Source: Blastocatellales bacterium | Lineage (GTDB): Bacteria; Acidobacteriota; Blastocatellia; RBC074 | Assembly (NCBI GenBank): GCA_050247435.1 | Contig: JBFWUF010000008.1 | Span: forward strand, 22,704-86,703 | DNA: 64,000 nucleotides | Reading direction: 5' to 3' | Shown here: positions 1-64,000 of the stretch, in pieces | How positions within the stretch are numbered: position 1 is the stretch's first letter | Layout of the letters: each line of letters begins with the position of its first letter | Program-made: the position numbers and the translations under genes | The notes under the pieces: model-generated | Databases searched by the model: none | What the model saw: only the letters and a program-made list of their open reading frames with translations | What the model was told of the DNA's origin: nothing

Positions 1-308
1 TGTCTCAAACGGCTGCCGATCTGCTCAAAGAAATTGAAAATGCGAGCGACGGCAAGCTGCGGTTTCTGCGCTGGGCAATGTACGGGAACAATCAGCCACA
101 GCACCCAATTCACAAATTGTCCTCTCAGGAAGCGGAAAGAGTTTGGGAAGCCATCAAAAGCAAGCCTGCCAGACCCTATGCAATGGCGGCGTGAGTCAGT
201 TCAAAGCGCCATCCCGTTCACAAAGACAACCAAAGGAATCGAGCGGGAGATAAGCCGTGCGATTCGCAACCAACTCATCATTCACATTTACCAGAAAGGA
301 ACAACATC

Positions 309-725
309 ATGTCAGCATACGCAGTTATCTCGGGGCGTCTTGGCGTTGAGCCAGAATTGCGGTTCACGAACAGCGGCACGCCGGTCATCAATCTTTCCAT
401 CGCCAATAATCGCAGCGTCAAAGTTGGCGACAAGCGTGAATCAATTGCCGATTGGTTCAAAGTGACGGTTTTCGGGCGCGACGCCGAGATCATCAATCAG
501 CACGCGAGAAAAGGTAGCGCGCTCGCTTTCAACGGGCGATTGCAGAACGAGAAGTACGTAGATCGTGACGGCAACCAGCGCACCTCGACCATTCTCGTGG
601 CGAGCAGCTTTGAGTTCATGCCGACGGCGAAGCGTGACGAGGGCAATGCAGACGGCGCGACCAAGAATGACACCGGAGTCGAGACTGTCGTGGGAAAAGA
701 AACCGAGGACGACATTCCGTTTTGA
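309..725 (+). CDS. ssb: single-stranded DNA-binding protein
   Basis: 138 aa with an OB-fold-like N-terminus and an acidic C-terminal tail ending in DDIPF, the canonical SSB tail. AAAGGA RBS before the ATG. Confidence 0.9.
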   Translation: MSAYAVISGRLGVEPELRFTNSGTPVINLSIANNRSVKVGDKRESIADWFKVTVFGRDAEIINQHARKGSALAFNGRLQNEKYVDRDGNQRTSTILVASSFEFMPTAKRDEGNADGATKNDTGVETVVGKETEDDIPF

Positions 726-758
726 AGCGCCGCCCAAAACGAGCGTTCTTCGCTTTGA

Positions 759-792
759 GGATGCTTCTGCTAACTGTGGAAGCATCCTTTTT
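759..792 (+). terminator. rho-independent terminator after ssb
   Basis: Stem GGATGCTTC (759-767) pairs with GAAGCATCC (779-787), with an 11-nt loop. A TTTTT run follows at 788-792. Confidence 0.5.
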
Positions 793-867
793 CGCAGAGA
801 GTGGTCTGTTAATGTCTCAGGTATTGGCGGTTGGTAATTGGGCAAAAAACAGAAAGGAGTTTTTGCT

Positions 868-1365
868 GTGATTACCATCGTCAATCGAAAGACCTGGCGT
901 GGCGAGAGCGTCTACGTTGGGCGACCAAGTGTTCTGGGAAACCCATTTTGCATCGGCAAAGATGGGGAGCGTTCAACCGTAATTTCGAAGTATCGCCGCT
1001 GGCTTTGGAATGAACTCCAACGAGGATCGGGTCTCGTCTTTGATGAGCTTCACCGGCTTGCGAAGTTGGCCAAGTCTGGTGATCTCATTCTTGCTTGTTG
1101 GTGTTTTCCCGAAAAGTGCCACGCCGAAACTATCAAAGCGGCCGTTGAATGGATCAGCAGTCAATCTCAACAGAAACGGAGTGAAACTATGTCGGACAAT
1201 CAGAATGAAATTACCGTAGAGAGACAATGCCATTGCTGCGGAAGCTACGATGGCGACCCATACGCGATTTTGAGCAACGGATACTGCATCCCGTGTGATG
1301 AGGGCGCGAAAATCTCGTGCCTCGAAACCATCAGCCAACAACAATCATCGCCAGGCTTACAATGA
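868..1365 (+). CDS. DUF4326-family protein with a C-terminal Cys-rich (zinc-ribbon-like) extension
   Basis: Motifs VYVGRP, GNPF and ACWCFPEKCH are typical of DUF4326. The C-terminus contains C-x-CC...C-x2-C. The GTG at 868 has an AAAGGAG RBS 8 nt upstream; the ORF-track start at 838 is a TTG without an RBS. Confidence 0.6.
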   Translation: MITIVNRKTWRGESVYVGRPSVLGNPFCIGKDGERSTVISKYRRWLWNELQRGSGLVFDELHRLAKLAKSGDLILACWCFPEKCHAETIKAAVEWISSQSQQKRSETMSDNQNEITVERQCHCCGSYDGDPYAILSNGYCIPCDEGAKISCLETISQQQSSPGLQ

Positions 1366-1396
1366 AACCGCGGCCATCGTTGTGATGCGAGCGGTC

Positions 1397-1762
1397 TCAT
1401 TGCTGCGATCTCGGAAAGGCATCGCTGGATGATTCTGCCTTTCCATCAGAGAGCGGCTTTTCAAGCTTCGCGGGTTTCTCAACTTTCGCAGGTTTCGTTT
1501 TGTTCCGGCTCTCGCTGTTCTTCTTTTGCAGCCACTGCCGGAAGCCCTTGTCCGCATCGAACAGCCGCCGCATTCCCTTGTCAACCACATCGTCAGGAGT
1601 GGTTTCTCGGCCAGTCACATCCCTGACGTAGGCGACGTAATCCCGTAGGTTTGCCAACACTGTCCAACTCAGCTTGAACGACTCTCTTTCAGCGGCGATT
1701 TCATCGAAGTTGATCAGCGGAACCGAGGCGCCGCCCGTTTCTTTTTTCTTTCCTGTCGGCAT
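1397..1762 (-). CDS. hypothetical protein (leading-region gene)
   Basis: 121-aa ORF starting MPTGKKKE with an AAGGAG RBS 8 nt upstream. Lys/Glu-rich C-terminus. No recognizable motif. Confidence 0.4.
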   Translation of the reverse strand: MPTGKKKETGGASVPLINFDEIAAERESFKLSWTVLANLRDYVAYVRDVTGRETTPDDVVDKGMRRLFDADKGFRQWLQKKNSESRNKTKPAKVEKPAKLEKPLSDGKAESSSDAFPRSQQ

Positions 1763-2141
1763 AAATTCATCTCCTTGATGATTGGTTTTCGGGAACAAAT
1801 CCTGCTCTGGATTTGAAGACACTTCCCATTGAGCAAGAGCCATTCCATCGGAGTTTTCCTACTCGCCATTTCCAGCCGGATCAGATTAGGTTGTCACGTT
1901 GCATAAAGGGTTTTGAGCTAAAGGAGCCACTCTCAGCGAAGGGATTAATGCTCGCCGCAAATGGGTGAAGGGCGACGACAACATTTCACCAGACCTGCCT
2001 CAAAATGACCCGACATTTTTCCAGAGCAGCGGCAAAAGCGATTGGTACACCTGAGCGCAAATCATCTGCTAACAAGTGGGGCAGTGGATGAGGTCTACCA
2101 ATGCTCGCAAATCAAAGCCGCTACAAGCGTTATCAGGTCTT

Positions 2142-2176
2142 TCAGGTCTGCGATTGTATTTGCTGGGCAGACCTGA
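2142..2176. promoter_or_regulatory. candidate oriT / nic-site hairpin
   Basis: Perfect 10-bp inverted repeat: TCAGGTCTGC (2142-2151) and GCAGACCTGA (2167-2176), with a 15-nt loop. It is preceded by a CAGGTCT direct repeat. It lies in the 450-bp intergenic region just upstream of the RHH-like gene and the relaxase. Confidence 0.3.
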
Positions 2177-2296
2177 CGCGCCAAATGAATCAAAGGCTGA
2201 AGATAGCCGGAGACCGACGGCACGATGGTTGCCCATTTGTCATTACTGGCGAGGCTCAAGGAAAGCCGCATTCAATGAAGCGATGGAGGGCTGACA

Positions 2297-2857
2297 ATGC
2301 CGATTCGGAACAGGCCAAGACTGGTGGCTTCCACGTCGAGTACGACCAAACTTTTCGTGGACGATCTGCGCGAGGTCGGCAGCCTTTCGCGTGACGAAGA
2401 AAAGAGCCGGAGCGACGTAATTCGAGAGCTTGTCCACGAGGCATTGCGCCAACGCAGATTGCGCGCGCTGGGGCGAGACGAGAGCGAAAACCACGTGCGC
2501 AAAATCTATCAGGAGACCGTCGCCGAAGCCATCGCCCCAGTGATAAAGGAATTCGCCGATCTTCGTCAGCAATTGGCAATCGTGGCGGCGCAATCCGAAG
2601 TGAGTGTGACGTCAGACGGCGCGACAAAAAACTACGAGGTGATGCTGACGCTCTTATCGCATCTGCTGCGCCGGTCAATCGTGACCGACAACGTTGTCAA
2701 GGTGCTGATGACCGTCGGCATGCAAAAGGACGGCGTTGATTCCGAAGAGATCAGAAAACAACTCGCGGTTCAGGATGAGACAGCGATACAACAGGCACGC
2801 GAATTGATTCAGAAGCTTCCCGGAGATTACCCACACGCGATTCTGTCTGAAGGTTGA
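2297..2857 (+). CDS. hypothetical protein, possible ribbon-helix-helix relaxosome accessory protein
   Basis: 186 aa, directly upstream of the relaxase. The segment SRSDVIRELVHEALRQRR resembles RHH/CopG-type DNA-binding helices. Weak evidence. Confidence 0.4.
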   Translation: MPIRNRPRLVASTSSTTKLFVDDLREVGSLSRDEEKSRSDVIRELVHEALRQRRLRALGRDESENHVRKIYQETVAEAIAPVIKEFADLRQQLAIVAAQSEVSVTSDGATKNYEVMLTLLSHLLRRSIVTDNVVKVLMTVGMQKDGVDSEEIRKQLAVQDETAIQQARELIQKLPGDYPHAILSEG

Positions 2858-2872
2858 TGAGAACTACGAGAT

Positions 2873-5245
2873 TTGCGCGAAGAGCAGCAGCAGGTCAATG
2901 CGATGAAAGTTGTCGTCGTCGTCAAAAAGGGATTGGGAGGCAGCGGCGTCAGTCAGGCGGCTCGCTACGTTTCCACACGTGAGCGCGACGAAGAGCGCGA
3001 AGGTCAGGAAGCGCGCAAGCTCTTCTCAGAGAATGAAGAGCGATTGAACCATTCTCAGGCCAATCGTCTGCTCGGCGATGGACGCGATCCGAAGACGGAT
3101 GACGTGCTGCATCTCGTCATCAGCTTTCACCGGGAAGAAGATTTCAATCAGTTGGGAATGGATGAGGAATCACGGCTCGACGGAGTTCGGAAAACGACGC
3201 GCGGCACGCTGAAAGAGATGACCGATGCGCTTCACGCAGAGAGGCTGCGCTGGGTCGCTGGCATTCACCGCAATACCGACAATCCGCATGCTCATCTGCT
3301 CATCCATCGTGACTATGTTGATCGGCAGACGGGACGCACAAAACGTTTGGACACTTTGCCCAAAGAATTGCGCGTTAGCTGGGAGAAAGCGCCGGACGGA
3401 AAGCGCATCATCAATCCCGGCCTGTTCAGCCAGACCTTTGAAAAACATCTCGATCAGAACATCAAGCAGTTCACGAACGAGCAGCAAAGAAAAAGCCAGG
3501 AAGAACGAGTAGAACGCACCACACTCGGCCAGGCGATGGTCGCCTCCGACCGCATTGAGCAATTGCGGGAATCTTTCCGGGCGGCTGTCACCTTTGGCGA
3601 GTGGCGTCGCTACCAGGTGGTTGATGAGCAGGGCCGGAGCCGATTGATTTCTGAATACGATCTGCGGCAAAGAGCCGGTGCGATTGGCAGGCAGATGACG
3701 GCGCAGATAAAGTTCAACCTGCCTGCCGAGACACGCGCACAAATGCGGTGGGAAGCTGAAGCGCAGGAGATCGGCAGGTATGGCGGCGTGATCAAAAAGA
3801 TTCATGTCATGCGTCTGGCCGATCTCAACTCTGCCGAGTTGAATTTGCAACAAGCCATCTCAGCTTCGCGGCCCGCCATAAGCAAATCGGTTGCAATCAG
3901 AGAAAAGTATGGAACTGCCGGATTGCCGATTTCAACGCCGATCCTTTCACGCGCAGACCTGGGACAGTTGCAGAACCGCGCGATCTTTCTTGCAGATGCA
4001 GAGAAGCTGAACAAGCTGGAGGAGATTCGTGTGACGCTGGCCACTGAAAAAGGCGAGCCAGCGCGCCTGGACACGGAAACAGGGCGGCTGCGAGCGCAGC
4101 GTTTCGTCGCGCGCTCACGCCTGGTCGTCGAGCAGCAAACTGCTGCCCGCTTTGAAGAGGCAAAACACATTCGGCAATGGGGTGTTGGCAACTGTGAACA
4201 CCAGACGAAATATTCTCTCGCCGGAATTGAATCGGCGCTGGCTTCCGCGTCCGACCAAGCAAAGTTTATCGGCGCGCGAAGCCTTCACTGGAACGACGAG
4301 AAGCGTGAAGTGGCGCGCGAGAAAGCCGATGAGTTGAGCCGGCAGCGCGTCGAAGTCCTGAGCCGGATTGCAGACGAGCGCGGGAAGCTTTCAGAAGAAG
4401 TAAAGCGCCGCGCTGAAGTGGTCAAAGCCCTTGATGAAATTTATGCAGGAGAGAAAGAACGATACCGCAAGGAAGGCCGCAAATTGCCAGCGATGCTCTT
4501 CACCGAGCAGGATTTGAGAGAACTCGATGCACACGCCGTTCGTCGTCACGATCCGGGAGTTTATCGAACGCTGACAACCATCGAACGGGATTACGATGCG
4601 CACAGCCATCGCGATCCGAAGGAGGTTGTCCGTGAGCGATTAAGCTGCGCCGGCGCGCGCGAACTAATGGCCGGAATTGAGGTGCGTGAGTCCCAGGCAA
4701 AGCTGGAAAGATTCAACGAACGCCGCACCCAGATGATGGTGATTACGCAAGAAGGACACGGGCCAGAAATCACGCTCGCCCGCTTGGCTGACGTTGAGCC
4801 GAAATCGCCGCTGGAGCAGCTCTTCAAACCTTTGCTGACACGAAGCGAGAAGTATCAGCGAGTCGCGGCAGCGGTCGAAAAATACGGCGAGCGCCTTCAG
4901 CAACAACACAAACAAAACCAAGCCACGTTTGCCGTGCTGGCTGAAGCCGCCCGGAGCTACGAGCAGGATTTCATCCGGTTGAATCCGGGGCAGCCAAACC
5001 CACGTCCGCAATTCACGGCTCGTGAAATCAGCAGGCTCGAATTACAGATCATCAAAGAGAACGATCCGGCGCTTCGTGAACACTATGCGAAGTTCTATCA
5101 CGAGGCGTTGGAAGAACCGCGTCCAGGGTTTTCACGCGCAATCACTCTCAACCCGACAGAAGGCAAACAGATTCTTGATCTGAAGCGCGACGTGCCGCTC
5201 TTCAGAGATGCTGATCACCAGCACGCGACAAGTCTTGAACGGTGA
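2873..5245 (+). CDS. conjugative relaxase (MobA/VirD2-type, MOBP/MOBQ-like) with a long uncharacterized C-terminal extension
   Basis: N-terminus MKVVVVVKKGLGGSGVSQAARYVSTRE carries a candidate catalytic Tyr. The three-His relaxase motif is HRNTDNPHAHLLIHRD. The true start is probably the ATG at 2903; the ORF-track start is a TTG at 2873. About 480 aa after the relaxase domain have no recognizable motif. Confidence 0.8.
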   Translation: MREEQQQVNAMKVVVVVKKGLGGSGVSQAARYVSTRERDEEREGQEARKLFSENEERLNHSQANRLLGDGRDPKTDDVLHLVISFHREEDFNQLGMDEESRLDGVRKTTRGTLKEMTDALHAERLRWVAGIHRNTDNPHAHLLIHRDYVDRQTGRTKRLDTLPKELRVSWEKAPDGKRIINPGLFSQTFEKHLDQNIKQFTNEQQRKSQEERVERTTLGQAMVASDRIEQLRESFRAAVTFGEWRRYQVVDEQGRSRLISEYDLRQRAGAIGRQMTAQIKFNLPAETRAQMRWEAEAQEIGRYGGVIKKIHVMRLADLNSAELNLQQAISASRPAISKSVAIREKYGTAGLPISTPILSRADLGQLQNRAIFLADAEKLNKLEEIRVTLATEKGEPARLDTETGRLRAQRFVARSRLVVEQQTAARFEEAKHIRQWGVGNCEHQTKYSLAGIESALASASDQAKFIGARSLHWNDEKREVAREKADELSRQRVEVLSRIADERGKLSEEVKRRAEVVKALDEIYAGEKERYRKEGRKLPAMLFTEQDLRELDAHAVRRHDPGVYRTLTTIERDYDAHSHRDPKEVVRERLSCAGARELMAGIEVRESQAKLERFNERRTQMMVITQEGHGPEITLARLADVEPKSPLEQLFKPLLTRSEKYQRVAAAVEKYGERLQQQHKQNQATFAVLAEAARSYEQDFIRLNPGQPNPRPQFTAREISRLELQIIKENDPALREHYAKFYHEALEEPRPGFSRAITLNPTEGKQILDLKRDVPLFRDADHQHATSLER

Positions 5246-5272
5246 GAAGCGCGTGCAGCCGTCATAGCAATC

Positions 5273-8023
5273 ATGAGTGACAGAGAAACTTTCAATTCGG
5301 ATTTGAGGTTGATGGAACTAGCCGCGCGCAACCCTTCGCTCGGCGGGCGCGAACTGTTCCAAGAAATCATCGAACGCGGCCCTGTACTGGAAGTGATCGA
5401 GCATCCTCAGGCGCGAAATCCGCGCGCAGCATTCATTTCAAATGAGATTGACCATCCTGATCATCGAACTCCGGTTGAGCAAGCGAACTGGCTGAACGAA
5501 CAGAGTCAGGCCATGCGTGACCTGTATGAACGTGGGGCCGGGATCAAAGGCGAGGTGTTGGTCATTCCCACTGAAGAATACGAACTGAGCGAAGAACGCG
5601 AGACGCCGTTCATCACGACTCTTTCCTATGCGCTGAGAAAGATTGGCGACGTTGAGAGGGCACGTGAGTTTCACGCGCTGGCGCTCGCTATCAGCGGTGA
5701 AACGGCTGACGCACGCACACAGATCGCAGTGTTCAAAACCTACTATGACCGGATCGCGCGTGGCGAACGAGAACAGCGTTTCCGCAAAGGAAATGAGGCT
5801 GAACGAGCCGGAGCATTGACGCAGACGCTTGAGGAGATGCGTGTGATCGCTGCTGAGATGGCGAGGCTTGAAACCCGAGAAAGCGTAGACGCCGTTCAAA
5901 CAGCAGAAGATCGAGAAGATGACATTCCAGAAAACCGGCGGAACACTGCTGCGCACCGAATCAGTTTGCGCGATGAATCGCTACGCCTGCCCGCAGGGTT
6001 GAGCTATGAACAGAAAGAACGACTCGTCAGCAGAACGATCCCGGAAATTGATCGCCGACTTGAGCGCGGCGTTAATCGTGAAGCTCTCTTCAAGGCGATT
6101 GACAGAGCGATGTTCCGGCCCGATCCAGCCAAATATAGGCGTAAACTCGCAGAGCTTACTGGCACGCCCAAAGACGAGAACCCCGAACGTGCGGTCAGCA
6201 AAGATGAGTATCTCGAAAGCCAGCGGACATTGCTCCAGTTGTGTGAAGAAGAGCGTCTTCATCTGCGCGAATTGAAGGCCACGCACGATGGGAATGAACT
6301 GGAACCTCACCAGTATGGGCGTCTCAGCCAGGTTGATAATCTGGCTCGTCGGCTCAGACAAGGGATAGGCAGAAATGTTTCGGATGAGAGGCCTGATAGC
6401 GCCGCGCATTCGCGCCTGTTTGTGAGCGTGCCGGAACGGGGTGTCGGGGAGAATGCGCTTCGTCTGCCCGTGAGTAGCGTAAAGGTCTACGAGACGATGG
6501 CAAAGATTGCAGCAGGAGAGAAACTATCCCTGCAAACCTGGGCTGGCAAGGATGGCCCCGAAGTCAGGCTGGCTTTGACGGAACGTGAGGCCGATGAGCG
6601 AAGCAGAATCGGGGCTTTCCTCAAGAACTATGTTGGTGAGCGATTGCGCGATCCGGAGACGCGCTCACTCAACACTTCTTCTGTTTTCCGAGATGCACGT
6701 GCCGCAATCTTTAGCGCTACTACACCAGAAGCACTGGGCCGCGTCGCGGCTGATTTGCTGCGCGTCAATGAACGCCGAAGCGGGGAATTACGACAGCATC
6801 GCGTCGCGCCGGAGAAGTATCCGCTTCCGATAGTGATGCCGCTGAACACACGGGAGCGAAATCTGCTTTTCAATGGCCGTGCGCCGGAGCATCACACGCC
6901 GGAAATGCGCGAGCTACGGCTGAATTATGGGCTGTCAAGAAGGGAGCGTACTGCGCGGATCGCCGACCTTCGTGAAGGAAGGATAGAATCATCTGAAGTT
7001 CTCAAGACGATGCTTAAAGAACTGGAAACAAGAACAACAGCCAAGGCCATCGCGCATTTTCAGGCGAGCATCATCAACGAAAAGATGAACAGCGAAGGAA
7101 GCGTGAATCTTCACCTGCTGAATCAAAGAATCGCGCCCCACGAGCGGACCTTCCTTTATGAGCTTAGTGAAGAAAGAAAGAGAGAGTTAGTGAGATTGCC
7201 GTCTGCTGGGCGATCCGAAGTTGTCAGAGACAACGACCTTGCCGAACCGCCTGTCACTCGCGTCTTCGGTGCGATTCCCAGAGAAAACCGCACCTTTCGT
7301 GAATACATGGCGAATATGGGAAGCATCGAACGGCAACTGCTGAGTGAAGCATTGATTAAGCGAGGAACTGAGTTTGAAAAAGCAGTTTCAGAACAATCCA
7401 GGGACAGGCTGACCATCACCGAAGCGCGCGCGTTACTTCCTGAAGCGCAGCAACGAGAAATCCGCTTGCGCGCCAGAAATCTGGCGTGGCAAAGTCTCGT
7501 GCCGGAGGAGACGTTCGACCGTAATCCTTCGCCCGAAGCCGTGCGGATCAGCGAGACAATCGCTCACATCCAGGAGCATCTTCAGGAAAGAGCGAGCATC
7601 GCCCGAACTGTCCGCACTGATTTTACGGCTGAGCGGATTCGCTCAGAAGAAACAGCAAGGCAAGCGCCAGGGGCGCACAGGCTGGTGGAGCTTGATCGTT
7701 ACGCGGCGCAGACTCGAGAAGATGTCTATCATGCTTTTGAACTGCTTGATATTCAGCGCCGCGACCTTGAATTTGCTCGCACACATCACACTGGCCGAGT
7801 TAAACAAGAAGACATTTGGGATCGCGGCACAGGTGTCCGACCGGAAATATCAAAGGAATCAAACTCGATTTCCACCTCGATGTACGTCACCTCAGATCGT
7901 GAATGGCATTTCGACAGTTTGCGTGAAGCGCTCAATGTTGAGTTGAGCAGATTGCAACCCGAAGAAAGAGGGCGCGAGATTGGACGGCACCACCAGGTGG
8001 ATGATTTAACGCGAGATCATTGA
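5273..8023 (+). CDS. large (916 aa) hypothetical protein downstream of the relaxase
   Basis: Long ORF rich in charged residues (R/E), predicted helical. No Walker A motif, nuclease motif or TM segment was recognised. Clean codon usage; 27 nt after the relaxase stop. Confidence 0.5.
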   Translation: MSDRETFNSDLRLMELAARNPSLGGRELFQEIIERGPVLEVIEHPQARNPRAAFISNEIDHPDHRTPVEQANWLNEQSQAMRDLYERGAGIKGEVLVIPTEEYELSEERETPFITTLSYALRKIGDVERAREFHALALAISGETADARTQIAVFKTYYDRIARGEREQRFRKGNEAERAGALTQTLEEMRVIAAEMARLETRESVDAVQTAEDREDDIPENRRNTAAHRISLRDESLRLPAGLSYEQKERLVSRTIPEIDRRLERGVNREALFKAIDRAMFRPDPAKYRRKLAELTGTPKDENPERAVSKDEYLESQRTLLQLCEEERLHLRELKATHDGNELEPHQYGRLSQVDNLARRLRQGIGRNVSDERPDSAAHSRLFVSVPERGVGENALRLPVSSVKVYETMAKIAAGEKLSLQTWAGKDGPEVRLALTEREADERSRIGAFLKNYVGERLRDPETRSLNTSSVFRDARAAIFSATTPEALGRVAADLLRVNERRSGELRQHRVAPEKYPLPIVMPLNTRERNLLFNGRAPEHHTPEMRELRLNYGLSRRERTARIADLREGRIESSEVLKTMLKELETRTTAKAIAHFQASIINEKMNSEGSVNLHLLNQRIAPHERTFLYELSEERKRELVRLPSAGRSEVVRDNDLAEPPVTRVFGAIPRENRTFREYMANMGSIERQLLSEALIKRGTEFEKAVSEQSRDRLTITEARALLPEAQQREIRLRARNLAWQSLVPEETFDRNPSPEAVRISETIAHIQEHLQERASIARTVRTDFTAERIRSEETARQAPGAHRLVELDRYAAQTREDVYHAFELLDIQRRDLEFARTHHTGRVKQEDIWDRGTGVRPEISKESNSISTSMYVTSDREWHFDSLREALNVELSRLQPEERGREIGRHHQVDDLTRDH

Positions 8024-11000
8024 TGACTCGGTCTTTGTGCCCAGCGCCGTGACAGTAGCTTTCCGTTCCAACTTGCCCCAACCAATAATCGCTCCTTTCA
8101 TTGCCGTCCAGACAGAGCGCGCCATGACGTAATACATTACCTGGCGATAACAGAATCGCTGCAGGAACAGCCACGACAGCAGGCTCCATTGCTCGCGTTT
8201 TTCGAGCAGAAACGCGAAGCCAGCGGCCATCCAATCCACTGCCAGAAATAGCGCATAGTAAAAGAGCGCCTGTTTGAGATTGGTGATCGCGTATTCGCCT
8301 GGATGTTCCCATCGCTCGAGCGCTGCTGAAATTAGCGTCCATACGAACATCAAATCCATAAGTGGCGAAATCAACGGAAAAAGAATCTGAAAAATCCAGA
8401 CGTTTGGCATAGCGACGAAACCTAGCGCGCCGTATCGCGAATTGAAGAGCGCATCGCGATGTTTCCACATACACTGCAACGTGCCAAACGACCAGCGAAA
8501 TCGTTGTTTGGCCAACCCGCGCACCGTATCAGGAGCTTCCGTCCAGGCAACCGCGTCTTCTTCATATCCGATCCTGTAACCAAGCTTGCGAACTTTAAGC
8601 GTCAGATCCTGGTCCTCGGCCAGCGTGTCTGAGGCGAAACCGCCGAGTTGTTTGAGCAGGTCGCGCCGCCACGCGCCGACCGCGCCTGGCACGACCGTGA
8701 TGCAGTTGAGCGCGGCGAAGGCGCGGCGATCTAGATTCTGCGCCGTGATGTATTCGAGCGCCTGCCAGCGCGTCACCAGATTGATGCGATTGCCGACTTT
8801 GGCGTTCCCGGCAATCGCCCCGACGCGCGGATCGTCAAAGCGGCGGGCGAGCGCGCCGACCGTTTGCGGAGGAAAGATCGTGTCGGCGTCCAGCGCGACA
8901 ACGATTTCGCCTTGCACGAATTGCAACCCGAAATTTAGCGCTTCGGCTTTGCCGCCGTTAGTTTTAGTCAGCAGACGCACGCGCGATTCGGCGGCGAACT
9001 GTTCACGCACAACCTCGCTCGTGCCGTCGGGCGAACCGTCGTCCACGACGATGATTTCGAAGCGGGGATAGTCCGACGCCAGCAAACTGTGGATCGTTTG
9101 CGCGATCACTTTCTCTTCGTTGTAGGCGGCGATGATAACGGAAACGAAGGGCGCTTCTGCGGCGCTCACAGTTTCCCGCGTTCGCCGCCTTGACCGTCGT
9201 TGTTGCGCCAGCGCCAGCGCGCCGATGAAGACGAGGCGCGCCAAACCGAGCACGATGCCGATCAGGAAAACCCAGCGCAGCGCCCAACCTCCAACCGCCA
9301 TTGCATAAAAGGTCACGGCGTCGGCTTTGGAAAAGAAGCCTCTCTCGGGCGGTAGCGGCGGCATAGCCTGATCGCGCGTCATCCCGGCCAGTTGTGAAAC
9401 CGTCGTAAAGCGATAGCCTTTGGTGCGCAGATCGCGAATCAACCTCGGCAACGCCTCGACGGTTTGCGCGCGGTCGCCTCCGCCATCGTGCAGCAATACC
9501 ACCTGTCCGCGCTCGTCGGGGTTGGGGTTTTCGATTCCCGCCATCGTGCGCTGGACGATGGCGTCCGCACCGGGCAAAGTCCAGTCGTCGGGATCCACGC
9601 GGAGTCCGGTGATGATGTAACCCAGGCGATTCGCAATCGCCGCCGGCTCGACTTCGTCCGGCGTTTGAGGTTCAGCGTCGCCGAAATACGGCGCGCGAAA
9701 CAGCCGGGTTGACCTTCCGGTTAGCGATTCGATCAACCGCTGCGTCGCGTTGAGTTCCAGTTCGGTGATGCGGCCCGGAATTTCGCCGAGGTTCGGATGC
9801 GTGTACGAATGATTGCCGATGTCGTGGCCTTCGGCGACGATGCGTTTGACGAGACCGGGATTCCCCTGCCCGTTCTGGCCGATGATGAAGAATGTCGCGG
9901 GAACGTTTTCGCGTTTGAGGATATCGAGGATTTGCGGCGTCCACTTCTCGTCCGGCCCGTCGTCGAAGGTCAAGGCGACCTGGCCCGGACGCCAGCCCGT
10001 GCGTCGAATGACGTAAGAGGAGGGAATGCTCAGGTATTGCGCGGAACGAATCAGCCCGCTCTTCGCATCCAGCGTGATTTCCCGCGAGCCTTCCCTGGGC
10101 GAAGCCTCGAATTGCAGAACCTCGCCCATCCCCTCGAAGTCCACGTCGTAACCGTACACAATCTGCTTCAATCCATCAGGAGAAGCCTCCATCTGCTGAT
10201 TGCCGAAAATAGCCCATAGCGACGGGTCTTCGGAACCCATCCGCCAGAGCGCGAATCCCGCGACGTTGTAGCCGCGCGCAACGCGCATCTGGTTGAAAGC
10301 GGTCACGCCGTCGAGAAACCAAACCGTATGCTCGGCGCCGCCTTCATCTCCGTAGCGGAAATAAGGATTGCGAGTCGCCGGATCGAACTTGATGCTGGCC
10401 TCGCTGTCGCGCGCTTCGAGTACGGCTTCCTGAAAAGTCAGCTCTTCGGTTTCTTTGCCTTTGCTCCAGCCATAGCCGTAGCCGCCGATGCAGACGACCG
10501 TTTTCGCGGGATCGAGTTCTTTCATTCGTTTGGCCAGCGTCGCCTCGAACCAGGGCTGCCCGGCGATGCTGCCCGGATCGCTTTCATTCCAATGCTCGTC
10601 GTAGGCCATCAAGAGGAGAGAATCATTGGCTGCGGCGTAATCCCGGTAATTCCACGCCGGGTCGTCGAAGGGCGCGGCCTGCATCACCGTCCAGTTCCGC
10701 GCCTTGAATGCTGCGTGAAGCTGTCGCACGAACGCAAGCAGATTTTTCTGCGAAGTGTTCGGGACTTCCTCAAAGTCAATGCAAACACTCTGGAAGCCAT
10801 TGTCGCCGACTACGCGCGTCAGTTCACTGACCAGCCGCGTGCGCGCGGTTTCATCGCTGATTTGTTGGGCGAGCGTTTGCGGTTCCCACTTCCCATCCTT
10901 CGAATTGTGAATCATCGGGATGATCGGCAAGTCGGAACGTTGTTTGCGAACCAGATTGAGCGCGCGCGGATCAACTTCAAGCGCCAATGGATGATCGCCC

Positions 11001-11449
11001 GTTTGCAGCCGAATCCATTCGGGGATCAATTGGTCAAGTTGCGGCAAATGGCGTTTGAGCGATTGGTAGCTCGAATCGTCCCAGTTGACATAAAACCCGC
11101 TGGCCAGCGGGCGCGTGGGCGAATGACTCACGCTCACGGCCGGCGTGGGCGTTTTGCCTTGATGAGCTATCGTCGCCCGGTCAAGCGCGGCCCGTGCACG
11201 CGCGGCTTTCCGCTCGCGGCGATCAGCGATCAACTGCGGCGCTTGCGGTTTGGCGTCCACCACGCCGGGCAGGACGGACAACTGTCGCAGATTCAATTGC
11301 GGCAATGTCGGATTGATGAGTATGCTGGCGACGAAGATCGCTGCAAGCGCCGTGACGATGGCGGCCAATGGCCAACCGGCGCGGCGCAGGTTGCGGCTTC
11401 GGCGGCCCAGTGGATCGTAAAAAACAGGAAGACTTTTGCCAGTTTGCAT
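8006..11449 (-). CDS. multidomain exopolysaccharide synthase: N-terminal GH18-like domain + CE4 (NodB) polysaccharide deacetylase + GT2 processive glycosyltransferase (PgaB/PgaC-like fusion)
   Basis: N-terminal TM anchor. GH18-like motifs YVNWDD and CIDFEEV. CE4 motifs TFDDGPD, HSYTHP and RAPYFG. GT2 motifs VSVIIAAYNEE, VVDDGSPDG, LDADT and QRFRW (the QxxRW motif). C-terminal TM helices. Confidence 0.85.
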   Translation of the reverse strand: MQTGKSLPVFYDPLGRRSRNLRRAGWPLAAIVTALAAIFVASILINPTLPQLNLRQLSVLPGVVDAKPQAPQLIADRRERKAARARAALDRATIAHQGKTPTPAVSVSHSPTRPLASGFYVNWDDSSYQSLKRHLPQLDQLIPEWIRLQTGDHPLALEVDPRALNLVRKQRSDLPIIPMIHNSKDGKWEPQTLAQQISDETARTRLVSELTRVVGDNGFQSVCIDFEEVPNTSQKNLLAFVRQLHAAFKARNWTVMQAAPFDDPAWNYRDYAAANDSLLLMAYDEHWNESDPGSIAGQPWFEATLAKRMKELDPAKTVVCIGGYGYGWSKGKETEELTFQEAVLEARDSEASIKFDPATRNPYFRYGDEGGAEHTVWFLDGVTAFNQMRVARGYNVAGFALWRMGSEDPSLWAIFGNQQMEASPDGLKQIVYGYDVDFEGMGEVLQFEASPREGSREITLDAKSGLIRSAQYLSIPSSYVIRRTGWRPGQVALTFDDGPDEKWTPQILDILKRENVPATFFIIGQNGQGNPGLVKRIVAEGHDIGNHSYTHPNLGEIPGRITELELNATQRLIESLTGRSTRLFRAPYFGDAEPQTPDEVEPAAIANRLGYIITGLRVDPDDWTLPGADAIVQRTMAGIENPNPDERGQVVLLHDGGGDRAQTVEALPRLIRDLRTKGYRFTTVSQLAGMTRDQAMPPLPPERGFFSKADAVTFYAMAVGGWALRWVFLIGIVLGLARLVFIGALALAQQRRSRRRTRETVSAAEAPFVSVIIAAYNEEKVIAQTIHSLLASDYPRFEIIVVDDGSPDGTSEVVREQFAAESRVRLLTKTNGGKAEALNFGLQFVQGEIVVALDADTIFPPQTVGALARRFDDPRVGAIAGNAKVGNRINLVTRWQALEYITAQNLDRRAFAALNCITVVPGAVGAWRRDLLKQLGGFASDTLAEDQDLTLKVRKLGYRIGYEEDAVAWTEAPDTVRGLAKQRFRWSFGTLQCMWKHRDALFNSRYGALGFVAMPNVWIFQILFPLISPLMDLMFVWTLISAALERWEHPGEYAITNLKQALFYYALFLAVDWMAAGFAFLLEKREQWSLLSWLFLQRFCYRQVMYYVMARSVWTAMKGAIIGWGKLERKATVTALGTKTESSMISR

Positions 11450-11461
11450 CAGCGCCTCTCT

Positions 11462-11653
11462 CTACTTCAGTCTTTCCGCTGCGTTCTTCTTTTCCGCTTC
11501 TGGTTCGTTGATTTCGTTGACGCCCCGCTTAAAGCCGCGAATCGCTTCGCCCAGGCCCTTGCCGAGTTCCGGCAACTTCTTCGGGCCGAAAACGAGCAGC
11601 ACGATGCCGAGCACGATGATCAGATGCAACGGTTGAAAGAGTCCTTCAAACAT
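11462..11653 (-). CDS. tatA: twin-arginine translocase subunit TatA/E
   Basis: [44 protein letters not shown] is the canonical TatA TM and amphipathic helix. ATG at 11653. Ends 12 nt before the start of the fusion synthase. Confidence 0.85.
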
Positions 11654-11673
11654 GTTTGTTCCTTTCCCTTCAA

Positions 11674-11865
11674 TCAGACGGTTTGCGGTTGCGCGAACAG
11701 CGCGGCAAACTCGACGCGCGGATTTACTCGTCGCGCCTGCCGTTTGCGTACCCACTCGCTGACCGTGAACTGCACTTGCGGAGTATTTGCCGTGTGGGCT
11801 TGTGGCTGATCGGTCTGTTCCTGCTTCAACACTTCTCCACGTTTGATCAATTTTGGTTTGTTCAT
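11674..11865 (-). CDS. small hypothetical protein (63 aa) upstream of tatA
   Basis: ATG at 11865 with an AGAGG RBS 7 nt upstream. The sequence [17 protein letters not shown]... is basic. Same strand as tatA and 20 nt upstream of it. Confidence 0.35.
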
Positions 11866-12337
11866 CTTGTGACCTCTTTTTTTCAGTTCGTTGCAGTCAA
11901 TCGCTTTGGTTGCGGCGCGACATTTATCAGCCTGGGCAACCGTTGTGCCAGATGAGCACGGCGGTGGTTTCATTTGTAAAAACGCTGGAAACCTCGTCTG
12001 TATGCGCGTTTTCGTGAGGCGGGTTGGAATGGATGGCCGACTGCATTGCAGATCAGCCACGAAAGTAATTACAGGTTGGGAGCGACGCTGGTCGCCGCGT
12101 GCGAGGCATTTTGGCTCCGGCTTGGGAATGACGGCCAGATCGCCACAAATGAAAGCCGAAGGCTGGCGATTTCAGCTTGAATTTAGCGTTCTTTCCATCA
12201 GGCACGGCGCTTGCTCAACGAGTGAGCGAACATCGTCGGGCAACGCGCTCGATGATCCATCGCAGGTTCAACGCAGGCAGGAATCACGATGGGTTCGATG
12301 ACTTCAAACCACCGCAAAAAGAAAGAGGAAACAGCAC

Positions 12338-12730
12338 ATGAAGACAATGACAAAAACGCTTGCCGGGTTGGCGCTCGCGGGAATGATCGCAATGGGCGTC
12401 GCCGCGCAAACCCCGGCTCCGGCTAAACCCATGACAGCGCCAAAGCACATGACCAAAACTGCGCATGTGACCAAGAGCGATTCGGACATTCAGGCAGACA
12501 TTCAAAAACGGCTTGCCGCCTCGCCGAAGCTGAAATCGGAAAACATCAGCGCCAGCGTTTCGGGCGGCGTCGCCATCTTCACCGGCGCGGTCAAGAACGC
12601 GGGCAGCAAGGGCGGCGTGACCAGACTGGCGAAAGCCGCCGGCGCGAAATCCGTCGTCAACAACATCACGGTCGAGCACGCGGCCAAACCGATGCCCGCC
12701 GCGAAGCACGCGAATCCAGCGAAGAAGTAG
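12338..12730 (+). CDS. BON domain-containing secreted protein
   Basis: Signal peptide MKTMTKTLAGLALAGMIAMGVAAQ. The C-terminal ~70 aa have a BON-like pattern (SVSGGVAIFTGAVKN...VNNITV). Confidence 0.7.
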   Translation: MKTMTKTLAGLALAGMIAMGVAAQTPAPAKPMTAPKHMTKTAHVTKSDSDIQADIQKRLAASPKLKSENISASVSGGVAIFTGAVKNAGSKGGVTRLAKAAGAKSVVNNITVEHAAKPMPAAKHANPAKK

Positions 12731-12862
12731 TAAACATCAATGCATTGAATCGCGATTGGAGGGCGAAACCCCGATAACGTCTAATTCCACTTACAGGAGG
12801 ATAAAAGAAGAGCGCGTCGCGGCGGCATCCTTGTTGCGGCGCGTTTTTCATTTGGATCAGTC

Positions 12863-13453
12863 ATGAAGTTGATGTCACTGTTTTTTTCAGGCGCGATGTA
12901 CGACATGTTTGCGCTTGCGCTGCCCATCGCGGAGAAAATGCTCCGTCCGGTGATCGTTTACGTGTTTCTGGTCGTCGCCTTGCGCGTCTTCGGCAAACGC
13001 GAACTGGCGCAACTCAATCCTTTCGATTTGGTCGTACTGCTGTCGCTGTCGAACACCGTGCAGAACGCCATCATCGGCGATGACAACTCAGTGACCGGCG
13101 GTTTGATCGGCGCGTTCACGCTGCTGGCGACGAACTATCTGGTCGTGCGCTTTCTGTTTCGCCATCGCAGGCTGGATCAGATCGTTGAGGGGGCATCAAC
13201 CGTGCTGATCGAGAACGGGCGCATTCGGCGCCAGGCGTTGGCGAAAGAGTTGTTGACGGAATCGGAATTGCTGAGCGTCGCGCACCGGCAGGGATTCAAG
13301 AATCTGAGCGAGATCAGTCGCTGCGTGCTCGAACCCGGCGGGGTGTTTTTCATCGAAGCCAAAACGCCGCCCATCGCCGAACGGCAACATGCTGAATTGC
13401 TCGCGCAACTGGAACAGATCAAAAACCAGCTCGCTCAACTCAACCGCGCTTGA
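12863..13453 (+). CDS. DUF421 (YetF-like) membrane protein
   Basis: N-terminal TM helices followed by the conserved DUF421 core (LAQLNPFDLVVLLSLSNTVQNAIIGDDNSVTGG). Confidence 0.7.
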   Translation: MKLMSLFFSGAMYDMFALALPIAEKMLRPVIVYVFLVVALRVFGKRELAQLNPFDLVVLLSLSNTVQNAIIGDDNSVTGGLIGAFTLLATNYLVVRFLFRHRRLDQIVEGASTVLIENGRIRRQALAKELLTESELLSVAHRQGFKNLSEISRCVLEPGGVFFIEAKTPPIAERQHAELLAQLEQIKNQLAQLNRA

Positions 13454-14240
13454 TCGCGCATTGTTCGCGGTAAGCGCACACCCTGCACTTCCAGTATTCC
13501 GCCGGAGCGGGTAGTTTGCCGGAATCAATCTCTTCAAAACGGGCGAGCGCGGAGTGGGCATTTTCGGCGTTCACGTCGCTTTCAAACGTTTCGATGGCAT
13601 TGGCATCTTCGGCCAGAATCTGAATCCGTTTGCGCGGGCGTTTGAAAAACAGCCCATAGAGGTCGCCCTGCAGTTCGGCTATTCGCTTCGAGACCACCAA
13701 ATATGCTCGCCTGCGCGTGGTTTTGAATTCGTAAACGAAGTCACGAGCCAGTCCGTCCGGGATTCCAAGCGCGACATAGCGCGAATATTCAAAACCCCAT
13801 CTCACAGTGGCGTATTTCTCCGCAAACGCGCTTTGGTTCGCTCTTCCGCGTTCATAAGGATCAGCCGATTGGCTGAAACAGGCTTTTGATTTAGGCGGAA
13901 CTCCGATCTTGCGCCGTCGCGTTCCTTTCGGTTCGACAAGCTCCAACCGGGCAATCTGTTCGAGTAGTTTCAACGGCGCGATACGCTTTTCAATGCCCAC
14001 TGTTTCCTGTAAACGCTCCAGGCGATCTGCAAGGTACGCGCCGAAGTATCCAGGTTCCTTCTCTTTATTCCTGAACCAGGATTGCATCGCGCACCACTCC
14101 ATTTGCGCCAGGTCATGCATGCCAATGAATACGAGAGCGTCAGGCAGAGCGCCGCGCCGCTCTTTCTCGATTGGCAACAGTTGGTCAGAATTTACGCCCA
14201 CCTGAAACAGATAATCGAATAGCGTGTACGTTTTTTTCAT
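13440..14240 (-). CDS. Cas4/RecB-like PD-(D/E)xK nuclease with 4Fe-4S cluster cysteines (DUF83-like), solo
   Basis: N-terminal Cys (MEWCAM). Motif II GIPDGL. Motif III EFK. QGDLY (the QxxxY motif). C-terminal C-x2-C-x5-C (CRVCAYREQC). No cas1/cas2 or CRISPR repeats nearby. Confidence 0.7.
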   Translation of the reverse strand: MKKTYTLFDYLFQVGVNSDQLLPIEKERRGALPDALVFIGMHDLAQMEWCAMQSWFRNKEKEPGYFGAYLADRLERLQETVGIEKRIAPLKLLEQIARLELVEPKGTRRRKIGVPPKSKACFSQSADPYERGRANQSAFAEKYATVRWGFEYSRYVALGIPDGLARDFVYEFKTTRRRAYLVVSKRIAELQGDLYGLFFKRPRKRIQILAEDANAIETFESDVNAENAHSALARFEEIDSGKLPAPAEYWKCRVCAYREQCAIKRG

Positions 14241-14476
14241 AGCAGTTAATTGGATCCTCTTTCGTTCTGGGTCAGCCGCAATCTTTGCTTACGAGGAAAC
14301 TACAAGCCAGCAAGCATTAACGGATTCGCTTTGCGTAATAGTGCCCGCGCCATTGTTCCAGTGATGAAGGTGAATTGTCTTGCGCCACCGAGTCAATCTA
14401 GACAAAATGCTTTTTCCCCTCTCGCAGTTCAATCTCGTATTACCAGCTACAATTCGATGATGGGAGCATCACTAAG

Positions 14477-15790
14477 ATGGAGCATGCTGAAGTAGAAGTC
14501 GCCAGTCCGGCAATTCAACCAGCCGCGCAAAACCATACGCAACCCGGTCCGGTGCGACGTTTCTTCCGCAATCTCGGTCCGGGGCTGATTACAGGCGCGG
14601 CGGATGACGACCCGTCGGGCATTTCGACTTATGCGACGGCGGGCGCGGCCTTTGGCTATGGAATGTTGTGGACGGCGTGGTTCAGTTTGCCGTTGATGGC
14701 GGCGGTGCAGTTGATGTGCGCGCGCATCGGCCTGGTGTCGGGGCGCGGACTGGCGGCGGTGCTACGACGCTACTATTCGCGGCGCGTGCTGTGGTTTGCC
14801 TGCGCGTTGTTGCTGGTCGCCAACACCGTCAACATCGCGGCGGATCTGGGCGGGATGGCCGAAGCAATGCAATTGCTGACCGGGATAAACTCGCTCTGGT
14901 TCCATCTGCCCTTCGCCGCGCTGATTGTCGCGCTGCTTTTTTTCACGTCCTATCGCACGATGGCGAACATCTTCAAATGGATCACGCTGGTGTTGTTCGC
15001 CTATTTCATCGCGGCGTTTCTCGCGCATCCCCACTGGCCGGACGTGCTCAAGGCGACTTTCCAGCCGCGCCTCAGCTTGAACCGTGATTACCTGATGACG
15101 CTCGTGGCGATTCTCGGCACGACGATTTCACCTTACCTCTTTTTCTGGCAGGCGGCGCAACTGGTGGAGGAAGAAAAAGCCGCCGGCAAGAATACGGTCG
15201 GCAAGCGGATGGGCGCGACGCGCGAGGAACTGCGCGCCGTTCACGCGGATGTCATCACGGGCATGACGATTTGCGTCGCCGTCTTTTACTTCATCATCCT
15301 AACGACAGGCGCGACGCTTTACGCCAACGGGCAACGCGAAATCGAGACCGCGCGGCAGGCTGCTGAAGCCCTGCGCCCGCTCGCGGGTGAAGCGGCGTAT
15401 GCGCTGTTTGCGTTGGGCCTGATCGGCACGGGGATGCTGGGCGTGCCCGTGCTGGCGGGTTCGGCAGCTTATGCAGTAGCTGAAGCCTTCGCCTGGCGCA
15501 GTGGGATGAATGAGCGACCACGCATGGCGCCAAAGTTTTATGCCGTGATTGCCGTGGCGATGGTTGCCGGAGTGCTGCTCGATTATTCCGGCTTCAATGC
15601 GATCAAGATGCTTTTCTGGTCGGCGGTGCTCAACGGATTGCTTGCGCCGCCGCTGATCGTGATCATCCTGATTGTCTGCAACAATCCGCGCGTGATGGGC
15701 GAACATGTGAACGGGCGCTGGCTCAACTGGCTGGGCATCGGAGCGGCGTTGGTGATGACGGTTGCGGCAATAGCAATGTTTTGTGGATAA
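14477..15790 (+). CDS. mntH: NRAMP-family divalent metal (Mn2+/Fe2+) transporter
   Basis: Nramp signature GPGLITGAADDDPSGI. 11-12 TM helices. 437 aa. Confidence 0.9.
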   Translation: MEHAEVEVASPAIQPAAQNHTQPGPVRRFFRNLGPGLITGAADDDPSGISTYATAGAAFGYGMLWTAWFSLPLMAAVQLMCARIGLVSGRGLAAVLRRYYSRRVLWFACALLLVANTVNIAADLGGMAEAMQLLTGINSLWFHLPFAALIVALLFFTSYRTMANIFKWITLVLFAYFIAAFLAHPHWPDVLKATFQPRLSLNRDYLMTLVAILGTTISPYLFFWQAAQLVEEEKAAGKNTVGKRMGATREELRAVHADVITGMTICVAVFYFIILTTGATLYANGQREIETARQAAEALRPLAGEAAYALFALGLIGTGMLGVPVLAGSAAYAVAEAFAWRSGMNERPRMAPKFYAVIAVAMVAGVLLDYSGFNAIKMLFWSAVLNGLLAPPLIVIILIVCNNPRVMGEHVNGRWLNWLGIGAALVMTVAAIAMFCG

Positions 15791-15796
15791 GAAGCG

Positions 15797-16663
15797 ATGC
15801 TTAACACGAAAATCATCCTGTGGCTTTGCTTCCTGTTGCTGGCGACTCATCAGGCCGCCGCGCAACAGCCGCCGTCTACGACCGCTGCGCCGCAGTCACA
15901 AACCGCCTCGCAAACCAGCCCGGCGGACGATCAATTCAATTTCAAATCGCGGCGCAGGCGTGTTTCCAAACCTGCTGAATTTCAAGGCGCGGGAGTCCTG
16001 CAACTCGATTACGGCTACAACGGCGATTTTCGCGCGCGCCAGATGCAGGCTGCGCAAGCTGCCACACTCAACTTGAATTTTGCCCTGACAGACAGTCTGC
16101 TACTCGAATTCTCGAATGATAACCTTGCCAGCCAGACCGACACGGCAAATCTGCGACAGACAGGTATCGGGAACACATCCCTGGGCTTTCAGTGGACAGC
16201 ATTGGAAGAGAAGGAGCAACGCCCGTCCTTGGGCTTTGCCTATCTGGCGACTTTGCCGACCGGCAGTCAGGGAAAAGGCTTCAACAACGGGCGCGCGATG
16301 CATAAGGTGACCGGGTTAGCGAGTAAACAGGTGAGCAAGACCGATGTCGATTTCAATGCCTCGTTATTACTCAACGGTATTGAAGGGCAGCGTAGTTATG
16401 ACAAAGGTTTACAGTTGGCCTTGGGATTTACGCGCAATCTTAAGCGCGGTTTCGGCCTGCAATGGGAAATTGCGGGCCAAACGCTGGATGCCGATGAACC
16501 GAAAGGCGCATTCGCCCTCTGGACACTGACCTGGCAACCCAATGTGCGGATCCAATTCGACGCCGGAATGCGGTATGGGCTGACCGCCAGTGCGCCTCGC
16601 TATGGCATCTTCTTCGGAGTCAACTTGGCGGTCACCAACCTGTATCCCAGCCGCCGGAGATAA
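15797..16663 (+). CDS. secreted protein, putative outer-membrane beta-barrel, co-transcribed with mntH
   Basis: Signal peptide (LLLATHQAAAQ). The mature part has alternating hydrophobic patterns and is Gly/Asn/Thr/Gln-rich, which is porin-like. Starts 7 nt after the mntH stop. Confidence 0.5.
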   Translation: MLNTKIILWLCFLLLATHQAAAQQPPSTTAAPQSQTASQTSPADDQFNFKSRRRRVSKPAEFQGAGVLQLDYGYNGDFRARQMQAAQAATLNLNFALTDSLLLEFSNDNLASQTDTANLRQTGIGNTSLGFQWTALEEKEQRPSLGFAYLATLPTGSQGKGFNNGRAMHKVTGLASKQVSKTDVDFNASLLLNGIEGQRSYDKGLQLALGFTRNLKRGFGLQWEIAGQTLDADEPKGAFALWTLTWQPNVRIQFDAGMRYGLTASAPRYGIFFGVNLAVTNLYPSRRR

Positions 16664-16743
16664 TTTCGTTCAGAGGCCACCTGCCTTTGGCGTTTGAGGT
16701 CGCATCCGCCCTTACCAAAACAGACGATACTTAAGTCCATTCC

Positions 16744-19700
16744 TTAAGATTGGGCTGGCCGCTTCGTCGCGCCAAAGCGCAGGTAAAGCGCCGGCATCAG
16801 AAAGAGATTCAGCGCCGTTGAACTGAACAGCCCGCCCAAAATCACCACAGCCAGCGGGTGTTCAATCTCGTGTCCGGGTTTATTGCCGCCGATGACGATG
16901 GGCAGCAGCGCCAGGCCTGTCGCCAGCGCCGTCATCAGGATCGGCGCCAACCGTTCTTCAGAGCCGCGCAGGACAAGCTCCTGACCGAACTCCTGACCTT
17001 CTTCGGTTTCCAGGTGGCGGTAGTGGCTGACCAGCATGATCCCGTTGCGCGCGGCGATGCCCAGCACCGTCACAAATCCCACCAGCGAACCCAGCGATAG
17101 AATCCCACCTGTCAACAGCGTGGCCGCGACTCCGCCAACGAGCGCGAATGGCAGGCTGAAGAAGACCAGAGCCACCAACCGGGGCGAGCGAAAATCGGCG
17201 TGCAGCAAAAGTAGAATGCCGAGCAGCGCCAGCCCGGAAAGCGCCAGCAGCCGGTTACGCGATTCCTGCCGGGCCGCGTATTCGCCCAGGAATTCCGGGT
17301 GATAGCCGCGGTCGAATGACAGCGATTTGACTTTGGTTTCGATCTGGCGTGCCACGCTGCCCAGGTCGCGCCCTTTCACGTCGCAGGTCACGTCAATGCG
17401 GCGGGACGCGCCTTCGCGTTGCACGATGTTCAGCGCGGGCGCGATCTGCACGTCCGCCACATCGCCCAAAGGAACATCACCGCCCGCTGCCAAGCTGATT
17501 CTCAACCTGCGCACGGCTTCCAGGTCAGTGCGCGTGCTCGGCGCGCCCCAGACGACCACGTCATTGATTTGCTGCGCCTCGTAAAGCTCTCCGACTTTCT
17601 GTCCCTTGATCAGCGTAGTCGCCGCGCGGCGCACATCGCCCGGCGTCAGGCCGAACCGCGATGCTGCGTCTTGCCGCAACCGCACTTCGATCTGCGGAAC
17701 CAAAACCTGCTGTTCGATTTTCAGATTGGATACGCCTTGCACACCGCCGATTGTCTTACCGACTTCGGCAGCTTTCGTGCGCAGCCCCTCCAATTCGGGG
17801 CCGTAAATGCGCACGACGATGGAAGCGCCCGCGCCGGTCAGGACTTCCTTGATGCGCTCCTTCAAATAGGTCAGCAGGTCGCGCACCAACCCTGGATACC
17901 CGTCCACGACTTCCTGGATTTTGGTTACGGTCGGCTCGTAAGGCGCGTTCGGGTCAATGCTAATCCACAACTCGGTGAAGTTCGGACCGACGACTTCGTC
18001 CGCGACTTCGGCGCGGCCAATGTGCGAGCCAAAGTTGCGCACGCCGGGAATGGCGCGCAGTTCCTTACTCACCGCGATGGTGATGCGGTCCATCGCTTCG
18101 AGCGACGTGCCGGGCTTTTCAACCCAGTGCATCAGGAAGTCCGTCTCCTTGAAGTTCGGCAGAAACTCTTCGCCTAGTAACGGAACCACCGCCGCCGTCA
18201 GTCCGAACAGGACGAGCATCGAGATGACGGCTGTTTTCGGCTTGTTGATGAACGAGGGCAGCAGGCGGCGGTAGTGGCGTTTGAGAAAGCGAGTCAGCGC
18301 AGGCTCCGGGCGCTCGCAGTTCGCCGCGCGCGGCAACAGCAGCAATGACAGCGCGGGCGTCAGCGTCAGGGCCACGCCCAGCGACGCCAGCACCGCCAGC
18401 ACGTAAGAAATCGCCAGCGGGCGGAAGAACGAACCCGACAGCCCGTCCAGAAAAAAGATCGGCAGGAAGACCATCACCACGATCAGTGTGGCGAAGACGA
18501 TGGCGCTGCGTACTTCCAGCGAGGCTTTCAACACCACCGAGAATGCAGATTCAGGATTTCCCGCTTCGCGGTTCAGCCGCAGCCGCCGCATGATGTTTTC
18601 GACATCAATGATGGCGTCATCCACGACTTCGCCGAGCGCAATCACCAAGCCCGCAATGACCATCGTGTTGATCGTGTAGCCGCGCCAATACAAGACAAGC
18701 GTCGCCGCCAACAGCGAGAGCGGAATCGCCGATAAACTGATGACCGCCGTTCGCCACTCAAACAGGAAAGCGACCAGCACGGCGATGACCAGCAAACAGC
18801 CGATGAACAACGCCGTCCGCAAATTCCGCAGCGCCACTTCAATGAAAGTCGCAGGGCGAAAGATGGTTGGATCCACTTCGACATCTTTCAATCCGGGCTT
18901 GAGCGCATTGAGCGCGGCTTCGACATTGCGCGTCACGTCCAGCGTGTTGCCTTCCGGTTGCTTTTCGACGATCAGCAGGATGCCGGGGCCGTCGTTGATG
19001 ATCGCGTCGCCGATCGGCGGCGGATGGCCTTCGACGATCTCGGCGACGGCGCCCAGGGCGAGCGGCGCGCCGTTGCGGAAGGCAACGGGAACGCGCGCCA
19101 GGTCCTGCGGCTGTGTAACGGCGGCCAAGTGCGCGACGGACAATCGCTGATTCGGCGTGTCCACGAAACCACCCGCAGCGACGGCTACGGCATCGCGGGT
19201 CGCGCGCTCGACATCGGCCAGCGTGACGTTGTGCGCGCGCAACCGCTCCGGATCAACCAGCACCTGCATCTGGCGGTCGCGCTGGCCCCAGATCGCCACG
19301 TTCGCCACGCCGGGCACGGCCATCAAGCGCGGGCGAAGCGTCCAGCGAGCCAACGCTGAAAGCTCCATCTGTGAAAGCGTTTTCGATGACAGGCCGATCT
19401 TCATCGCGCGGCTGGTGGAGGATAGCGGCTGCAAGATAACGGGCGGGTGCGCCGCCCCAGGCAGTTGCGGGGCGACCAGCGCCAGCCGCTCCTGCACGCG
19501 CTGCCGCGCCGGCATCAGGTCCGTGTCCTGCTGGAAGATCAAAACCACCGACGACAGGCCGAGCACGGATTTCGAGCGCAGCGTCTTCAATTGCGCCGTG
19601 CCGTTCAGCGCGTTCTCAATCGGCACGGTGATCAGGCTTTCGACTTCGGCGGTCGAAAAGCCAGGCGCTTCGGTCTGAATCTCGACCAGCGGCGGCGCGA

Positions 19701-19821
19701 ATTCGGGGAACACGTCAAGCGGCGTCGTGCGCACCACGCGCAGGCCGACGATCATCAACAGGATCGCGACGACGACGACGATGACGCGCAGTTGCAGAGA
19801 GGTTGAGACGAGCCAGTTCAT
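16744..19821 (-). CDS. czcA: CusA/CzcA-family heavy-metal efflux RND permease
   Basis: 1025 aa with 12 TM helices and two large periplasmic loops. The N-terminus ([24 protein letters not shown]) is the HME-RND hallmark. Confidence 0.95.
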
Positions 19822-19827
19822 TCAGAA

Positions 19828-21051
19828 TTATTTTCCCGTGCCGAATTCCGTACCGAAGATTTCAGCGGCTCCGGCGGTGACGACTTTTGCGCCCAAAGCC
19901 GGGCCGCGAGCCAGCACGGCCCGCGAATCCACGACGCGGCGCACTTCCACGCGGCGGCGCACATATTGCTGCGGCGCGGTGTTTTCATAAACCCAAGTCC
20001 CGCCATGGATGTCGTGCAAAACTGCCGACCACGGAACGACCAGGCTCTCTGCTGACGCTTTTTCCAAAAGCGTCACACTCATCTTCTGACCGGGCCGTAG
20101 GGAGCCGTCTGTGTTGGCCAACTCAAAATATAGGTCGGCGGTGTCGTTGGCGGGGTTGGCGGTAGGTGGCGCGTTTACTGGCCGAGCAACGCGCGATGGC
20201 GCGCCGAGCGGATCATTCAGCATCCGCACGCGCGCGGTCTGATTGCGATGGATCGCGTTCAAATCACCGACGTATACCGGCACGCGAATCCAAACCACGG
20301 CGAGGTTGACGACTTCGAACAGCGGTGCGCCGCCGGTCACGGTCTGGCCCGGACTGACGAACAATTTCTGGATCATCCCGTCGCGCGGGGCGACGACGGT
20401 GACCGCGACATCGCCGGAAATGGGCGCTTTGTCGTAACGCTCAAGCCGCGCGCGCGCCGTTTTCAAATCATTTTCTGCGACGTTTAATTCTTCGCGCGCC
20501 TGCTCAACGGCTTTCTCGCTGCCGGCGCGATCGCGCAGCAATTGCTCGGCGCGGTTGAAGCGAACGCGCGCGGCGTCCACGCGCGTCTGCGCATTGGTCA
20601 CATCGCGATCCAGTTGCACGCGCAGGTCACGCTCCGGCGCGAGCAGCGGCGTCAGGCGAAAAACCACCTGTCCTTTGCGCACAAACATCCCGACCGACGG
20701 CGGCGCGTCGGACAAAAGCGTCCCGCCCAACGGCGCCGACACGCTAATGGTTCGATCCGGCGGAAGTGTGATCTCTCCGGCAAAGGTGCGTGCCTCAGCG
20801 ACTCTTTCGATTGCAACTGGCGAGGTTGTGACGCCCAATCGTTGTTCAGCCTGCGGCGAGAGTTTAACCGTGGCCAAGTCAGTTTCTTTGACCGCGTTCT
20901 CGACTTTGGCAGCGGGCGCGGTTTTCTGACTTTCGGCTGCTTGTGGTTTTGAACAGCCTGACAGCCAGAGCGTAGAAGTTATGATGATCAGAATTTGCCC
21001 AATCATCACTTGCAAGAGGAGTGGGCGGCGCGCGGGATCAATGATTCGCAA
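19828..21051 (-). CDS. czcB: RND efflux periplasmic adaptor (CzcB/CusB-like)
   Basis: Lipoprotein-like N-terminus (LSGCSKP). Coiled-coil hairpin region, beta-barrel and MP domains. Immediately upstream of czcA. Confidence 0.85.
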   Translation of the reverse strand: MRIIDPARRPLLLQVMIGQILIIITSTLWLSGCSKPQAAESQKTAPAAKVENAVKETDLATVKLSPQAEQRLGVTTSPVAIERVAEARTFAGEITLPPDRTISVSAPLGGTLLSDAPPSVGMFVRKGQVVFRLTPLLAPERDLRVQLDRDVTNAQTRVDAARVRFNRAEQLLRDRAGSEKAVEQAREELNVAENDLKTARARLERYDKAPISGDVAVTVVAPRDGMIQKLFVSPGQTVTGGAPLFEVVNLAVVWIRVPVYVGDLNAIHRNQTARVRMLNDPLGAPSRVARPVNAPPTANPANDTADLYFELANTDGSLRPGQKMSVTLLEKASAESLVVPWSAVLHDIHGGTWVYENTAPQQYVRRRVEVRRVVDSRAVLARGPALGAKVVTAGAAEIFGTEFGTGK

Positions 21052-22450
21052 TCAGCCTCCTTCCGACGCTGCGCTCCAACGCGATTAGCGCGCGCTTGGT
21101 GGCGACCTGGAAATCGGCCTCGCGCAGGCGTTCATCGGAGTAGCGGCGCGCGGTTTCGAGCACGAAAAGATAAGCCACGTCGCCTGAGCGGTAAGAGGTT
21201 TGAGCCAGGCGAATGTCCTGTTCCAGCGGTGGCAGCACACGCGCGCGCCACAGATCGTGCGCCGCACGCGCCTGTCTGAGTTGTGCGTATGCCTCTCTCA
21301 CTTCCGAAACGATTCGTTGCCGGGCGGCAATCAATTGTTTGGCGGCGCGCTCGATCTCAGCCTCGGCGCGCGAAATATTGCCTTGATTCCGGTTGAAGAT
21401 CGGCAGATCAATCAGCAGGCCAGGCCCCTGCTCGAAGCCATTCGTCCCGCGTCCGTACTCTTTGGCGATGGCTGTGACGTTGACGATGCGCGAGCGTTCC
21501 CACTTAGCGCGCGCGCCGGCGGCTTCAATAGCCAACTCTCCAGCTATGACCTCCGGTCTGGCGTCGAGCGCCTGTTTGATCAATTCGTTGAGCGATTCTG
21601 ATTCGGAGACAGTGGGGAGCGGCGGTACTGCAGACGCCTGTACGCTGATGATCCGATCAGGCGCGGGCGTCAGCGATGTTTGCGGGACGATCAGATTCAG
21701 GTCTGGGGATTCAACGCCGAACCCTAACAACGAGCGCAATCGCTCTTTGGCCAGTTCGGCGTCTTGCGTGAAGCGGGCCTCGCGCTCTTCCGCCAGGCGC
21801 GCGTCGGTGATGGCGGCGCTCGTTTCCAATTCGCTGATGTCGCCCGCGCGCAGCCGGGCGTTGATGATAACGGCGATTTCCCGGCGCTCGTGCGTGATCT
21901 CCTCGGCGATGCCTGCGCGCGTATGGGCCGCCGCGTACTCGGCGTAAGCCAGCCGCACGTCGCGCGCCAGGTCGAGCGCGCGCGACACCAGGGTTTCGGC
22001 GACGCGTTCCTGCTCCAGTTTGGCCGCCGCCACGCGTCGGGGCCGTTGCCAGATCGCTTCGATCGGCCAGTTGGCGACTGCTTCCAGGATGCGGAAGCTG
22101 AAGGGAAAGATCATTGTCAATTGCGGGTTGGAAAGCAGCCCGGCTTGGATCACGTCGGCGCGCGCCACACCCAGCGCCGTCATCTCGGCTTGCAGCGCCG
22201 GACTGTTCCACAACGCAATCGCCACAGCCTCGTCTTCCGTCACGCCGTCGCCAAGAGAAATGCCTTCGGGCAGCGCCGGAACCTCTGACTTCGTCGCCGG
22301 GTGAAGTTTATGCCCGATTCGGCTTTCAACCTCTTTCGACACGTCGGCGGGCTGTCGTCCGGCCTGTGCCAGTACGCACGCTGGGAGCAGCATCATGGAA
22401 AAGACAATCACCAGGGGCTTCATCGTTCGTCTCCAACCTGCGCGGTTCAA
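21038..22450 (-). CDS. czcC: TolC-family outer membrane efflux protein (CzcC-like)
   Basis: 470 aa with a signal peptide and two repeats of alpha-helical coiled-coil plus beta segments. Overlaps the czcB start. Confidence 0.85.
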   Translation of the reverse strand: MNRAGWRRTMKPLVIVFSMMLLPACVLAQAGRQPADVSKEVESRIGHKLHPATKSEVPALPEGISLGDGVTEDEAVAIALWNSPALQAEMTALGVARADVIQAGLLSNPQLTMIFPFSFRILEAVANWPIEAIWQRPRRVAAAKLEQERVAETLVSRALDLARDVRLAYAEYAAAHTRAGIAEEITHERREIAVIINARLRAGDISELETSAAITDARLAEEREARFTQDAELAKERLRSLLGFGVESPDLNLIVPQTSLTPAPDRIISVQASAVPPLPTVSESESLNELIKQALDARPEVIAGELAIEAAGARAKWERSRIVNVTAIAKEYGRGTNGFEQGPGLLIDLPIFNRNQGNISRAEAEIERAAKQLIAARQRIVSEVREAYAQLRQARAAHDLWRARVLPPLEQDIRLAQTSYRSGDVAYLFVLETARRYSDERLREADFQVATKRALIALERSVGRRLIANH

Positions 22451-22962
22451 TTGGGCAGCGGCTTGCCGTCAGGATCAACTTTGATTTCCGAAATCTTGCC
22501 TGCTGTCCGGACATGCGCTTCGTAAGCGACGATCGCATTGTTCTTCGTAATGGATTCGATCAGCAGTATCCTGCCCTTGCCAGCCTGCTTGACGATCTCG
22601 GCCTTGGCGGCGGGCGGAAGCGAAGCCAGCGTGACTTGTTCTTCCACTTCAACGACAGCGCCGTTGGCATCCATCAGAACGTCTTTGAGATGGCCTTTGA
22701 CGCGCAGCGACGCTTCGTAAAACGTCTGGCCGTCCTTCGTTTCCATCGAAAGACCGCGCAGCGTCGCCCCTTTGCTCTGTTCCCGCACCGTGGCCTGCGC
22801 CGCCGGCGGGAGGTCTTTCATCTTCACAGGACGCTCAGTTTCCTGAGCCAGAGAATGCTGCGCGCAAAGGGCGAGCAACAGAACCGCAACGCAGGCCGTC
22901 AAGCGCCGGCGCGCAAGAAGCACGGTTATTTTTGTGATGCGTTTCATCATGCCATTCCTCAC
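22447..22962 (-). CDS. periplasmic tandem PepSY-like domain protein
   Basis: Signal peptide. Two internal repeats (LPPAAQATVREQSKGATLRGL and LPPAAKAEIVKQAGKGRILLIE) typical of PepSY_like/BLIP-like domains. Confidence 0.6.
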   Translation of the reverse strand: MRNGMMKRITKITVLLARRRLTACVAVLLLALCAQHSLAQETERPVKMKDLPPAAQATVREQSKGATLRGLSMETKDGQTFYEASLRVKGHLKDVLMDANGAVVEVEEQVTLASLPPAAKAEIVKQAGKGRILLIESITKNNAIVAYEAHVRTAGKISEIKVDPDGKPLPN

Positions 22963-22986
22963 TGGTTGAAATTAGGACTGGATCGT

Positions 22987-23598
22987 TCACTGGCGAGCCG
23001 GTGCGAGCTTGCCCTGCTGTGCCTGGGCGCGAGCTTGAAGGCCGCGGTAATAATCGTAGACGTAATCCTTGTAAGAGCCGTGCCCCCAACTGGTGTAGAA
23101 GTCGTACTGCTTCATCTCCTTGTATGCTTGATCAATGTTCCACCCATCTACCGACATTCGATAAACGGCTGTCATCGCGCCAGTGCGGTGCCGCCCGCCC
23201 GCGCAGTGGACGTAGACCGGCCAGTTAGCCTGGTTGTTGACCGTTTCCAGGAAGCGCGTTGCGGTGTCGGCTTGAGGATAGCTTTTCTCCTTCATTGGCA
23301 GGTTGATGTAACGCAGCCCCGCGCGCTCTGCGTTTGCCCGCGCCTCGGAATCAGCGTCTTCGCGCAAGTCAACAATCGTTTTGACGCCGAGCGCGGCCAG
23401 TTGCTCATAGTTGCGCCCCTTAGGCTGCGCGCCGCGATAGAAATGGTCATTGACCTTTCCGAAGTTTTCAATGTCCACTGCAGAACCACTTGCCCGCTTA
23501 TGATCCGAAAGGGCGCTAGTTGTTAGCGCCGTTGCGCAGATCAGTGCGGCCACCAGAGCCGCGCTCCACGTCCTGTGAAAAAGGATTCTATGTTTCAT
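22987..23598 (-). CDS. secreted Cys-based phosphatase (CX5R; tyrosine/dual-specificity phosphatase-like, Y_phosphatase2/3-like)
   Basis: Signal peptide. Catalytic loop HCAGGRHRTG. An upstream D (general acid) region. ATG at 23598 with a GGGAG RBS; the ORF-track start 23628 is further upstream. Confidence 0.75.
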   Translation of the reverse strand: MKHRILFHRTWSAALVAALICATALTTSALSDHKRASGSAVDIENFGKVNDHFYRGAQPKGRNYEQLAALGVKTIVDLREDADSEARANAERAGLRYINLPMKEKSYPQADTATRFLETVNNQANWPVYVHCAGGRHRTGAMTAVYRMSVDGWNIDQAYKEMKQYDFYTSWGHGSYKDYVYDYYRGLQARAQAQQGKLAPARQ

Positions 23599-23741
23599 TG
23601 ATGCTCCCGTTGAGAATTTCGCCAACATGGTCGCCGTTGGCCAGGAAACTTATTCCGTCTTTTGCTTTTCCGCGCATCAGACCGGCCATGAACAGGCCAG
23701 CCGAATGAATGCGCCAATCAATCGCATTGTAACGAAGAGGA

Positions 23742-23759
23742 GATAAACAGAGGATAAAC
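23742..23759. promoter_or_regulatory. candidate OmpR-family response-regulator box GATAAAC-N4-GATAAAC (copy 2 of 5)
   Basis: GATAAAC at 23742-23748 and at 23753-23759, phased 11 bp. Lies upstream of the phosphatase/PepSY/czcCBA operon. 31 bp nearly identical to the box at 43301-43318. Confidence 0.45.
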
Positions 23760-23795
23760 AGGAGTTGTAAATCGAATTTGATGAGCAGCCGCCAC

Positions 23796-25226
23796 TTATC
23801 CAAATTGCTTCGCGGGTAAAGTGACGCGAAATTGGCTGCCTGTAGAGTCAGAATGTTGCAAAGTCAATGACCCGCCGTGCGCTTCGGCAATCCAGCGGGC
23901 GATGGAAAGCCCTAATCCCGCGCCGCCGCCATTTCCGTGCGCCGCGCGAGAGCGGGCCTTATCGGCCCGATAGAAACGCTTGAAGATGTGCGGCTGCGCT
24001 TCGACGGGGATGCCGGCTCCGGTGTCATCCACGACAACGGAATAGATCGAATCCTCACGTATCAATCTGAGGGCGACTTGCCCGCCGGCGGGCGTGTGCT
24101 TAACAGCGTTATCGAGAAGGTTGAGCAGCATCTGGCGCAGCAAGGGTTCGTCGCCGCGGTAGGGTGATTCCACTGCCTCTTCAAATTGGACCGCGACCTG
24201 TTTGCGCGCAGCCAGAACGGCTGCAGCGCGCGCAGTCTCGGCGAGCAATTCCTCCAGGTAAAAATCGCTCGGCTCCAGCTCGCGCTGTTCGGCGTCGGCG
24301 CGGGCTAGTGTGAAAAGGTCTTCGACGATTTTGTTCAGACGGCGCGTCTGTTCGTTGATGATCCTCAGCGTCTCGTGGTACTCGCTCGCTTCACGCCGCG
24401 GAGGCTCAAGCATCACTTCCGTCGCGGTGTGAATCACGTGCAATGGCGTCCGCAACTCGTGCGAGGCGTCGGCCACAAACTGGCGCTGCTGCGCGAACGA
24501 TTCCTGCAAGCGGGCCAACAATTCATTGAACGTCGCGGCCAATTGCCCCAGTTCATCGCGCGGATTGGCGATCGGCAGCCGTTCCCCCAATCTTTCCGCG
24601 CTAATGCGCCGCGCGCTTTGCGACATCTCCGAAACCGGAGTCAGACTTTTGCGGACCAAAAACCATCCGCCGAACCCGGCCAGGATCAATGCAATAGGCG
24701 CTGCCGCCAGAAAGATGCCGCGCAATCCGGCCAGGTCTTCCGACATCGCCCTGAGCCGCTGGCTGACGACAATCACGTAGCTTTTGTTTTCGCGCACAAA
24801 TGTCACCCGCCGCGCAGCGACGCGCAGGTTTTCTTCCACACCGTTGACTTTGCCTGGAATGTTCAAAAATTGAATTTCGTCGCCCGTGGGCAGAGATCGC
24901 CCGGCAGGCAAGTCGGCGCGAAGATTATCCGGCGACGCTTTTTCTTCCAGCAACCGGCCCTGCGCGTCGAAGATCGCCGCCGCTTGCTCGGGAAAGTAAT
25001 GCTCATTGAGCGCGCTGTGGACGGCCTGCGCTTCGCTCTCGCCTTCCGCAAGTTCGTAGACCAGCAACCGCGAAATGCCTTCGACGGTCGTTCGCACTCC
25101 GGCGTCCAAGCGCCGGTGAAGCTGGCTGGCCGCCAGCAGATACACGCCCACGCTGAACGCGATCAACACGAATGCCAGCGTCCCCGTATGCCACAGCGTC
25201 AATCTTGTCCGTACTGAATCAAACAT
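23796..25226 (-). CDS. heavy-metal sensor histidine kinase (CusS/CzcS-like)
   Basis: TM1, ~140-aa periplasmic domain, TM2, HAMP, HisKA (SHELRTPL) and HATPase_c (DTGAGIP, GGAGLGLSI). Confidence 0.9.
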   Translation of the reverse strand: MFDSVRTRLTLWHTGTLAFVLIAFSVGVYLLAASQLHRRLDAGVRTTVEGISRLLVYELAEGESEAQAVHSALNEHYFPEQAAAIFDAQGRLLEEKASPDNLRADLPAGRSLPTGDEIQFLNIPGKVNGVEENLRVAARRVTFVRENKSYVIVVSQRLRAMSEDLAGLRGIFLAAAPIALILAGFGGWFLVRKSLTPVSEMSQSARRISAERLGERLPIANPRDELGQLAATFNELLARLQESFAQQRQFVADASHELRTPLHVIHTATEVMLEPPRREASEYHETLRIINEQTRRLNKIVEDLFTLARADAEQRELEPSDFYLEELLAETARAAAVLAARKQVAVQFEEAVESPYRGDEPLLRQMLLNLLDNAVKHTPAGGQVALRLIREDSIYSVVVDDTGAGIPVEAQPHIFKRFYRADKARSRAAHGNGGGAGLGLSIARWIAEAHGGSLTLQHSDSTGSQFRVTLPAKQFG

Positions 25227-25230
25227 AGAA

Positions 25231-25926
25231 TCATAACGGCAAATGATCGTTTCCCGCCGCCAGCAAATAGCCCTCGCCGCGCAGCGTGCGAATCAACTTC
25301 GGTTCCCGCCCTTCGTCAATCTTGCGCCGCAGCCGTTGAATGTAGACTTCAATCAGGTTTGAAAACGGGTCGAAGCTTTCGTCCCAGACGTGTTCGGCGA
25401 TCTCCGCGCGGGAAACGAGATGACCAGCTCGGCGCGCCAGGAACTCCAGCAGCGCATATTCTTTGGCAGTCAGCGCAATCAATTGTCCGGCGCGCTCGAC
25501 GGCATGCGAGCGAGTGTCGATCTTCAGGTCGCCAGCTTCGATCGTTTCCGGTTGTATGGATTGGCTTCGCCGCAAGAGCGCGCGCACGCGCGCCAGCAAT
25601 TCGTGAAAATCGAAGGGCTTGACCAGGTAATCGTCCGCGCCTGAATCCAGCCCGGCGATGCGGTCGCGCACGGCATCCCGCGCCGTCAGCATCAACACGG
25701 GCACACTCGCTCCAGCGGCGCGCAGTTCGCGGCAGACCTCAAGACCATCTTTCAAAGGCAGCATCACATCGAGGATGATCAGGTCGTAGTTGTTGATACT
25801 CGCCAAGTAGACGGCTTCCTCGCCTTCGGCGGCAACATCGACCGCGAACGCCCGCTCCCGCAACCCTTTCGCCAGCAAGCGCGCCGCATCAGGTTCATCT
25901 TCGACCAGCAAAACACGCATCTTCAC
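25231..25926 (-). CDS. OmpR-family response regulator (CusR/CzcR-like)
   Basis: REC domain (LLVEDEP, D in ILDVMLP, KPFD) plus a winged-helix DNA-binding domain ([22 protein letters not shown]). Confidence 0.9.
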
Positions 25927-26000
25927 TCCAACGTATCTGAAACCCGGACAGCCTTATGGAATCAGAGACAATCAACCGTCAAGCATCATATTACATCCCG

Positions 26001-26018
26001 GATAAACGTAAGATAAAC
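26001..26018. promoter_or_regulatory. candidate response-regulator box upstream of the RR/HK operon (autoregulation; copy 1 of 5)
   Basis: GATAAACGTAAGATAAAC. Two GATAAAC half-sites phased 11 bp, about 75 bp upstream of the RR start at 25926. Confidence 0.45.
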
Positions 26019-26251
26019 GCAAGGCCCTCGCCCGCCGCCGACTTCCGCCAACCGTCCGCCGCTCAAATCTTGTTGAGAATTGGCTCGCCTATGCATTGCG
26101 CCACAATCTTTTTATCTTCAACGCCATCACCCCGGTGAATCCCGCCGGATCGAACGCGCCCATCACAGCGTAGATTATTCGCAGCCGGATGCCTTGCTTC
26201 TCCTACCGCATCCGAACTGTCGTAAACGCCGATTACTTTTGCCATTTGATC

Positions 26252-27115
26252 TCAAAATGGGTACGCCACAATTTCAACCGTCTCCGTCGTCCAATGCGAT
26301 GCTCGCGTTCGACCGGCGTGACGATCCTGGCGACGTTTGATCCATTGCATCCCCTGTTGCAAGGCGGCGAAGAACCCGTCGCGATTGCTCGCAAAACTGT
26401 GGTTGTTCGCGTGAATCAATAAGAAACGTTTCGGACGTTTCGTCGTCACGAACAAGGCTTCCGCCTCGTCGTTTGGGATAAATTGGTCACTGCTCGATTG
26501 AATGACGAAGACCGGCAGCGGCGCGATCTTCGGCAGGTAATCGTCGCTTTGAAAGGTCGGTTCATTGGGCAGTTTTCCGGTCAGGCAGGTGAAGTTGTCC
26601 ACCCAGCGCCAACCGAGAATGTTCGTTTTGCCCAGCGAAACGGCGATCAGGCCGTCGTAGCCCGCCTTGTTCGCATCCGCCGCCGCCAGCGCCGCCAGTC
26701 CCGCGCCAGTTGACCATCCGGCCAGCGTGATCTTCTCGTCGAAACCGCCTGTAACGATACCGGCAAGCTGGTGGAAATCGGTCATCACATCAGCCGCCGT
26801 CAGATGCGTTTTGCCGGTGAAGCTCGACAGGTAATGTCTGGTATCGAGCGCGTACAGGTCGTAGCCCATCCCGGCCAGCTTTTCGGCGATCGTAATGGCA
26901 AAGCCCCGATGCCCGCCGTCGCCCGGCGCGAAGAGTACTTTGTGATGCGCGCCCACGCCTGCGCCAGGATAGAAATAAAGCTTCTGCCGCTGACCGCGAA
27001 TCGCGATTGTATTTCGACCGGCTTTGATCTCCGGCGTCGCAGTTTGCGCGAAGGCTGGCGGCAGACACAGCGTTGTAAGCAGCAAAATCAGCGCAGGCGA
27101 AAATAATCTTTTCAT
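26252..27115 (-). CDS. AcvB/VirJ-family alpha/beta hydrolase (putative lysyl-phosphatidylglycerol hydrolase)
   Basis: Signal peptide. Paralogous to 28354-29133: both share VLFAPGDGG(W/H)RG and GWSEGAG/GWSTGAG (the nucleophile elbow GxSxG). ATG at 27115 overlaps the stop of the upstream small ORF (ATGA). Confidence 0.7.
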   Translation of the reverse strand: MKRLFSPALILLLTTLCLPPAFAQTATPEIKAGRNTIAIRGQRQKLYFYPGAGVGAHHKVLFAPGDGGHRGFAITIAEKLAGMGYDLYALDTRHYLSSFTGKTHLTAADVMTDFHQLAGIVTGGFDEKITLAGWSTGAGLAALAAADANKAGYDGLIAVSLGKTNILGWRWVDNFTCLTGKLPNEPTFQSDDYLPKIAPLPVFVIQSSSDQFIPNDEAEALFVTTKRPKRFLLIHANNHSFASNRDGFFAALQQGMQWIKRRQDRHAGRTRASHWTTETVEIVAYPF

Positions 27116-27315
27116 ATTGGTTTCCGGCGACAGAGCCATAACAGAGCGGCTCCGAGCGCGATTGCGATGGATGACGCTCCCACAACCGAACCGATAAAAT
27201 TCTCTGCGAAGAACACGCGTTCGATCAGCGAAAAGAACAACACGGCCGCGCCCAGCATCAGGCAAAAGACGCCCAGCGTCAGGACAATGAATCTGGAGTT
27301 TTCATTCAACCGCAT
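27112..27315 (-). CDS. small two-TM membrane protein (67 aa)
   Basis: ATG at 27315 with a GGGGAG RBS. Two hydrophobic helices. Its stop overlaps the start of the downstream VirJ-like gene. Confidence 0.4.
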   Translation of the reverse strand: MRLNENSRFIVLTLGVFCLMLGAAVLFFSLIERVFFAENFIGSVVGASSIAIALGAALLWLCRRKPI

Positions 27316-27349
27316 GCTCGTCTCCCCTTCAGCCGCATTTGCTCCGCGC

Positions 27350-36405: not shown

Positions 36406-38085
36406 CTAGCCCTCGTCGCCCAACTCAGAGATGCGGCTCAGCGCCAGCCCCAGTTTGGGCAGATCGAAGACGTTGCGATAGACGACGTAGCGCGGCTCCC
36501 AGAAATCGGCGAACTTCGCCTTGTAAGTCTTCAGCCCGCTGAAGCTGAAGAGAAAGTTCAACCGCTGGAAAAACGAATGCACGGCTTTTTCTGCCGCCGA
36601 AGCCTCTTCGCGTTCCTGGAACCCTGCCATCGGAGCCATTCCCAGGTTGAAGCGCGTGAAGCCCTGCTCCTTGCACACCAGGAAGAGCTTGATGAAAAGG
36701 TAATCCATGATTCCGTTCGGCGCTTGCAATCGGTGGCGCATCAGGTCAATCGTCACTTCGCCGGGGTGATACGATTGGATCAGGTTGACGAAGGCGAGAA
36801 CCCGTCCCTCTTGATCTTCCGCCGTGAAAACAGGCGTCGTGCGCAGGTAATCCGGCTCGAAGCGTCCGAGCGTGAATTTGCGCTCGCGCTTGCCTGGGAG
36901 TTGCAGCCATTCATCCGACACTTCGCGCAATCGCCCGATCAACTCGTCTGGATTCGGCGCGTCGTATCGCCGCAAATGCACGCCTTGTTTTTCGAGCTGG
37001 CCCACGCGCTGGCGAAATCGCTTCATCTCCCTGCCTTCCAGCGTGAACGTCGTTAGGTCAACGATGGCGTCGTCGCCGATCTTCAGCTTCTTGAACCCAG
37101 CCTGACGATAGAGTGGCAGCAGATCAGGCAGCGTCTGATGCCAGGCGACGGCCCAGCCGTTCTCTTCGCAAAATTGTTTGAACGCGCGGATCGTTCCAGC
37201 CAGACTCTCCGCCGGGCCGGTCGGATCGCCTAGCGTGACCGCCACATTCGCGCCGACGCTATAGGCGATGAAGCAGTCCCTTGTCGAATTGAAGAAGTAA
37301 GACTTGTCCGGCCACAGCTTGAAATAATCCAGCGAGGTGCGCCCGTATTGATCGAGCAACTCTTTCGCGCGTTCCCGCTCCCGCGGCAGGGCGCCAAAGC
37401 GATAGAGGATTGGGCGAAAGAGCGAAAACAAACCATAGCCGATGAGCACAATCGTCAACACATTCAGCGAATCGAGAAACCACGCGGCATAGCGCGTCTG
37501 AGGCGCGAGCGTTGGATCTCCGACGAGGAGCAGATACAGCAACGTGCGATGAATCGAATCCAGCCAGTCGAAGTTGACGCCAAACTCATGGGGTTCGAGC
37601 AGCCAGAAACCCGCGACGCCGTAAGCGAACGCCGCCAGCACGGCGACCACAAAACGCAACCCGGCGGTGCGCCAGTTCATTCCGCGACTCCTGACCGTGA
37701 AACTTCGCCGCGCGTAAAGCAGCGCGGCGACGAGCGCCAGCGAAAAGACCGCCTGCCACTGGTGATGGTCTTTGAACAGATGAAACAGGGCTGAGAAACA
37801 GGCCAACCCCAGCACAATCTGCCAGGCGCGCCGTTTCCGCCGGTAAACGTTGACCGCCGAAACGATCAGCGCCAAACCGATTAGCAACGCGAAGGAACGA
37901 GGGATGTGGAAGAACTCGAACGGGACGATCTCACGCAAAAACGGATGGGGCGTGTGCCGCGCGGGGTGAACCGCCGTGTACAAGTTCATCAATCCGCTCA
38001 GCAGCGTAATCAGTGTGATAGCGAAAATTGATGCATTCTTTCTGGTCATGAACATTGAGATTCCTTTCGCGAAACTTCGGAGCAA
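36406..38085 (-). CDS. mprF: short MprF-like phosphatidylglycerol lysyltransferase (TM region + C-terminal DUF2156 aminoacyl-PG synthase domain)
   Basis: 559 aa with ~6 N-terminal TM helices. The C-terminal domain has the pattern of the LPG-synthase C-domain (FLDSLNVLT...DYFKLWPDKSYFF...GDPTGP...FNLGMAPMAG). Confidence 0.8.
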   Translation of the reverse strand: MLRSFAKGISMFMTRKNASIFAITLITLLSGLMNLYTAVHPARHTPHPFLREIVPFEFFHIPRSFALLIGLALIVSAVNVYRRKRRAWQIVLGLACFSALFHLFKDHHQWQAVFSLALVAALLYARRSFTVRSRGMNWRTAGLRFVVAVLAAFAYGVAGFWLLEPHEFGVNFDWLDSIHRTLLYLLLVGDPTLAPQTRYAAWFLDSLNVLTIVLIGYGLFSLFRPILYRFGALPRERERAKELLDQYGRTSLDYFKLWPDKSYFFNSTRDCFIAYSVGANVAVTLGDPTGPAESLAGTIRAFKQFCEENGWAVAWHQTLPDLLPLYRQAGFKKLKIGDDAIVDLTTFTLEGREMKRFRQRVGQLEKQGVHLRRYDAPNPDELIGRLREVSDEWLQLPGKRERKFTLGRFEPDYLRTTPVFTAEDQEGRVLAFVNLIQSYHPGEVTIDLMRHRLQAPNGIMDYLFIKLFLVCKEQGFTRFNLGMAPMAGFQEREEASAAEKAVHSFFQRLNFLFSFSGLKTYKAKFADFWEPRYVVYRNVFDLPKLGLALSRISELGDEG

Positions 38086-38270
38086 TCAATTGAGCAAGCG
38101 AAATGCCAGTGTCCAAAACGCCGAAATCCTTTTACTTTCGCGCCGCAGTGGTCTTCGACAACGACTCTTCCGCCACGTTCCGTGCGCGTCCTGACATTTG
38201 CGCCTCAAAGAGCGCCGCGGCGCTCAAATCCGCGTGATGAGTTGATTCGGCTTTGCTACGATAGGCGTGA

Positions 38271-40595
38271 ATGAAACCCCTCAGATTGCATACAAAAACG
38301 GCTTTCCTCGTGTCGGCCATTACGCTGGCGATGTTCATGGCGACGCTGCTCCTGGTCAGCGTGCGAATGGCCAGTCTGGTGAGCGAAGACGAAAAGGCGC
38401 TGGCCCGATTGCAGGCGATCAGTCTGGCGGAACAGATCAGCCTGATGCCGGCGTCGCGCAACCAGGACGACATCAATCGCGCGGTTTCGCAGGCGCGCGC
38501 CGCGCGTCCGAACGTAGTTTCCGTGCGCGTTTGGAAGCAGACCGGCGATGGGCTGGTCGAAAGCGCCGCCGCTGGTGATTTCGCTGCGCAGGAGAATCCG
38601 CCGAAAGAGATACATGATTACGCGACTGCCGCGATACACCGTCGCGACGGAGCGACCGGAATCATCCCGCCGCGCGATTTCACAGTCGAGAAAGAGCATG
38701 AAATTCATTACCACGTTTTTACGCCGGTCACCGAGCAAGGCAGGTTTTATGGAATCGTGGAGGTGACGGAGCGGCTGGATAACATTCCCTCCATCGTCCG
38801 GCGGTTCGCCCAAACAGCCGCGTTGCTTGCGCTCACCGCTTTCGTGTTGACGATGCTCGCGATTTACACGTTGTTCCGGTATCTGATCTACCGCCCGATG
38901 AATGAACTTGACGGGGCGATGGAGCAGGTCAAAGAAGGCTCGCTTGAAATACGAATTCCGGTTTCGAGTGAAGACGAATTTGGTCGCCTGGCAGCAGGAT
39001 TCAACCGGATGATCAGGCGCATCCGCGAATTGACCCGCGAGCGCGAGGCGCAAGCCGTGACCTTGCAAGAGCGCGTCCGCGAGGCGACCGCCGAAACCCG
39101 CGCGGCGGCGGAACGCTATCGCCTGATCTTCGACAGCAACCCGTTGCCGATGTGGGTTTATGATTCCACAACCCTGCGGTTTTTTACTGTGAATGAAGCC
39201 GCCGTGCAAAATTACGGCTGGACGCGCGAGGAGTTTCTGCGGATGACCGTCGAAGACATCTGCTTGCCGGAAGACCGCGCCAAACTGCTGGCGGATGTGG
39301 CGCGGCATCAACGAAAAGACGAATCGTTGATTGACGTGGAGCTTTTGTCGCACGACCTGATGTTCGAAGGGCGGCGGGCGCGTCTGGTGATTGCGGCGGA
39401 TGTGACGGAAAAGAAGCGCATCGAGGCCGGCTTGATGCGTTCTCAGCGGCTCGAATCCCTGGGCACGCTCGCCAGCGGCATCGCGCACGATCTCAACAAC
39501 ATCCTTTCGCCGCTCTCGATCTCGACTTTTCTGTTGCGTTCGAAAGTCTCCGACCGGAGCGGGCAGCAGACGCTCGACACCATGGAAGAAGTCGTCGAAC
39601 GCGGCAGCCAACTGGTCAAACAGGTGCTCTCGTTCGCCCGCGGCGCGGAGGGCGAGCGCGTCCCGCTCGATCCAAAACGCGTACTTGGCGAAGTGGCCGG
39701 CATTCTCAAAGAGACTTTCCCGAAATCCATTCGTATTCAATGCAATGGGGCTGGAGTGCGCGGAACCGTGCTCTGCGACCCGACGCAACTGCATCAGGTG
39801 TTGATGAACCTTTGCGTCAACGCGCGCGATGCAATGCCGCGGGGAGGCGACCTGGAGATCACGGCGGAGGATGTCGAGCTTGACGAGCATTCCGCGCAAT
39901 TGCTGCCGGGCGCGAAACCGGGCAGGTATGTGATGATCTCGGTCAGAGACGCCGGCGTGGGCATTCCCGCGCGGGTGATGGACAAAATCTTCGATCCGTT
40001 CTTCACGACAAAAGAGCAAGGCAAAGGCACGGGCCTGGGCCTGTCAACCAGCCTGGGCATCGTGCGCGGCCACGGCGGATTCATCAACGTTTACAGCGAA
40101 CCCGGAACCGGCACGCTGTTCAAAGTCTATTTGCCAACGCTCGACGCCGGGGCCGAGGCATCGGAACAGAAGGCGGAGGACGAAGCGCCACTGGGCACCG
40201 GCGAATTGATTCTGCTGGTAGACGACGAAGAGCCGATCCGCCGCACCACGCGCGGCCTGCTCGAAGCGTCCAATTACCGTGTCATCACGGCTTCAGACGG
40301 CGGCGAGGCTTGCGCGCTGTATCGCGAGAGGCAAGAGGAGATCAAACTTGTGCTGACCGATATGATGATGCCGGTGATGGATGGCGCGGCGGCGATCAAG
40401 GAACTGCGCCGCCTCAATCCACGCTTGCCGATCATTGCCAGCAGTGGGTTGGCTGAAACCGGCAAGGAAGGGCAGGCGCTGGCCTCGGGCGCGCAAAAGT
40501 TTTTGTCGAAGCCATACACGGCTGTGCATTTGTTGCGGGCTGTGCATAAATTGCTGCGCGACGGCCACCCCAACTCCGATCAAGAGGAAAAATAG
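38271..40595 (+). CDS. hybrid sensor histidine kinase/response regulator (TM-HAMP-PAS-HisKA-HATPase-REC)
   Basis: TM and HAMP. PAS ([14 protein letters not shown]). HisKA ([14 protein letters not shown]). HATPase ([16 protein letters not shown]). C-terminal REC ([18 protein letters not shown]). Confidence 0.9.
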
Positions 40596-41972
40596 ATGAA
40601 ACGCATTCTGATCATTGATGACGACCGCGCATCGTGCAACCTTTTGCGTGAGTTGTTCAAATCCCAGGGCTGGGAAGCTGAAACCGCGCAGACGCCGCAA
40701 CAGGCGTTGGATTTGGTCTCGCGCGGGAAATTCGATCTGCTGCTGAGCGACATCAACCTGCAAGCCGAACTGTCGGGCATTGATTTGTTGAAGCAGTTGC
40801 GAGGCGAGGCTCCGGTGATCCTGATGACGGGCTACGGCACGCTCGACACTGCTGTCGCCGCTGCGCGTGAAGGCGCATGGGACATCATCTCGAAGCCGAT
40901 TAAGCCGCACGAACTGCTGGCAATGGTCGAGCGAGCGATTGAAAGCAAGTCGAGGCAGGATGAAGAATCCGAGGCTGCCAACGCGCCGGATGATAATCAG
41001 GCGATGGTCGGACGCTCGCCCGCCATGCTCGAACTTTATAAACAGATCGCCAGGGTTGCGCCGTCGCGTTCCACCGTGCTGATCGTTGGCGAATCTGGCA
41101 CGGGCAAGGAACTCATCGCCCGTTCGATTCACCAGCACAGCGAGCGCCCCAAAGGCCCCTTCGTGCCGGTCAACTGCGGCGCGCTGACGGAAACCCTGCT
41201 CGAAGCCGAACTCTTCGGATTCGTGAAAGGCTCGTTCACCGGCGCGGCGGCGGATCGTAAGGGGCTGTGGGAAGAGGCTGCGGGCGGCACACTCTTCCTG
41301 GATGAGATCGGCGAAACGTCTCCGGCGATGCAGGTCAAGCTGCTGCGCGCTCTGCAGGAGAAAGAGATTCGCCGCGTCGGCTCGACAAAAAATATCAAGG
41401 TGGACGCCCGCGTCGTCGCCGCAACCAACCGCGACCTGGAAAAAGAAGTCGCGGCGAAAACCTTCCGCGAGGATTTGTTCTACCGCCTGAGCGTGGTCGC
41501 GTTGCAGGCACCTGCATTGCGCGAGCGACGCAGCGACATCCCGCTGCTCGCCGCACGGTTTCTCAGCAGCGCGGCGGAAAACGCGCGGCGCGACACACTC
41601 ACGCTTCCCGAGGAAACCATCAAGACGCTGGCCGCTTACGACTGGCCGGGCAATGTGCGCGAATTGGAATCAGCGATTGAATATGCCGCGCTGCAATCTC
41701 GCGGAGCCGAGATCACGCCCGCCGACCTGCCGCCGAAACTGCAATCCGACGAAGTGCGCGAGGCCGCCGAGCGTTCGCCGCTCACAGCCTTGTTTGACGA
41801 TCTCCCCACGCTCGATGAACTCGAACGCCGCTACCTGCTGCACGTCCTGGAAGTGGCCGGCGGCAGTCGAACGAACGCCGCAAAAGTGATGGGCATTGAC
41901 CGGCGCACGCTGTACCGCATGGCGGAACGTTTCAAAATCAGGCTGGATGAGGGCGAGAACGAGAGCGAATGA
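40596..41972 (+). CDS. sigma-54-dependent Fis-family response regulator (NtrC-like enhancer-binding protein)
   Basis: REC (ILIIDDD, LLLSDINL). AAA+ sigma-54 interaction domain (GESGTGKE, ESELFGFVKGSFTGA, TLFLDEIG). C-terminal Fis-type HTH (TNAAKVMGIDRRTLYR). Confidence 0.9.
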   Translation: MKRILIIDDDRASCNLLRELFKSQGWEAETAQTPQQALDLVSRGKFDLLLSDINLQAELSGIDLLKQLRGEAPVILMTGYGTLDTAVAAAREGAWDIISKPIKPHELLAMVERAIESKSRQDEESEAANAPDDNQAMVGRSPAMLELYKQIARVAPSRSTVLIVGESGTGKELIARSIHQHSERPKGPFVPVNCGALTETLLEAELFGFVKGSFTGAAADRKGLWEEAAGGTLFLDEIGETSPAMQVKLLRALQEKEIRRVGSTKNIKVDARVVAATNRDLEKEVAAKTFREDLFYRLSVVALQAPALRERRSDIPLLAARFLSSAAENARRDTLTLPEETIKTLAAYDWPGNVRELESAIEYAALQSRGAEITPADLPPKLQSDEVREAAERSPLTALFDDLPTLDELERRYLLHVLEVAGGSRTNAAKVMGIDRRTLYRMAERFKIRLDEGENESE

Positions 41973-41974
41973 GT

Positions 41975-43207
41975 CTACCTCTTGGCGCTTTTGTGTTTGA
42001 CTTTTACGATCTGGCCATCGTCCGCGCTGATTCCAATTTCGGTGACTTCCATCTCTGAGCGAATCTTGAACTCGTAAACAAGCTTGCCGTCTTTGCGTTT
42101 CATCTCGCTGCTTTCGACTGTGCCGGGAACCGTTTTGAGCGCGATCGTTCGCGCTTCCTCCCGGGTCATTTTTATCGCGGCGGGCGAAGTCGTTTTAACG
42201 GTTGCGACGGCTGGCTGAGAATCCAGCGGCGGTTTGGCCTCTTGAAGCACTGGGGACGACGTCGGCCTGGCGACTTCCGCGGCGATGGCTGCCAATGCCA
42301 GGCTGCGCCCTCTCGTAATCGCCCCTTGATCGAGAATGTTGCCCGCCGCGTCCACCGCCCGGAAAGAGAGTTTTTCGGGCGCTATCTCAACGTACATAAA
42401 ACTGCCAACTTCGTCGTTTCCGGCGGCAAAGAACTCGCTTCGGCGGTTGAGGTCGCCGCGTCGCAACTTTCCGCTGCCCGCGCCCGCGACAAAATACTGA
42501 ACGCCTTGTTGCGGTTTTACGCGCTCGTAAACGTGATCGTGGCCGGAGAAGACCGCAGCCACTCCGAAGCGCACGAAGAGCGGCTCAAGCTGCCTGCGCA
42601 GATTCAGGTCCGAGCCGTGCGTCCTTCCTGACGAGTAAAGCGGGTGATGAAAATAAACGATTTTCCAACTCGCTTTTGACGCGACCAGCGCATCCGTCAG
42701 CCATTTCAATTGCGCGCTGTCGAACGCCGTAGAATCGAGCGCGAAGAACTCAACCAGACCGTCGCCCTTGGTGAATGAATAGTAGGCTCGCCCGCCCATG
42801 TTGAACTGAGAATAGTTGATCTGCGCTTCGCGTCCTCTCCGGACGTCGTGATTGCCGAGCGAGGCGTAAAAGTGAACGCCGCTTCGCAACAACTCCGCAT
42901 ACGGTTTTTCAAACTTCGCCGGGAGGTCAGCCGAATTTCCGTCGGGATAAATGTTGTCGCCCAGTGTTAGCGCCGTGTCGAAATGGTATTCCATTTGATA
43001 AACGGCCATTCGTCTGGCTAGGGCGTATTGATCGCTGTCGCCGGTTCCCATATCGCCGAACGCAATGAATCGCACAACAGGCTCCTGCGTTCGATCAACC
43101 TTCCGAACATTATTGACGAGGCTGCCGCCGTTGCTCTGTGCGAAAGCGTATGCCGTGAATGCTAAAAGCAGGGCGATAGAGTTGAGGATCCCGATTCTCC
43201 TGTTCAT
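41975..43207 (-). CDS. secreted calcineurin-like metallophosphoesterase with C-terminal PepSY domain
   Basis: Signal peptide. Motifs GDMG, GDNIY and GNHD. The C-terminal ~70 aa (EARTIALKTVPGTVESSEMKRKDGKLVYEFKI...) are PepSY-like. Confidence 0.8.
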   Translation of the reverse strand: MNRRIGILNSIALLLAFTAYAFAQSNGGSLVNNVRKVDRTQEPVVRFIAFGDMGTGDSDQYALARRMAVYQMEYHFDTALTLGDNIYPDGNSADLPAKFEKPYAELLRSGVHFYASLGNHDVRRGREAQINYSQFNMGGRAYYSFTKGDGLVEFFALDSTAFDSAQLKWLTDALVASKASWKIVYFHHPLYSSGRTHGSDLNLRRQLEPLFVRFGVAAVFSGHDHVYERVKPQQGVQYFVAGAGSGKLRRGDLNRRSEFFAAGNDEVGSFMYVEIAPEKLSFRAVDAAGNILDQGAITRGRSLALAAIAAEVARPTSSPVLQEAKPPLDSQPAVATVKTTSPAAIKMTREEARTIALKTVPGTVESSEMKRKDGKLVYEFKIRSEMEVTEIGISADDGQIVKVKHKSAKR

Positions 43208-43300
43208 TTCTCCTCCATGAATTCTGGTTGACTTAGGTTCGCGCCAGGGGCAATGCGGCGCGAGAGATCACTGACTGAGACGAGAGAGTACCAAGGAGTA

Positions 43301-43318
43301 GATAAACAGAGGATAAAC
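43301..43318. promoter_or_regulatory. candidate response-regulator box (copy 3 of 5) upstream of the metallophosphoesterase gene
   Basis: GATAAACAGAGGATAAAC, with the flanks GGAG...AGGAGTTG shared with the box at 23742. About 94 bp upstream of the ATG at 43207. Confidence 0.45.
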
Positions 43319-43492
43319 TCAGGAGTTGCGGCTTGTTGGATTGATGAATGTCGGTTCTTCGAGCTTGTCGCCTAATCTCCAATCGAAGCCTTTTCTCCCT
43401 CATCGGCGAGACGACGCGGTGAAAGTTTCCCTCTTGCCTCGCCAAACTTCTTCACAGTTTCGAGCGAGCTCGTAACTGTGAAGACGAGGTGA

Positions 43493-46400
43493 TTAGTCAC
43501 CCGTGGAAGCCAGTTCTCCCCCATCGCCATATTTATCCGTTGTAGCCAGTACCGCTGCCTCTCCGTATTTCAGATATAACGCGGGGATCACGATCATATT
43601 CAGCAAGGTCGAAGTGACGATGCCGCCGAGAATGACGACGGCCATCGGCTGCTGAATCTCGCGGCCCGGCTGGCCGGCGCCAAGCGCGAGCGGGACGAGG
43701 CCGATGCCGGTGACAAGCGCCGTCATCAGGATTGGGCTCAAGCGTTCCATTGATCCCTGCACAATCGCCTCGCGGAAGCTCAGGCCTTCTTCTTCCATCA
43801 AGTGTTGGTAATGGCTGATGAGCATGATCCCGTTGCGCGTGGCGATGCCGAAGAGCGTAATGAAGCCGACGAGCGAGGCAATCGAGAGCGTGCCGCCCGA
43901 CAGGAAGACCATCACCACGCCGCCGATCAGCGACAGCGGCAGGTTCGCCATCACCAGCAGCGCCGGGCGCACCTGTTTAAGCGCCATATAAAGTAGCAGG
44001 AAGATGCCGCCGACAGCGACAATGGAAAGCAACGTGATCTGGCGCGCAGCCTTCTCCTGCGCCTCGAACTGCCCGCCGTACTGCACGAAGTACCCTTGTG
44101 GCAGCGCGACTCTGCCGGTGATAGCGGCGCGTACGTCGGCGATGACGCTCCCCAAATCCCTGCCCGCGACGTTGGCCTGGACAATGATGCGTCGCTGCAC
44201 GTTTTCGCGGTTGATCGTGTTCGGCCCCTGATCGGTGCGGACTTCGGCGACCTGGGCGACGGGGACTTTCGCGCCCGAGGGCGTGTCAAGCAGCGTGCGG
44301 CTGATCGCCTCGACAGACTGGCGGGCGGAATCGTTGAAACGCACCATCACGTCGTATGTCCGCTGCTCTTCCAGCACCTGTGAAACTGCTTCGCCATTGA
44401 AGGCGATTTCAACCGTTTGGGCGAGATCCGCGGCGCTCAAGGCCACGGCGGCGGCGGCTTGGCGGTTCAGGTTGATCTGCACCTGCGGCACGCCGACCTG
44501 CGGCTCGACCAGCAGGTCAACGACGCCGGGCACGGTCGCCATCGCGTCACGAATCTCCCCCGCTTTGTTGCGGAGCGTGGCGAGGTCAGGGCCGAAGAGC
44601 TTGATCGCAATCTGCGCGCGCGTGCCGGAAAGCAGGTGGTCAATGCGGTGCGAGATGGGCTGACCGACTTCCGCCTCGACGCCGGGAATCTGCGCGAGTT
44701 TCTGCCGCACTTCTTCCATCACTATGGAATGTTTCCGGTCGGCTTCTTTTGTGACGACTTCAAGCTCGCTGGTGTTGACACCCGCCGCGTGCTCGTCGAG
44801 TTCGGCGCGCCCCGTGCGTCGGGTCGTCGTGACGACTTCGGGAACCTGGCGCAGCACTCCCTCGATGATATTGCCGATGCGGTTCGACTCCTGCAGCGAT
44901 GTGCCGGGCGGCAGGTTCGCGTTGATGTTCAGCGTGCCTTCGTTGAAGGGCGGCAGGAACTCGCGGCCCATTAACGGGAATAACGACACAGCAATGAGCA
45001 GCATCATCGCCGAAGCCCCAATGATCCGGTACGGGTGGCGCAACGTCCAATCGAGCAGACGCGCGTAGTGGCGCTTGAGCCAGGTGACGAGCCACGAATC
45101 CTTTTCGTCGTGCAGCACTTCGGCGCGGCGCAGCAAGTAAAAGCACAGCACTGGCGTGACGGTCAGCGCGACGACAAGCGAGGCCGCAACCGAAATGATG
45201 TAGGCGAAGGCGAGCGGCGCGAACATCCGGCCTTCAAAACCGCTTAAGGAAAAGAGTGGCAGGAAGACCAGCACGATAATCAGCGTGGCGAAGACGATTG
45301 AATTCCTGATCTCGCTCGACGCCCGGAAGATAACCCTGGCGACGGGTTCGGGCGCGGGTAAGTGCGCGTTCAGCTTCAAACGGCGGAAGACGTTCTCGAC
45401 ATCCACAATCGCGTCGTCAACCAACTCTCCGATGGCGATGGCCAGCCCGCCCAGCGTCATCGTGTTGATGCTGATGCCGAAGTAACTCATCGCCAGAATC
45501 GCGGTGATGAGCGAGAGCGGGATCGCCGTCAGACTGATGAACGTCGTGCGGAAGTTCATCAGGAACAGGAACAGCACGACGGTCACGAGAACGCCGCCTT
45601 CGACGAGCGCGCGGTTGACGTTGCCGATGGCTCGTTTGATGAAATCGGCCTGCTGGAAGGCTTTTGTGTCAATCATCACATCGGGCGGCAGCGAAGTTTT
45701 CAGGTTCGCCAGCGTGGTTTCAATTTGTTCGGAGACCTCAAGTGTATTGGCGTTCGGCTGTTTCTGGATTGTCGCCACGACCGCCGGTTGCCCGTTGAAG
45801 CTGCCGTCGCCGCGCTTGAGCGCCGCGCCCGTTTTCACCTCCGCCACATTCTTGACGAGGATCGGCGCGCCGTCGCGCACGGTGATGACTGAGTCCGCCA
45901 AATCGTCGGGCGAGTAGACGCGCCCGCGCCCGCGAATCAGAAACTCTTCGTTCGGTTGTTCGAGGAAGCCGCCCGCCGCATTCGCGTTGGACGCGCTCAC
46001 GGCCTTCGTCACTTGATCGAGCGTCAGGCGATAGTCCGCGAGCTTCGCCGGATCAACCAGCACCTGATATTGCTTCTTCTGCCCGCCGATAATCATCACC
46101 TGCGAGACGCCCGCGACGCCCAGCAGACGCGGGCGCACGACCCAGTCGGCGAGCGAACGCAGTTCCATCGGCGATGTCTGTTTGCTTGTCATCGAGATGA
46201 GCATGATCTCGCCCATCGTCGAGGAGATCGGCCCCAACACGGGCGGCGTCACTCCGGTGGGCAGACGCACTTGCTGCAATTTCTCGGTGACAAGCTGGCG
46301 CGCGCGGTAAATATCCGTGCCAAAGCTGAACTCGACGAAGACGATGGAGATGCCGATGGCCGAATTGGAGCGCACGCGAAAGACGCCCGCCGTGCCGTTC

Positions 46401-46618
46401 ATTGCCGATTCAATTGGCAGCGTAACCAGCGCTTCGACCTCTTCAGGCGCGAGGCCGTGCGACTCGGTGAGAATCGTCACGGTCGGCGCAGTCAGGTCTG
46501 GAAAGACATCTACCGGCGAGCGTAATGCGACGATGCCGCCGTAAATCAGCAGCGCGACGGCGGCCACGATCACGAGCAATCTGTTATTGAGCGACCACTG
46601 GATGATTTTGTTCAACAT
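43493..46618 (-). CDS. czcA: CusA/CzcA-family heavy-metal efflux RND permease (paralog 2)
   Basis: 1041 aa with HME-RND architecture. N-terminus LRSPVDVFPDLTAPTVTILTESHG. Confidence 0.95.
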   Translation of the reverse strand: MLNKIIQWSLNNRLLVIVAAVALLIYGGIVALRSPVDVFPDLTAPTVTILTESHGLAPEEVEALVTLPIESAMNGTAGVFRVRSNSAIGISIVFVEFSFGTDIYRARQLVTEKLQQVRLPTGVTPPVLGPISSTMGEIMLISMTSKQTSPMELRSLADWVVRPRLLGVAGVSQVMIIGGQKKQYQVLVDPAKLADYRLTLDQVTKAVSASNANAAGGFLEQPNEEFLIRGRGRVYSPDDLADSVITVRDGAPILVKNVAEVKTGAALKRGDGSFNGQPAVVATIQKQPNANTLEVSEQIETTLANLKTSLPPDVMIDTKAFQQADFIKRAIGNVNRALVEGGVLVTVVLFLFLMNFRTTFISLTAIPLSLITAILAMSYFGISINTMTLGGLAIAIGELVDDAIVDVENVFRRLKLNAHLPAPEPVARVIFRASSEIRNSIVFATLIIVLVFLPLFSLSGFEGRMFAPLAFAYIISVAASLVVALTVTPVLCFYLLRRAEVLHDEKDSWLVTWLKRHYARLLDWTLRHPYRIIGASAMMLLIAVSLFPLMGREFLPPFNEGTLNINANLPPGTSLQESNRIGNIIEGVLRQVPEVVTTTRRTGRAELDEHAAGVNTSELEVVTKEADRKHSIVMEEVRQKLAQIPGVEAEVGQPISHRIDHLLSGTRAQIAIKLFGPDLATLRNKAGEIRDAMATVPGVVDLLVEPQVGVPQVQINLNRQAAAAVALSAADLAQTVEIAFNGEAVSQVLEEQRTYDVMVRFNDSARQSVEAISRTLLDTPSGAKVPVAQVAEVRTDQGPNTINRENVQRRIIVQANVAGRDLGSVIADVRAAITGRVALPQGYFVQYGGQFEAQEKAARQITLLSIVAVGGIFLLLYMALKQVRPALLVMANLPLSLIGGVVMVFLSGGTLSIASLVGFITLFGIATRNGIMLISHYQHLMEEEGLSFREAIVQGSMERLSPILMTALVTGIGLVPLALGAGQPGREIQQPMAVVILGGIVTSTLLNMIVIPALYLKYGEAAVLATTDKYGDGGELASTGD

Positions 46619-46623
46619 AGATC

Positions 46624-47928
46624 TCAGGTCTCGTGCGTGTGCGCGCCAGCATCCGCCGGGCGCAGTTCCTGCAGCTTGATCTGATACGCGCCCTGCGTGA
46701 CGACGCGCTCACCCGGCTTCAGCCCCGCCAGTACGGCCACCTTGTCGCCGTACTCATCGCCCAACTGCACCTCGCGCCGCTGGAATTCTTCGCCCGACAG
46801 CAACACATAGACAATCTTTTTGCCTTCGTGTTCGAGTACTGCTTCCTTTGGAATGGTGACGGCCTCGACGCTCTCCCCGGCGTCGAGCCGCACATCGGCC
46901 TGCATCCCAATGCGCAGCGCTCGCGCCTGATTCGGAACTTCAAAGACGACTGTCGCGGCGCGCGTCTGCTCGTTGACGATTGACCCGATGTTGATAACCA
47001 CGCCTTTGAACTCAGTCCCGGAATAAGCGGGCGTTGTGAAAACTGCGCGCGTCCGGTTGCCGAGCCGCGACAGATCGCGCTCGAAGATCGGGGCTTCCAC
47101 CCAGACAGTTTCCAGGTTGGCGATCTCAATGATTGCTTCGCCGGGCGCAACCTGTTCGCCGATATTTTTATTCACCTTCGTCACGATGCCGCTGATCGGC
47201 GCTCGCGCCAGGTAAGTGCCGCCGCCGTTTCCCACGTTGATTTTGACAGGCTCAACTTTGTCGGCGGCGCCAAGCGCCTTGCGCCGCGCCGTTGCCGCAG
47301 CGAAATTGGCCTGCGCTGATTTCAGTTCGGCTTCGGCGACATCAAGTTGCTGCTTCGGCAGAATCCCTTGCTCAAACAGTTTGGCGGTGCGTTCGGCTTC
47401 ACGGCGGGCCAGATCCAATCGCGCACGGGTAGACTCGATCTCTCCATCAGCGGTGCGCCGTTCGGCGTCAAGACGCGCCGCGTCAAGAGCGACCTGCGCA
47501 TTCTGCGATTCTGCCTGCGCCGTCGCGGCTCGTACCTGAGCCTGCTCGGCGGAAGTCGAGGTCTGTTGCAGCGTGGCAATTATCTGCCCGGCTGAAACGT
47601 TCTGGCCGATGCGGGGCAGTTGCCCGCGCAAGATGATCCCGCCGACCGGCGGCGCGACAAGAGCCTGATGATTGGCCGCCGCAATGACGCGGCCTGTGGC
47701 AGTGATCTGTCGCGCAAGCGGGCGCGATTCGGCCTGCGCCAGCTTCATTCTGATGAGCCATTGCTGCTCCATCAAAAATTTCACTGTGCCAGTCGCCTCC
47801 TGAGCGGCAGGCGCGGCAGCTATTTCTCCCTGTGAAGGCCGACGTAAGAATAAGAAGCCTGCTGCGGTGGCAATGGCGAGAAGCACAACAACTGCGAAGA
47901 TGGCGGTGGGGCGAATGTTTTTAGTCAT
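46624..47928 (-). CDS. czcB: RND efflux periplasmic adaptor (CzcB-like, paralog 2)
   Basis: 434 aa membrane-fusion protein with a TM anchor and a coiled-coil hairpin. Directly upstream of czcA. Confidence 0.85.
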   Translation of the reverse strand: MTKNIRPTAIFAVVVLLAIATAAGFLFLRRPSQGEIAAAPAAQEATGTVKFLMEQQWLIRMKLAQAESRPLARQITATGRVIAAANHQALVAPPVGGIILRGQLPRIGQNVSAGQIIATLQQTSTSAEQAQVRAATAQAESQNAQVALDAARLDAERRTADGEIESTRARLDLARREAERTAKLFEQGILPKQQLDVAEAELKSAQANFAAATARRKALGAADKVEPVKINVGNGGGTYLARAPISGIVTKVNKNIGEQVAPGEAIIEIANLETVWVEAPIFERDLSRLGNRTRAVFTTPAYSGTEFKGVVINIGSIVNEQTRAATVVFEVPNQARALRIGMQADVRLDAGESVEAVTIPKEAVLEHEGKKIVYVLLSGEEFQRREVQLGDEYGDKVAVLAGLKPGERVVTQGAYQIKLQELRPADAGAHTHET

Positions 47929-47933
47929 TGAAC

Positions 47934-48416
47934 CTACTCCACTTTGAAATCGGCGAGCGGCAGACGCTCATCAAGCCTGGTGTTTTTGATGTGGAACTCG
48001 ATGTCGTAATCGCCGCGTTGGGGGATCATCAAGTCGGCGACGTAAATGCCTGTCACCTTGCCCACGCGCGCTTTTGTCTGCACGGCTTGCGCGCCGCCTT
48101 TGGCGCGAACCGTGAGCGTCACCTCGGCCTGCTCAACCGGCGACCCGTCGCGGAGGTCGGTCAAGTGGATGCGGAACTGGCTCGGCTTGGCCGCTTTCAA
48201 CGGCTCATACTCAAAGAAGTTCTCGACCCGCTCGGTGAACTCCGTGCGCGCGACGGCCTCCTCAGCTTCTTCTTTCGGGCTTCTGGTTCCAGCCGTTTGC
48301 CACGCGCCGCATGCTGCCAGACTGATTGAGACTGCCAGCAGCAGGAGCGCCCCCGCCCTCTGACGACCGGCGGTAGTTTTTGCAAGGGAAATGAAAGACG
48401 AACGGGATGGCATCAA
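47934..48416 (-). CDS. lipoprotein, possible Ig-like periplasmic metal-binding accessory protein
   Basis: Lipobox LAAC. Mature domain ~120 aa, predicted beta-rich. Lies between the M56 protease gene and czcB. Family not recognised. Confidence 0.5.
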   Translation of the reverse strand: MMPSRSSFISLAKTTAGRQRAGALLLLAVSISLAACGAWQTAGTRSPKEEAEEAVARTEFTERVENFFEYEPLKAAKPSQFRIHLTDLRDGSPVEQAEVTLTVRAKGGAQAVQTKARVGKVTGIYVADLMIPQRGDYDIEFHIKNTRLDERLPLADFKVE

Positions 48417-48430
48417 TTGGAATCACCTTT

Positions 48431-49501
48431 CTATTTGAGAACGTGGATCAGAGCCTCGGTCGCTTCGTGAACGGCAAGCGGCGCGGCAAGGGAAACGACA
48501 AGCAGTGTGAGTACGGAGAGCGTGGCAATAAAGACGGCTTTGTAACCATACGGGCGTGAGAGCGCAGCCAAGCGCGTAGGAGCCGGCAGCGCGTCACTCA
48601 AATCCAGCAGCCGCTGAACGCGCCGCTCCAAGTCCAGCGCACTGACGGGGAAGAACCCTGAAGCAATTGCCGGAGCAGGCATAATTGTCCTGCGCTTCAG
48701 CTTCACCAGCGCCTCGGCGAGGTCGAGTGGGACTGCCGTCCGCGCCGCAGCCATTTCGTCACACAGCAACTCCACCTGTTCCGCCCGGTATTTTAGAATC
48801 AGGCGCGTGAGCGGGAAGGCCAGCGAGGCGTAACCGAACAGCGACAACACGAGCTTCGCCAGATTATCGCGTCGCGAATCATGCGCCGCCTCGTGAGCAA
48901 TGACCCCGCGCAGTTCATCCGGCGTCAGCATATTGAGCAGCCCCGACGACAGCACCAGCCGTGAGCGGTGAAAACCCCACACGAACGAAAAAGGGTGGTC
49001 GCTCATTACCAGCCCGATCCGCAACTTGCTATGCGCGGAGGCGCTTTTAATTAGCGCCAGTTGCTCCGGCAACGGCGGCTGTGCCTTAACGTCCAGCCGT
49101 TCAATCAACGCGTTCAACCGCAAGTAGCCGCGCACGCTAAGCCAAGCCACTGAAATTGCTGAGAGCAACACCAGCGACACTGTCACATAAGCGAGCGCCG
49201 GTTCCAGCTTCGCCGTCAGTTCTCCGAGCAGGTGAAGTTGATGGAGCGGCTGCGGGTGCGCGGCGTCAAAGGCTGCTTCGCCCAGCCACCATTCCGGCAG
49301 GAAGGCCGCCGACGTCAGCCAGGCCGCAACCAGCGGCGGCAGGACGACCGCCGCCGAATAAATCCGAGTCAGCGTTTCAGGCTGCCATTGCCGCCAGCCG
49401 CATTCAGTCGCCGCGCGTACGGCGATGGCGACGGCAAAGCCGCATAGAGCCAGCAGCGTGCTGAAGAGAATAAAATTTTCGATGACGGCGATGAATCTCA
49501 C
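48431..49501 (-). CDS. M56-family (BlaR1/MecR1-like) membrane zinc metalloprotease lacking the C-terminal penicillin-binding sensor domain
   Basis: 356 aa. Four TM helices. HExxH at VIAHEAAHD. No PBP/transpeptidase-like sensor domain. Overlaps the blaI-like stop. Confidence 0.8.
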   Translation of the reverse strand: MRFIAVIENFILFSTLLALCGFAVAIAVRAATECGWRQWQPETLTRIYSAAVVLPPLVAAWLTSAAFLPEWWLGEAAFDAAHPQPLHQLHLLGELTAKLEPALAYVTVSLVLLSAISVAWLSVRGYLRLNALIERLDVKAQPPLPEQLALIKSASAHSKLRIGLVMSDHPFSFVWGFHRSRLVLSSGLLNMLTPDELRGVIAHEAAHDSRRDNLAKLVLSLFGYASLAFPLTRLILKYRAEQVELLCDEMAAARTAVPLDLAEALVKLKRRTIMPAPAIASGFFPVSALDLERRVQRLLDLSDALPAPTRLAALSRPYGYKAVFIATLSVLTLLVVSLAAPLAVHEATEALIHVLK

Positions 49502-49947
49502 TTGCCCTGTTTCCTCCGGCCTTGTGCCTCGCGTTTGGCGCGTATCATCTCTTCGAGTTGGTCGAGTTTGCCAGCATCCGTGCCCACGAGGTCAACGAAA
49601 GCCGAAATCGCCGGCGCATGAAACTGGCCAATCAACGCGCCCAGCACCTCCTCGACCATCACGCGTTCGAACTCCTCGTGGGAGTAACGCGGCGAATAAA
49701 CGAAGGCCTTGCCCTGCTTCTCGCGCAGCAGAAAGCCCTTGCGGTGCAGGCGATCGAGCGTTGTCAGCACCGTCGTATGAGCGATCTCGCGGCGCTTTCT
49801 CAGCTTTTCTTCGACCTCGTTAACCGTCCGCGGCGATTCTCGCCAGAGCAGTTCCATTACGGCAGTCTCCAATTCACCGAGGACATGGCTCGCGCCGCGT
49901 CTGCCGGGTTTGAATCCGCGTAAAGTGATTTTCGGTCGCATAGACAT
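49498..49947 (-). CDS. BlaI/MecI/CopY-family transcriptional repressor
   Basis: Winged helix (LGELETAVMELLWRESPRTVNEVEEKL...HTTVLTTLDRLHRKGFL) and a C-terminal dimerization domain. ATG at 49947 (MSMRPK). Confidence 0.85.
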   Translation of the reverse strand: MSMRPKITLRGFKPGRRGASHVLGELETAVMELLWRESPRTVNEVEEKLRKRREIAHTTVLTTLDRLHRKGFLLREKQGKAFVYSPRYSHEEFERVMVEEVLGALIGQFHAPAISAFVDLVGTDAGKLDQLEEMIRAKREAQGRRKQGK

Positions 49948-50095
49948 ATCAGTATGCTGGCTACAACTCTTGATCTTTGTAAGACTACTGCTGATAGTTA
50001 CATGGCGGAAAGAGGGAGTCAATGGCTCATTCTCCTTGCATTCGCGGTTCGCTGAGATGGCACAGAGCAACGTGAAATGGGCTGTGCCATCTCTT

Positions 50096-53000
50096 TCAAA
50101 AGATAGCTGCTTCCACGCGCGATTCCCGCTCCGAATCCAGTGGAGACTTTCTTGTTAACTCCGCCATTGAAGGCGGCTTTCCGAACTTCAAATAAAGCGC
50201 AGGCAGCACGATCATATTGAGCAGCGTTGAAGTGAGCAGCCCGCCCAGAATCACCACGGCCATCGGCTGCTCCAACTCGCGTCCGGGTTTGCCCGCGCTC
50301 AAGGCCAGCGGCAACAAACCAAGTCCCGCCGTGAGCGCCGTCATCAGGATCGGCGAGAGCCGCTCCATCGCGCCGCGCGCCACCAGATCGCGCCCGAACT
50401 TCATGCCCTCTTCCGCCATCAGGTGGTTGTAATGCGTAACGAGCATAATCCCGTTGCGCGTGGCGATGCCGAAAAGCGTCACAAAGCCGACGAGTGAAGC
50501 GACGGATGTTTCGCCCTCACTCGCAATCAACACCGCCGCCACGCCGCCAATCAGCGCCAGCGGCAGGTTCGCCATCACAAGCAGCGATTGCCTGAGCGAG
50601 CGGAACGCGAGGAAAAGCAGCAGGAAGATGCCCACGACCGCAGCGGCGCTGAGCAGCAAGATTTGGCGAAACGCTTTCGACTGCGCTTCGTACTGTCCGC
50701 CGTAAACGACGTAGTAGCCCGCTGGCAATTGCACTTTTTCACTGACGCGACGCTGGATGTCGCCGACCACTTCGGTCAGGCTGCGCTCGCCCGTGACGTT
50801 GCACGTGACGACGATGCGGCGCTGGGCGTTCTCGCGGTTGATCGTGTTTGGGCCGTTGACGATCTCGATATCGGCGAGCGCGCCGAGCGGGACTTTCGCT
50901 CCGACAGGCGTGTCCACGAGCGTCTCGCGCATCGTTCGCAGATCGCTCGCCGCGTTCGGTTCGTAGCGGACGAGGATGGCGAACGATTTTTGCCGCTCGA
51001 ACACGTCGGAGACTTTCACGCCGTAAAAAGCCGCGCGCATCATCTCGGCCAAGCCAGCGCTGTTGAGGCCGTATTGCGCCATCGCGTCGCGCTTGAAGCT
51101 GACATGAACTTTCGGCACACCGGTCTGTTGTTCGACGCTGAGGTCGGTGATGCCCGGCGCATCGGCCATCGCGCGTTGAATCTCTACGGCTTTTTCCGCC
51201 AGCGCATCCAGGTCGGGGCCGAAGAGCTTGACGACAATCGTGGCCGTCGTGCCCGACAAAACTTCTTCGATTCGCTCGGAGATGAATTGATTGATGCCGA
51301 AAGCGAAGCCTTTGAAGTCGGCCAGCTTGCGACGCACGTCCTCGATGACTTCATCGCGCGTGCGGTCGCTCTCTTTCAAAGCGACGTGCAACTCGGTGAG
51401 ATTCGGGCCGAAGGTGTCTTCGCTAAGTTCGGCGCGCCCTGTCTGCTGCGTGACTTTGACGACTTCGGGGATTTCAGCCAATCGTTGTTGGGCGAGCGCG
51501 CCAACCCGCATGGACTCTTCCAGCGAAAGACCGGGCACGCCGCTCATGCGTATGATCAGATTGCCTTCGTTGAATTCCGGCAGGAACTCTCCGCCGAGAA
51601 ACGGTGTGGCGGCGAGTGTGAGCGCAAGCAATGCAGCCGAGACGGCGATGATCGCGCGCGGATACCTGAGCGCCGGATTGATGATTCGCGCGTAAGCTCG
51701 CTTGAGCAATCGCACCGTCAACGTCTCCTCCGACCTCACTCTTCCGTTCATCGCCAATCGCGGCAGCAGCGCGTAACAGAGCGCGGGCGTGATTGTGAGC
51801 GCGACGACGAGCGAAGCGAGGATCGAGATGATGTAAGCAAGCCCGAGCGGGGCGAAGATGCGCCCGGCCAGGCCGGAAAGTGAAAAGATCGGCAGGAAGA
51901 CCAGCGCGACAATGGCCGTCGCGTAGACCACTGAACTGCGCACTTCGCTCGACGCGTGATAGATCACCGAGAGGACTGGCTCCGGATGTTCCTTCAAGCG
52001 GTTTTCGCACAGCCGCCGCCAGACGTTTTCGACATCAATAATCGCGTCGTCCACAACTTCGCCAATCGCTATCGCCAATCCGCCGAGCGTCATCGTGTTG
52101 ATCGTCGCGCCGAACCAGCGCAGGATGATGATCGCCACCAACAACGAGAGCGGAATCGCCGTCAGGCTGATCAACCCCGCGCGCCAATTGAAGAGAAACA
52201 ACGCAAGCACGAGCACCACCAGCAACCCGCCTTGCAGGATCGCCCAGTTGATGTTGGAGATTGAACGTTCAATGAAATCGGCCTGGCGAAAAATGCCGGG
52301 GTCCAGCACGACATCGCGGGGCAGCGCGGCCCTCAACTCGCCGAGCGCCGCTTCGACCGCGCGCGTCGTCTGAAGCGTATTGGCCCAGGGCTGTTTGAGT
52401 ACGATCACAATCACACTCGGTTGGCCTGCCGTCGAGGAGTCGCCAACTTTGTATTCGGCGCCGAACTGTACGCGCGCGACCTGCCCGATCTTCACCGGCA
52501 GATTGTTTTTGACCGCGACGACGGCATTCTCCAGATCGCTCAAGGCGCGCACGCGGCCTTCGCCCTGAATGACCATCGTCTGCCCGGCGGTGTCGAGGAA
52601 GCCTGCCGCCGCATTTTGATTCGCCGACCGCGCGGCGTTCATCACCTCGCCCAGCGTCACACCAAAATCCTTCAACTTCGCCGGGTCAACGATGACCTGA
52701 TACTGCCTGACCTCGCCGCCGAAGACGATGATCTGCGAGACGCCCGGCACGGCCAGCAAGCGCGGGCGGATCGTCCAATCGGCGAGCGTGCGCAAATCCA
52801 TCAACGAAGTTTCTTTGGCCGTCAGGCTGACGCGCAGCAGCGTGCCGACTGGCGGGCTGATGGGCGTCATCTGCGGCTCGTTCGCGCCTTCGGGCAAACG
52901 CGCGCGCGCGATCTGCAACTTCTCGCCGACCAGTTGCCGCGCGCGAAAGATGTCCGTGCCTTCCTCAAAAGTGCAGGTGACGACCGCGAGGCCGGCGGCT

Positions 53001-53257
53001 GAAGACGAACGAATCACTTCCAGATTGCTCGTGCCGTTGAGCGCCGTCTCAAGCGGCAGCGCGATGAGTTGCTCGGTCTCTTCGGCGGAGAAGCCGGGCG
53101 CTTCGGCCTGAATCACGACTTGCGGCGGCGCAAAATCCGGGAAGACATCGAGCGGCGCATTCATTGCCGTCCGCATGCCGAAGACTATCAATAGCGCGGC
53201 GAGCACGATGACGACCAGCCGGTTGCGCAACGACCAGAGGATGATCCGGTTGAGCAT
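50096..53257 (-). CDS. czcA: CusA/CzcA-family heavy-metal efflux RND permease (paralog 3)
   Basis: 1053 aa. N-terminus MNAPLDVFPDFAPPQVVIQAEAPG. Confidence 0.95.
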   Translation of the reverse strand: MLNRIILWSLRNRLVVIVLAALLIVFGMRTAMNAPLDVFPDFAPPQVVIQAEAPGFSAEETEQLIALPLETALNGTSNLEVIRSSSAAGLAVVTCTFEEGTDIFRARQLVGEKLQIARARLPEGANEPQMTPISPPVGTLLRVSLTAKETSLMDLRTLADWTIRPRLLAVPGVSQIIVFGGEVRQYQVIVDPAKLKDFGVTLGEVMNAARSANQNAAAGFLDTAGQTMVIQGEGRVRALSDLENAVVAVKNNLPVKIGQVARVQFGAEYKVGDSSTAGQPSVIVIVLKQPWANTLQTTRAVEAALGELRAALPRDVVLDPGIFRQADFIERSISNINWAILQGGLLVVLVLALFLFNWRAGLISLTAIPLSLLVAIIILRWFGATINTMTLGGLAIAIGEVVDDAIIDVENVWRRLCENRLKEHPEPVLSVIYHASSEVRSSVVYATAIVALVFLPIFSLSGLAGRIFAPLGLAYIISILASLVVALTITPALCYALLPRLAMNGRVRSEETLTVRLLKRAYARIINPALRYPRAIIAVSAALLALTLAATPFLGGEFLPEFNEGNLIIRMSGVPGLSLEESMRVGALAQQRLAEIPEVVKVTQQTGRAELSEDTFGPNLTELHVALKESDRTRDEVIEDVRRKLADFKGFAFGINQFISERIEEVLSGTTATIVVKLFGPDLDALAEKAVEIQRAMADAPGITDLSVEQQTGVPKVHVSFKRDAMAQYGLNSAGLAEMMRAAFYGVKVSDVFERQKSFAILVRYEPNAASDLRTMRETLVDTPVGAKVPLGALADIEIVNGPNTINRENAQRRIVVTCNVTGERSLTEVVGDIQRRVSEKVQLPAGYYVVYGGQYEAQSKAFRQILLLSAAAVVGIFLLLFLAFRSLRQSLLVMANLPLALIGGVAAVLIASEGETSVASLVGFVTLFGIATRNGIMLVTHYNHLMAEEGMKFGRDLVARGAMERLSPILMTALTAGLGLLPLALSAGKPGRELEQPMAVVILGGLLTSTLLNMIVLPALYLKFGKPPSMAELTRKSPLDSERESRVEAAIF

Positions 53258-54564
53258 CAGCGTTTCTCCTCTTTCTCGTCATCTTCGCTTTCAATCTGGC
53301 CTTTCAACGTCTCGCTGCGCAACGAAGCCGCGCCGACCGACACCACTTTCTCACCTGCTTTGAGTCCGCTGCTGATGACGACACTGTCGCCGTTGCGCTC
53401 GCCCAGGGTGACGCGGCTACGCTGGTAAACGCCCGGCTGCACCTCGACGAAGACAATGGACTGGCTCTCTTCGGTAAGCGCGGCGGAAGCCGGGATGAGC
53501 AGCGCTTGTATGCGTGCGCCGCCCGGAATGCGCGCTTCGGCTGTCATCCCGATTTTGAGCGCGCCGTTAGGATTGCCGGCTGCGAAGATCACCGTCGCGT
53601 TGCGATTGGCCGGGTCAATCACGCCGTTGATAGTGACGAGTTGGCCGGTGTATGCGCGGTCGGGATCGGCGGGCGTCGTAAATGTCACGCGCGCGGCGCG
53701 GCGCACCGCCCGAAGCTGGCTTTCGTGAACGGCGACCTCAATCCAGACGCGGCTCAAATCAACAATCGTCAACAGACTTTTCGCCGGGTCAATTTGCTGT
53801 CCGGCGGTAAGTTCGGCGGCGACGACCATGCCGGAAATCGGCGCTCGCAGTGGGACGCGCGGCGGCGTGCTGGTTTGTTGTTGCTGGGCTGCTTCGGATT
53901 GCGCTCTGGCCGCTTCGTACTGTTCTTTGGCGCGCCTGGCTCCATCGAGGCTGGCCTGCGACTGCCGCAACTTGAACTCGGCGGTCTGAAGTTGTTTGAG
54001 CGAAATCGCGCCGCCGTCGTAGAGCCGCTTGGCGCGCTCCACTTCAATCTGTTGAAACGCGACCTCGTGCCGTGCCTGCTCAATCGTGGCCTGAAGCTGC
54101 GCCGCCGTTGCGCTCAATTGCGCCGCCGTCCCGCCGAACTGCGCCGCCGCCGCCCTCAATTGCGCCTGCTCGGCGGCGGTGAGCATCTGTTCGACTTCGG
54201 CGATGACCGCGCCCTGTTTGACGAAGCTGCCGATGCGCGGCAAGCGAGCCGGATCGGCGACCAAGCGCCCGGCGAAGGGCGAAAAGACTTGCGCTTCGCC
54301 GCCCGCGCGCGCCGTCACCCGCCCAATGGCCGTGATGGTCGAAACAATTTCCTGCTCGGTCGCAGCGGCGGTTTGAATGCCATTGGCTTTGATCTGCTCC
54401 GGCGTCAAACGAATCGCGCCATCCGGCGCATCGTCTGTCTTTGTCTCAGCCTCGCGCGCCGGTTCGGGTTTGCGGTCTGTTTTTGAACCGCAGCCCGCGC
54501 ATAACAAGCTCGAGCCGCAAAGCAGCGCGCTCAACAACACAATGATGAAATTGCAATTTGGCAT
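53257..54564 (-). CDS. czcB: RND efflux periplasmic adaptor (CzcB-like, paralog 3)
   Basis: 435 aa. Lipoprotein-like N-terminus (LLCAGCGSK). Coiled-coil plus beta-barrel domains. Confidence 0.85.
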   Translation of the reverse strand: MPNCNFIIVLLSALLCGSSLLCAGCGSKTDRKPEPAREAETKTDDAPDGAIRLTPEQIKANGIQTAAATEQEIVSTITAIGRVTARAGGEAQVFSPFAGRLVADPARLPRIGSFVKQGAVIAEVEQMLTAAEQAQLRAAAAQFGGTAAQLSATAAQLQATIEQARHEVAFQQIEVERAKRLYDGGAISLKQLQTAEFKLRQSQASLDGARRAKEQYEAARAQSEAAQQQQTSTPPRVPLRAPISGMVVAAELTAGQQIDPAKSLLTIVDLSRVWIEVAVHESQLRAVRRAARVTFTTPADPDRAYTGQLVTINGVIDPANRNATVIFAAGNPNGALKIGMTAEARIPGGARIQALLIPASAALTEESQSIVFVEVQPGVYQRSRVTLGERNGDSVVISSGLKAGEKVVSVGAASLRSETLKGQIESEDDEKEEKR

Positions 54565-54621
54565 ATTTCCCGGCGTGGCCCCGCAGGATCGCTCCTTGAG
54601 CGTGCAATCTAACGAGAGTTG

Positions 54622-54639
54622 AATAAACAGCGGATTAAT
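54622..54639. promoter_or_regulatory. degenerate response-regulator box (copy 4 of 5) upstream of czcB paralog 3
   Basis: AATAAACAGCGGATTAAT. 14 of 18 positions match GATAAACAGAGGATAAAC, with the same 11-bp phasing. About 58 bp upstream of the czcB start at 54564. Confidence 0.35.
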
Positions 54640-54663
54640 TTGCGGGGAACAAAGGAGAAGAGG

Positions 54664-56109
54664 TCAGCTTGCGATGGGAGCAGGCAGCGTAGCGACAAAC
54701 GTACTGCCGCATTGGTCGGAGTGGCGCAGCTCAAGGCATCCGTGATGCGCCTCCGCAATCCAGCGCGCGATGGAAAGGCCGAGTCCCGCGCCTCCGTTCG
54801 CGCAGGTTTCGGTTCGCGTGCGTGATTTATCCGCGCGGTAGAAACGCTCAAAAATGCGCGACTGGGCTTCCGGCGGAATGCCCGCGCCGGTGTCGGTTAC
54901 GGTGATTTCGTGCGTGGAATCGTGTTGCGCCAGACTGACCCGGACCGCCCCGCCTGCCGGCGTGTATTTGACGGCATTATCGAGCAGGTTTAAGAGCATT
55001 TGCCGCAGCAAGCCTTCGTCGCCGCGATACGGCGTTTCGCCTGCCGGCGCGACCTCGACTTTCACGCCTTTTCGTTCTCCCAGTATTTGCGCGGCCCGCG
55101 CGGTCTCCGCCACCAATTCATCGAGGTAAAGGTTTCTGCTTTGCGGCTTGCGTTGTCCGGCGTCGGCGCGCGCGAGCGTGAACATGTCCTCGACGATGCG
55201 CGTCAGATGCCGCGTCTGTTGATTGATCATCGCCAGCGCCTCACGGTATTCGCCCGCTTCGCACTGCTCCTGATCCATCGTCACTTCGCCTGCCGTCCGC
55301 ATCACATAAAGCGGCGTGCGCAACTCGTGCGAAGCATCGGCCATAAATTGTCGCTGTTGTTCAAAGGCGCGCTGTTGTTGTGCAAAAGTGTCGTTGAGGC
55401 GCGCGAGCAGTTCGTTGAAAGTCGTGGCGAGTTGACCGAGTTCATCGCGCGGGTTGATGACCGGCAAACGCTGGTCGAGGTTTTCGGCGCTGATCCGCCG
55501 GGCGCGTTCCGACATCGCTACCACCGGCGCCAGGCTCTTGCGCGCCAGAAACCAACCGATTGCCGCGACTCCTAGCAGGGCAAAAGGAACGGCCAGGACG
55601 AGGATGCCGCCGAGCAATTCGAGGTCGTCCGACACATCTTCATACGGCTGGCTGATGACCAGGAAGATGGCGCTCTGCGGTCCGGTTTTGATGCGCTCCA
55701 CCGCCACCCGCAAACCATCATCAACACCGGTTTGCGCTTCCGGCAGCGAGTAATATTGCCGCCCCTCCCGGTCGAGCGCCGGGATGCCGGCGGGCAGCGT
55801 GGCGTGAACCTCGCCGAGCGTCTTTTCTTTCAGCAAGCCGCCGTTGTGATCGAAGAAGGCCACCGCCTGGCGCGGGAAATAGGATTTGCGCAGCGCGCTC
55901 CCCGCCGCATACTCATCCGTCTCGCCCTCCTCTTTTTCATGCAAGATGAGCCGCACAACGCCTTCGCTGGCGACGCGCAATCCTGCATCCAACCGGCTTT
56001 GCAGCTTGCGCGCCATCAGCGCGTAGACGCCCATGCTGAAAACGATCAGGACCAGCGCCAGCAAACCGACGTACCACAACGTCAATTTTGTGCGGACGGA
56101 GTCAATCAT
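54664..56109 (-). CDS. heavy-metal sensor histidine kinase (paralog 2)
   Basis: Same architecture as 23796-25226. N-terminus MIDSVRTKLTLW (copy 1 has MFDSVRTRLTLW). ATG at 56109 overlaps the RR stop (ATGATTGA). Confidence 0.9.
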   Translation of the reverse strand: MIDSVRTKLTLWYVGLLALVLIVFSMGVYALMARKLQSRLDAGLRVASEGVVRLILHEKEEGETDEYAAGSALRKSYFPRQAVAFFDHNGGLLKEKTLGEVHATLPAGIPALDREGRQYYSLPEAQTGVDDGLRVAVERIKTGPQSAIFLVISQPYEDVSDDLELLGGILVLAVPFALLGVAAIGWFLARKSLAPVVAMSERARRISAENLDQRLPVINPRDELGQLATTFNELLARLNDTFAQQQRAFEQQRQFMADASHELRTPLYVMRTAGEVTMDQEQCEAGEYREALAMINQQTRHLTRIVEDMFTLARADAGQRKPQSRNLYLDELVAETARAAQILGERKGVKVEVAPAGETPYRGDEGLLRQMLLNLLDNAVKYTPAGGAVRVSLAQHDSTHEITVTDTGAGIPPEAQSRIFERFYRADKSRTRTETCANGGAGLGLSIARWIAEAHHGCLELRHSDQCGSTFVATLPAPIAS

Positions 56110-56791
56110 TGGTCTCCTCGCCTTCGGCGGCCAGCACATAGCCCGCGCCACGCCGCGTGCGAATCAGTTTCAGCGCGTAACCTTCATCGAGTTTGCGCCG
56201 CAACCGTTGGACGTAGACTTCGATTGAATTGGTGAATGGATCGAACGATTCATTCCAGACGTGCTCGGCGATGTCGGCGCGGCTCACCACTTCACCGGCG
56301 CGCCGGGCCAGATACTCCAGCAACGCGTACTCTTTGGCCGTCAATTCGATCTGTCGATCTCCACGCCTCACCTGCTGCGCGCGCGTGTCGATCACCAGAT
56401 CGGCGACGGTCATCGTCTCAGGCCGCAGCGCCTGCCCGCGCCGCAGCAACGCCCGCACGCGCGCCAGCAGTTCATGAAAGTCGAACGGTTTAACCAGGTA
56501 ATCATCCGCGCCGAGGTCGAGTCCGGCGATGCGATCCTGCACCGCGTCGCGCGCCGTCAGCATGAGAATCGGCGTGGTTGCTCCTGCCGCTCGCAATTCG
56601 CGGCAGACCTCAAAACCATCCTTCAGCGGCAGCAGCACATCGAGAATGACGAGGTCATAGTCGTTGACGCTCGCTAGATAAAGAGCCTCCTCGCCGTCGG
56701 CGGCGACATCCACGGCGTAAGTCCGTTGCCGTAGCCCTTTCGCCAGCATCCGCGCCGCGTTGGGTTCGTCCTCAACCAGTAAAATGCGCAT
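56102..56791 (-). CDS. OmpR-family response regulator (paralog 2)
   Basis: About 80% identical to the RR at 25231-25926 by eye, including an identical recognition-helix region (IEVY.QRLRRK). Confidence 0.9.
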   Translation of the reverse strand: MRILLVEDEPNAARMLAKGLRQRTYAVDVAADGEEALYLASVNDYDLVILDVLLPLKDGFEVCRELRAAGATTPILMLTARDAVQDRIAGLDLGADDYLVKPFDFHELLARVRALLRRGQALRPETMTVADLVIDTRAQQVRRGDRQIELTAKEYALLEYLARRAGEVVSRADIAEHVWNESFDPFTNSIEVYVQRLRRKLDEGYALKLIRTRRGAGYVLAAEGEETND

Positions 56792-56864
56792 CTTGATTCT
56801 CCGGAATCGGCAATATCCCCATCAACCGTTCGGCGCACAGCCTTAGCCGATTCCATCAATCGCG

Positions 56865-58028
56865 CTAAATGCCGTTGATCATATCGCCGGTCACCGCATT
56901 GTAGAGGAGCGTCACACCGTCAGCCAGAACGACTTCGTACACGGTTTCCGTATGACCTTTTATTTGCTTTAGCTCCATTTCCATTACGGTTTGGCTGCGA
57001 CTCGTCTCAGCCTTGCGGATGATCTCCTGGAAGGTCAGCAGCCTGCTTTTCTCCAGCCCGAGCGGAGAGAGGACTGCGAGTTTGTTCGGAGCCTTTGGCT
57101 TCGTTCCCAGGAGCTTGCCTGAGGTAGCCTCAATTTCATACTCGTTGCCCGAAGAGAAGGTCACATCCCAGGTCGTGACCGAACGGGCCGGATCCCATTC
57201 GAGATCAACTTTGAGCACCTCGCCGCTACCGCCTTCGGCCTGTGCGCGCCTGATCGCTTCCACCACGGTGATATATCCCGCCTCGGCTGAAAGCCCTGCG
57301 GTTGTGCGAGCCTGCGGTGTCGAGGCTTTGGCAATCGGCGCTTCCTTCACCTCGTCGTCGTCTTTCTTGGCCTTCGCCAGCTTATCCTCTTTCTTCTTTT
57401 TCTCCTTCGATGAGGACTTGCCCCGATCTTTGTCGTCCGAGGCCGAACGCGCGCTCGAATCTCCTCGATCCGCTCGCGAGCCATAGACGTAAGCGTAAAG
57501 CTCCGGGTGTTCTTCCGGCGTGCCGAAGCCATAGGATTGCTGCTCAGCCCAGGCGCGATCTTTTGCCCAGCCCTGAACGCGCATCCGGTAAAGCGCGGCA
57601 ATGCTGCCGGCGCGATGCTTGCCAGCCGAGCAATGCACGTAGACTGGCTCTTTAGCGTTTTGGATGATCGAGAGAATTGCGCTGACGGCCTTGTCATCGG
57701 GAGTGTCGTGGCCGGTCATCGGGAAATTGAAATACTTGATCCCGTTGCGCTGGCTGACTGCGGGTTCATCGGCGTTCGGGTTATCCCTCAGATCAATGAT
57801 CGTGCGTACGCCCATTGCCGCAAGGCTTTCAATGCCGGTTGGTGTTATGGCCCCGCCGCGAAAGTAGCGCTCCGTCACCCGCCCGAAATTCTTCACGCCT
57901 TCGACCTGCTCGCGCCCGCTCTGCGCGAATGTTGCTGGTGAGGAGAGGACGACGAATGTCAGGAGTGAAAGAATGATCTGCGGCAGCCGCTGGCCGGCGG
58001 TTTTACTCCGGTTGATTAACGCGCTCAT
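56865..58028 (-). CDS. secreted Cys-based phosphatase (CX5R) fused to two C-terminal PepSY-type domains
   Basis: Signal peptide. Catalytic loop [10 protein letters not shown], paralogous to 22987-23598. Lys-rich linker. Two PepSY-like repeats at the C-terminus. Confidence 0.75.
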
Positions 58029-58103
58029 AAGTTCTCCTAATATGTTGCCAACTTTACTTGATGATCTCCTGTAAGGAAGCGGCGTGAATCATACTCTGGG
58101 AAA

Positions 58104-58121
58104 GATAAAAAGAAGATTAAT
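58104..58121. promoter_or_regulatory. degenerate response-regulator box (copy 5 of 5) upstream of the phosphatase-RR-HK operon, paralog 2
   Basis: GATAAAAAGAAGATTAAT. 14 of 18 match to the consensus, with 11-bp phasing. About 76 bp upstream of the ATG at 58028 and 3 bp from the IS left inverted repeat. Confidence 0.3.
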
Positions 58122-58123
58122 CG

Positions 58124-59480
58124 CTTTATTATAATACTGTGGACATTTTTCAGTGTGGGGATGAAATGAAACGGGCCGTTTGGCAAACTGAAGGTGTGTT
58201 CCAATACTCCTTCGCTCTCCGCACGACCCGTGACAATTGTCACGGCCACCTTAAATCAGTTGCCTTCGCTCGCCAAGCCGCAGCGCAAATTTCTGGCGGC
58301 TCTGATCGCAACCATTCTGGCTTTGCGAGGGCGGTTGAACTATCGGAATCTGGCTCGCTATGGCACCTACTCCGAGCGCACTTATTCGCGTCAATTTCAG
58401 CGCAGCTTTCCGTGGCTTGAGTATCACGCCAAAGTCATTCAGGCAGCGCTGCCTTCGTCGCACGAACTGATTGCCGCGCAGGACGCTTCCTTCATCCCCA
58501 AGAGAGGCAAGAAGACTTACGGGCTTGATCGCTTTTACAACGGTTGCGCCGGTCGTCCCGAACGCGGCCTGGAGATCAGCGCCCTGGCCGTGGTGGATGT
58601 CACGCAAAAAGGCGCTTATCTGGCCGCCGTGGCTCAGACGCCTGCGGCGCCCGAATTGAAAAAAGAACAGGCCGCTGCGACACGGCTTGATCAGGCCATC
58701 GAGCAGATGCGAGCGGCGCGCCCGCTCTTGCCTGAGGTCGTCAAGTACTTGGCCGCCGACGGCTGGTACGCCAAACAAAAGTACGTGGGCGCGGCCTGCG
58801 CAGAAGGCTTGCACGTGGTGACCAAACTTCGCTCGGATGCCAACATGCGATTTCGCTACACGGGCGAGCGCACCGGCAAACAAGGCCGCCCGAAAACCTA
58901 CGACGGCAAAGTTGACTGGCAGGACTTGAGCCGCTTTGACAAGGTTGATGCGTCGGGACTCGATGCGGAGCAAGAGGTCGAAATCTACACCGCCGAGTTG
59001 TATCACGCGACGATCAAACGCTGGCTGCGAATCGTCGTCTTGGTCTGGTACACGGCTGATGGCAAACGCCATCACGCCATTCTGGCAACGACCGATTTGA
59101 AAGCGACCGCCGTCGATGCGCTGCGGATTTATCAAGCTCGATTTCAAATCGAGTTTTTGCTGCGCGATGGCAAACAACACGCGGGCTTGACCGAATGCCA
59201 GGCTCGGAACAAAGAAGCCTTAGATTTTCACTTCAATGCTTCGTTGGCAACGGTCAGCGCGGCGCGAGCCGCCACCGCCGTGGCTCAGACGAGCGAAAAG
59301 CCGTACGTGTTTTCGTTGGCGACACAAAAACAAATCGCCTTCAATGAACATTTCCTGGCAGAAATTTCTGCCAGGTACGATTACGACCTGAATTGCTGGA
59401 AAAACCACCCAGCATATGAAGAACTCAGAACTTACGGCGCGCTAGCCGCCTAATTTCTGTCTACAGTATTGTTATTAAGA
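58124..59480 (+). mobile_element. IS4-family insertion sequence (~1.36 kb) with imperfect 22-bp terminal inverted repeats
   Basis: Left IR CTTTATTATAATACTGTGGACA (58124-58145). Right IR TGTCTACAGTATTGTTATTAAG (59458-59479), reverse complement. 18 of 22 positions match. A single transposase ORF lies inside. Confidence 0.7.
58194..59453 (+). CDS. DDE transposase, IS4 family
   Basis: C-terminal IS4 signature Y-x2-R-x3-E-x6-K (YQARFQIEFLLRDGK). DDE_Tnp_1-like core. The N-terminal start is uncertain. Confidence 0.8.
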   Translation: MCSNTPSLSARPVTIVTATLNQLPSLAKPQRKFLAALIATILALRGRLNYRNLARYGTYSERTYSRQFQRSFPWLEYHAKVIQAALPSSHELIAAQDASFIPKRGKKTYGLDRFYNGCAGRPERGLEISALAVVDVTQKGAYLAAVAQTPAAPELKKEQAAATRLDQAIEQMRAARPLLPEVVKYLAADGWYAKQKYVGAACAEGLHVVTKLRSDANMRFRYTGERTGKQGRPKTYDGKVDWQDLSRFDKVDASGLDAEQEVEIYTAELYHATIKRWLRIVVLVWYTADGKRHHAILATTDLKATAVDALRIYQARFQIEFLLRDGKQHAGLTECQARNKEALDFHFNASLATVSAARAATAVAQTSEKPYVFSLATQKQIAFNEHFLAEISARYDYDLNCWKNHPAYEELRTYGALAA

Positions 59481-59562
59481 ACCTCTGCTTTATCTGGGCG
59501 CAATTAGTCTGGGAATTTCGATCTTGGCGATGAATGTCGCGACAAAATCGGATTTGTATGGG

Positions 59563-62500
59563 TCAACGCGCCCTGCGATACAGCATTGCATAGACCGTCG
59601 GCGTCACGACGAGCGACAGCAACAGCGCCACTGCCAGCCCGCCAATGACGGCGATGGCGAGCGGCTGCAGCAACTCCGCGCCCGACCCGATCGCCATCGC
59701 TAGCGGCAGCATCCCGAGAATCGCGGCGAGCGAGGTCATCAGCACCGGTCGGAACCGCCGTCGTCCGGAGCGCACCAGCGCCTCGTGCAGCGCGTCGCCC
59801 GACGCGAGGTGCTCTTCCACGGCGTCGAGCATAAGGATGCCATTTTTGGCGACGATTCCAACGACCATGATCATACCCATCATTGAAACCACGTTGAGGG
59901 TCGTGCCAGTCAAAAACAGTCCGAGCAGCACCCCGCCCAGCGCCAGCACCGCCCCGCCGACAATCGCGGTCGGATGCGCGAATGAGCGGAACTCGATGAG
60001 GAGTGTCAGAAACACAAGCGTAATCGCCAGCACGAGCGCCAACGCGAGTTCGGCGAAACTCGCCTGCTGTTCGCGGTACAGCCCGCCGTACTCGACGGTC
60101 ATTCCCGGCGGCAGCTTCACGTCTCTTGCCAGCGCGGTCTTGATTTGCGAGATGGCCGTGCCCAGATCGCTGCCCGACAATCGCGCGGTGACGGCGACCG
60201 ACTGGCGCAGACCATCGCGCTCGATCTCCGTCTGCCCGGCGTCGTATTCGACGTCCGCGAGCTGGTCGAGGCGGAACTGTGAGCCGGCCGTCGCCGACCT
60301 GACCAGTAATCCTCGCAACGTGTCCAGCGAGGCGCGCGACGAGGCGGGCAGAACAACGCGCACTGTAATCAGCCGCCCTTGTTGCAGAATGGCGGAAGCC
60401 GGATCACCCGTCATGGCGGTCGTCACGGTGTTGGCGACATCGGCGGCCGTTACGCCGAAGCGGGCGGCGCGCGGCGGATCAATTTTGAATGTAATGGCCG
60501 GGCCGCTGACGACCACACCGTTGAACGTGTCTACCACGCCCGGGACTTTTTTGATTGCCTCCTCGATCTGACTTGCTGTCCGGTGCAGCGCGACCGCGTC
60601 TTCGCTGAAGAGTTTGATCTCGACCGGCGCGGGCGAACTGGTCAGGTCGCCGATCAAGTCGGAGAGGATGCCGACGAACTCGATCCGCAGCGCCGGTTCT
60701 GATGACTCGATCTTTCCGCGCAGTTCCGCCGTGACATCGTCAGTCGTGCGTTTGTGACCGTGCTTCAGCTTGACGAGAAAATCGCCCGTATTCGGCTCAG
60801 TGATCGAAAGACCGAGTTGCAGCCCTGTGCGGCGCGACCAACTCTCGACCTCCGGCGTCTCCTTCAGGAATTGCTCGACGTGGCGCAGCATTCGGTCGGT
60901 CTCTTCGAGCGACGTGCCCGGCGGCGCGGCGTAATCGAGCACGAATGCGCCCTCGTCGAAAGCCGGTAGAAATTCCGAACCGAGATGGCGATAGAGGAAG
61001 AACGAACCGACTAGCACGCCCGCCGCCAGCAATAACACCAGCCGTGGGCGGTTGAGGGCGACACTCAGCACCTGCTCGTAGCGTCGCACAATCGCCCGGA
61101 GGATCGGGCCGTTTTCTTCTTCTTCCCGCTCACTGCCTTCACTGACGGGATCGCGCCGCCGGGCTTTGACGAATCGCTCCGCCAGCACCGGCGTGAAGGT
61201 CAGCGCCAGCACAAGCGAAGTCAGCAGCGCCACCGTCATCGTCAGCGCCAGTGAACGGAAGAACACGCCCGTTACGCCCGTCAGCAACGTCAGAGGTAAA
61301 AACACCACGACCGGAGTAATCGTCGAGCCGATGATGGGAATGGTAATTTCCGAGATGGCGCGCTCGACGGCTTCGCGCCGCGATTGCCCGCGCGCCAGAT
61401 GGGAGTAGATGTTCTCCACCACGACAATCGCGTCGTCAATCACCAGCCCGATTGCCGCCGCCACTCCGCCCAGCGTCATCAGATCGAACGACAGACCGAC
61501 CAGATACATCGCCAGAAAAGTTGCCAGGACGGTCACCGGAATGACCAGGATGGCCACGAATGTCGTTCCCCAGTTCCGCAGGAAGGCGTACAGAATCACG
61601 ACCGACAGCAGTAAGCCAATCAGGATCGCGTCGCGCACGGATTTCATCGAATCGCGCACGAGCAGCGACTGATCGTAGAAAGGCGCGATCTTCACATCCT
61701 TCGGAAGCTGCGTTTGAATGGCGGCGAGTTCTTTTCTGATCTCGTCCGTGACGGTGACGGTGTTGGCGTCGGGCTGGCGCAGGATGTTGAGCAGTACTGC
61801 CGGACGCCCGTCGGCGGTGACGATGGTGTATTGCGGCTCGACGCCCGCGCCCACAGTGGCGATGTCGGCAATCGTCACGGGCGCGTTGTTGACGGTCGCC
61901 ACGATGATCGAGTTGAGTTGTTCGGGACTGGTCGCCTGCCCGCTGACGAGCGTTAGTTCGAGCTTGTGGTTTTCTTCAATCAAACCGGGCGAAGCGAGGA
62001 TGTTGGAATTGCGCACGCCGTCCGCGACCTGCTGCAAAGACAGCCCGCGCGCCGCCAGCCGCTCCGGGTCAACCGTTACGTAGTACTCGCGCACTTTGCC
62101 TCCGGCGACGGCGACATTGGCCACGCCGGAGAGCCGCGCCAGTCGCGGTCTGATCGTGTACGCCGCCATATCCCGCAAACCCGCCGGGTCGCGTGTTTCC
62201 GATGTCAGGCTGTATCCAGTTACCGGAAAGACCGCGAAGGTCAGCCGATCCACGCGGCGAATCGCGGCGGTCGGCGGCAGGCTCGCGGTCAGTTGCGAAA
62301 GACGCGCCTGCACCAGTTGCAGTGATTGCAGAATGTCTACGCTCCAATTGAAGAACAGATTGATGTCGGCGCTGCCGCGCGCGGTGGTGGATTTGATGCG
62401 GACAATGCCGGGGATGCCGTTCATCGCCTCTTCGATGGGGCGTGTCACCGAGACGAGGATTTGCGGCGCGGGTACAACGCCGTTGTCCACAATGATGACG

Positions 62501-62634
62501 ATGCGAGGAAAGTCCGTCTGGGGAAAGATCGCGGTCGGCAACTGCCATGCGGCATAGATACCAGCAGCGCACAGCAAAACCACTATCACGATCACCGCGC
62601 GTGACTGGCGGGCGATAAGTCGCGCGAGGTTCAC
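59563..62634 (-). CDS. RND efflux permease, HAE1/AcrB-like multidrug type
   Basis: 1023 aa with 12 TM helices and two periplasmic loops. The N-terminus TAIFPQTDFPRIVIIVDNG is AcrB/MdtB-like rather than the CzcA-like VFPEF. Confidence 0.9.
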   Translation of the reverse strand: MNLARLIARQSRAVIVIVVLLCAAGIYAAWQLPTAIFPQTDFPRIVIIVDNGVVPAPQILVSVTRPIEEAMNGIPGIVRIKSTTARGSADINLFFNWSVDILQSLQLVQARLSQLTASLPPTAAIRRVDRLTFAVFPVTGYSLTSETRDPAGLRDMAAYTIRPRLARLSGVANVAVAGGKVREYYVTVDPERLAARGLSLQQVADGVRNSNILASPGLIEENHKLELTLVSGQATSPEQLNSIIVATVNNAPVTIADIATVGAGVEPQYTIVTADGRPAVLLNILRQPDANTVTVTDEIRKELAAIQTQLPKDVKIAPFYDQSLLVRDSMKSVRDAILIGLLLSVVILYAFLRNWGTTFVAILVIPVTVLATFLAMYLVGLSFDLMTLGGVAAAIGLVIDDAIVVVENIYSHLARGQSRREAVERAISEITIPIIGSTITPVVVFLPLTLLTGVTGVFFRSLALTMTVALLTSLVLALTFTPVLAERFVKARRRDPVSEGSEREEEENGPILRAIVRRYEQVLSVALNRPRLVLLLAAGVLVGSFFLYRHLGSEFLPAFDEGAFVLDYAAPPGTSLEETDRMLRHVEQFLKETPEVESWSRRTGLQLGLSITEPNTGDFLVKLKHGHKRTTDDVTAELRGKIESSEPALRIEFVGILSDLIGDLTSSPAPVEIKLFSEDAVALHRTASQIEEAIKKVPGVVDTFNGVVVSGPAITFKIDPPRAARFGVTAADVANTVTTAMTGDPASAILQQGRLITVRVVLPASSRASLDTLRGLLVRSATAGSQFRLDQLADVEYDAGQTEIERDGLRQSVAVTARLSGSDLGTAISQIKTALARDVKLPPGMTVEYGGLYREQQASFAELALALVLAITLVFLTLLIEFRSFAHPTAIVGGAVLALGGVLLGLFLTGTTLNVVSMMGMIMVVGIVAKNGILMLDAVEEHLASGDALHEALVRSGRRRFRPVLMTSLAAILGMLPLAMAIGSGAELLQPLAIAVIGGLAVALLLSLVVTPTVYAMLYRRAR

Positions 62635-63998
62635 GGTGTCTTCCCTCCGGCCTCACCTGTCGCTTCGCCTTTGGATTTGGCAACCTGCACTTTAGTGCCA
62701 TCGGGCAAAGCATAATTGCCTTCGATAATGACGGTCTCGCCCGGCTGCACGCCTGAAACAATCTGAATCAACTCAGTTGTGCGGATGCCCGTCGTCACTT
62801 TGACTTCGCGCGCAACCGAATCCTTGCCAACCGTCATGACCGTTCCCTGATCGGAGTTGCTGGCGTCAAGGGTGACGGCAGTAGTCGGCACAACGACGGC
62901 GTCCATTTCCTGTTTGCGCGTGACGATCGTGCGGACGGCGTCGCCCGCGCGTAATCGCCCGCCAGGGTTTTTCAAGCTGATCCAGACCTCGACCGTGCGA
63001 TTGAGTGGATCGTTGGCGCGGCTGACGAGCGAGACGGTTCCCGTCATCTGCTCGCCCTGCACATCCTGCGGCTCGATCATCGCCGTGTCGCCTTTGTCGA
63101 GTTCGATGATGACGTTGTCGGCGAACTGCGCTTTGACGATGACTTCGCTCAGGTCGGCGATGGTCACGAGCTTCGCGCCCGGCATGGCGAATTCTCCTTC
63201 GTAAGTGAACTGCTCCGTGATGATGCCGGAAATGGGCGCGCGGATGGTGGCGTAACCTAACTGCGCGTCGAGCGCCGCCAGTCGTTGTCTGGCTTGCTCG
63301 ATCTGTACTGTCGCCAAAGCCACCTGATTCGGCGAGATAGACAAAGCCCGGAGCCTGGCATTGTTCTCCGAAAGCCGTAGTTCGTCTTCGGCCAGCGTCA
63401 GCGCCAGTCTCGCCGCTTCGAGGTCTTTTTCGGCGATCCCGCCTTTGGTGTAAAGCTCGCGGCGTCGTTCATACTGCGCGCGAGCGGTCGTGACATTGGC
63501 GCGCGCATCGCGCAAGGTTTTCTCTTCCTGCGCGCCGGCCTGCGGAATGGTTCCGGTTTTCAAGCCTTCCAGATTGAGCGTCGCTTGTCGGAGAGCGTGC
63601 TCGGCTTCAGCACGCTGCGCCTGCAAATCGTGCGATTCGAGAACGGCAATGACATCGCCGGCCTTCACCATACGATTTTTCAAGAGCGCCATTTGTTTGA
63701 TCTGCGAACTGATTTTCGCGCTGACAGTCGCCTGCTCGCGCGGGAAAACCGTGCCAAGCGCGGCAGCTTGAGCCGCAATCGTTTTGCGCTCCACCTTGGC
63801 CACCCGCACGCTCACCGCCACCGCTGTTTCCGCAGCCTGGTCAACGGTCTGTGGTCCACTCCAGAACCACCACGCCGCAAACGCTGCCGCAAACAGCGCG
63901 CCGGCGAAGCTCGCCCATTTCCACGCCTTTTGTGGGCGGACTACGCGCGGCAGCCCGTTGTCGGCATTCTCCTGATTCCGCTCCGGCTTATGATCCAT
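62631..63998 (-). CDS. RND efflux periplasmic adaptor (HlyD/AcrA-like)
   Basis: 455 aa with a TM anchor, a long coiled-coil hairpin and beta-barrel domains. Overlaps the RND permease start. Confidence 0.85.
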   Translation of the reverse strand: MDHKPERNQENADNGLPRVVRPQKAWKWASFAGALFAAAFAAWWFWSGPQTVDQAAETAVAVSVRVAKVERKTIAAQAAALGTVFPREQATVSAKISSQIKQMALLKNRMVKAGDVIAVLESHDLQAQRAEAEHALRQATLNLEGLKTGTIPQAGAQEEKTLRDARANVTTARAQYERRRELYTKGGIAEKDLEAARLALTLAEDELRLSENNARLRALSISPNQVALATVQIEQARQRLAALDAQLGYATIRAPISGIITEQFTYEGEFAMPGAKLVTIADLSEVIVKAQFADNVIIELDKGDTAMIEPQDVQGEQMTGTVSLVSRANDPLNRTVEVWISLKNPGGRLRAGDAVRTIVTRKQEMDAVVVPTTAVTLDASNSDQGTVMTVGKDSVAREVKVTTGIRTTELIQIVSGVQPGETVIIEGNYALPDGTKVQVAKSKGEATGEAGGKTP

Positions 63999-64000
63999 GC

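Follow-up and report, generated by a model that had tools for sequence, protein, structure and literature searches.

The E. coli Pho box and the M. tuberculosis PhoP box are 7-bp direct repeats separated by a 4-bp spacer, to each of which an OmpR/PhoB-family regulator binds as a tandem dimer (PMC4832192, PMC4415409). The enterobacterial PhoP box of architecture I, which in Salmonella corresponds to class II and includes the autoregulated phoP promoter, reads (T/G)GTTTA-N5-(T/G)GTTTA and lies 12 nt upstream of the -10 element (PMC3335776). Among the heavy-metal systems, positive autoregulation and class II placement were reported for AgrR, whose box, ATKACANNNNTGTMAT, is an inverted repeat (PMC7380067), and the P. 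aeruginosa CzcR box is GAAAC-N6-GTAAT (PMC13209446). In Caulobacter, one system (UrpRS-phytase) controls a secreted phosphatase or phytase, and another (UzcRS), with an 18-bp box, controls secreted proteins and efflux pumps (PMC8963506).

The window analyzed here, a 64-kb stretch from an uncultured soil Acidobacterium of a little-studied phylum, carries two OmpR/PhoB-type two-component systems and five direct repeats that, judged from sequence, are very probably real binding sites. We hold with good confidence that they are operators for the adjacent regulators, RR1 and RR2, in promoters with an extended -10 and no -35. The sequence pattern, its conservation, the fixed promoter geometry and the co-occurrence with one recognition-helix type are direct observations. 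If the reading is true, RR1 and RR2 would activate their own genes together with those for secreted phosphatases and metal-type efflux pumps, in a switch of an ordinary bacterial kind.

The repeat shares the 7-4-7 layout and 11-bp period of the Pho and PhoP boxes (PMC4832192, PMC4415409). However, its half-site is RTTYATC rather than CTGTCAT or TCACAGC, the regulators are not orthologues of PhoB or PhoP (TIGR02154, 201 bits, cut-off 296), the periplasmic domain of the kinase is large, and the targets include RND efflux pumps. As in the enterobacterial architecture I, GTTTA recurs every 11 bp in direct orientation, the second GTTTA lies 12 nt from the -10 (10 nt when counted from where the 7-mer ends), the box overlaps the place of a -35, and the promoter of the regulator itself belongs to the set. 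The regulator is nevertheless no PhoP orthologue (NF008078, 151 bits against 336) and the regulon content differs; the resemblance is most likely convergent. The best-scoring families are those of CzcRS, CusRS, CopRS and AgrRS, although both proteins fall just under the curated cut-offs (RR1, TIGR01387 as best NCBIfam match, 266 bits against 279; HK1, TIGR01386, 279 against 292.6). PcoR is the closest solved DNA-binding domain, together with M. tuberculosis PhoP, with which the domain aligns end to end, and adjacent CusA/CzcA-type RND operons are the main predicted targets; in contrast to the AgrR and CzcR boxes, this one is a clean direct repeat and has another sequence. As in the V. cholerae DbfQRS, P. 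aeruginosa BqsPQRS and Microbacterium UipRS-UipA modules, secreted PepSY proteins are encoded beside an OmpR-type two-component system that likely controls them (PMC12714742), but where those encode a small PepSY protein upstream, the present DNA has PepSY fused to phosphoesterases or, downstream of the kinase, a tandem PepSY-like protein of 171 aa. None of these modules, nor UrpRS or UzcRS, is orthologous to the present system.

The five repeats and the genes behind them

Site letters are read on the gene (minus) strand, on which the plus-strand GATAAAC becomes GTTTATC; promoter and target assignments are predicted.

26001-26018, minus strand: site 1, GTTTATC-TTAC-GTTTATC, exact match; RR1-HK1 promoter box
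23742-23759, minus strand: site 2, GTTTATC-CTCT-GTTTATC, exact match, 36 nt past the HK1 stop; promoter box of the phosphatase/PepSY-like/RND operon
43301-43318, minus strand: site 3, GTTTATC-CTCT-GTTTATC, exact match; promoter box of the metallophosphoesterase-PepSY gene
54622-54639, minus strand: site 4, ATTAATC-CGCT-GTTTATT, weak box 24 nt past the HK2 stop; promoter of membrane-fusion/RND pair 3
58104-58121, minus strand: site 5, ATTAATC-TTCT-TTTTATC; promoter box of the PTP-PepSY/RR2/HK2 operon
25231-25926, minus strand: RR1, OmpR/PhoB-family response regulator (Pfam Response_reg, Trans_reg_C)
23796-25226, minus strand: HK1, sensor histidine kinase; periplasmic domain, HAMP, HisKA and HATPase (Pfam)
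16744-23628, minus strand: operon 1, target of site 2, five genes (Pfam, NCBIfam)
22987-23628, minus strand: PTP/DSP-like phosphatase, first gene of operon 1
22447-22962, minus strand: 171-aa PepSY-like secreted protein, operon 1
21038-22450, minus strand: outer-membrane factor, operon 1
19828-21051, minus strand: membrane-fusion protein, operon 1
16744-19821, minus strand: RND pump, operon 1
41975-43207, minus strand: secreted metallophosphoesterase-PepSY fusion (Pfam Metallophos and PepSY; signal peptide), single-gene target of site 3
50096-54564, minus strand: target of site 4, membrane-fusion protein (53257-54564) and CusA/CzcA-family RND pump (50096-53257) (Pfam)
54664-58028, minus strand: system 2 operon, PTP/DSP-PepSY protein (56865-58028), RR2 (56102-56791) and HK2 (54664-56151) (Pfam)

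A sequence-only reading of this DNA had described five copies of GATAAAC-N4-GATAAAC, and all five lie where it placed them. Three are exact (23742, 26001 and 43301, all on the plus strand; dinucleotide shuffles predict 0.00 in the window), and they account for 6 of the 13 GTTTATC words on both strands of the window, as three 11-bp-phased pairs. Sites 4 and 5 each have three mismatches from GTTTATC-N4-GTTTATC, and since the window holds 7 matches at this stringency against 1.9 expected, these two are not significant on their own. The gene-strand consensus of the five is RTTHATC-N4-RTTTATY, with T2, T3 and A5 conserved in each half-site. Every site is intergenic and directed towards a minus-strand gene, as had been proposed, with gaps to the listed start codons of 57-113 nt (74, 113, 93, 57 and 75 nt for sites 1-5; alternatively 80 nt to an ATG for site 1 and 143 nt to the second ATG for site 2). 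The start of RR1 is likely the ATG at 25920. The flanks of about 31 bp said to be common to sites 2 and 3 shrink to the identical 18-bp core and an 8-bp flank, AGGAGTTG, offset by a 2-bp indel; because of this identity the two may be paralogous copies of one duplicated promoter, not independent occurrences, so that the window alone may offer fewer than five independent observations.

Pfam upholds the gene identities, except that the 171-aa protein is weakly PepSY-like (NCBIfam PepSY_MTB, 21 bits against a cut-off of 60) and has no Pfam match. Within operon 1, intergenic gaps or overlaps do not exceed 24 nt, and signal peptides are visible in the translations. The site 4 target scores 792 bits with TIGR00914, above the cut-off, and transcription from site 4 may read on into 43493-50070. 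We infer the 'Czc' label and the metal responsiveness of the targets from family resemblance only. RR2 is 77% identical to RR1 and HK2 57% to HK1; RR1 and RR2 are both of the winged-helix type and have homologues whose structures were solved on 7-4-7 direct repeats (PMC4832192). No close orthologue of system 2 was found among the related loci searched. An IS element ends 2 nt from site 5, its inverted repeat beginning outside the box.

Promoter geometry and conservation

An extended -10 (TGnTAnnnT) lies exactly 10 nt downstream of the box in about 90% of sites. The spacing rule was derived from 34 aligned sites, in which the -10 positions, all outside the search matrix, are T29 (30/34), A30 (32/34), T34 (33/34), T26 (27/34) and G27 (19/34). 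Predicted starts were placed about 7 nt downstream of the -10 hexamers.

25985-25990, minus strand: predicted -10 of site 1, TATGAT, 10 nt past the proximal half-site; predicted start about 25978
23726-23731, minus strand: predicted -10 of site 2, TACAAT; predicted start about 23719
43285-43290, minus strand: predicted -10 of site 3, TACTCT; predicted start about 43278
54606-54611, minus strand: predicted -10 of site 4, TAGATT, exactly 10 nt downstream; predicted start about 54599
58088-58093, minus strand: predicted -10 of site 5, TATGAT; predicted start about 58081

No sigma-70 -35/-10 pair was found at any of the five sites. Because the extended -10 lies 10 nt downstream and a -35 is absent, the box would span about -40 to -23, and the geometry, as far as sequence can tell, is of the class II activator type of the Pho and PhoP boxes. 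The 7-4-7 direct repeat, the adjacent winged-helix regulators and the fixed extended -10 bear out the earlier assignment to an OmpR/PhoB-type box. Beyond the box of about 20 bp and the -10, no similarity is left in the flanks when loci with 40-78% kinase identity are compared. Conservation extends to the spacer and to the two bases that follow each half-site, a pattern that minor-groove contacts by the wing would explain.

A set of 112 related loci, drawn from Acidobacteriota genomes and soil metagenomes, shows the repeat on the gene strand again, in two syntenic positions: one some 50-80 nt ahead of the response-regulator gene, the other directly past the histidine-kinase stop and before phosphoesterase, PepSY and RND-efflux genes. 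The former is occupied in 10 Blastocatellia-type loci (L001-L009 and L013, 50-82 nt away); most of the soil loci that are less closely related showed no box there. Of the 44 loci with the family-type recognition helix, 32 have the post-kinase box and the other 12 no recognizable copy of it; among loci with other helices it occurs in 1 of 37, and the background rate is 0.014 per 350 nt. Site 2 is orthologous to position 11471 of L001, both sharing the downstream ctcttcgtTACAAT. The gene order of operon 1 behind the box recurs in L001-L008 and L013, and in L001, L003-L006 and L013 the kinase-proximal box is followed first by the gene for the orthologous metallophosphoesterase. L001 also holds a duplicated copy of the regulator promoter.

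The window and the related loci together amount to 1.08 Mb and contain 62 strong matches. Of these, 60 share the strand of the two-component genes, 55 have TAnnnT 9-11 nt downstream, and 49 fall outside ORFs of 150 aa or more, which nevertheless occupy 83% of this DNA; simulated sequence gave no strong matches. With a matrix built from orthologous loci only, the window's own sites excluded, the scores are 32.7, 26.5, 26.3 and 25.1 bits for sites 2, 3, 1 and 5, where the null maximum is 16.8; of two matrices from which site 5 is absent, this one gives it 25.1 and the other 27.0 bits. The matrix score of site 4 is low (3.8-5.6 bits). When a metagenome-derived matrix (distant loci only, at least 5.6 bits) was combined with TAnnnT exactly 10 nt downstream, exactly the five sites were selected in the whole window, and none in 40 Markov simulations. 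Site 4 shares its position, strand and ATTAATC...GTTTAT form with 26 metagenome loci; chance would give about 7e-4 such sites in its 99-nt gap if the -10 rule is left aside, and with the rule added no chance match occurred. Both density and conservation thus agree with the sequence-only reading, the interpretation of which is, on these sequence comparisons, supported overall.

The proposed switch and its alternatives

HK1 or HK2 would respond to a signal in the periplasm, probably envelope stress or a metal cation, and the kinase so activated would phosphorylate its regulator. The regulator would then bind the two 7-bp half-sites (11-bp period) as a head-to-tail dimer, at about -40 to -23, and recruit RNA polymerase by class II activation, in contact with sigma region 4. 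Positive autoregulation is predicted through site 1 (RR1-HK1) and site 5 (PTP-PepSY/RR2/HK2), as is induction of the operon directly downstream of each kinase, namely the phosphatase/PepSY-like/RND operon 1 through site 2 and membrane-fusion/RND pair 3 through site 4; site 3 would induce the unlinked metallophosphoesterase-PepSY gene. The binder could conceivably be another OmpR-family regulator encoded elsewhere. Since the box overlaps the expected place of the -35, and some OmpR-family regulators repress from such positions, the regulator might instead block RNA polymerase until a signal arrives. We regard such occlusion as very unlikely: there is no -35-like hexamer to occlude, the fixed orientation and exact 10-nt spacing to the extended -10 are hallmarks of class II activation, as in PhoP architecture I (PMC3335776), and the regulator's own promoter and the effector operons have the same geometry. 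Also very unlikely is that the repeats are bound by some other factor, are non-regulatory conserved DNA (duplicated promoter remnants or mobile-element ends), or are alternative-sigma promoter elements. The common flanks of sites 2 and 3, which resemble a duplication, the IS end beside site 5 and the duplicated promoter in L001 would fit such an origin; however, only about 20 bp plus the -10 are conserved amid diverging flanks, the box is tied to one regulator helix type, and the IS inverted repeat starts outside it. The box sequence and spacing also seem unlike ECF-type -35/-10 pairs, which counts against the alternative-sigma reading.

Within the preferred reading, operators for RR1 and RR2, the single regulon proposed earlier may in fact be two overlapping sub-regulons, because sites 4 and 5, beside system 2, have an ATTAATC distal half-site. 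Box variants track helix variants by clade, one 14-residue helix variant going with RTTTATC-N4-RTTYATC, SKVIEVFIQRLRRKV with RTTTACC-N4-GTTTACC and ...VNR(L/V)RRK with RTTAATC-N4-GTTTATC, a covariation confounded with phylogeny because it is based on few clades. It is conceivable, though somewhat doubtful, that the regulons are two and partly insulated, RR1 using GTTTATC-N4-GTTTATC (sites 1, 2 and 3) and RR2 using ATTAATC-N4-KTTTATY (sites 4 and 5), helix and box having diverged after duplication of the two-component system; this would refine, and not contradict, the preferred reading. The recognition helices, taken earlier to be identical, are a 15-residue sequence and TNSIEVYVQRLRRKL, which differ at 4 of 15 residues, and one difference, Leu to Ser, aligns with M. 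tuberculosis PhoP Val213, which contacts a base and a ribose in the complex (PMC4832192). Moreover, ATTAATC is the distal half-site at both sites flanking the RR2-HK2 genes and GTTTATC at the other three, and in another regulator clade, some of whose members have TNT or SNS at the corresponding helix positions, 26 loci have RTTAATC as an invariant distal half-site. On the other hand, the proximal half-site is of the same type in all five sites, RR2 retains the Gln typical of the GTTTATC clade, and one regulator, in L052, has a box of GTTTATG type on its upstream side and one of GTTAATC type on its downstream side, so that a single protein tolerates the T/A difference at position 4.

The repeat and its occurrence in the window

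The sequence-only reading had reported five copies of an 11-bp-phased direct repeat, GATAAAC-N4-GATAAAC on the plus strand and GTTTATC-N4-GTTTATC on the minus, or gene, strand. The observation is real, and four of the five sites are strong. Three copies are exact, and all five are intergenic, each directed at a minus-strand gene 57–113 nt away; the other two, sites 4 and 5, depart from the consensus.

Candidate operators and genes of the two paralogous regulator–kinase systems (window coordinates; bits, score against matrix 1)
26001-26018, minus strand: site 1, exact GTTTATC-N4-GTTTATC, 26.3 bits
23742-23759, minus strand: site 2, exact GTTTATC-N4-GTTTATC, 32.7 bits
43301-43318, minus strand: site 3, exact GTTTATC-N4-GTTTATC, 26.5 bits
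54622-54639, minus strand: site 4, ATTAATC-CGCT-GTTTATT, three mismatches, 3.8 bits
58104-58121, minus strand: site 5, ATTAATC-TTCT-TTTTATC, three mismatches, 25.1 bits
25231-25926, minus strand: RR1, regulator of system 1 (Response_reg + Trans_reg_C)
23796-25226, minus strand: HK1, kinase of system 1
56102-56791, minus strand: RR2, regulator of system 2 (Response_reg + Trans_reg_C)
54664-56151, minus strand: HK2, kinase of system 2
22987-23628, minus strand: PTP/DSP-like phosphatase
22447-22962, minus strand: 171-aa PepSY-like protein, two genes past HK1
41975-43207, minus strand: metallophosphoesterase–PepSY fusion
56865-58028, minus strand: PTP–PepSY fusion, directly upstream of RR2

The exact repeat occurs three times in the window, against 0.00 in dinucleotide shuffles. 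Counting both strands, the 64 kb contains 13 copies of the single heptamer GTTTATC, 6 of which form the three pairs. When three mismatches are allowed, the window contains 7 matches where 1.9 are expected, and sites 4 and 5 are not convincing on sequence alone. Two matrices were derived from related loci. Matrix 1, 22 nt long, was built from 17 sites in genome loci and includes no window site; its null reached at most 16.8 bits over 30 Markov simulations, and it recovered additional sites outside its training set, again in promoter positions. Matrix 2, built from 26 soil-contig sites of the RTTAATC-N4-GTTTATC form, also gave site 4 a low score (5.6 bits), the loss arising from the final half-site base and the flanks. 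A score of at least 5.6 bits combined with TAnnnT exactly 10 nt downstream, however, picks precisely sites 1–5 across the whole window and nothing in 40 simulated windows, and for this reason we accept site 4 as a probable, though weak, site. HK2 is separated from the next gene by 99 nt, and over that stretch the chance expectation is about 7e-4 even without the -10 rule. Site 4 is backed by its position, form and promoter geometry.

The simulated windows contain no strong matches to the motif. Over 1.08 Mb, comprising the window and the related loci, 62 sites score at least 19 bits; 60 of them share their strand with the two-component genes, 55 possess the -10, and 49 fall outside ORFs of at least 150 aa, although such ORFs make up 83% of the sequence. 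Several of the 13 sites inside ORFs are artefacts of over-extended ORFs. The greedy ORF caller mis-called some genes (a 470-aa tie at 21038-23526, for example), so that these coding and intergenic counts are conservative; the window genes themselves were taken from Pfam-supported calls. The layout of 7-bp half-sites with a 4-bp spacer is common to all five window sites and 57 further strong sites. Other matrix matches in the window, at 4014(-) (12.4 bits, inside a gene), 35106(+) (9.2 bits), 6069(+) (10.3 bits) and 34835(+), were discarded for lying below or within the null range, in coding DNA, or without a -10. A match at 9427 of L009, one of the related loci, is a false positive within the regulator coding sequence.

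Sites 2 and 3 share an identical core, as had been stated; the common flank extends over 8 bp only, displaced by a 2-bp indel. The two sites may represent a duplicated promoter instead of two independent occurrences. About 140 nt upstream of site 3, at ~43455-43490 on the minus strand and directly past the stop of the RND gene 43493-46618, lies a hairpin with a 10-bp stem (CTTCACAGTT-N14-AACTGTGAAG), which may be a terminator isolating the RND operon from the site 3 promoter. An insertion sequence occupies 58124-59479; its DDE transposase gene, at 58194-59453(+), is flanked by 22-nt terminal inverted repeats (58124-58145 and 59458-59479), and no clear target-site duplication was seen for it. 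On its left side the element stops just 2 nt short of site 5, upstream of the distal half-site (the half-site farther from the -10), leaving a promoter deprived of its native upstream DNA with the box intact. Creation of site 5 by the insertion sequence was rejected, as the inverted repeat begins 2 nt outside the box.

Conservation and promoter geometry

A scan of species-representative genomes with HK1 yielded 19 orthologous loci (kinase identity 43–78%), all from Acidobacteriota MAGs annotated as Blastocatellia or Pyrinomonadaceae, three of which are labelled 'Heliomicrobium'. These relationships place the window in an uncultured bacterium of the same group; a look-up of the exact HK1 protein found no record. 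A metagenome scan with HK2 yielded 80 soil contigs at 31–60% identity. The box is retained upstream of the orthologous regulator genes and after the kinase stop, which bears out the phylogenetic footprint envisaged by the sequence-only reading. In the genome loci, it occurs on the gene strand with at most two mismatches to the consensus in two syntenic places, namely upstream of the regulator gene and directly past the kinase stop. Ten Blastocatellia-type loci have the autoregulatory box, 50–82 nt ahead of the regulator start; most of the soil loci, which are more distant, lack it. Immediately past the kinase stop, the soil contigs have a box of the form RTTAATC-N4-GTTTATC, the variant that window sites 4 and 5 also show. 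We found no close orthologue of system 2, the best being 60% identical in the genomes and at most 60% in the metagenomes, and the form of sites 4 and 5 is therefore matched only to a more distant clade.

The alignment of 34 sites with their flanks revealed how the box is placed in its promoter. Counted from box base 1, T29, A30 and T34 are present in 30, 32 and 33 of the 34 sites, respectively, T26 in 27 and G27 in 19. These positions describe an extended -10, TGnTAnnnT. Its hexamer begins exactly 10 nt past the proximal half-site (the one nearer the -10) in about 90% of the sites. Since the -10 positions were outside the search matrix, they are independent evidence for the boxes as promoter elements. 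Upstream of the box, the 34 aligned sites display zero conservation. A simple consensus scan for a sigma-70 -35/-10 pair found none at any of the five sites, which is read as a missing -35 and not as evidence against a promoter. The box spans about -40 to -23 and overlaps the -35 position. The putative promoter, with a box and an extended -10 and no -35, has the layout of class II activator-dependent promoters. For sites 1 to 5, transcription is predicted to start near 25978, 23719, 43278, 54599 and 58081, respectively. The 7-4-7 layout, the winged-helix regulators nearby and the fixed distance to the -10 together agree with the assignment of the repeat to the OmpR/PhoB type.

The nearest known element in sequence and geometry is the enterobacterial PhoP box. 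Salmonella 'architecture I' promoters, which include the autoregulated phoP promoter, have direct (T/G)GTTTA half-sites about 12 nt from the -10 that overlap the -35 (PMC3335776); in the window, GTTTA likewise ends 12 nt from the hexamer. The regulator is nonetheless not a PhoP orthologue (NF008078, 151 bits against a cut-off of 336). The 7-4-7 layout is also that of the Mycobacterium tuberculosis PhoP tandem-dimer complex, and the PhoP wing contacts agree with two conserved features, the spacer, which is TTCT in the closest clade, and the T(T/C) that follows each half-site (PMC4832192).

At 4259-4491 of L001, the closest relative, a near-duplicate of the regulator promoter (box GTTTATCCTGTATTTATC and TATAAT) stands before a regulator gene reduced to a 40-residue fragment; it is the remnant of a duplicated two-component system. 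At 19940-19970 of the same locus, three tandem half-sites (ATTTACA, ATTTATC and ATTTATC) at 11-bp spacing precede a -10-like TAAACT, and may accommodate more than one dimer; the ORF that follows, a transposase-like HTH protein, is more than 400 nt distant. L009 contains two nearly identical boxes (GGTTCATGTTCCGTTCATGTG) at 11469 and 13857 with identical downstream sequence. One lies past the kinase and the other past a kinase fragment, indicating a local duplication, and the first is predicted to drive a type I phosphodiesterase gene.

Recognition helices and the extent of the proposed regulon

The box accompanies a particular type of recognition helix. We compared the loci with at least 150 nt of sequence past the kinase, seeking a box within 350 nt. 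The box pattern has a background density of 0.014 per 350 nt. Among 44 loci with the family-type helix, F-(S/T)-(N/K)-x-I-E-V-(Y/F), 32 have a box and 29 a box with a proper -10; for the 37 loci with other helix types, these numbers are 1 and 0. By clade, one 14-residue helix goes with RTTTATC-N4-RTT(T/C)ATC, the helix SKVIEVFIQRLRRKV with RTTTACC-N4-GTTTACC, and helices ending in (I/V)NR(L/V)RRK with RTTAATC-N4-GTTTATC. This covariation would fit regulator–operator co-evolution, though phylogeny is a confounder. A rule by which helix Gln or Asn would decide between T and A at distal half-site position 4 was dropped, as it is violated by RR2 (Gln) and by locus L052.

All the available tests at the sequence level support an OmpR/PhoB-type box that would provide autoregulation and tie both two-component systems to secreted phosphoesterases, PepSY proteins and RND pumps. 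Binding to the box, activation from it and the inducing signal are what we infer from these sequences. To this extent the proposed single regulon stands, though it may consist of two overlapping ones. RR1 and RR2 are 77% identical, and their recognition helices, previously described as identical, differ at 4 of 15 residues (TNSIEVYVQRLRRKL in one of the two). As a refinement of the main reading, the paralogues could be partly insulated and control two regulons, a possibility that we consider open to real doubt. Both halves are GTTTATC in sites 1, 2 and 3, while the distal half is ATTAATC in sites 4 and 5, which flank RR2–HK2. Among the four helix differences, a Leu-to-Ser change corresponds in the alignment to Val213 in M. 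tuberculosis PhoP, a residue that makes a base and ribose contact in the DNA complex (PMC4832192). The substitution at this position and the split in the distal half-site make partial insulation conceivable. However, the proximal half-site is common to all five sites, and L052 has one regulator with a different box type on either side.

Gene content and possible relation to metal resistance

The gene identities proposed earlier are upheld, with the reservation that the 171-aa protein had zero Pfam matches and was matched weakly by the NCBIfam PepSY model, at 21 bits where the cut-off is 60. A signal-peptide-like N-terminus is present in each of the window's four accessory proteins, and the window also contains several outer-membrane-factor, membrane-fusion and RND sets. 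In Blastocatellia-type loci, the conserved order is regulator, kinase, box, (phosphoesterase), PepSY-like protein, outer-membrane factor, membrane-fusion protein and RND pump; in the distant soil clade, it is box, (small PepSY protein), outer-membrane factor, membrane-fusion protein and RND pump, with small PepSY proteins behind the box in L043 and L064. The gene order in both groups points to a two-component system driving a tripartite RND pump as the conserved core. PepSY proteins often accompany this core, and the phosphoesterases are an addition of the Blastocatellia group. The slot behind the kinase-proximal box (L001, L003–L006, L009, L013, L015–L018) is occupied by unrelated phosphoesterase families according to lineage, namely metallophosphoesterase, PTP/DSP-like, type I phosphodiesterase/nucleotide pyrophosphatase and DUF3616, which suggests selection for the activity, not for the gene.

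The regulators resemble those of heavy-metal systems. RR1 falls just below the cut-off of its best family, TIGR01387 (266.4 against 279.2 bits), as does HK1 for TIGR01386 (279.3 against 292.55 bits), and the closest solved DNA-binding domain is that of PcoR, followed by M. tuberculosis PhoP. The 'Czc' label given to the pumps is tentative. The pump behind site 4 passes the CusA/CzcA family TIGR00914 (792 against 701), while the pump behind site 2 is below it (602 against 701). The three CusA/CzcA-like pumps (16744-19821, 43493-46618 and 50096-53257) have the TM4 signature A(L/I)GE(V/L)VDDAI(I/V)DVEN. Divalent-cation CzcA proteins have a DFG...DGA...VEN motif in its place, and this difference renders the metal specificity implied by 'Czc' doubtful. 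The operator differs as well: the AgrR/CopR-like operator is an inverted repeat, ATKACANNNNTGTMAT (AgrR, PMC7380067), whereas the window box is the direct repeat RTTYATC-N4-RTTYATC, and it does not match the Pseudomonas aeruginosa CzcR operator GAAAC-N6-GTAAT (PMC13209446). Regulators most like those of heavy-metal systems may thus be able to use a PhoP-box-like direct repeat rather than 'copper-box' sites.

The partners of the box have precedents elsewhere. PepSY genes beside two-component systems form a known, widespread module (PMC12714742). In the DbfQRS-like module, a secreted PepSY protein is encoded within four genes of the kinase or regulator, as is the PTP–PepSY fusion next to RR2 and, with weak support for its PepSY nature, the 171-aa protein past HK1. 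In Caulobacter, two-component control extends to a phytase, and to secreted proteins and efflux pumps through an 18-bp site (PMC8963506). The literature searched, on GTTTATC with response regulators and on acidobacterial two-component/RND regulons, contains no earlier description of this box. The proposed operator is conceptually part of a standard two-component switch, an element of a well-known kind from a phylum that has been little studied. Acidobacteriota rank with the most abundant bacteria in soil; to our knowledge, almost nothing is known of their transcriptional regulation, because most are uncultured. The rule RTTYATC-N4-RTTYATC, 10 nt upstream of an extended -10, offers a concrete, testable operator and promoter for a widespread acidobacterial two-component family, usable for annotating regulons in MAGs, interpreting soil metatranscriptomes and building reporters.

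That efflux pumps are linked with PepSY proteins and with secreted phosphoesterases suggests that they respond jointly. In its fullest form, which we think improbable as a whole, the box would define a conserved acidobacterial envelope- or metal-stress regulon, in which the same signal induces an RND pump, PepSY proteins and phosphoesterases (the latter two secreted), phosphate is inducibly released beside efflux, and the box specificity of the duplicated system is splitting. If so, the repeatedly refilled phosphoesterase slot would point to phosphate being released on induction, either within the periplasm or extracellularly. The phosphate could then precipitate or buffer toxic metal, uranyl or lanthanide ions beside efflux, and the GTTTATC/ATTAATC distal split would capture, in a natural case, how regulons become insulated once a system has been duplicated.

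The 16-kb minus-strand gene array also contains a further regulatory layer of another kind: a BlaI/CopY-family repressor (49498-50070), a BlaR1-like M56/M48 peptidase (48431-49501) and a YtkA-like lipoprotein (47934-48416) lie on the same strand at 47934-50070, between two membrane-fusion/RND pairs. Elsewhere in the window, an MprF-like aminoacyl-phosphatidylglycerol synthase is split into two genes 8 kb apart (27350-28366 and 36406-38085), one half being the transmembrane flippase region and the other the C-terminal transferase domain. VirJ-like alpha/beta hydrolases adjoin the first half, and PP2C/SpoIIE phosphatases and a hybrid kinase with a sigma-54 activator lie between the two.

What the first reader, a model, noticed from the sequence alone, without database searches (positions are those of the whole stretch)
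47934..50095. BlaI repressor + sensor-less M56 (BlaR1-like) protease + lipoprotein wedged between two CzcAB pumps: candidate non-beta-lactam signal-proteolysis switch for metal efflux
A BlaI/MecI/CopY-family repressor (49498-49947) is translationally overlapped with a 356-aa M56 protease (48431-49501). The protease has HEAAH but lacks the penicillin-binding sensor domain of BlaR1. A lipoprotein (47934-48416) follows, and then czcB-czcA paralog 2. CopY of the same family is a metal-responsive repressor. A truncated BlaR1 cannot sense beta-lactams, so the input is unknown; it may be a metal or envelope signal sensed through the lipoprotein. A candidate operator with TACAA...TTGTA dyads (49962-49981) and TTACATG (49998-50004) lies in the blaI upstream region.
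Basis: partly seen in the sequence, partly recalled or inferred. Interest (0 to 1): 0.5.

Follow-up and report, generated by a model that had tools for sequence, protein, structure and literature searches.

The report
Protease-repressor switch for a metal pump
A soil acidobacterium appears to control a heavy-metal export pump with a membrane protease that probably senses metal outside the cell through a cluster of histidines and then destroys the pump's repressor; only one such metal-sensing relative of the antibiotic sensor BlaR1 (PetRP, in cyanobacteria) turned up in the papers I searched, and it does not control a metal pump.

Summary
The genes are real and form one minus-strand operon: a BlaI-family repressor, a 356-aa M56/M48 protease without a penicillin-binding domain, a lipoprotein, czcB and czcA. 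The source is a Blastocatellales MAG.

The module is strongly co-conserved in 80 related genomes: repressor 76/76, lipoprotein 69/74, CzcB 58/61, CzcA 53/54.

The real operator is ACTAY-N5-RTAGT:
- O1 lies at 49984-49998, on the -10 of the blaI promoter. It is the only exact match in 64 kb.
- O2 lies at 48363-48377, at the start of the lipoprotein gene. It is present in 75/77 loci.

So the repressor probably controls the pump genes too.

The protease carries invariant His82, His87 and His90 in the loop that is BlaR1's signalling loop, plus His345 and Glu349 in the periplasmic tail. I propose these form the metal sensor.

The closest known system is cyanobacterial PetR/PetP. Verdict: a new variant of a known kind. 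All function is inferred.

The parts
49498..49947 (-). BlaI/MecI-family winged-helix repressor, 149 aa (an alternative ATG lies at 49941). It is Cys-free and has a conserved N-terminal arm, RPKITLRGFKPG. S115 and F117 are invariant and mark the candidate cleavage site.
   Evidence: PF03965 at 97.4 bits. The closest solved structure is M. tuberculosis BlaI 2G9W, E=1e-14 over residues 23-135. Conservation was measured in 79 sequences.
48431..49501 (-). Sensor-less M56/M48 membrane zinc protease, 356 aa, with 4 predicted TM helices. The GTG start overlaps the repressor's stop codon.
   Evidence: Pfam hits. AF2 model with pLDDT 79 and pTM 0.78. Top Foldseek PDB hits are the S. aureus BlaR1 cryo-EM structures 8EXQ, 8EXS and 8EXP, probability 1.0, TMq 0.46-0.49. 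HExxH, E244, C247 and D248 are invariant in 199 sequences.
49202..49297 (-). Codons 69-100, the predicted periplasmic loop between TM2 and TM3 (equivalent to BlaR1 EL1). It carries H82 (49256-49258), H87 (49241-49243) and H90 (49232-49234) and is the proposed metal-binding sensor.
   Evidence: H82 is present in 197/199 sequences, H87 in 197/199 and H90 in 198/199. The loop has 0.9 K+R, 4.3 D+E and 3.1 His on average, against about 4 K+R in each flanking cytoplasmic loop. The role of EL1 in BlaR1 comes from PMC9834060.
48434..48475 (-). Codons 343-356, the periplasmic C-terminal tail after TM4, with H345 and E349 (PLAVHxxxE). It occupies the place of BlaR1's sensor domain.
   Evidence: H345 is present in 198/199 sequences and E349 in 198/199.
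48881..48895 (-). HEAAH catalytic zinc motif, residues 203-207.
   Evidence: Read directly in the sequence. Present in 199/199 sequences.
49984..49998 (-). Operator O1, ACTATCAGCAGTAGT (pattern ACTAY-N5-RTAGT), in the 148-nt spacer upstream of blaI.
   Evidence: It is the only exact match in the 64-kb window. The pattern lies within 250 nt upstream of blaI in 72/75 loci. The same arrangement is seen in the nearest relatives L081 and L084.
49994..50022 (-). Putative sigma-70-type promoter of the operon: -35 TTGACT (50017-50022), a 17-nt spacer, then -10 AACTAT (49994-49999), which overlaps the left half of O1.
   Evidence: Read from the sequence. L081 and L084 have TTGACA, 17-18 nt, then GACTAT at the same place. 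In most other loci the operator instead surrounds the -35 TTGACA and is followed by TAtaCT. The generic promoter scan did not call this site, so it is an inference.
48363..48377 (-). Operator-like site O2, ACTACCGCCGGTCGT (one mismatch, GTCGT for GTAGT). It lies 54 nt after the protease stop codon, inside codons 13-17 of the lipoprotein gene.
   Evidence: 75/77 loci have this site 42-62 nt after the M56 stop. 33 are exact and 42 carry the same single A-to-C change. Only 2.3% of random 125-nt windows reach one mismatch or fewer. Third codon positions are conserved, so the constraint acts on the DNA.
47934..48413 (-). YtkA-like/'FixH family' lipoprotein, 159 aa, with the CrdA fold. It is the proposed periplasmic metal-binding accessory of the pump.
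46624..47928 (-). Periplasmic adaptor (membrane fusion protein) CzcB2.
   Evidence: PF16576 and PF13437. TIGR01730 at 172 bits, above its cut-off. Co-conserved in 58/61 loci.
43493..46618 (-). HME-RND permease CzcA2, of NieA type. TM4 reads AIGELVDDAIVDVEN (395-409). The porter domain carries EHAAGVN and H657-R-I-D-H661.
   Evidence: TIGR00914 at 882 bits, cut-off 701. ZneA scores 583 bits and CusA 533. H657 and H661 are present in 53/53 linked orthologues. The motif table is in PMC7060636, supplement file 9.

Best explanation
This is a five-gene operon: repressor, M56 protease, CrdA-like lipoprotein, CzcB and CzcA. In most relatives there is also an outer-membrane factor. The efflux pump appears to be switched on by regulated proteolysis of its repressor.

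Proposed mechanism:
1. Without the signal, the BlaI-family dimer sits on two operators of the type ACTAY-N5-RTAGT. O1 overlaps the -10 of the operon promoter. O2 lies at the 5' end of the lipoprotein gene. Together they hold back blaI-M56 and the efflux genes.
2. The M56 protein has BlaR1's membrane topology but no penicillin-binding domain. In its place, the TM2-TM3 loop (BlaR1's signalling loop EL1) carries three invariant histidines, and the short tail after TM4 carries an invariant His and Glu.
3. I propose that these five residues bind a periplasmic divalent metal. This would tie the loop to the tail and move TM3, as displacement of EL1 does in BlaR1.
4. That movement would activate the cytoplasmic HExxH...E domain, which would cut the repressor, probably at Ser115-Ala116|Phe117. 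The protease may also cut itself at Ser281-Gly282|Phe283.
5. Derepression would raise the lipoprotein and the pump, which would lower periplasmic metal and reset the switch.

A histidine-seeking divalent metal is expected. Nickel or cobalt is the leading candidate; Zn(II) and Cu(II) are not excluded.

Shown here: the gene content, the synteny, the operators, the residue conservation and the fold matches. Inferred: the repression, the metal binding, the cleavage and the identity of the metal.
For: - Synteny across 80 loci: repressor 76/76, lipoprotein 69/74, CzcB 58/61, CzcA 53/54.
- Operator O1 is in 72/75 loci, and always on a promoter element. It is the single exact match in the window.
- O2 is in 75/77 loci at the head of the efflux genes.
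- H82, H87, H90, H345 and E349 are each present in at least 197 of 199 sequences (HExxH: 199/199).
- Positive-inside counts place these residues in the periplasm.
- The fold matches the BlaR1 cryo-EM structures. EL1 and helix alpha3 are the transducing elements in BlaR1 (PMC9834060).
- An S-x-F motif is invariant or nearly so in both the repressor and the protease. BlaR1 autocleaves at S283|F284.
- Precedent: PetP degrades PetR only with copper. It lacks the sensor domain and has conserved Met residues in the same loop.
- The pump is a member of the HME family. It lacks CusA's Met triad (N/T/H at M573/M623/M672) and carries NieA-type HRxDH and AIG-X3-DDA-X3-VEN motifs.
- The lipoprotein has the CrdA fold, and the gene order mirrors crdA-crdB-czcB-czcA.
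- In at least 7 relatives the same operator and promoter also drive a HupE/UreJ-family gene.
- In the nearest relatives the surroundings are a metal island with Zip, a P-type ATPase, ArsR and Feo.
Against: - There is no experimental datum for any member of this family. All loci are from MAGs.
- The AF2 model is least confident exactly in the His loop (residues 87-100, pLDDT below 50).
- The C-tail H-x3-E also occurs in distant sensor-less M56 proteins with quite different loops. It may be structural rather than a ligand pair.
- The window's O2 has a mismatch and lies inside coding sequence, so its function is uncertain.
- The promoter is weak by consensus and was not called by the scan. Read-through from czcA1 is not excluded.
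- The nickel assignment of NieA-type pumps is itself only a bioinformatic proposal (PMC7060636).
- The M56 Pfam score is only just above its cut-off.
Confidence: 0.6

Rival explanations
1. Sensing goes through the lipoprotein. The YtkA-like lipoprotein binds the metal or an envelope signal and passes it to the M56 protease, which has no sensing ability of its own.
For: The lipoprotein gene follows the protease gene in 69/74 loci. It belongs to a fold class of periplasmic metal-binding proteins. It has an invariant His and many invariant carboxylates.
Against: The protease has its own five invariant periplasmic His/Glu residues. In the distant clade a 35-100 nt spacer with its own operator separates the lipoprotein gene from the protease gene and groups it with the pump genes. 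Its closest structural relative, CrdA, is a pump-operon component, not a sensor partner. PetRP works without any such protein.
Confidence: 0.12
2. The signal is not a metal. The protease reports envelope or membrane stress, pH or redox state, or an organic pump substrate, and the histidines are structural or pH-sensing.
For: No metal binding has been shown. TM4 of the pump (AIG-X3-DDA-X3-VEN) resembles the motif I recall for multidrug RND pumps (my recollection, not checked here). The H-x3-E tail is shared with very different M56 proteins. Histidines can act as pH sensors.
Against: The pump passes the curated HME cut-off and falls far below the multidrug cut-offs. Its porter-domain site has His at positions where ZneA binds zinc. 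The accessory genes and neighbourhood are about metals: the CrdA fold, HupE/UreJ, Zip, a P-type ATPase and ArsR. The only characterised sensor-less relative responds to a metal.
Confidence: 0.13
3. The repressor itself is the metal sensor, in the manner of CopY. The protease only removes released or damaged repressor, or matures it.
For: The repressor's best NCBIfam hit is CopY_TcrY (E=2.5e-15). CopY-family proteins release DNA on binding Cu(I). For PetR, the review PMC10141476 says it is not known whether degradation also involves PetR binding copper; the PetRP authors considered this unlikely.
Against: The score of 56.9 bits is far below the CopY cut-off of 121.95. 66/79 family members have no cysteine at all, so the CxCx4CxC site is absent. 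The only highly conserved His (H57) lies in the recognition-helix motif AHTTV. This reading leaves the invariant periplasmic residues of the protease unexplained.
Confidence: 0.08
4. The pair regulates only itself. Its position next to the pump reflects residence in a metal-resistance island, not regulation.
For: In the window only O1 is an exact operator. The region is an island with a transposase and three RND pumps.
Against: The gene gaps in the window are 14, 5 and 5 nt, with no terminator-like site between the genes. Synteny holds across sequences that have diverged to 36% identity while their flanks differ. O2 is conserved at the head of the efflux genes in 75/77 loci.
Confidence: 0.05

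Closest known systems
PetR/PetP of Synechocystis sp. PCC 6803 (Garcia-Canas et al., bioRxiv 10.1101/2020.07.31.226407; commentary PNAS 2021, PMC7896320)
   Same: A BlaI/CopY-family repressor and a 4-TM M48/M56 protease without the C-terminal sensor domain. The stop and start codons overlap. The repressor is removed by the protease only when a metal is present. The candidate ligands sit in the TM2-TM3 loop. The repressor lacks CopY's metal site.
   Different: PetP's loop has 14 residues and two conserved Met, suited to Cu(I). Here the loop has about 32 residues and three invariant His, with a His/Glu tail. PetR's operator core is GAC-N5-GTC; here it is ACTAY-N5-RTAGT. PetRP controls petE/petJ and two small genes, not metal export. 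Here the target is an HME-RND efflux operon. Sequence orthology with PetP was not tested because no PetP sequence was available to me.
BlaR1/BlaI and MecR1/MecI of Staphylococcus aureus (cryo-EM 8EXP/8EXQ; PMC9834060)
   Same: The fold of the membrane and gluzincin domains, the HExxH...E motif and the topology. The EL1 loop lies directly upstream of the helix that leads into the protease. The repressor has a winged helix, and the operator is a palindrome with CTAC/GTAG-like half-sites. A Phe occupies the presumed P1' position in both the repressor and the protease.
   Different: There is no penicillin-binding sensor domain, since the protein ends 14 residues after TM4. Sequence identity is 12-13%. 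The target is a metal pump rather than a beta-lactamase or PBP2a. The half-site spacing differs: N5 between the pentamers here, against TACA-N2-TGTA there (the latter from my own knowledge).
M. tuberculosis BlaI (Rv1846c, PDB 2G9W) with the sensor-less BlaR Rv1845c
   Same: It is the closest solved relative of the repressor (E=1e-14). Its partner protease also lacks a penicillin-binding domain (my knowledge, Sala et al. 2009). Its operator half-sites, TAC[G/T]AC as I recall them, resemble the ACTAC and ACGAC half-sites found here.
   Different: It regulates blaC and ATP-synthase genes. No metal link and no periplasmic His cluster have been described for it.
H. pylori crdA-crdB-czcB-czcA (HP1326-1329) under the CrdRS two-component system
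   Different: CrdA is Met-rich and has no His, which suits copper. The protein here has no Met motif, one invariant His and many carboxylates. Regulation there is by a histidine kinase and response regulator, not by proteolysis.
NieA-type HME-RND (nieIC-cep-nieBA) of Cupriavidus neocaledonicus (PMC7060636)
   Same: TM4 reads AIG-X3-DDA-X3-VEN. An HRxDH motif lies at the positions of ZneA D654 and D658. His occupies the first position of HAxGV. A 'conserved exported protein' gene lies inside the operon.
   Different: HAAGVN here against HAEGVH there. The nie operon carries a gene named nieI and no BlaI/M56 pair is described for it. Its nickel specificity is only proposed.

Membership tests
BlaI/MecI/CopY repressor family (PF03965) | Penicillinase_R winged-helix domain scoring above the curated cut-off | tested here: met
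   97.4 bits against 22.6, covering profile positions 1-114 of 115. Aligns with Mtb BlaI 2G9W over 113 residues.
CopY/TcrY copper repressors | C-terminal CxCx4CxC metal site and the equivalog score | tested here: not met
   TIGR02698 scores 56.9 bits against a cut-off of 121.95. The window protein has no Cys, and 66/79 family members have none.
Clinical BlaI/MecI (NCBIfam exception models) | Score above the model cut-offs | tested here: not met
   23-49 bits against cut-offs of 180-250.
Peptidase M56 (BlaR1-type) | M56 profile match and the HExxH...E gluzincin site in a cytoplasmic loop between TM3 and TM4 | tested here: met
   PF05569 scores 32.7 bits against 31, a marginal pass, and PF01435 scores 42.2. 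HEAAH and E244 are invariant. The BlaR1 cryo-EM chains are the top structural hits.
BlaR1/MecR1 beta-lactam receptors | Extracellular C-terminal penicillin-binding (SxxK) sensor domain | tested here: not met
   The protein ends 14 residues after the last TM helix. No transpeptidase domain appears in Pfam.
PetRP-type metal-dependent proteolytic switch | A BlaI-family repressor gene overlapping a sensor-less 4-TM M48/M56 protease gene | tested here: met
   GTGA overlap. Topology and length. Description of PetP.
PetRP-type metal-dependent proteolytic switch | Conserved soft or borderline metal ligands in the TM2-TM3 loop | tested here: met
   Three His are present in at least 197/199 sequences. 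PetP has two Met at this place. The ligand type differs.
PetRP-type metal-dependent proteolytic switch | Metal-dependent degradation of the repressor by the protease | not testable with these tools
   This needs biochemistry or genetics.
PetRP-type metal-dependent proteolytic switch | Orthology to PetP and PetR (same clade; GAC-N5-GTC operator) | tested here: inconclusive
   The operator differs. No PetP sequence was available for a tree. The His-loop clade is compact, with 45 clusters at E<=1e-30, and is set apart from the rest of the superfamily.
HME-RND (CusA/CzcA family, TIGR00914) | Score above the curated cut-off | tested here: met
   CzcA2 scores 881.9 and CzcA1 791.9, against 701.45. 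The third pump at 59563-62634 scores 565.8 and fails.
CusA-type Cu(I)/Ag(I) pumps | Methionine triad M573/M623/M672 | tested here: not met
   The aligned residues are N, T and H. The triad is defined in PMC8092243.
NieA-type HME-RND (proposed nickel class) | AIG-X3-DDA-X3-VEN in TM4, HRxDH and HAEGVH | tested here: inconclusive
   The TM4 motif and HRIDH are present, and the His-His pair holds in 53/53 orthologues. The third motif reads HAAGVN, with the second His missing. No tree was made.
CrdA/CopC-like periplasmic metal-binding proteins | Fold | tested here: met
CrdA/CopC-like periplasmic metal-binding proteins | Met-rich Cu(I) motif (MMxEMPGMxxMxEM) or a Cu(II) two-His site | tested here: not met
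   No conserved Met. The only invariant His is H83. The motif is taken from PMC9182242.

The most novel reading that the evidence does not exclude
Sensor-less M56 proteases may be a broad, unrecognised class of transmembrane metal sensors in which the EL1 loop is the exchangeable ligand-binding element. PetP has Met in this loop, the present clade has three His, and more distant clades have Cys/His-rich loops such as DHCxGHxxGHxHFC. On this reading the clade here would be the first case where such a sensor directly governs an HME-RND efflux pump. That would add a third regulatory logic for metal RND pumps beside two-component systems and ECF sigma/anti-sigma systems. It would probably be specific for nickel or cobalt.
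Probability: 0.35. Interest if true: 0.7.

Novelty: new variant of a known kind. Interest (0 to 1): 0.55.

Why it matters
- The only experimentally characterised metal-responsive BlaI/BlaR-type switch that my paper searches found is PetRP. A review notes that PetRP does not drive a metal-homeostasis response (PMC10141476). How PetP senses metal is still unknown.
- This family offers a sharper test case. It has five invariant candidate ligands, a defined operator pair and a clear output, a metal pump. The sensing mechanism of sensor-less BlaR-type proteases therefore becomes directly testable by mutagenesis in a reporter strain.
- It would explain how an abundant soil lineage (Blastocatellia/Pyrinomonadaceae) regulates a NieA-type pump.
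- It cautions against reading 'blaI/blaR1' hits in soil resistome surveys as antibiotic-resistance regulators.

Tried and rejected
1. Rejected as the operator.
2. A profile search of the PDB sequences with the M56 alignment found only an HtpX fragment. The link to BlaR1 had to come from Pfam and the fold search.
3. A PDB sequence search with the lipoprotein gave only insignificant hits. The fold search was informative.
4. A CopY-like reading of the repressor was rejected for lack of Cys and a sub-threshold score.
5. A CusA-like Cu(I) pump was rejected because the Met triad is absent.
6. I could not measure distances between the candidate ligands, because the structure tool returns no coordinates.
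7. The ZneA paper (PNAS 2013) is not held. The ZneA site residues were taken from the supplement of PMC7060636 instead.
8. Five literature searches for a BlaI/M56 pair controlling an RND or metal pump found nothing beyond PetRP.
9. The generic promoter scan did not call the proposed promoter.
10. A one-mismatch operator hit at 33882-33896 lies about 950 nt from the nearest gene start. I treated it as chance.
Full report
**1. What is there**

On the minus strand the window carries, in order:
- a PTPase/PepSY protein (58028-56865);
- an OmpR-type response regulator (56791-56102) and a HAMP/HisKA kinase (56151-54664);
- czcB1 (54564-53257) and czcA1 (53257-50096);
- a 148-nt spacer;
- a BlaI-family repressor (49947-49498);
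- a 356-aa M56/M48 protease (49501-48431);
- a YtkA-like lipoprotein (48413-47934);
- czcB2 (47928-46624) and czcA2 (46618-43493);
- a metallophosphoesterase/PepSY protein (43207-41975).

The repressor's stop and the protease's start overlap in GTGA. The next gaps are 14, 5 and 5 nt. An identical protease is on record from a Blastocatellales MAG of the Acidobacteriota.

**2. Is the module more than a chance neighbourhood?**

A profile of 29 protease homologues (alignment A1) retrieved 80 loci from species-representative genomes. All appear to be of the Blastocatellia/Pyrinomonadaceae type, although a few bins are labelled otherwise. Their proteases are 36-72% identical to the window's.

Where the contig is long enough, the neighbours are:

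| Neighbour | Present |
|---|---|
| Repressor, immediately upstream | 76/76 |
| Lipoprotein, immediately downstream | 69/74 |
| CzcB orthologue | 58/61 |
| CzcA orthologue (75-88% identical) | 53/54 |

- Most loci carry an outer-membrane factor (PF02321) between the lipoprotein and czcB. The window and eight loci lack it.
- The upstream flanks differ: a K+ transporter in L002, FeoAB in L081.
- So the conserved unit is repressor, protease, lipoprotein, (OMF), CzcB and CzcA. The upstream pump, with its own two-component system, is a separate unit.

**3. The operator**

Aligning the 75 regions upstream of blaI shows one striking element, cGACTATTGACnGTAGTtg (pattern ACTAY-N5-RTAGT).
- It lies within 250 nt of the start codon in 72/75 loci.
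- In most loci its centre is the -35 hexamer TTGACA, and a TAtaCT box follows about 17 nt later.
- In the window's own subclade (L081, L084) a separate TTGACA lies 17-18 nt upstream, and the left half-site (G/A)ACTAT serves as the -10.
- The window has this second arrangement: TTGACT (50022-50017), 17 nt, AACTAT (49999-49994), and operator ACTATCAGCAGTAGT at 49998-49984. This is the only exact match to the pattern in 64 kb.

A second site, O2, lies 42-62 nt after the protease stop codon in 75 of 77 loci.
- It is exact in 33 loci.
- In 42 loci it carries one and the same change, GTCGT for GTAGT.
- Only 2.3% of random 125-nt windows of the same loci reach one mismatch or fewer.
- In the distant clade O2 sits in a 35-100 nt spacer upstream of the lipoprotein gene.
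- In the window's clade it lies inside codons 13-17 of that gene (48377-48363, ACTACCGCCGGTCGT). The third codon positions are conserved, which points to selection on the DNA.
- Seven relatives have a further copy of operator plus promoter in front of a HupE/UreJ-family gene and a 207-aa membrane protein.

The repressor therefore has a small regulon that includes the efflux genes. The refutation criteria 'operator absent' and 'regulates only itself' are both answered in the negative.

**4. The protease**

- The AF2 model has pLDDT 79 and pTM 0.78.
- Foldseek ranks the S. aureus BlaR1 cryo-EM chains first (probability 1.0, TMq 0.46-0.49), then Ste24.
- The protein ends 14 residues after TM4, so it has no penicillin-binding domain.
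- Across 199 family members the catalytic H203, E204 and H207 are invariant, as are E244, C247 and D248. H82 (197/199), H87 (197/199), H90 (198/199), H345 (198/199) and E349 (198/199) are almost as conserved.
- Charge counts follow the positive-inside rule. Loop 1 and the start of loop 3 have about 4 Lys+Arg each. The TM2-TM3 loop has 0.9 Lys+Arg, 4.3 Asp+Glu and 3.1 His. This puts the three histidines and the His/Glu tail in the periplasm.
- In BlaR1 the loop at this position (EL1, residues 56-96) occupies the sensor's active site and is expelled by the antibiotic. Helix alpha3 'directly links EL1 and the metalloprotease domain' (PMC9834060).
- Here the sensor domain is replaced by a short tail with two potential ligands, and EL1 carries three.
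- The simplest reading is a metal site that bridges loop and tail. This is inferred. The model is unreliable in residues 87-100, and I could not obtain coordinates.
- BlaR1 autocleaves at S283|F284. In this family S281 is at least 90% conserved and F283 is invariant, in a low-confidence linker. In the repressor, S115 and F117 are invariant in 79 of 79 sequences. They lie in the C-terminal half of the repressor, beyond the winged-helix domain; S. aureus BlaI is cut between Asn101 and Phe102 in its C-terminal half (established knowledge). I did not align the two positions.

**5. The repressor**

- Its closest solved relative is M. tuberculosis BlaI (E=1e-14).
- It fails the CopY equivalog cut-off.
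- The family is cysteine-free in 66/79 members, so CopY-style metal sensing is unlikely.
- A conserved basic N-terminal arm (RPKITLRGFKPG) has no counterpart in the alignments to solved BlaI/MecI structures, which begin at its residue 23 or later.

**6. The output genes**

CzcA2:
- It is an HME-RND by the curated threshold (882 against 701 bits). It is closer to ZneA (583 bits) than to CusA (533).
- CusA's Cu(I) triad M573/M623/M672 (PMC8092243) aligns with N, T and H.
- At the positions of ZneA's D654 and D658 it has H657-R-I-D-H661, invariant in all 53 linked orthologues.
- TM4 reads AIG-X3-DDA-X3-VEN.
- These are the marks of the NieA class, which Klonowska et al. proposed as nickel exporters (PMC7060636 and its supplement). 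The second His of HAEGVH is Asn here.
- The paralogue CzcA1 is 54% identical and has ERIEE at that site, so it probably has a different metal preference.

The lipoprotein:
- crdA-crdB-czcB-czcA has the same gene order.
- CrdA's Met-rich copper motif is absent. One His and about ten carboxylates are invariant.
- Together with O2, this makes the lipoprotein a pump accessory rather than the sensor's partner.

**7. What is known**

- PetR/PetP of Synechocystis is a BlaI/CopY-family repressor and a sensor-less 4-TM M48/M56 protease with overlapping genes. PetR is degraded only when both PetP and copper are present. The authors suggest two conserved Met in the 14-residue TM2-TM3 loop as ligands. The regulon is petE, petJ and two small genes, and the operator core is GAC-N5-GTC.
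- A review states that PetRP does not drive a metal-homeostasis response and that BlaR homologues elsewhere 'remain to be elucidated'.
- Five searches found no report of a BlaI/M56 pair controlling an RND or metal pump.
- The present system works like PetRP, but it differs in ligand chemistry, loop length, operator and output.
- In the 1.84-billion-protein library the His-loop clade is compact: 45 clusters at E<=1e-30. It sits within a large superfamily of short M56 proteins: 889 clusters at 1e-10 and 18,301 at 1e-3.
- Several more distant clades carry other Cys/His-rich loops and keep an H-x3-E tail. This hints at a wider class of sensors. It also warns that the tail motif may be structural.

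**8. Verdict**

The operator is corrected, the role of the lipoprotein is reassigned, and a precedent exists.
- I rate it a new variant of a known kind.
- Confidence that it is a metal-responsive proteolytic switch for the downstream pump is 0.6.
- Confidence that the His cluster is the sensor is about 0.45.
- Confidence that the metal is nickel or cobalt is about 0.3.
- Interest is 0.55.

Noticed in passing
window 48363-48377 (minus strand), inside the lipoprotein gene: An operator-like site, ACTACCGCCGGTCGT, lies within codons 13-17 (K-T-T-A-G-R) of the signal-peptide n-region. The same DNA, third codon positions included, recurs in 42 relatives, and an exact operator sits at the same place in 33 more. 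This may be a coding sequence doubling as a repressor site.
   Followed up: yes
L003:7963-9422, L013:7407-8835, L019:8062-9441; also after czcA in L048, L066, L075: A HupE/UreJ_2 (PF13795) gene is paired with a 207-aa single-TM protein that has a His-rich C-terminal part. In at least 12 relatives the pair sits next to the module, and in 7 of them it has its own copy of the operator and promoter. It is absent from the window.
   Followed up: partly
window 50096-53257 versus 43493-46618: The two HME-RND paralogues are 54% identical and differ exactly at the putative metal site. CzcA1 has E-R-I-E-E where CzcA2 has H-R-I-D-H. This suggests different metal preferences, under two different regulators (a two-component system versus the protease switch).
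   Followed up: partly
window 41975-43207 and 56865-58028 (both minus strand): Each pump cluster has a PepSY-domain phosphoesterase at one end. A calcineurin-like Metallophos+PepSY gene follows czcA2, and a DSP-PTPase+PepSY gene precedes the response regulator. Their function is unknown.
   Followed up: no
window 58194-59453 (+), 59563-62634 and 62631-63998 (-): A DDE transposase separates the metal-pump region from a third RND pump and its adaptor. That pump scores below the HME cut-off (566 against 701 bits) and fits multidrug-type models better. The region looks like a resistance island.
   Followed up: partly
window 49882-49947 (repressor residues 1-22): The repressor has a conserved basic N-terminal arm, RPKITLRGFKPGxRGA. 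It has no counterpart in the alignments to the solved BlaI/MecI structures, which begin at residue 23 or later. It could make extra DNA contacts or serve as a recognition element for the protease.
   Followed up: no
proteins P0266-P0389, not in the window: More distant sensor-less M56 proteins carry other Cys/His-rich TM2-TM3 loops (for example HLHLGHPYHHLC and DHCEGHTEGHIHFC). Many keep an H-x3-E motif after the last TM helix.
   Followed up: partly
L081 and L084, 1-9500: In the nearest relatives the module lies in a metal island with a ZIP transporter, a P-type ATPase, a P-II protein, an ArsR-family regulator, FeoAB and further CzcBA pumps. An MFS transporter follows czcA in several loci (L002, L081, L084).
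   Followed up: no
window 38271-41972 (+): A hybrid histidine kinase (HAMP-PAS-HisKA-HATPase-REC) and a sigma-54-dependent response regulator are encoded convergently, just past the end of the operon.
   Followed up: no
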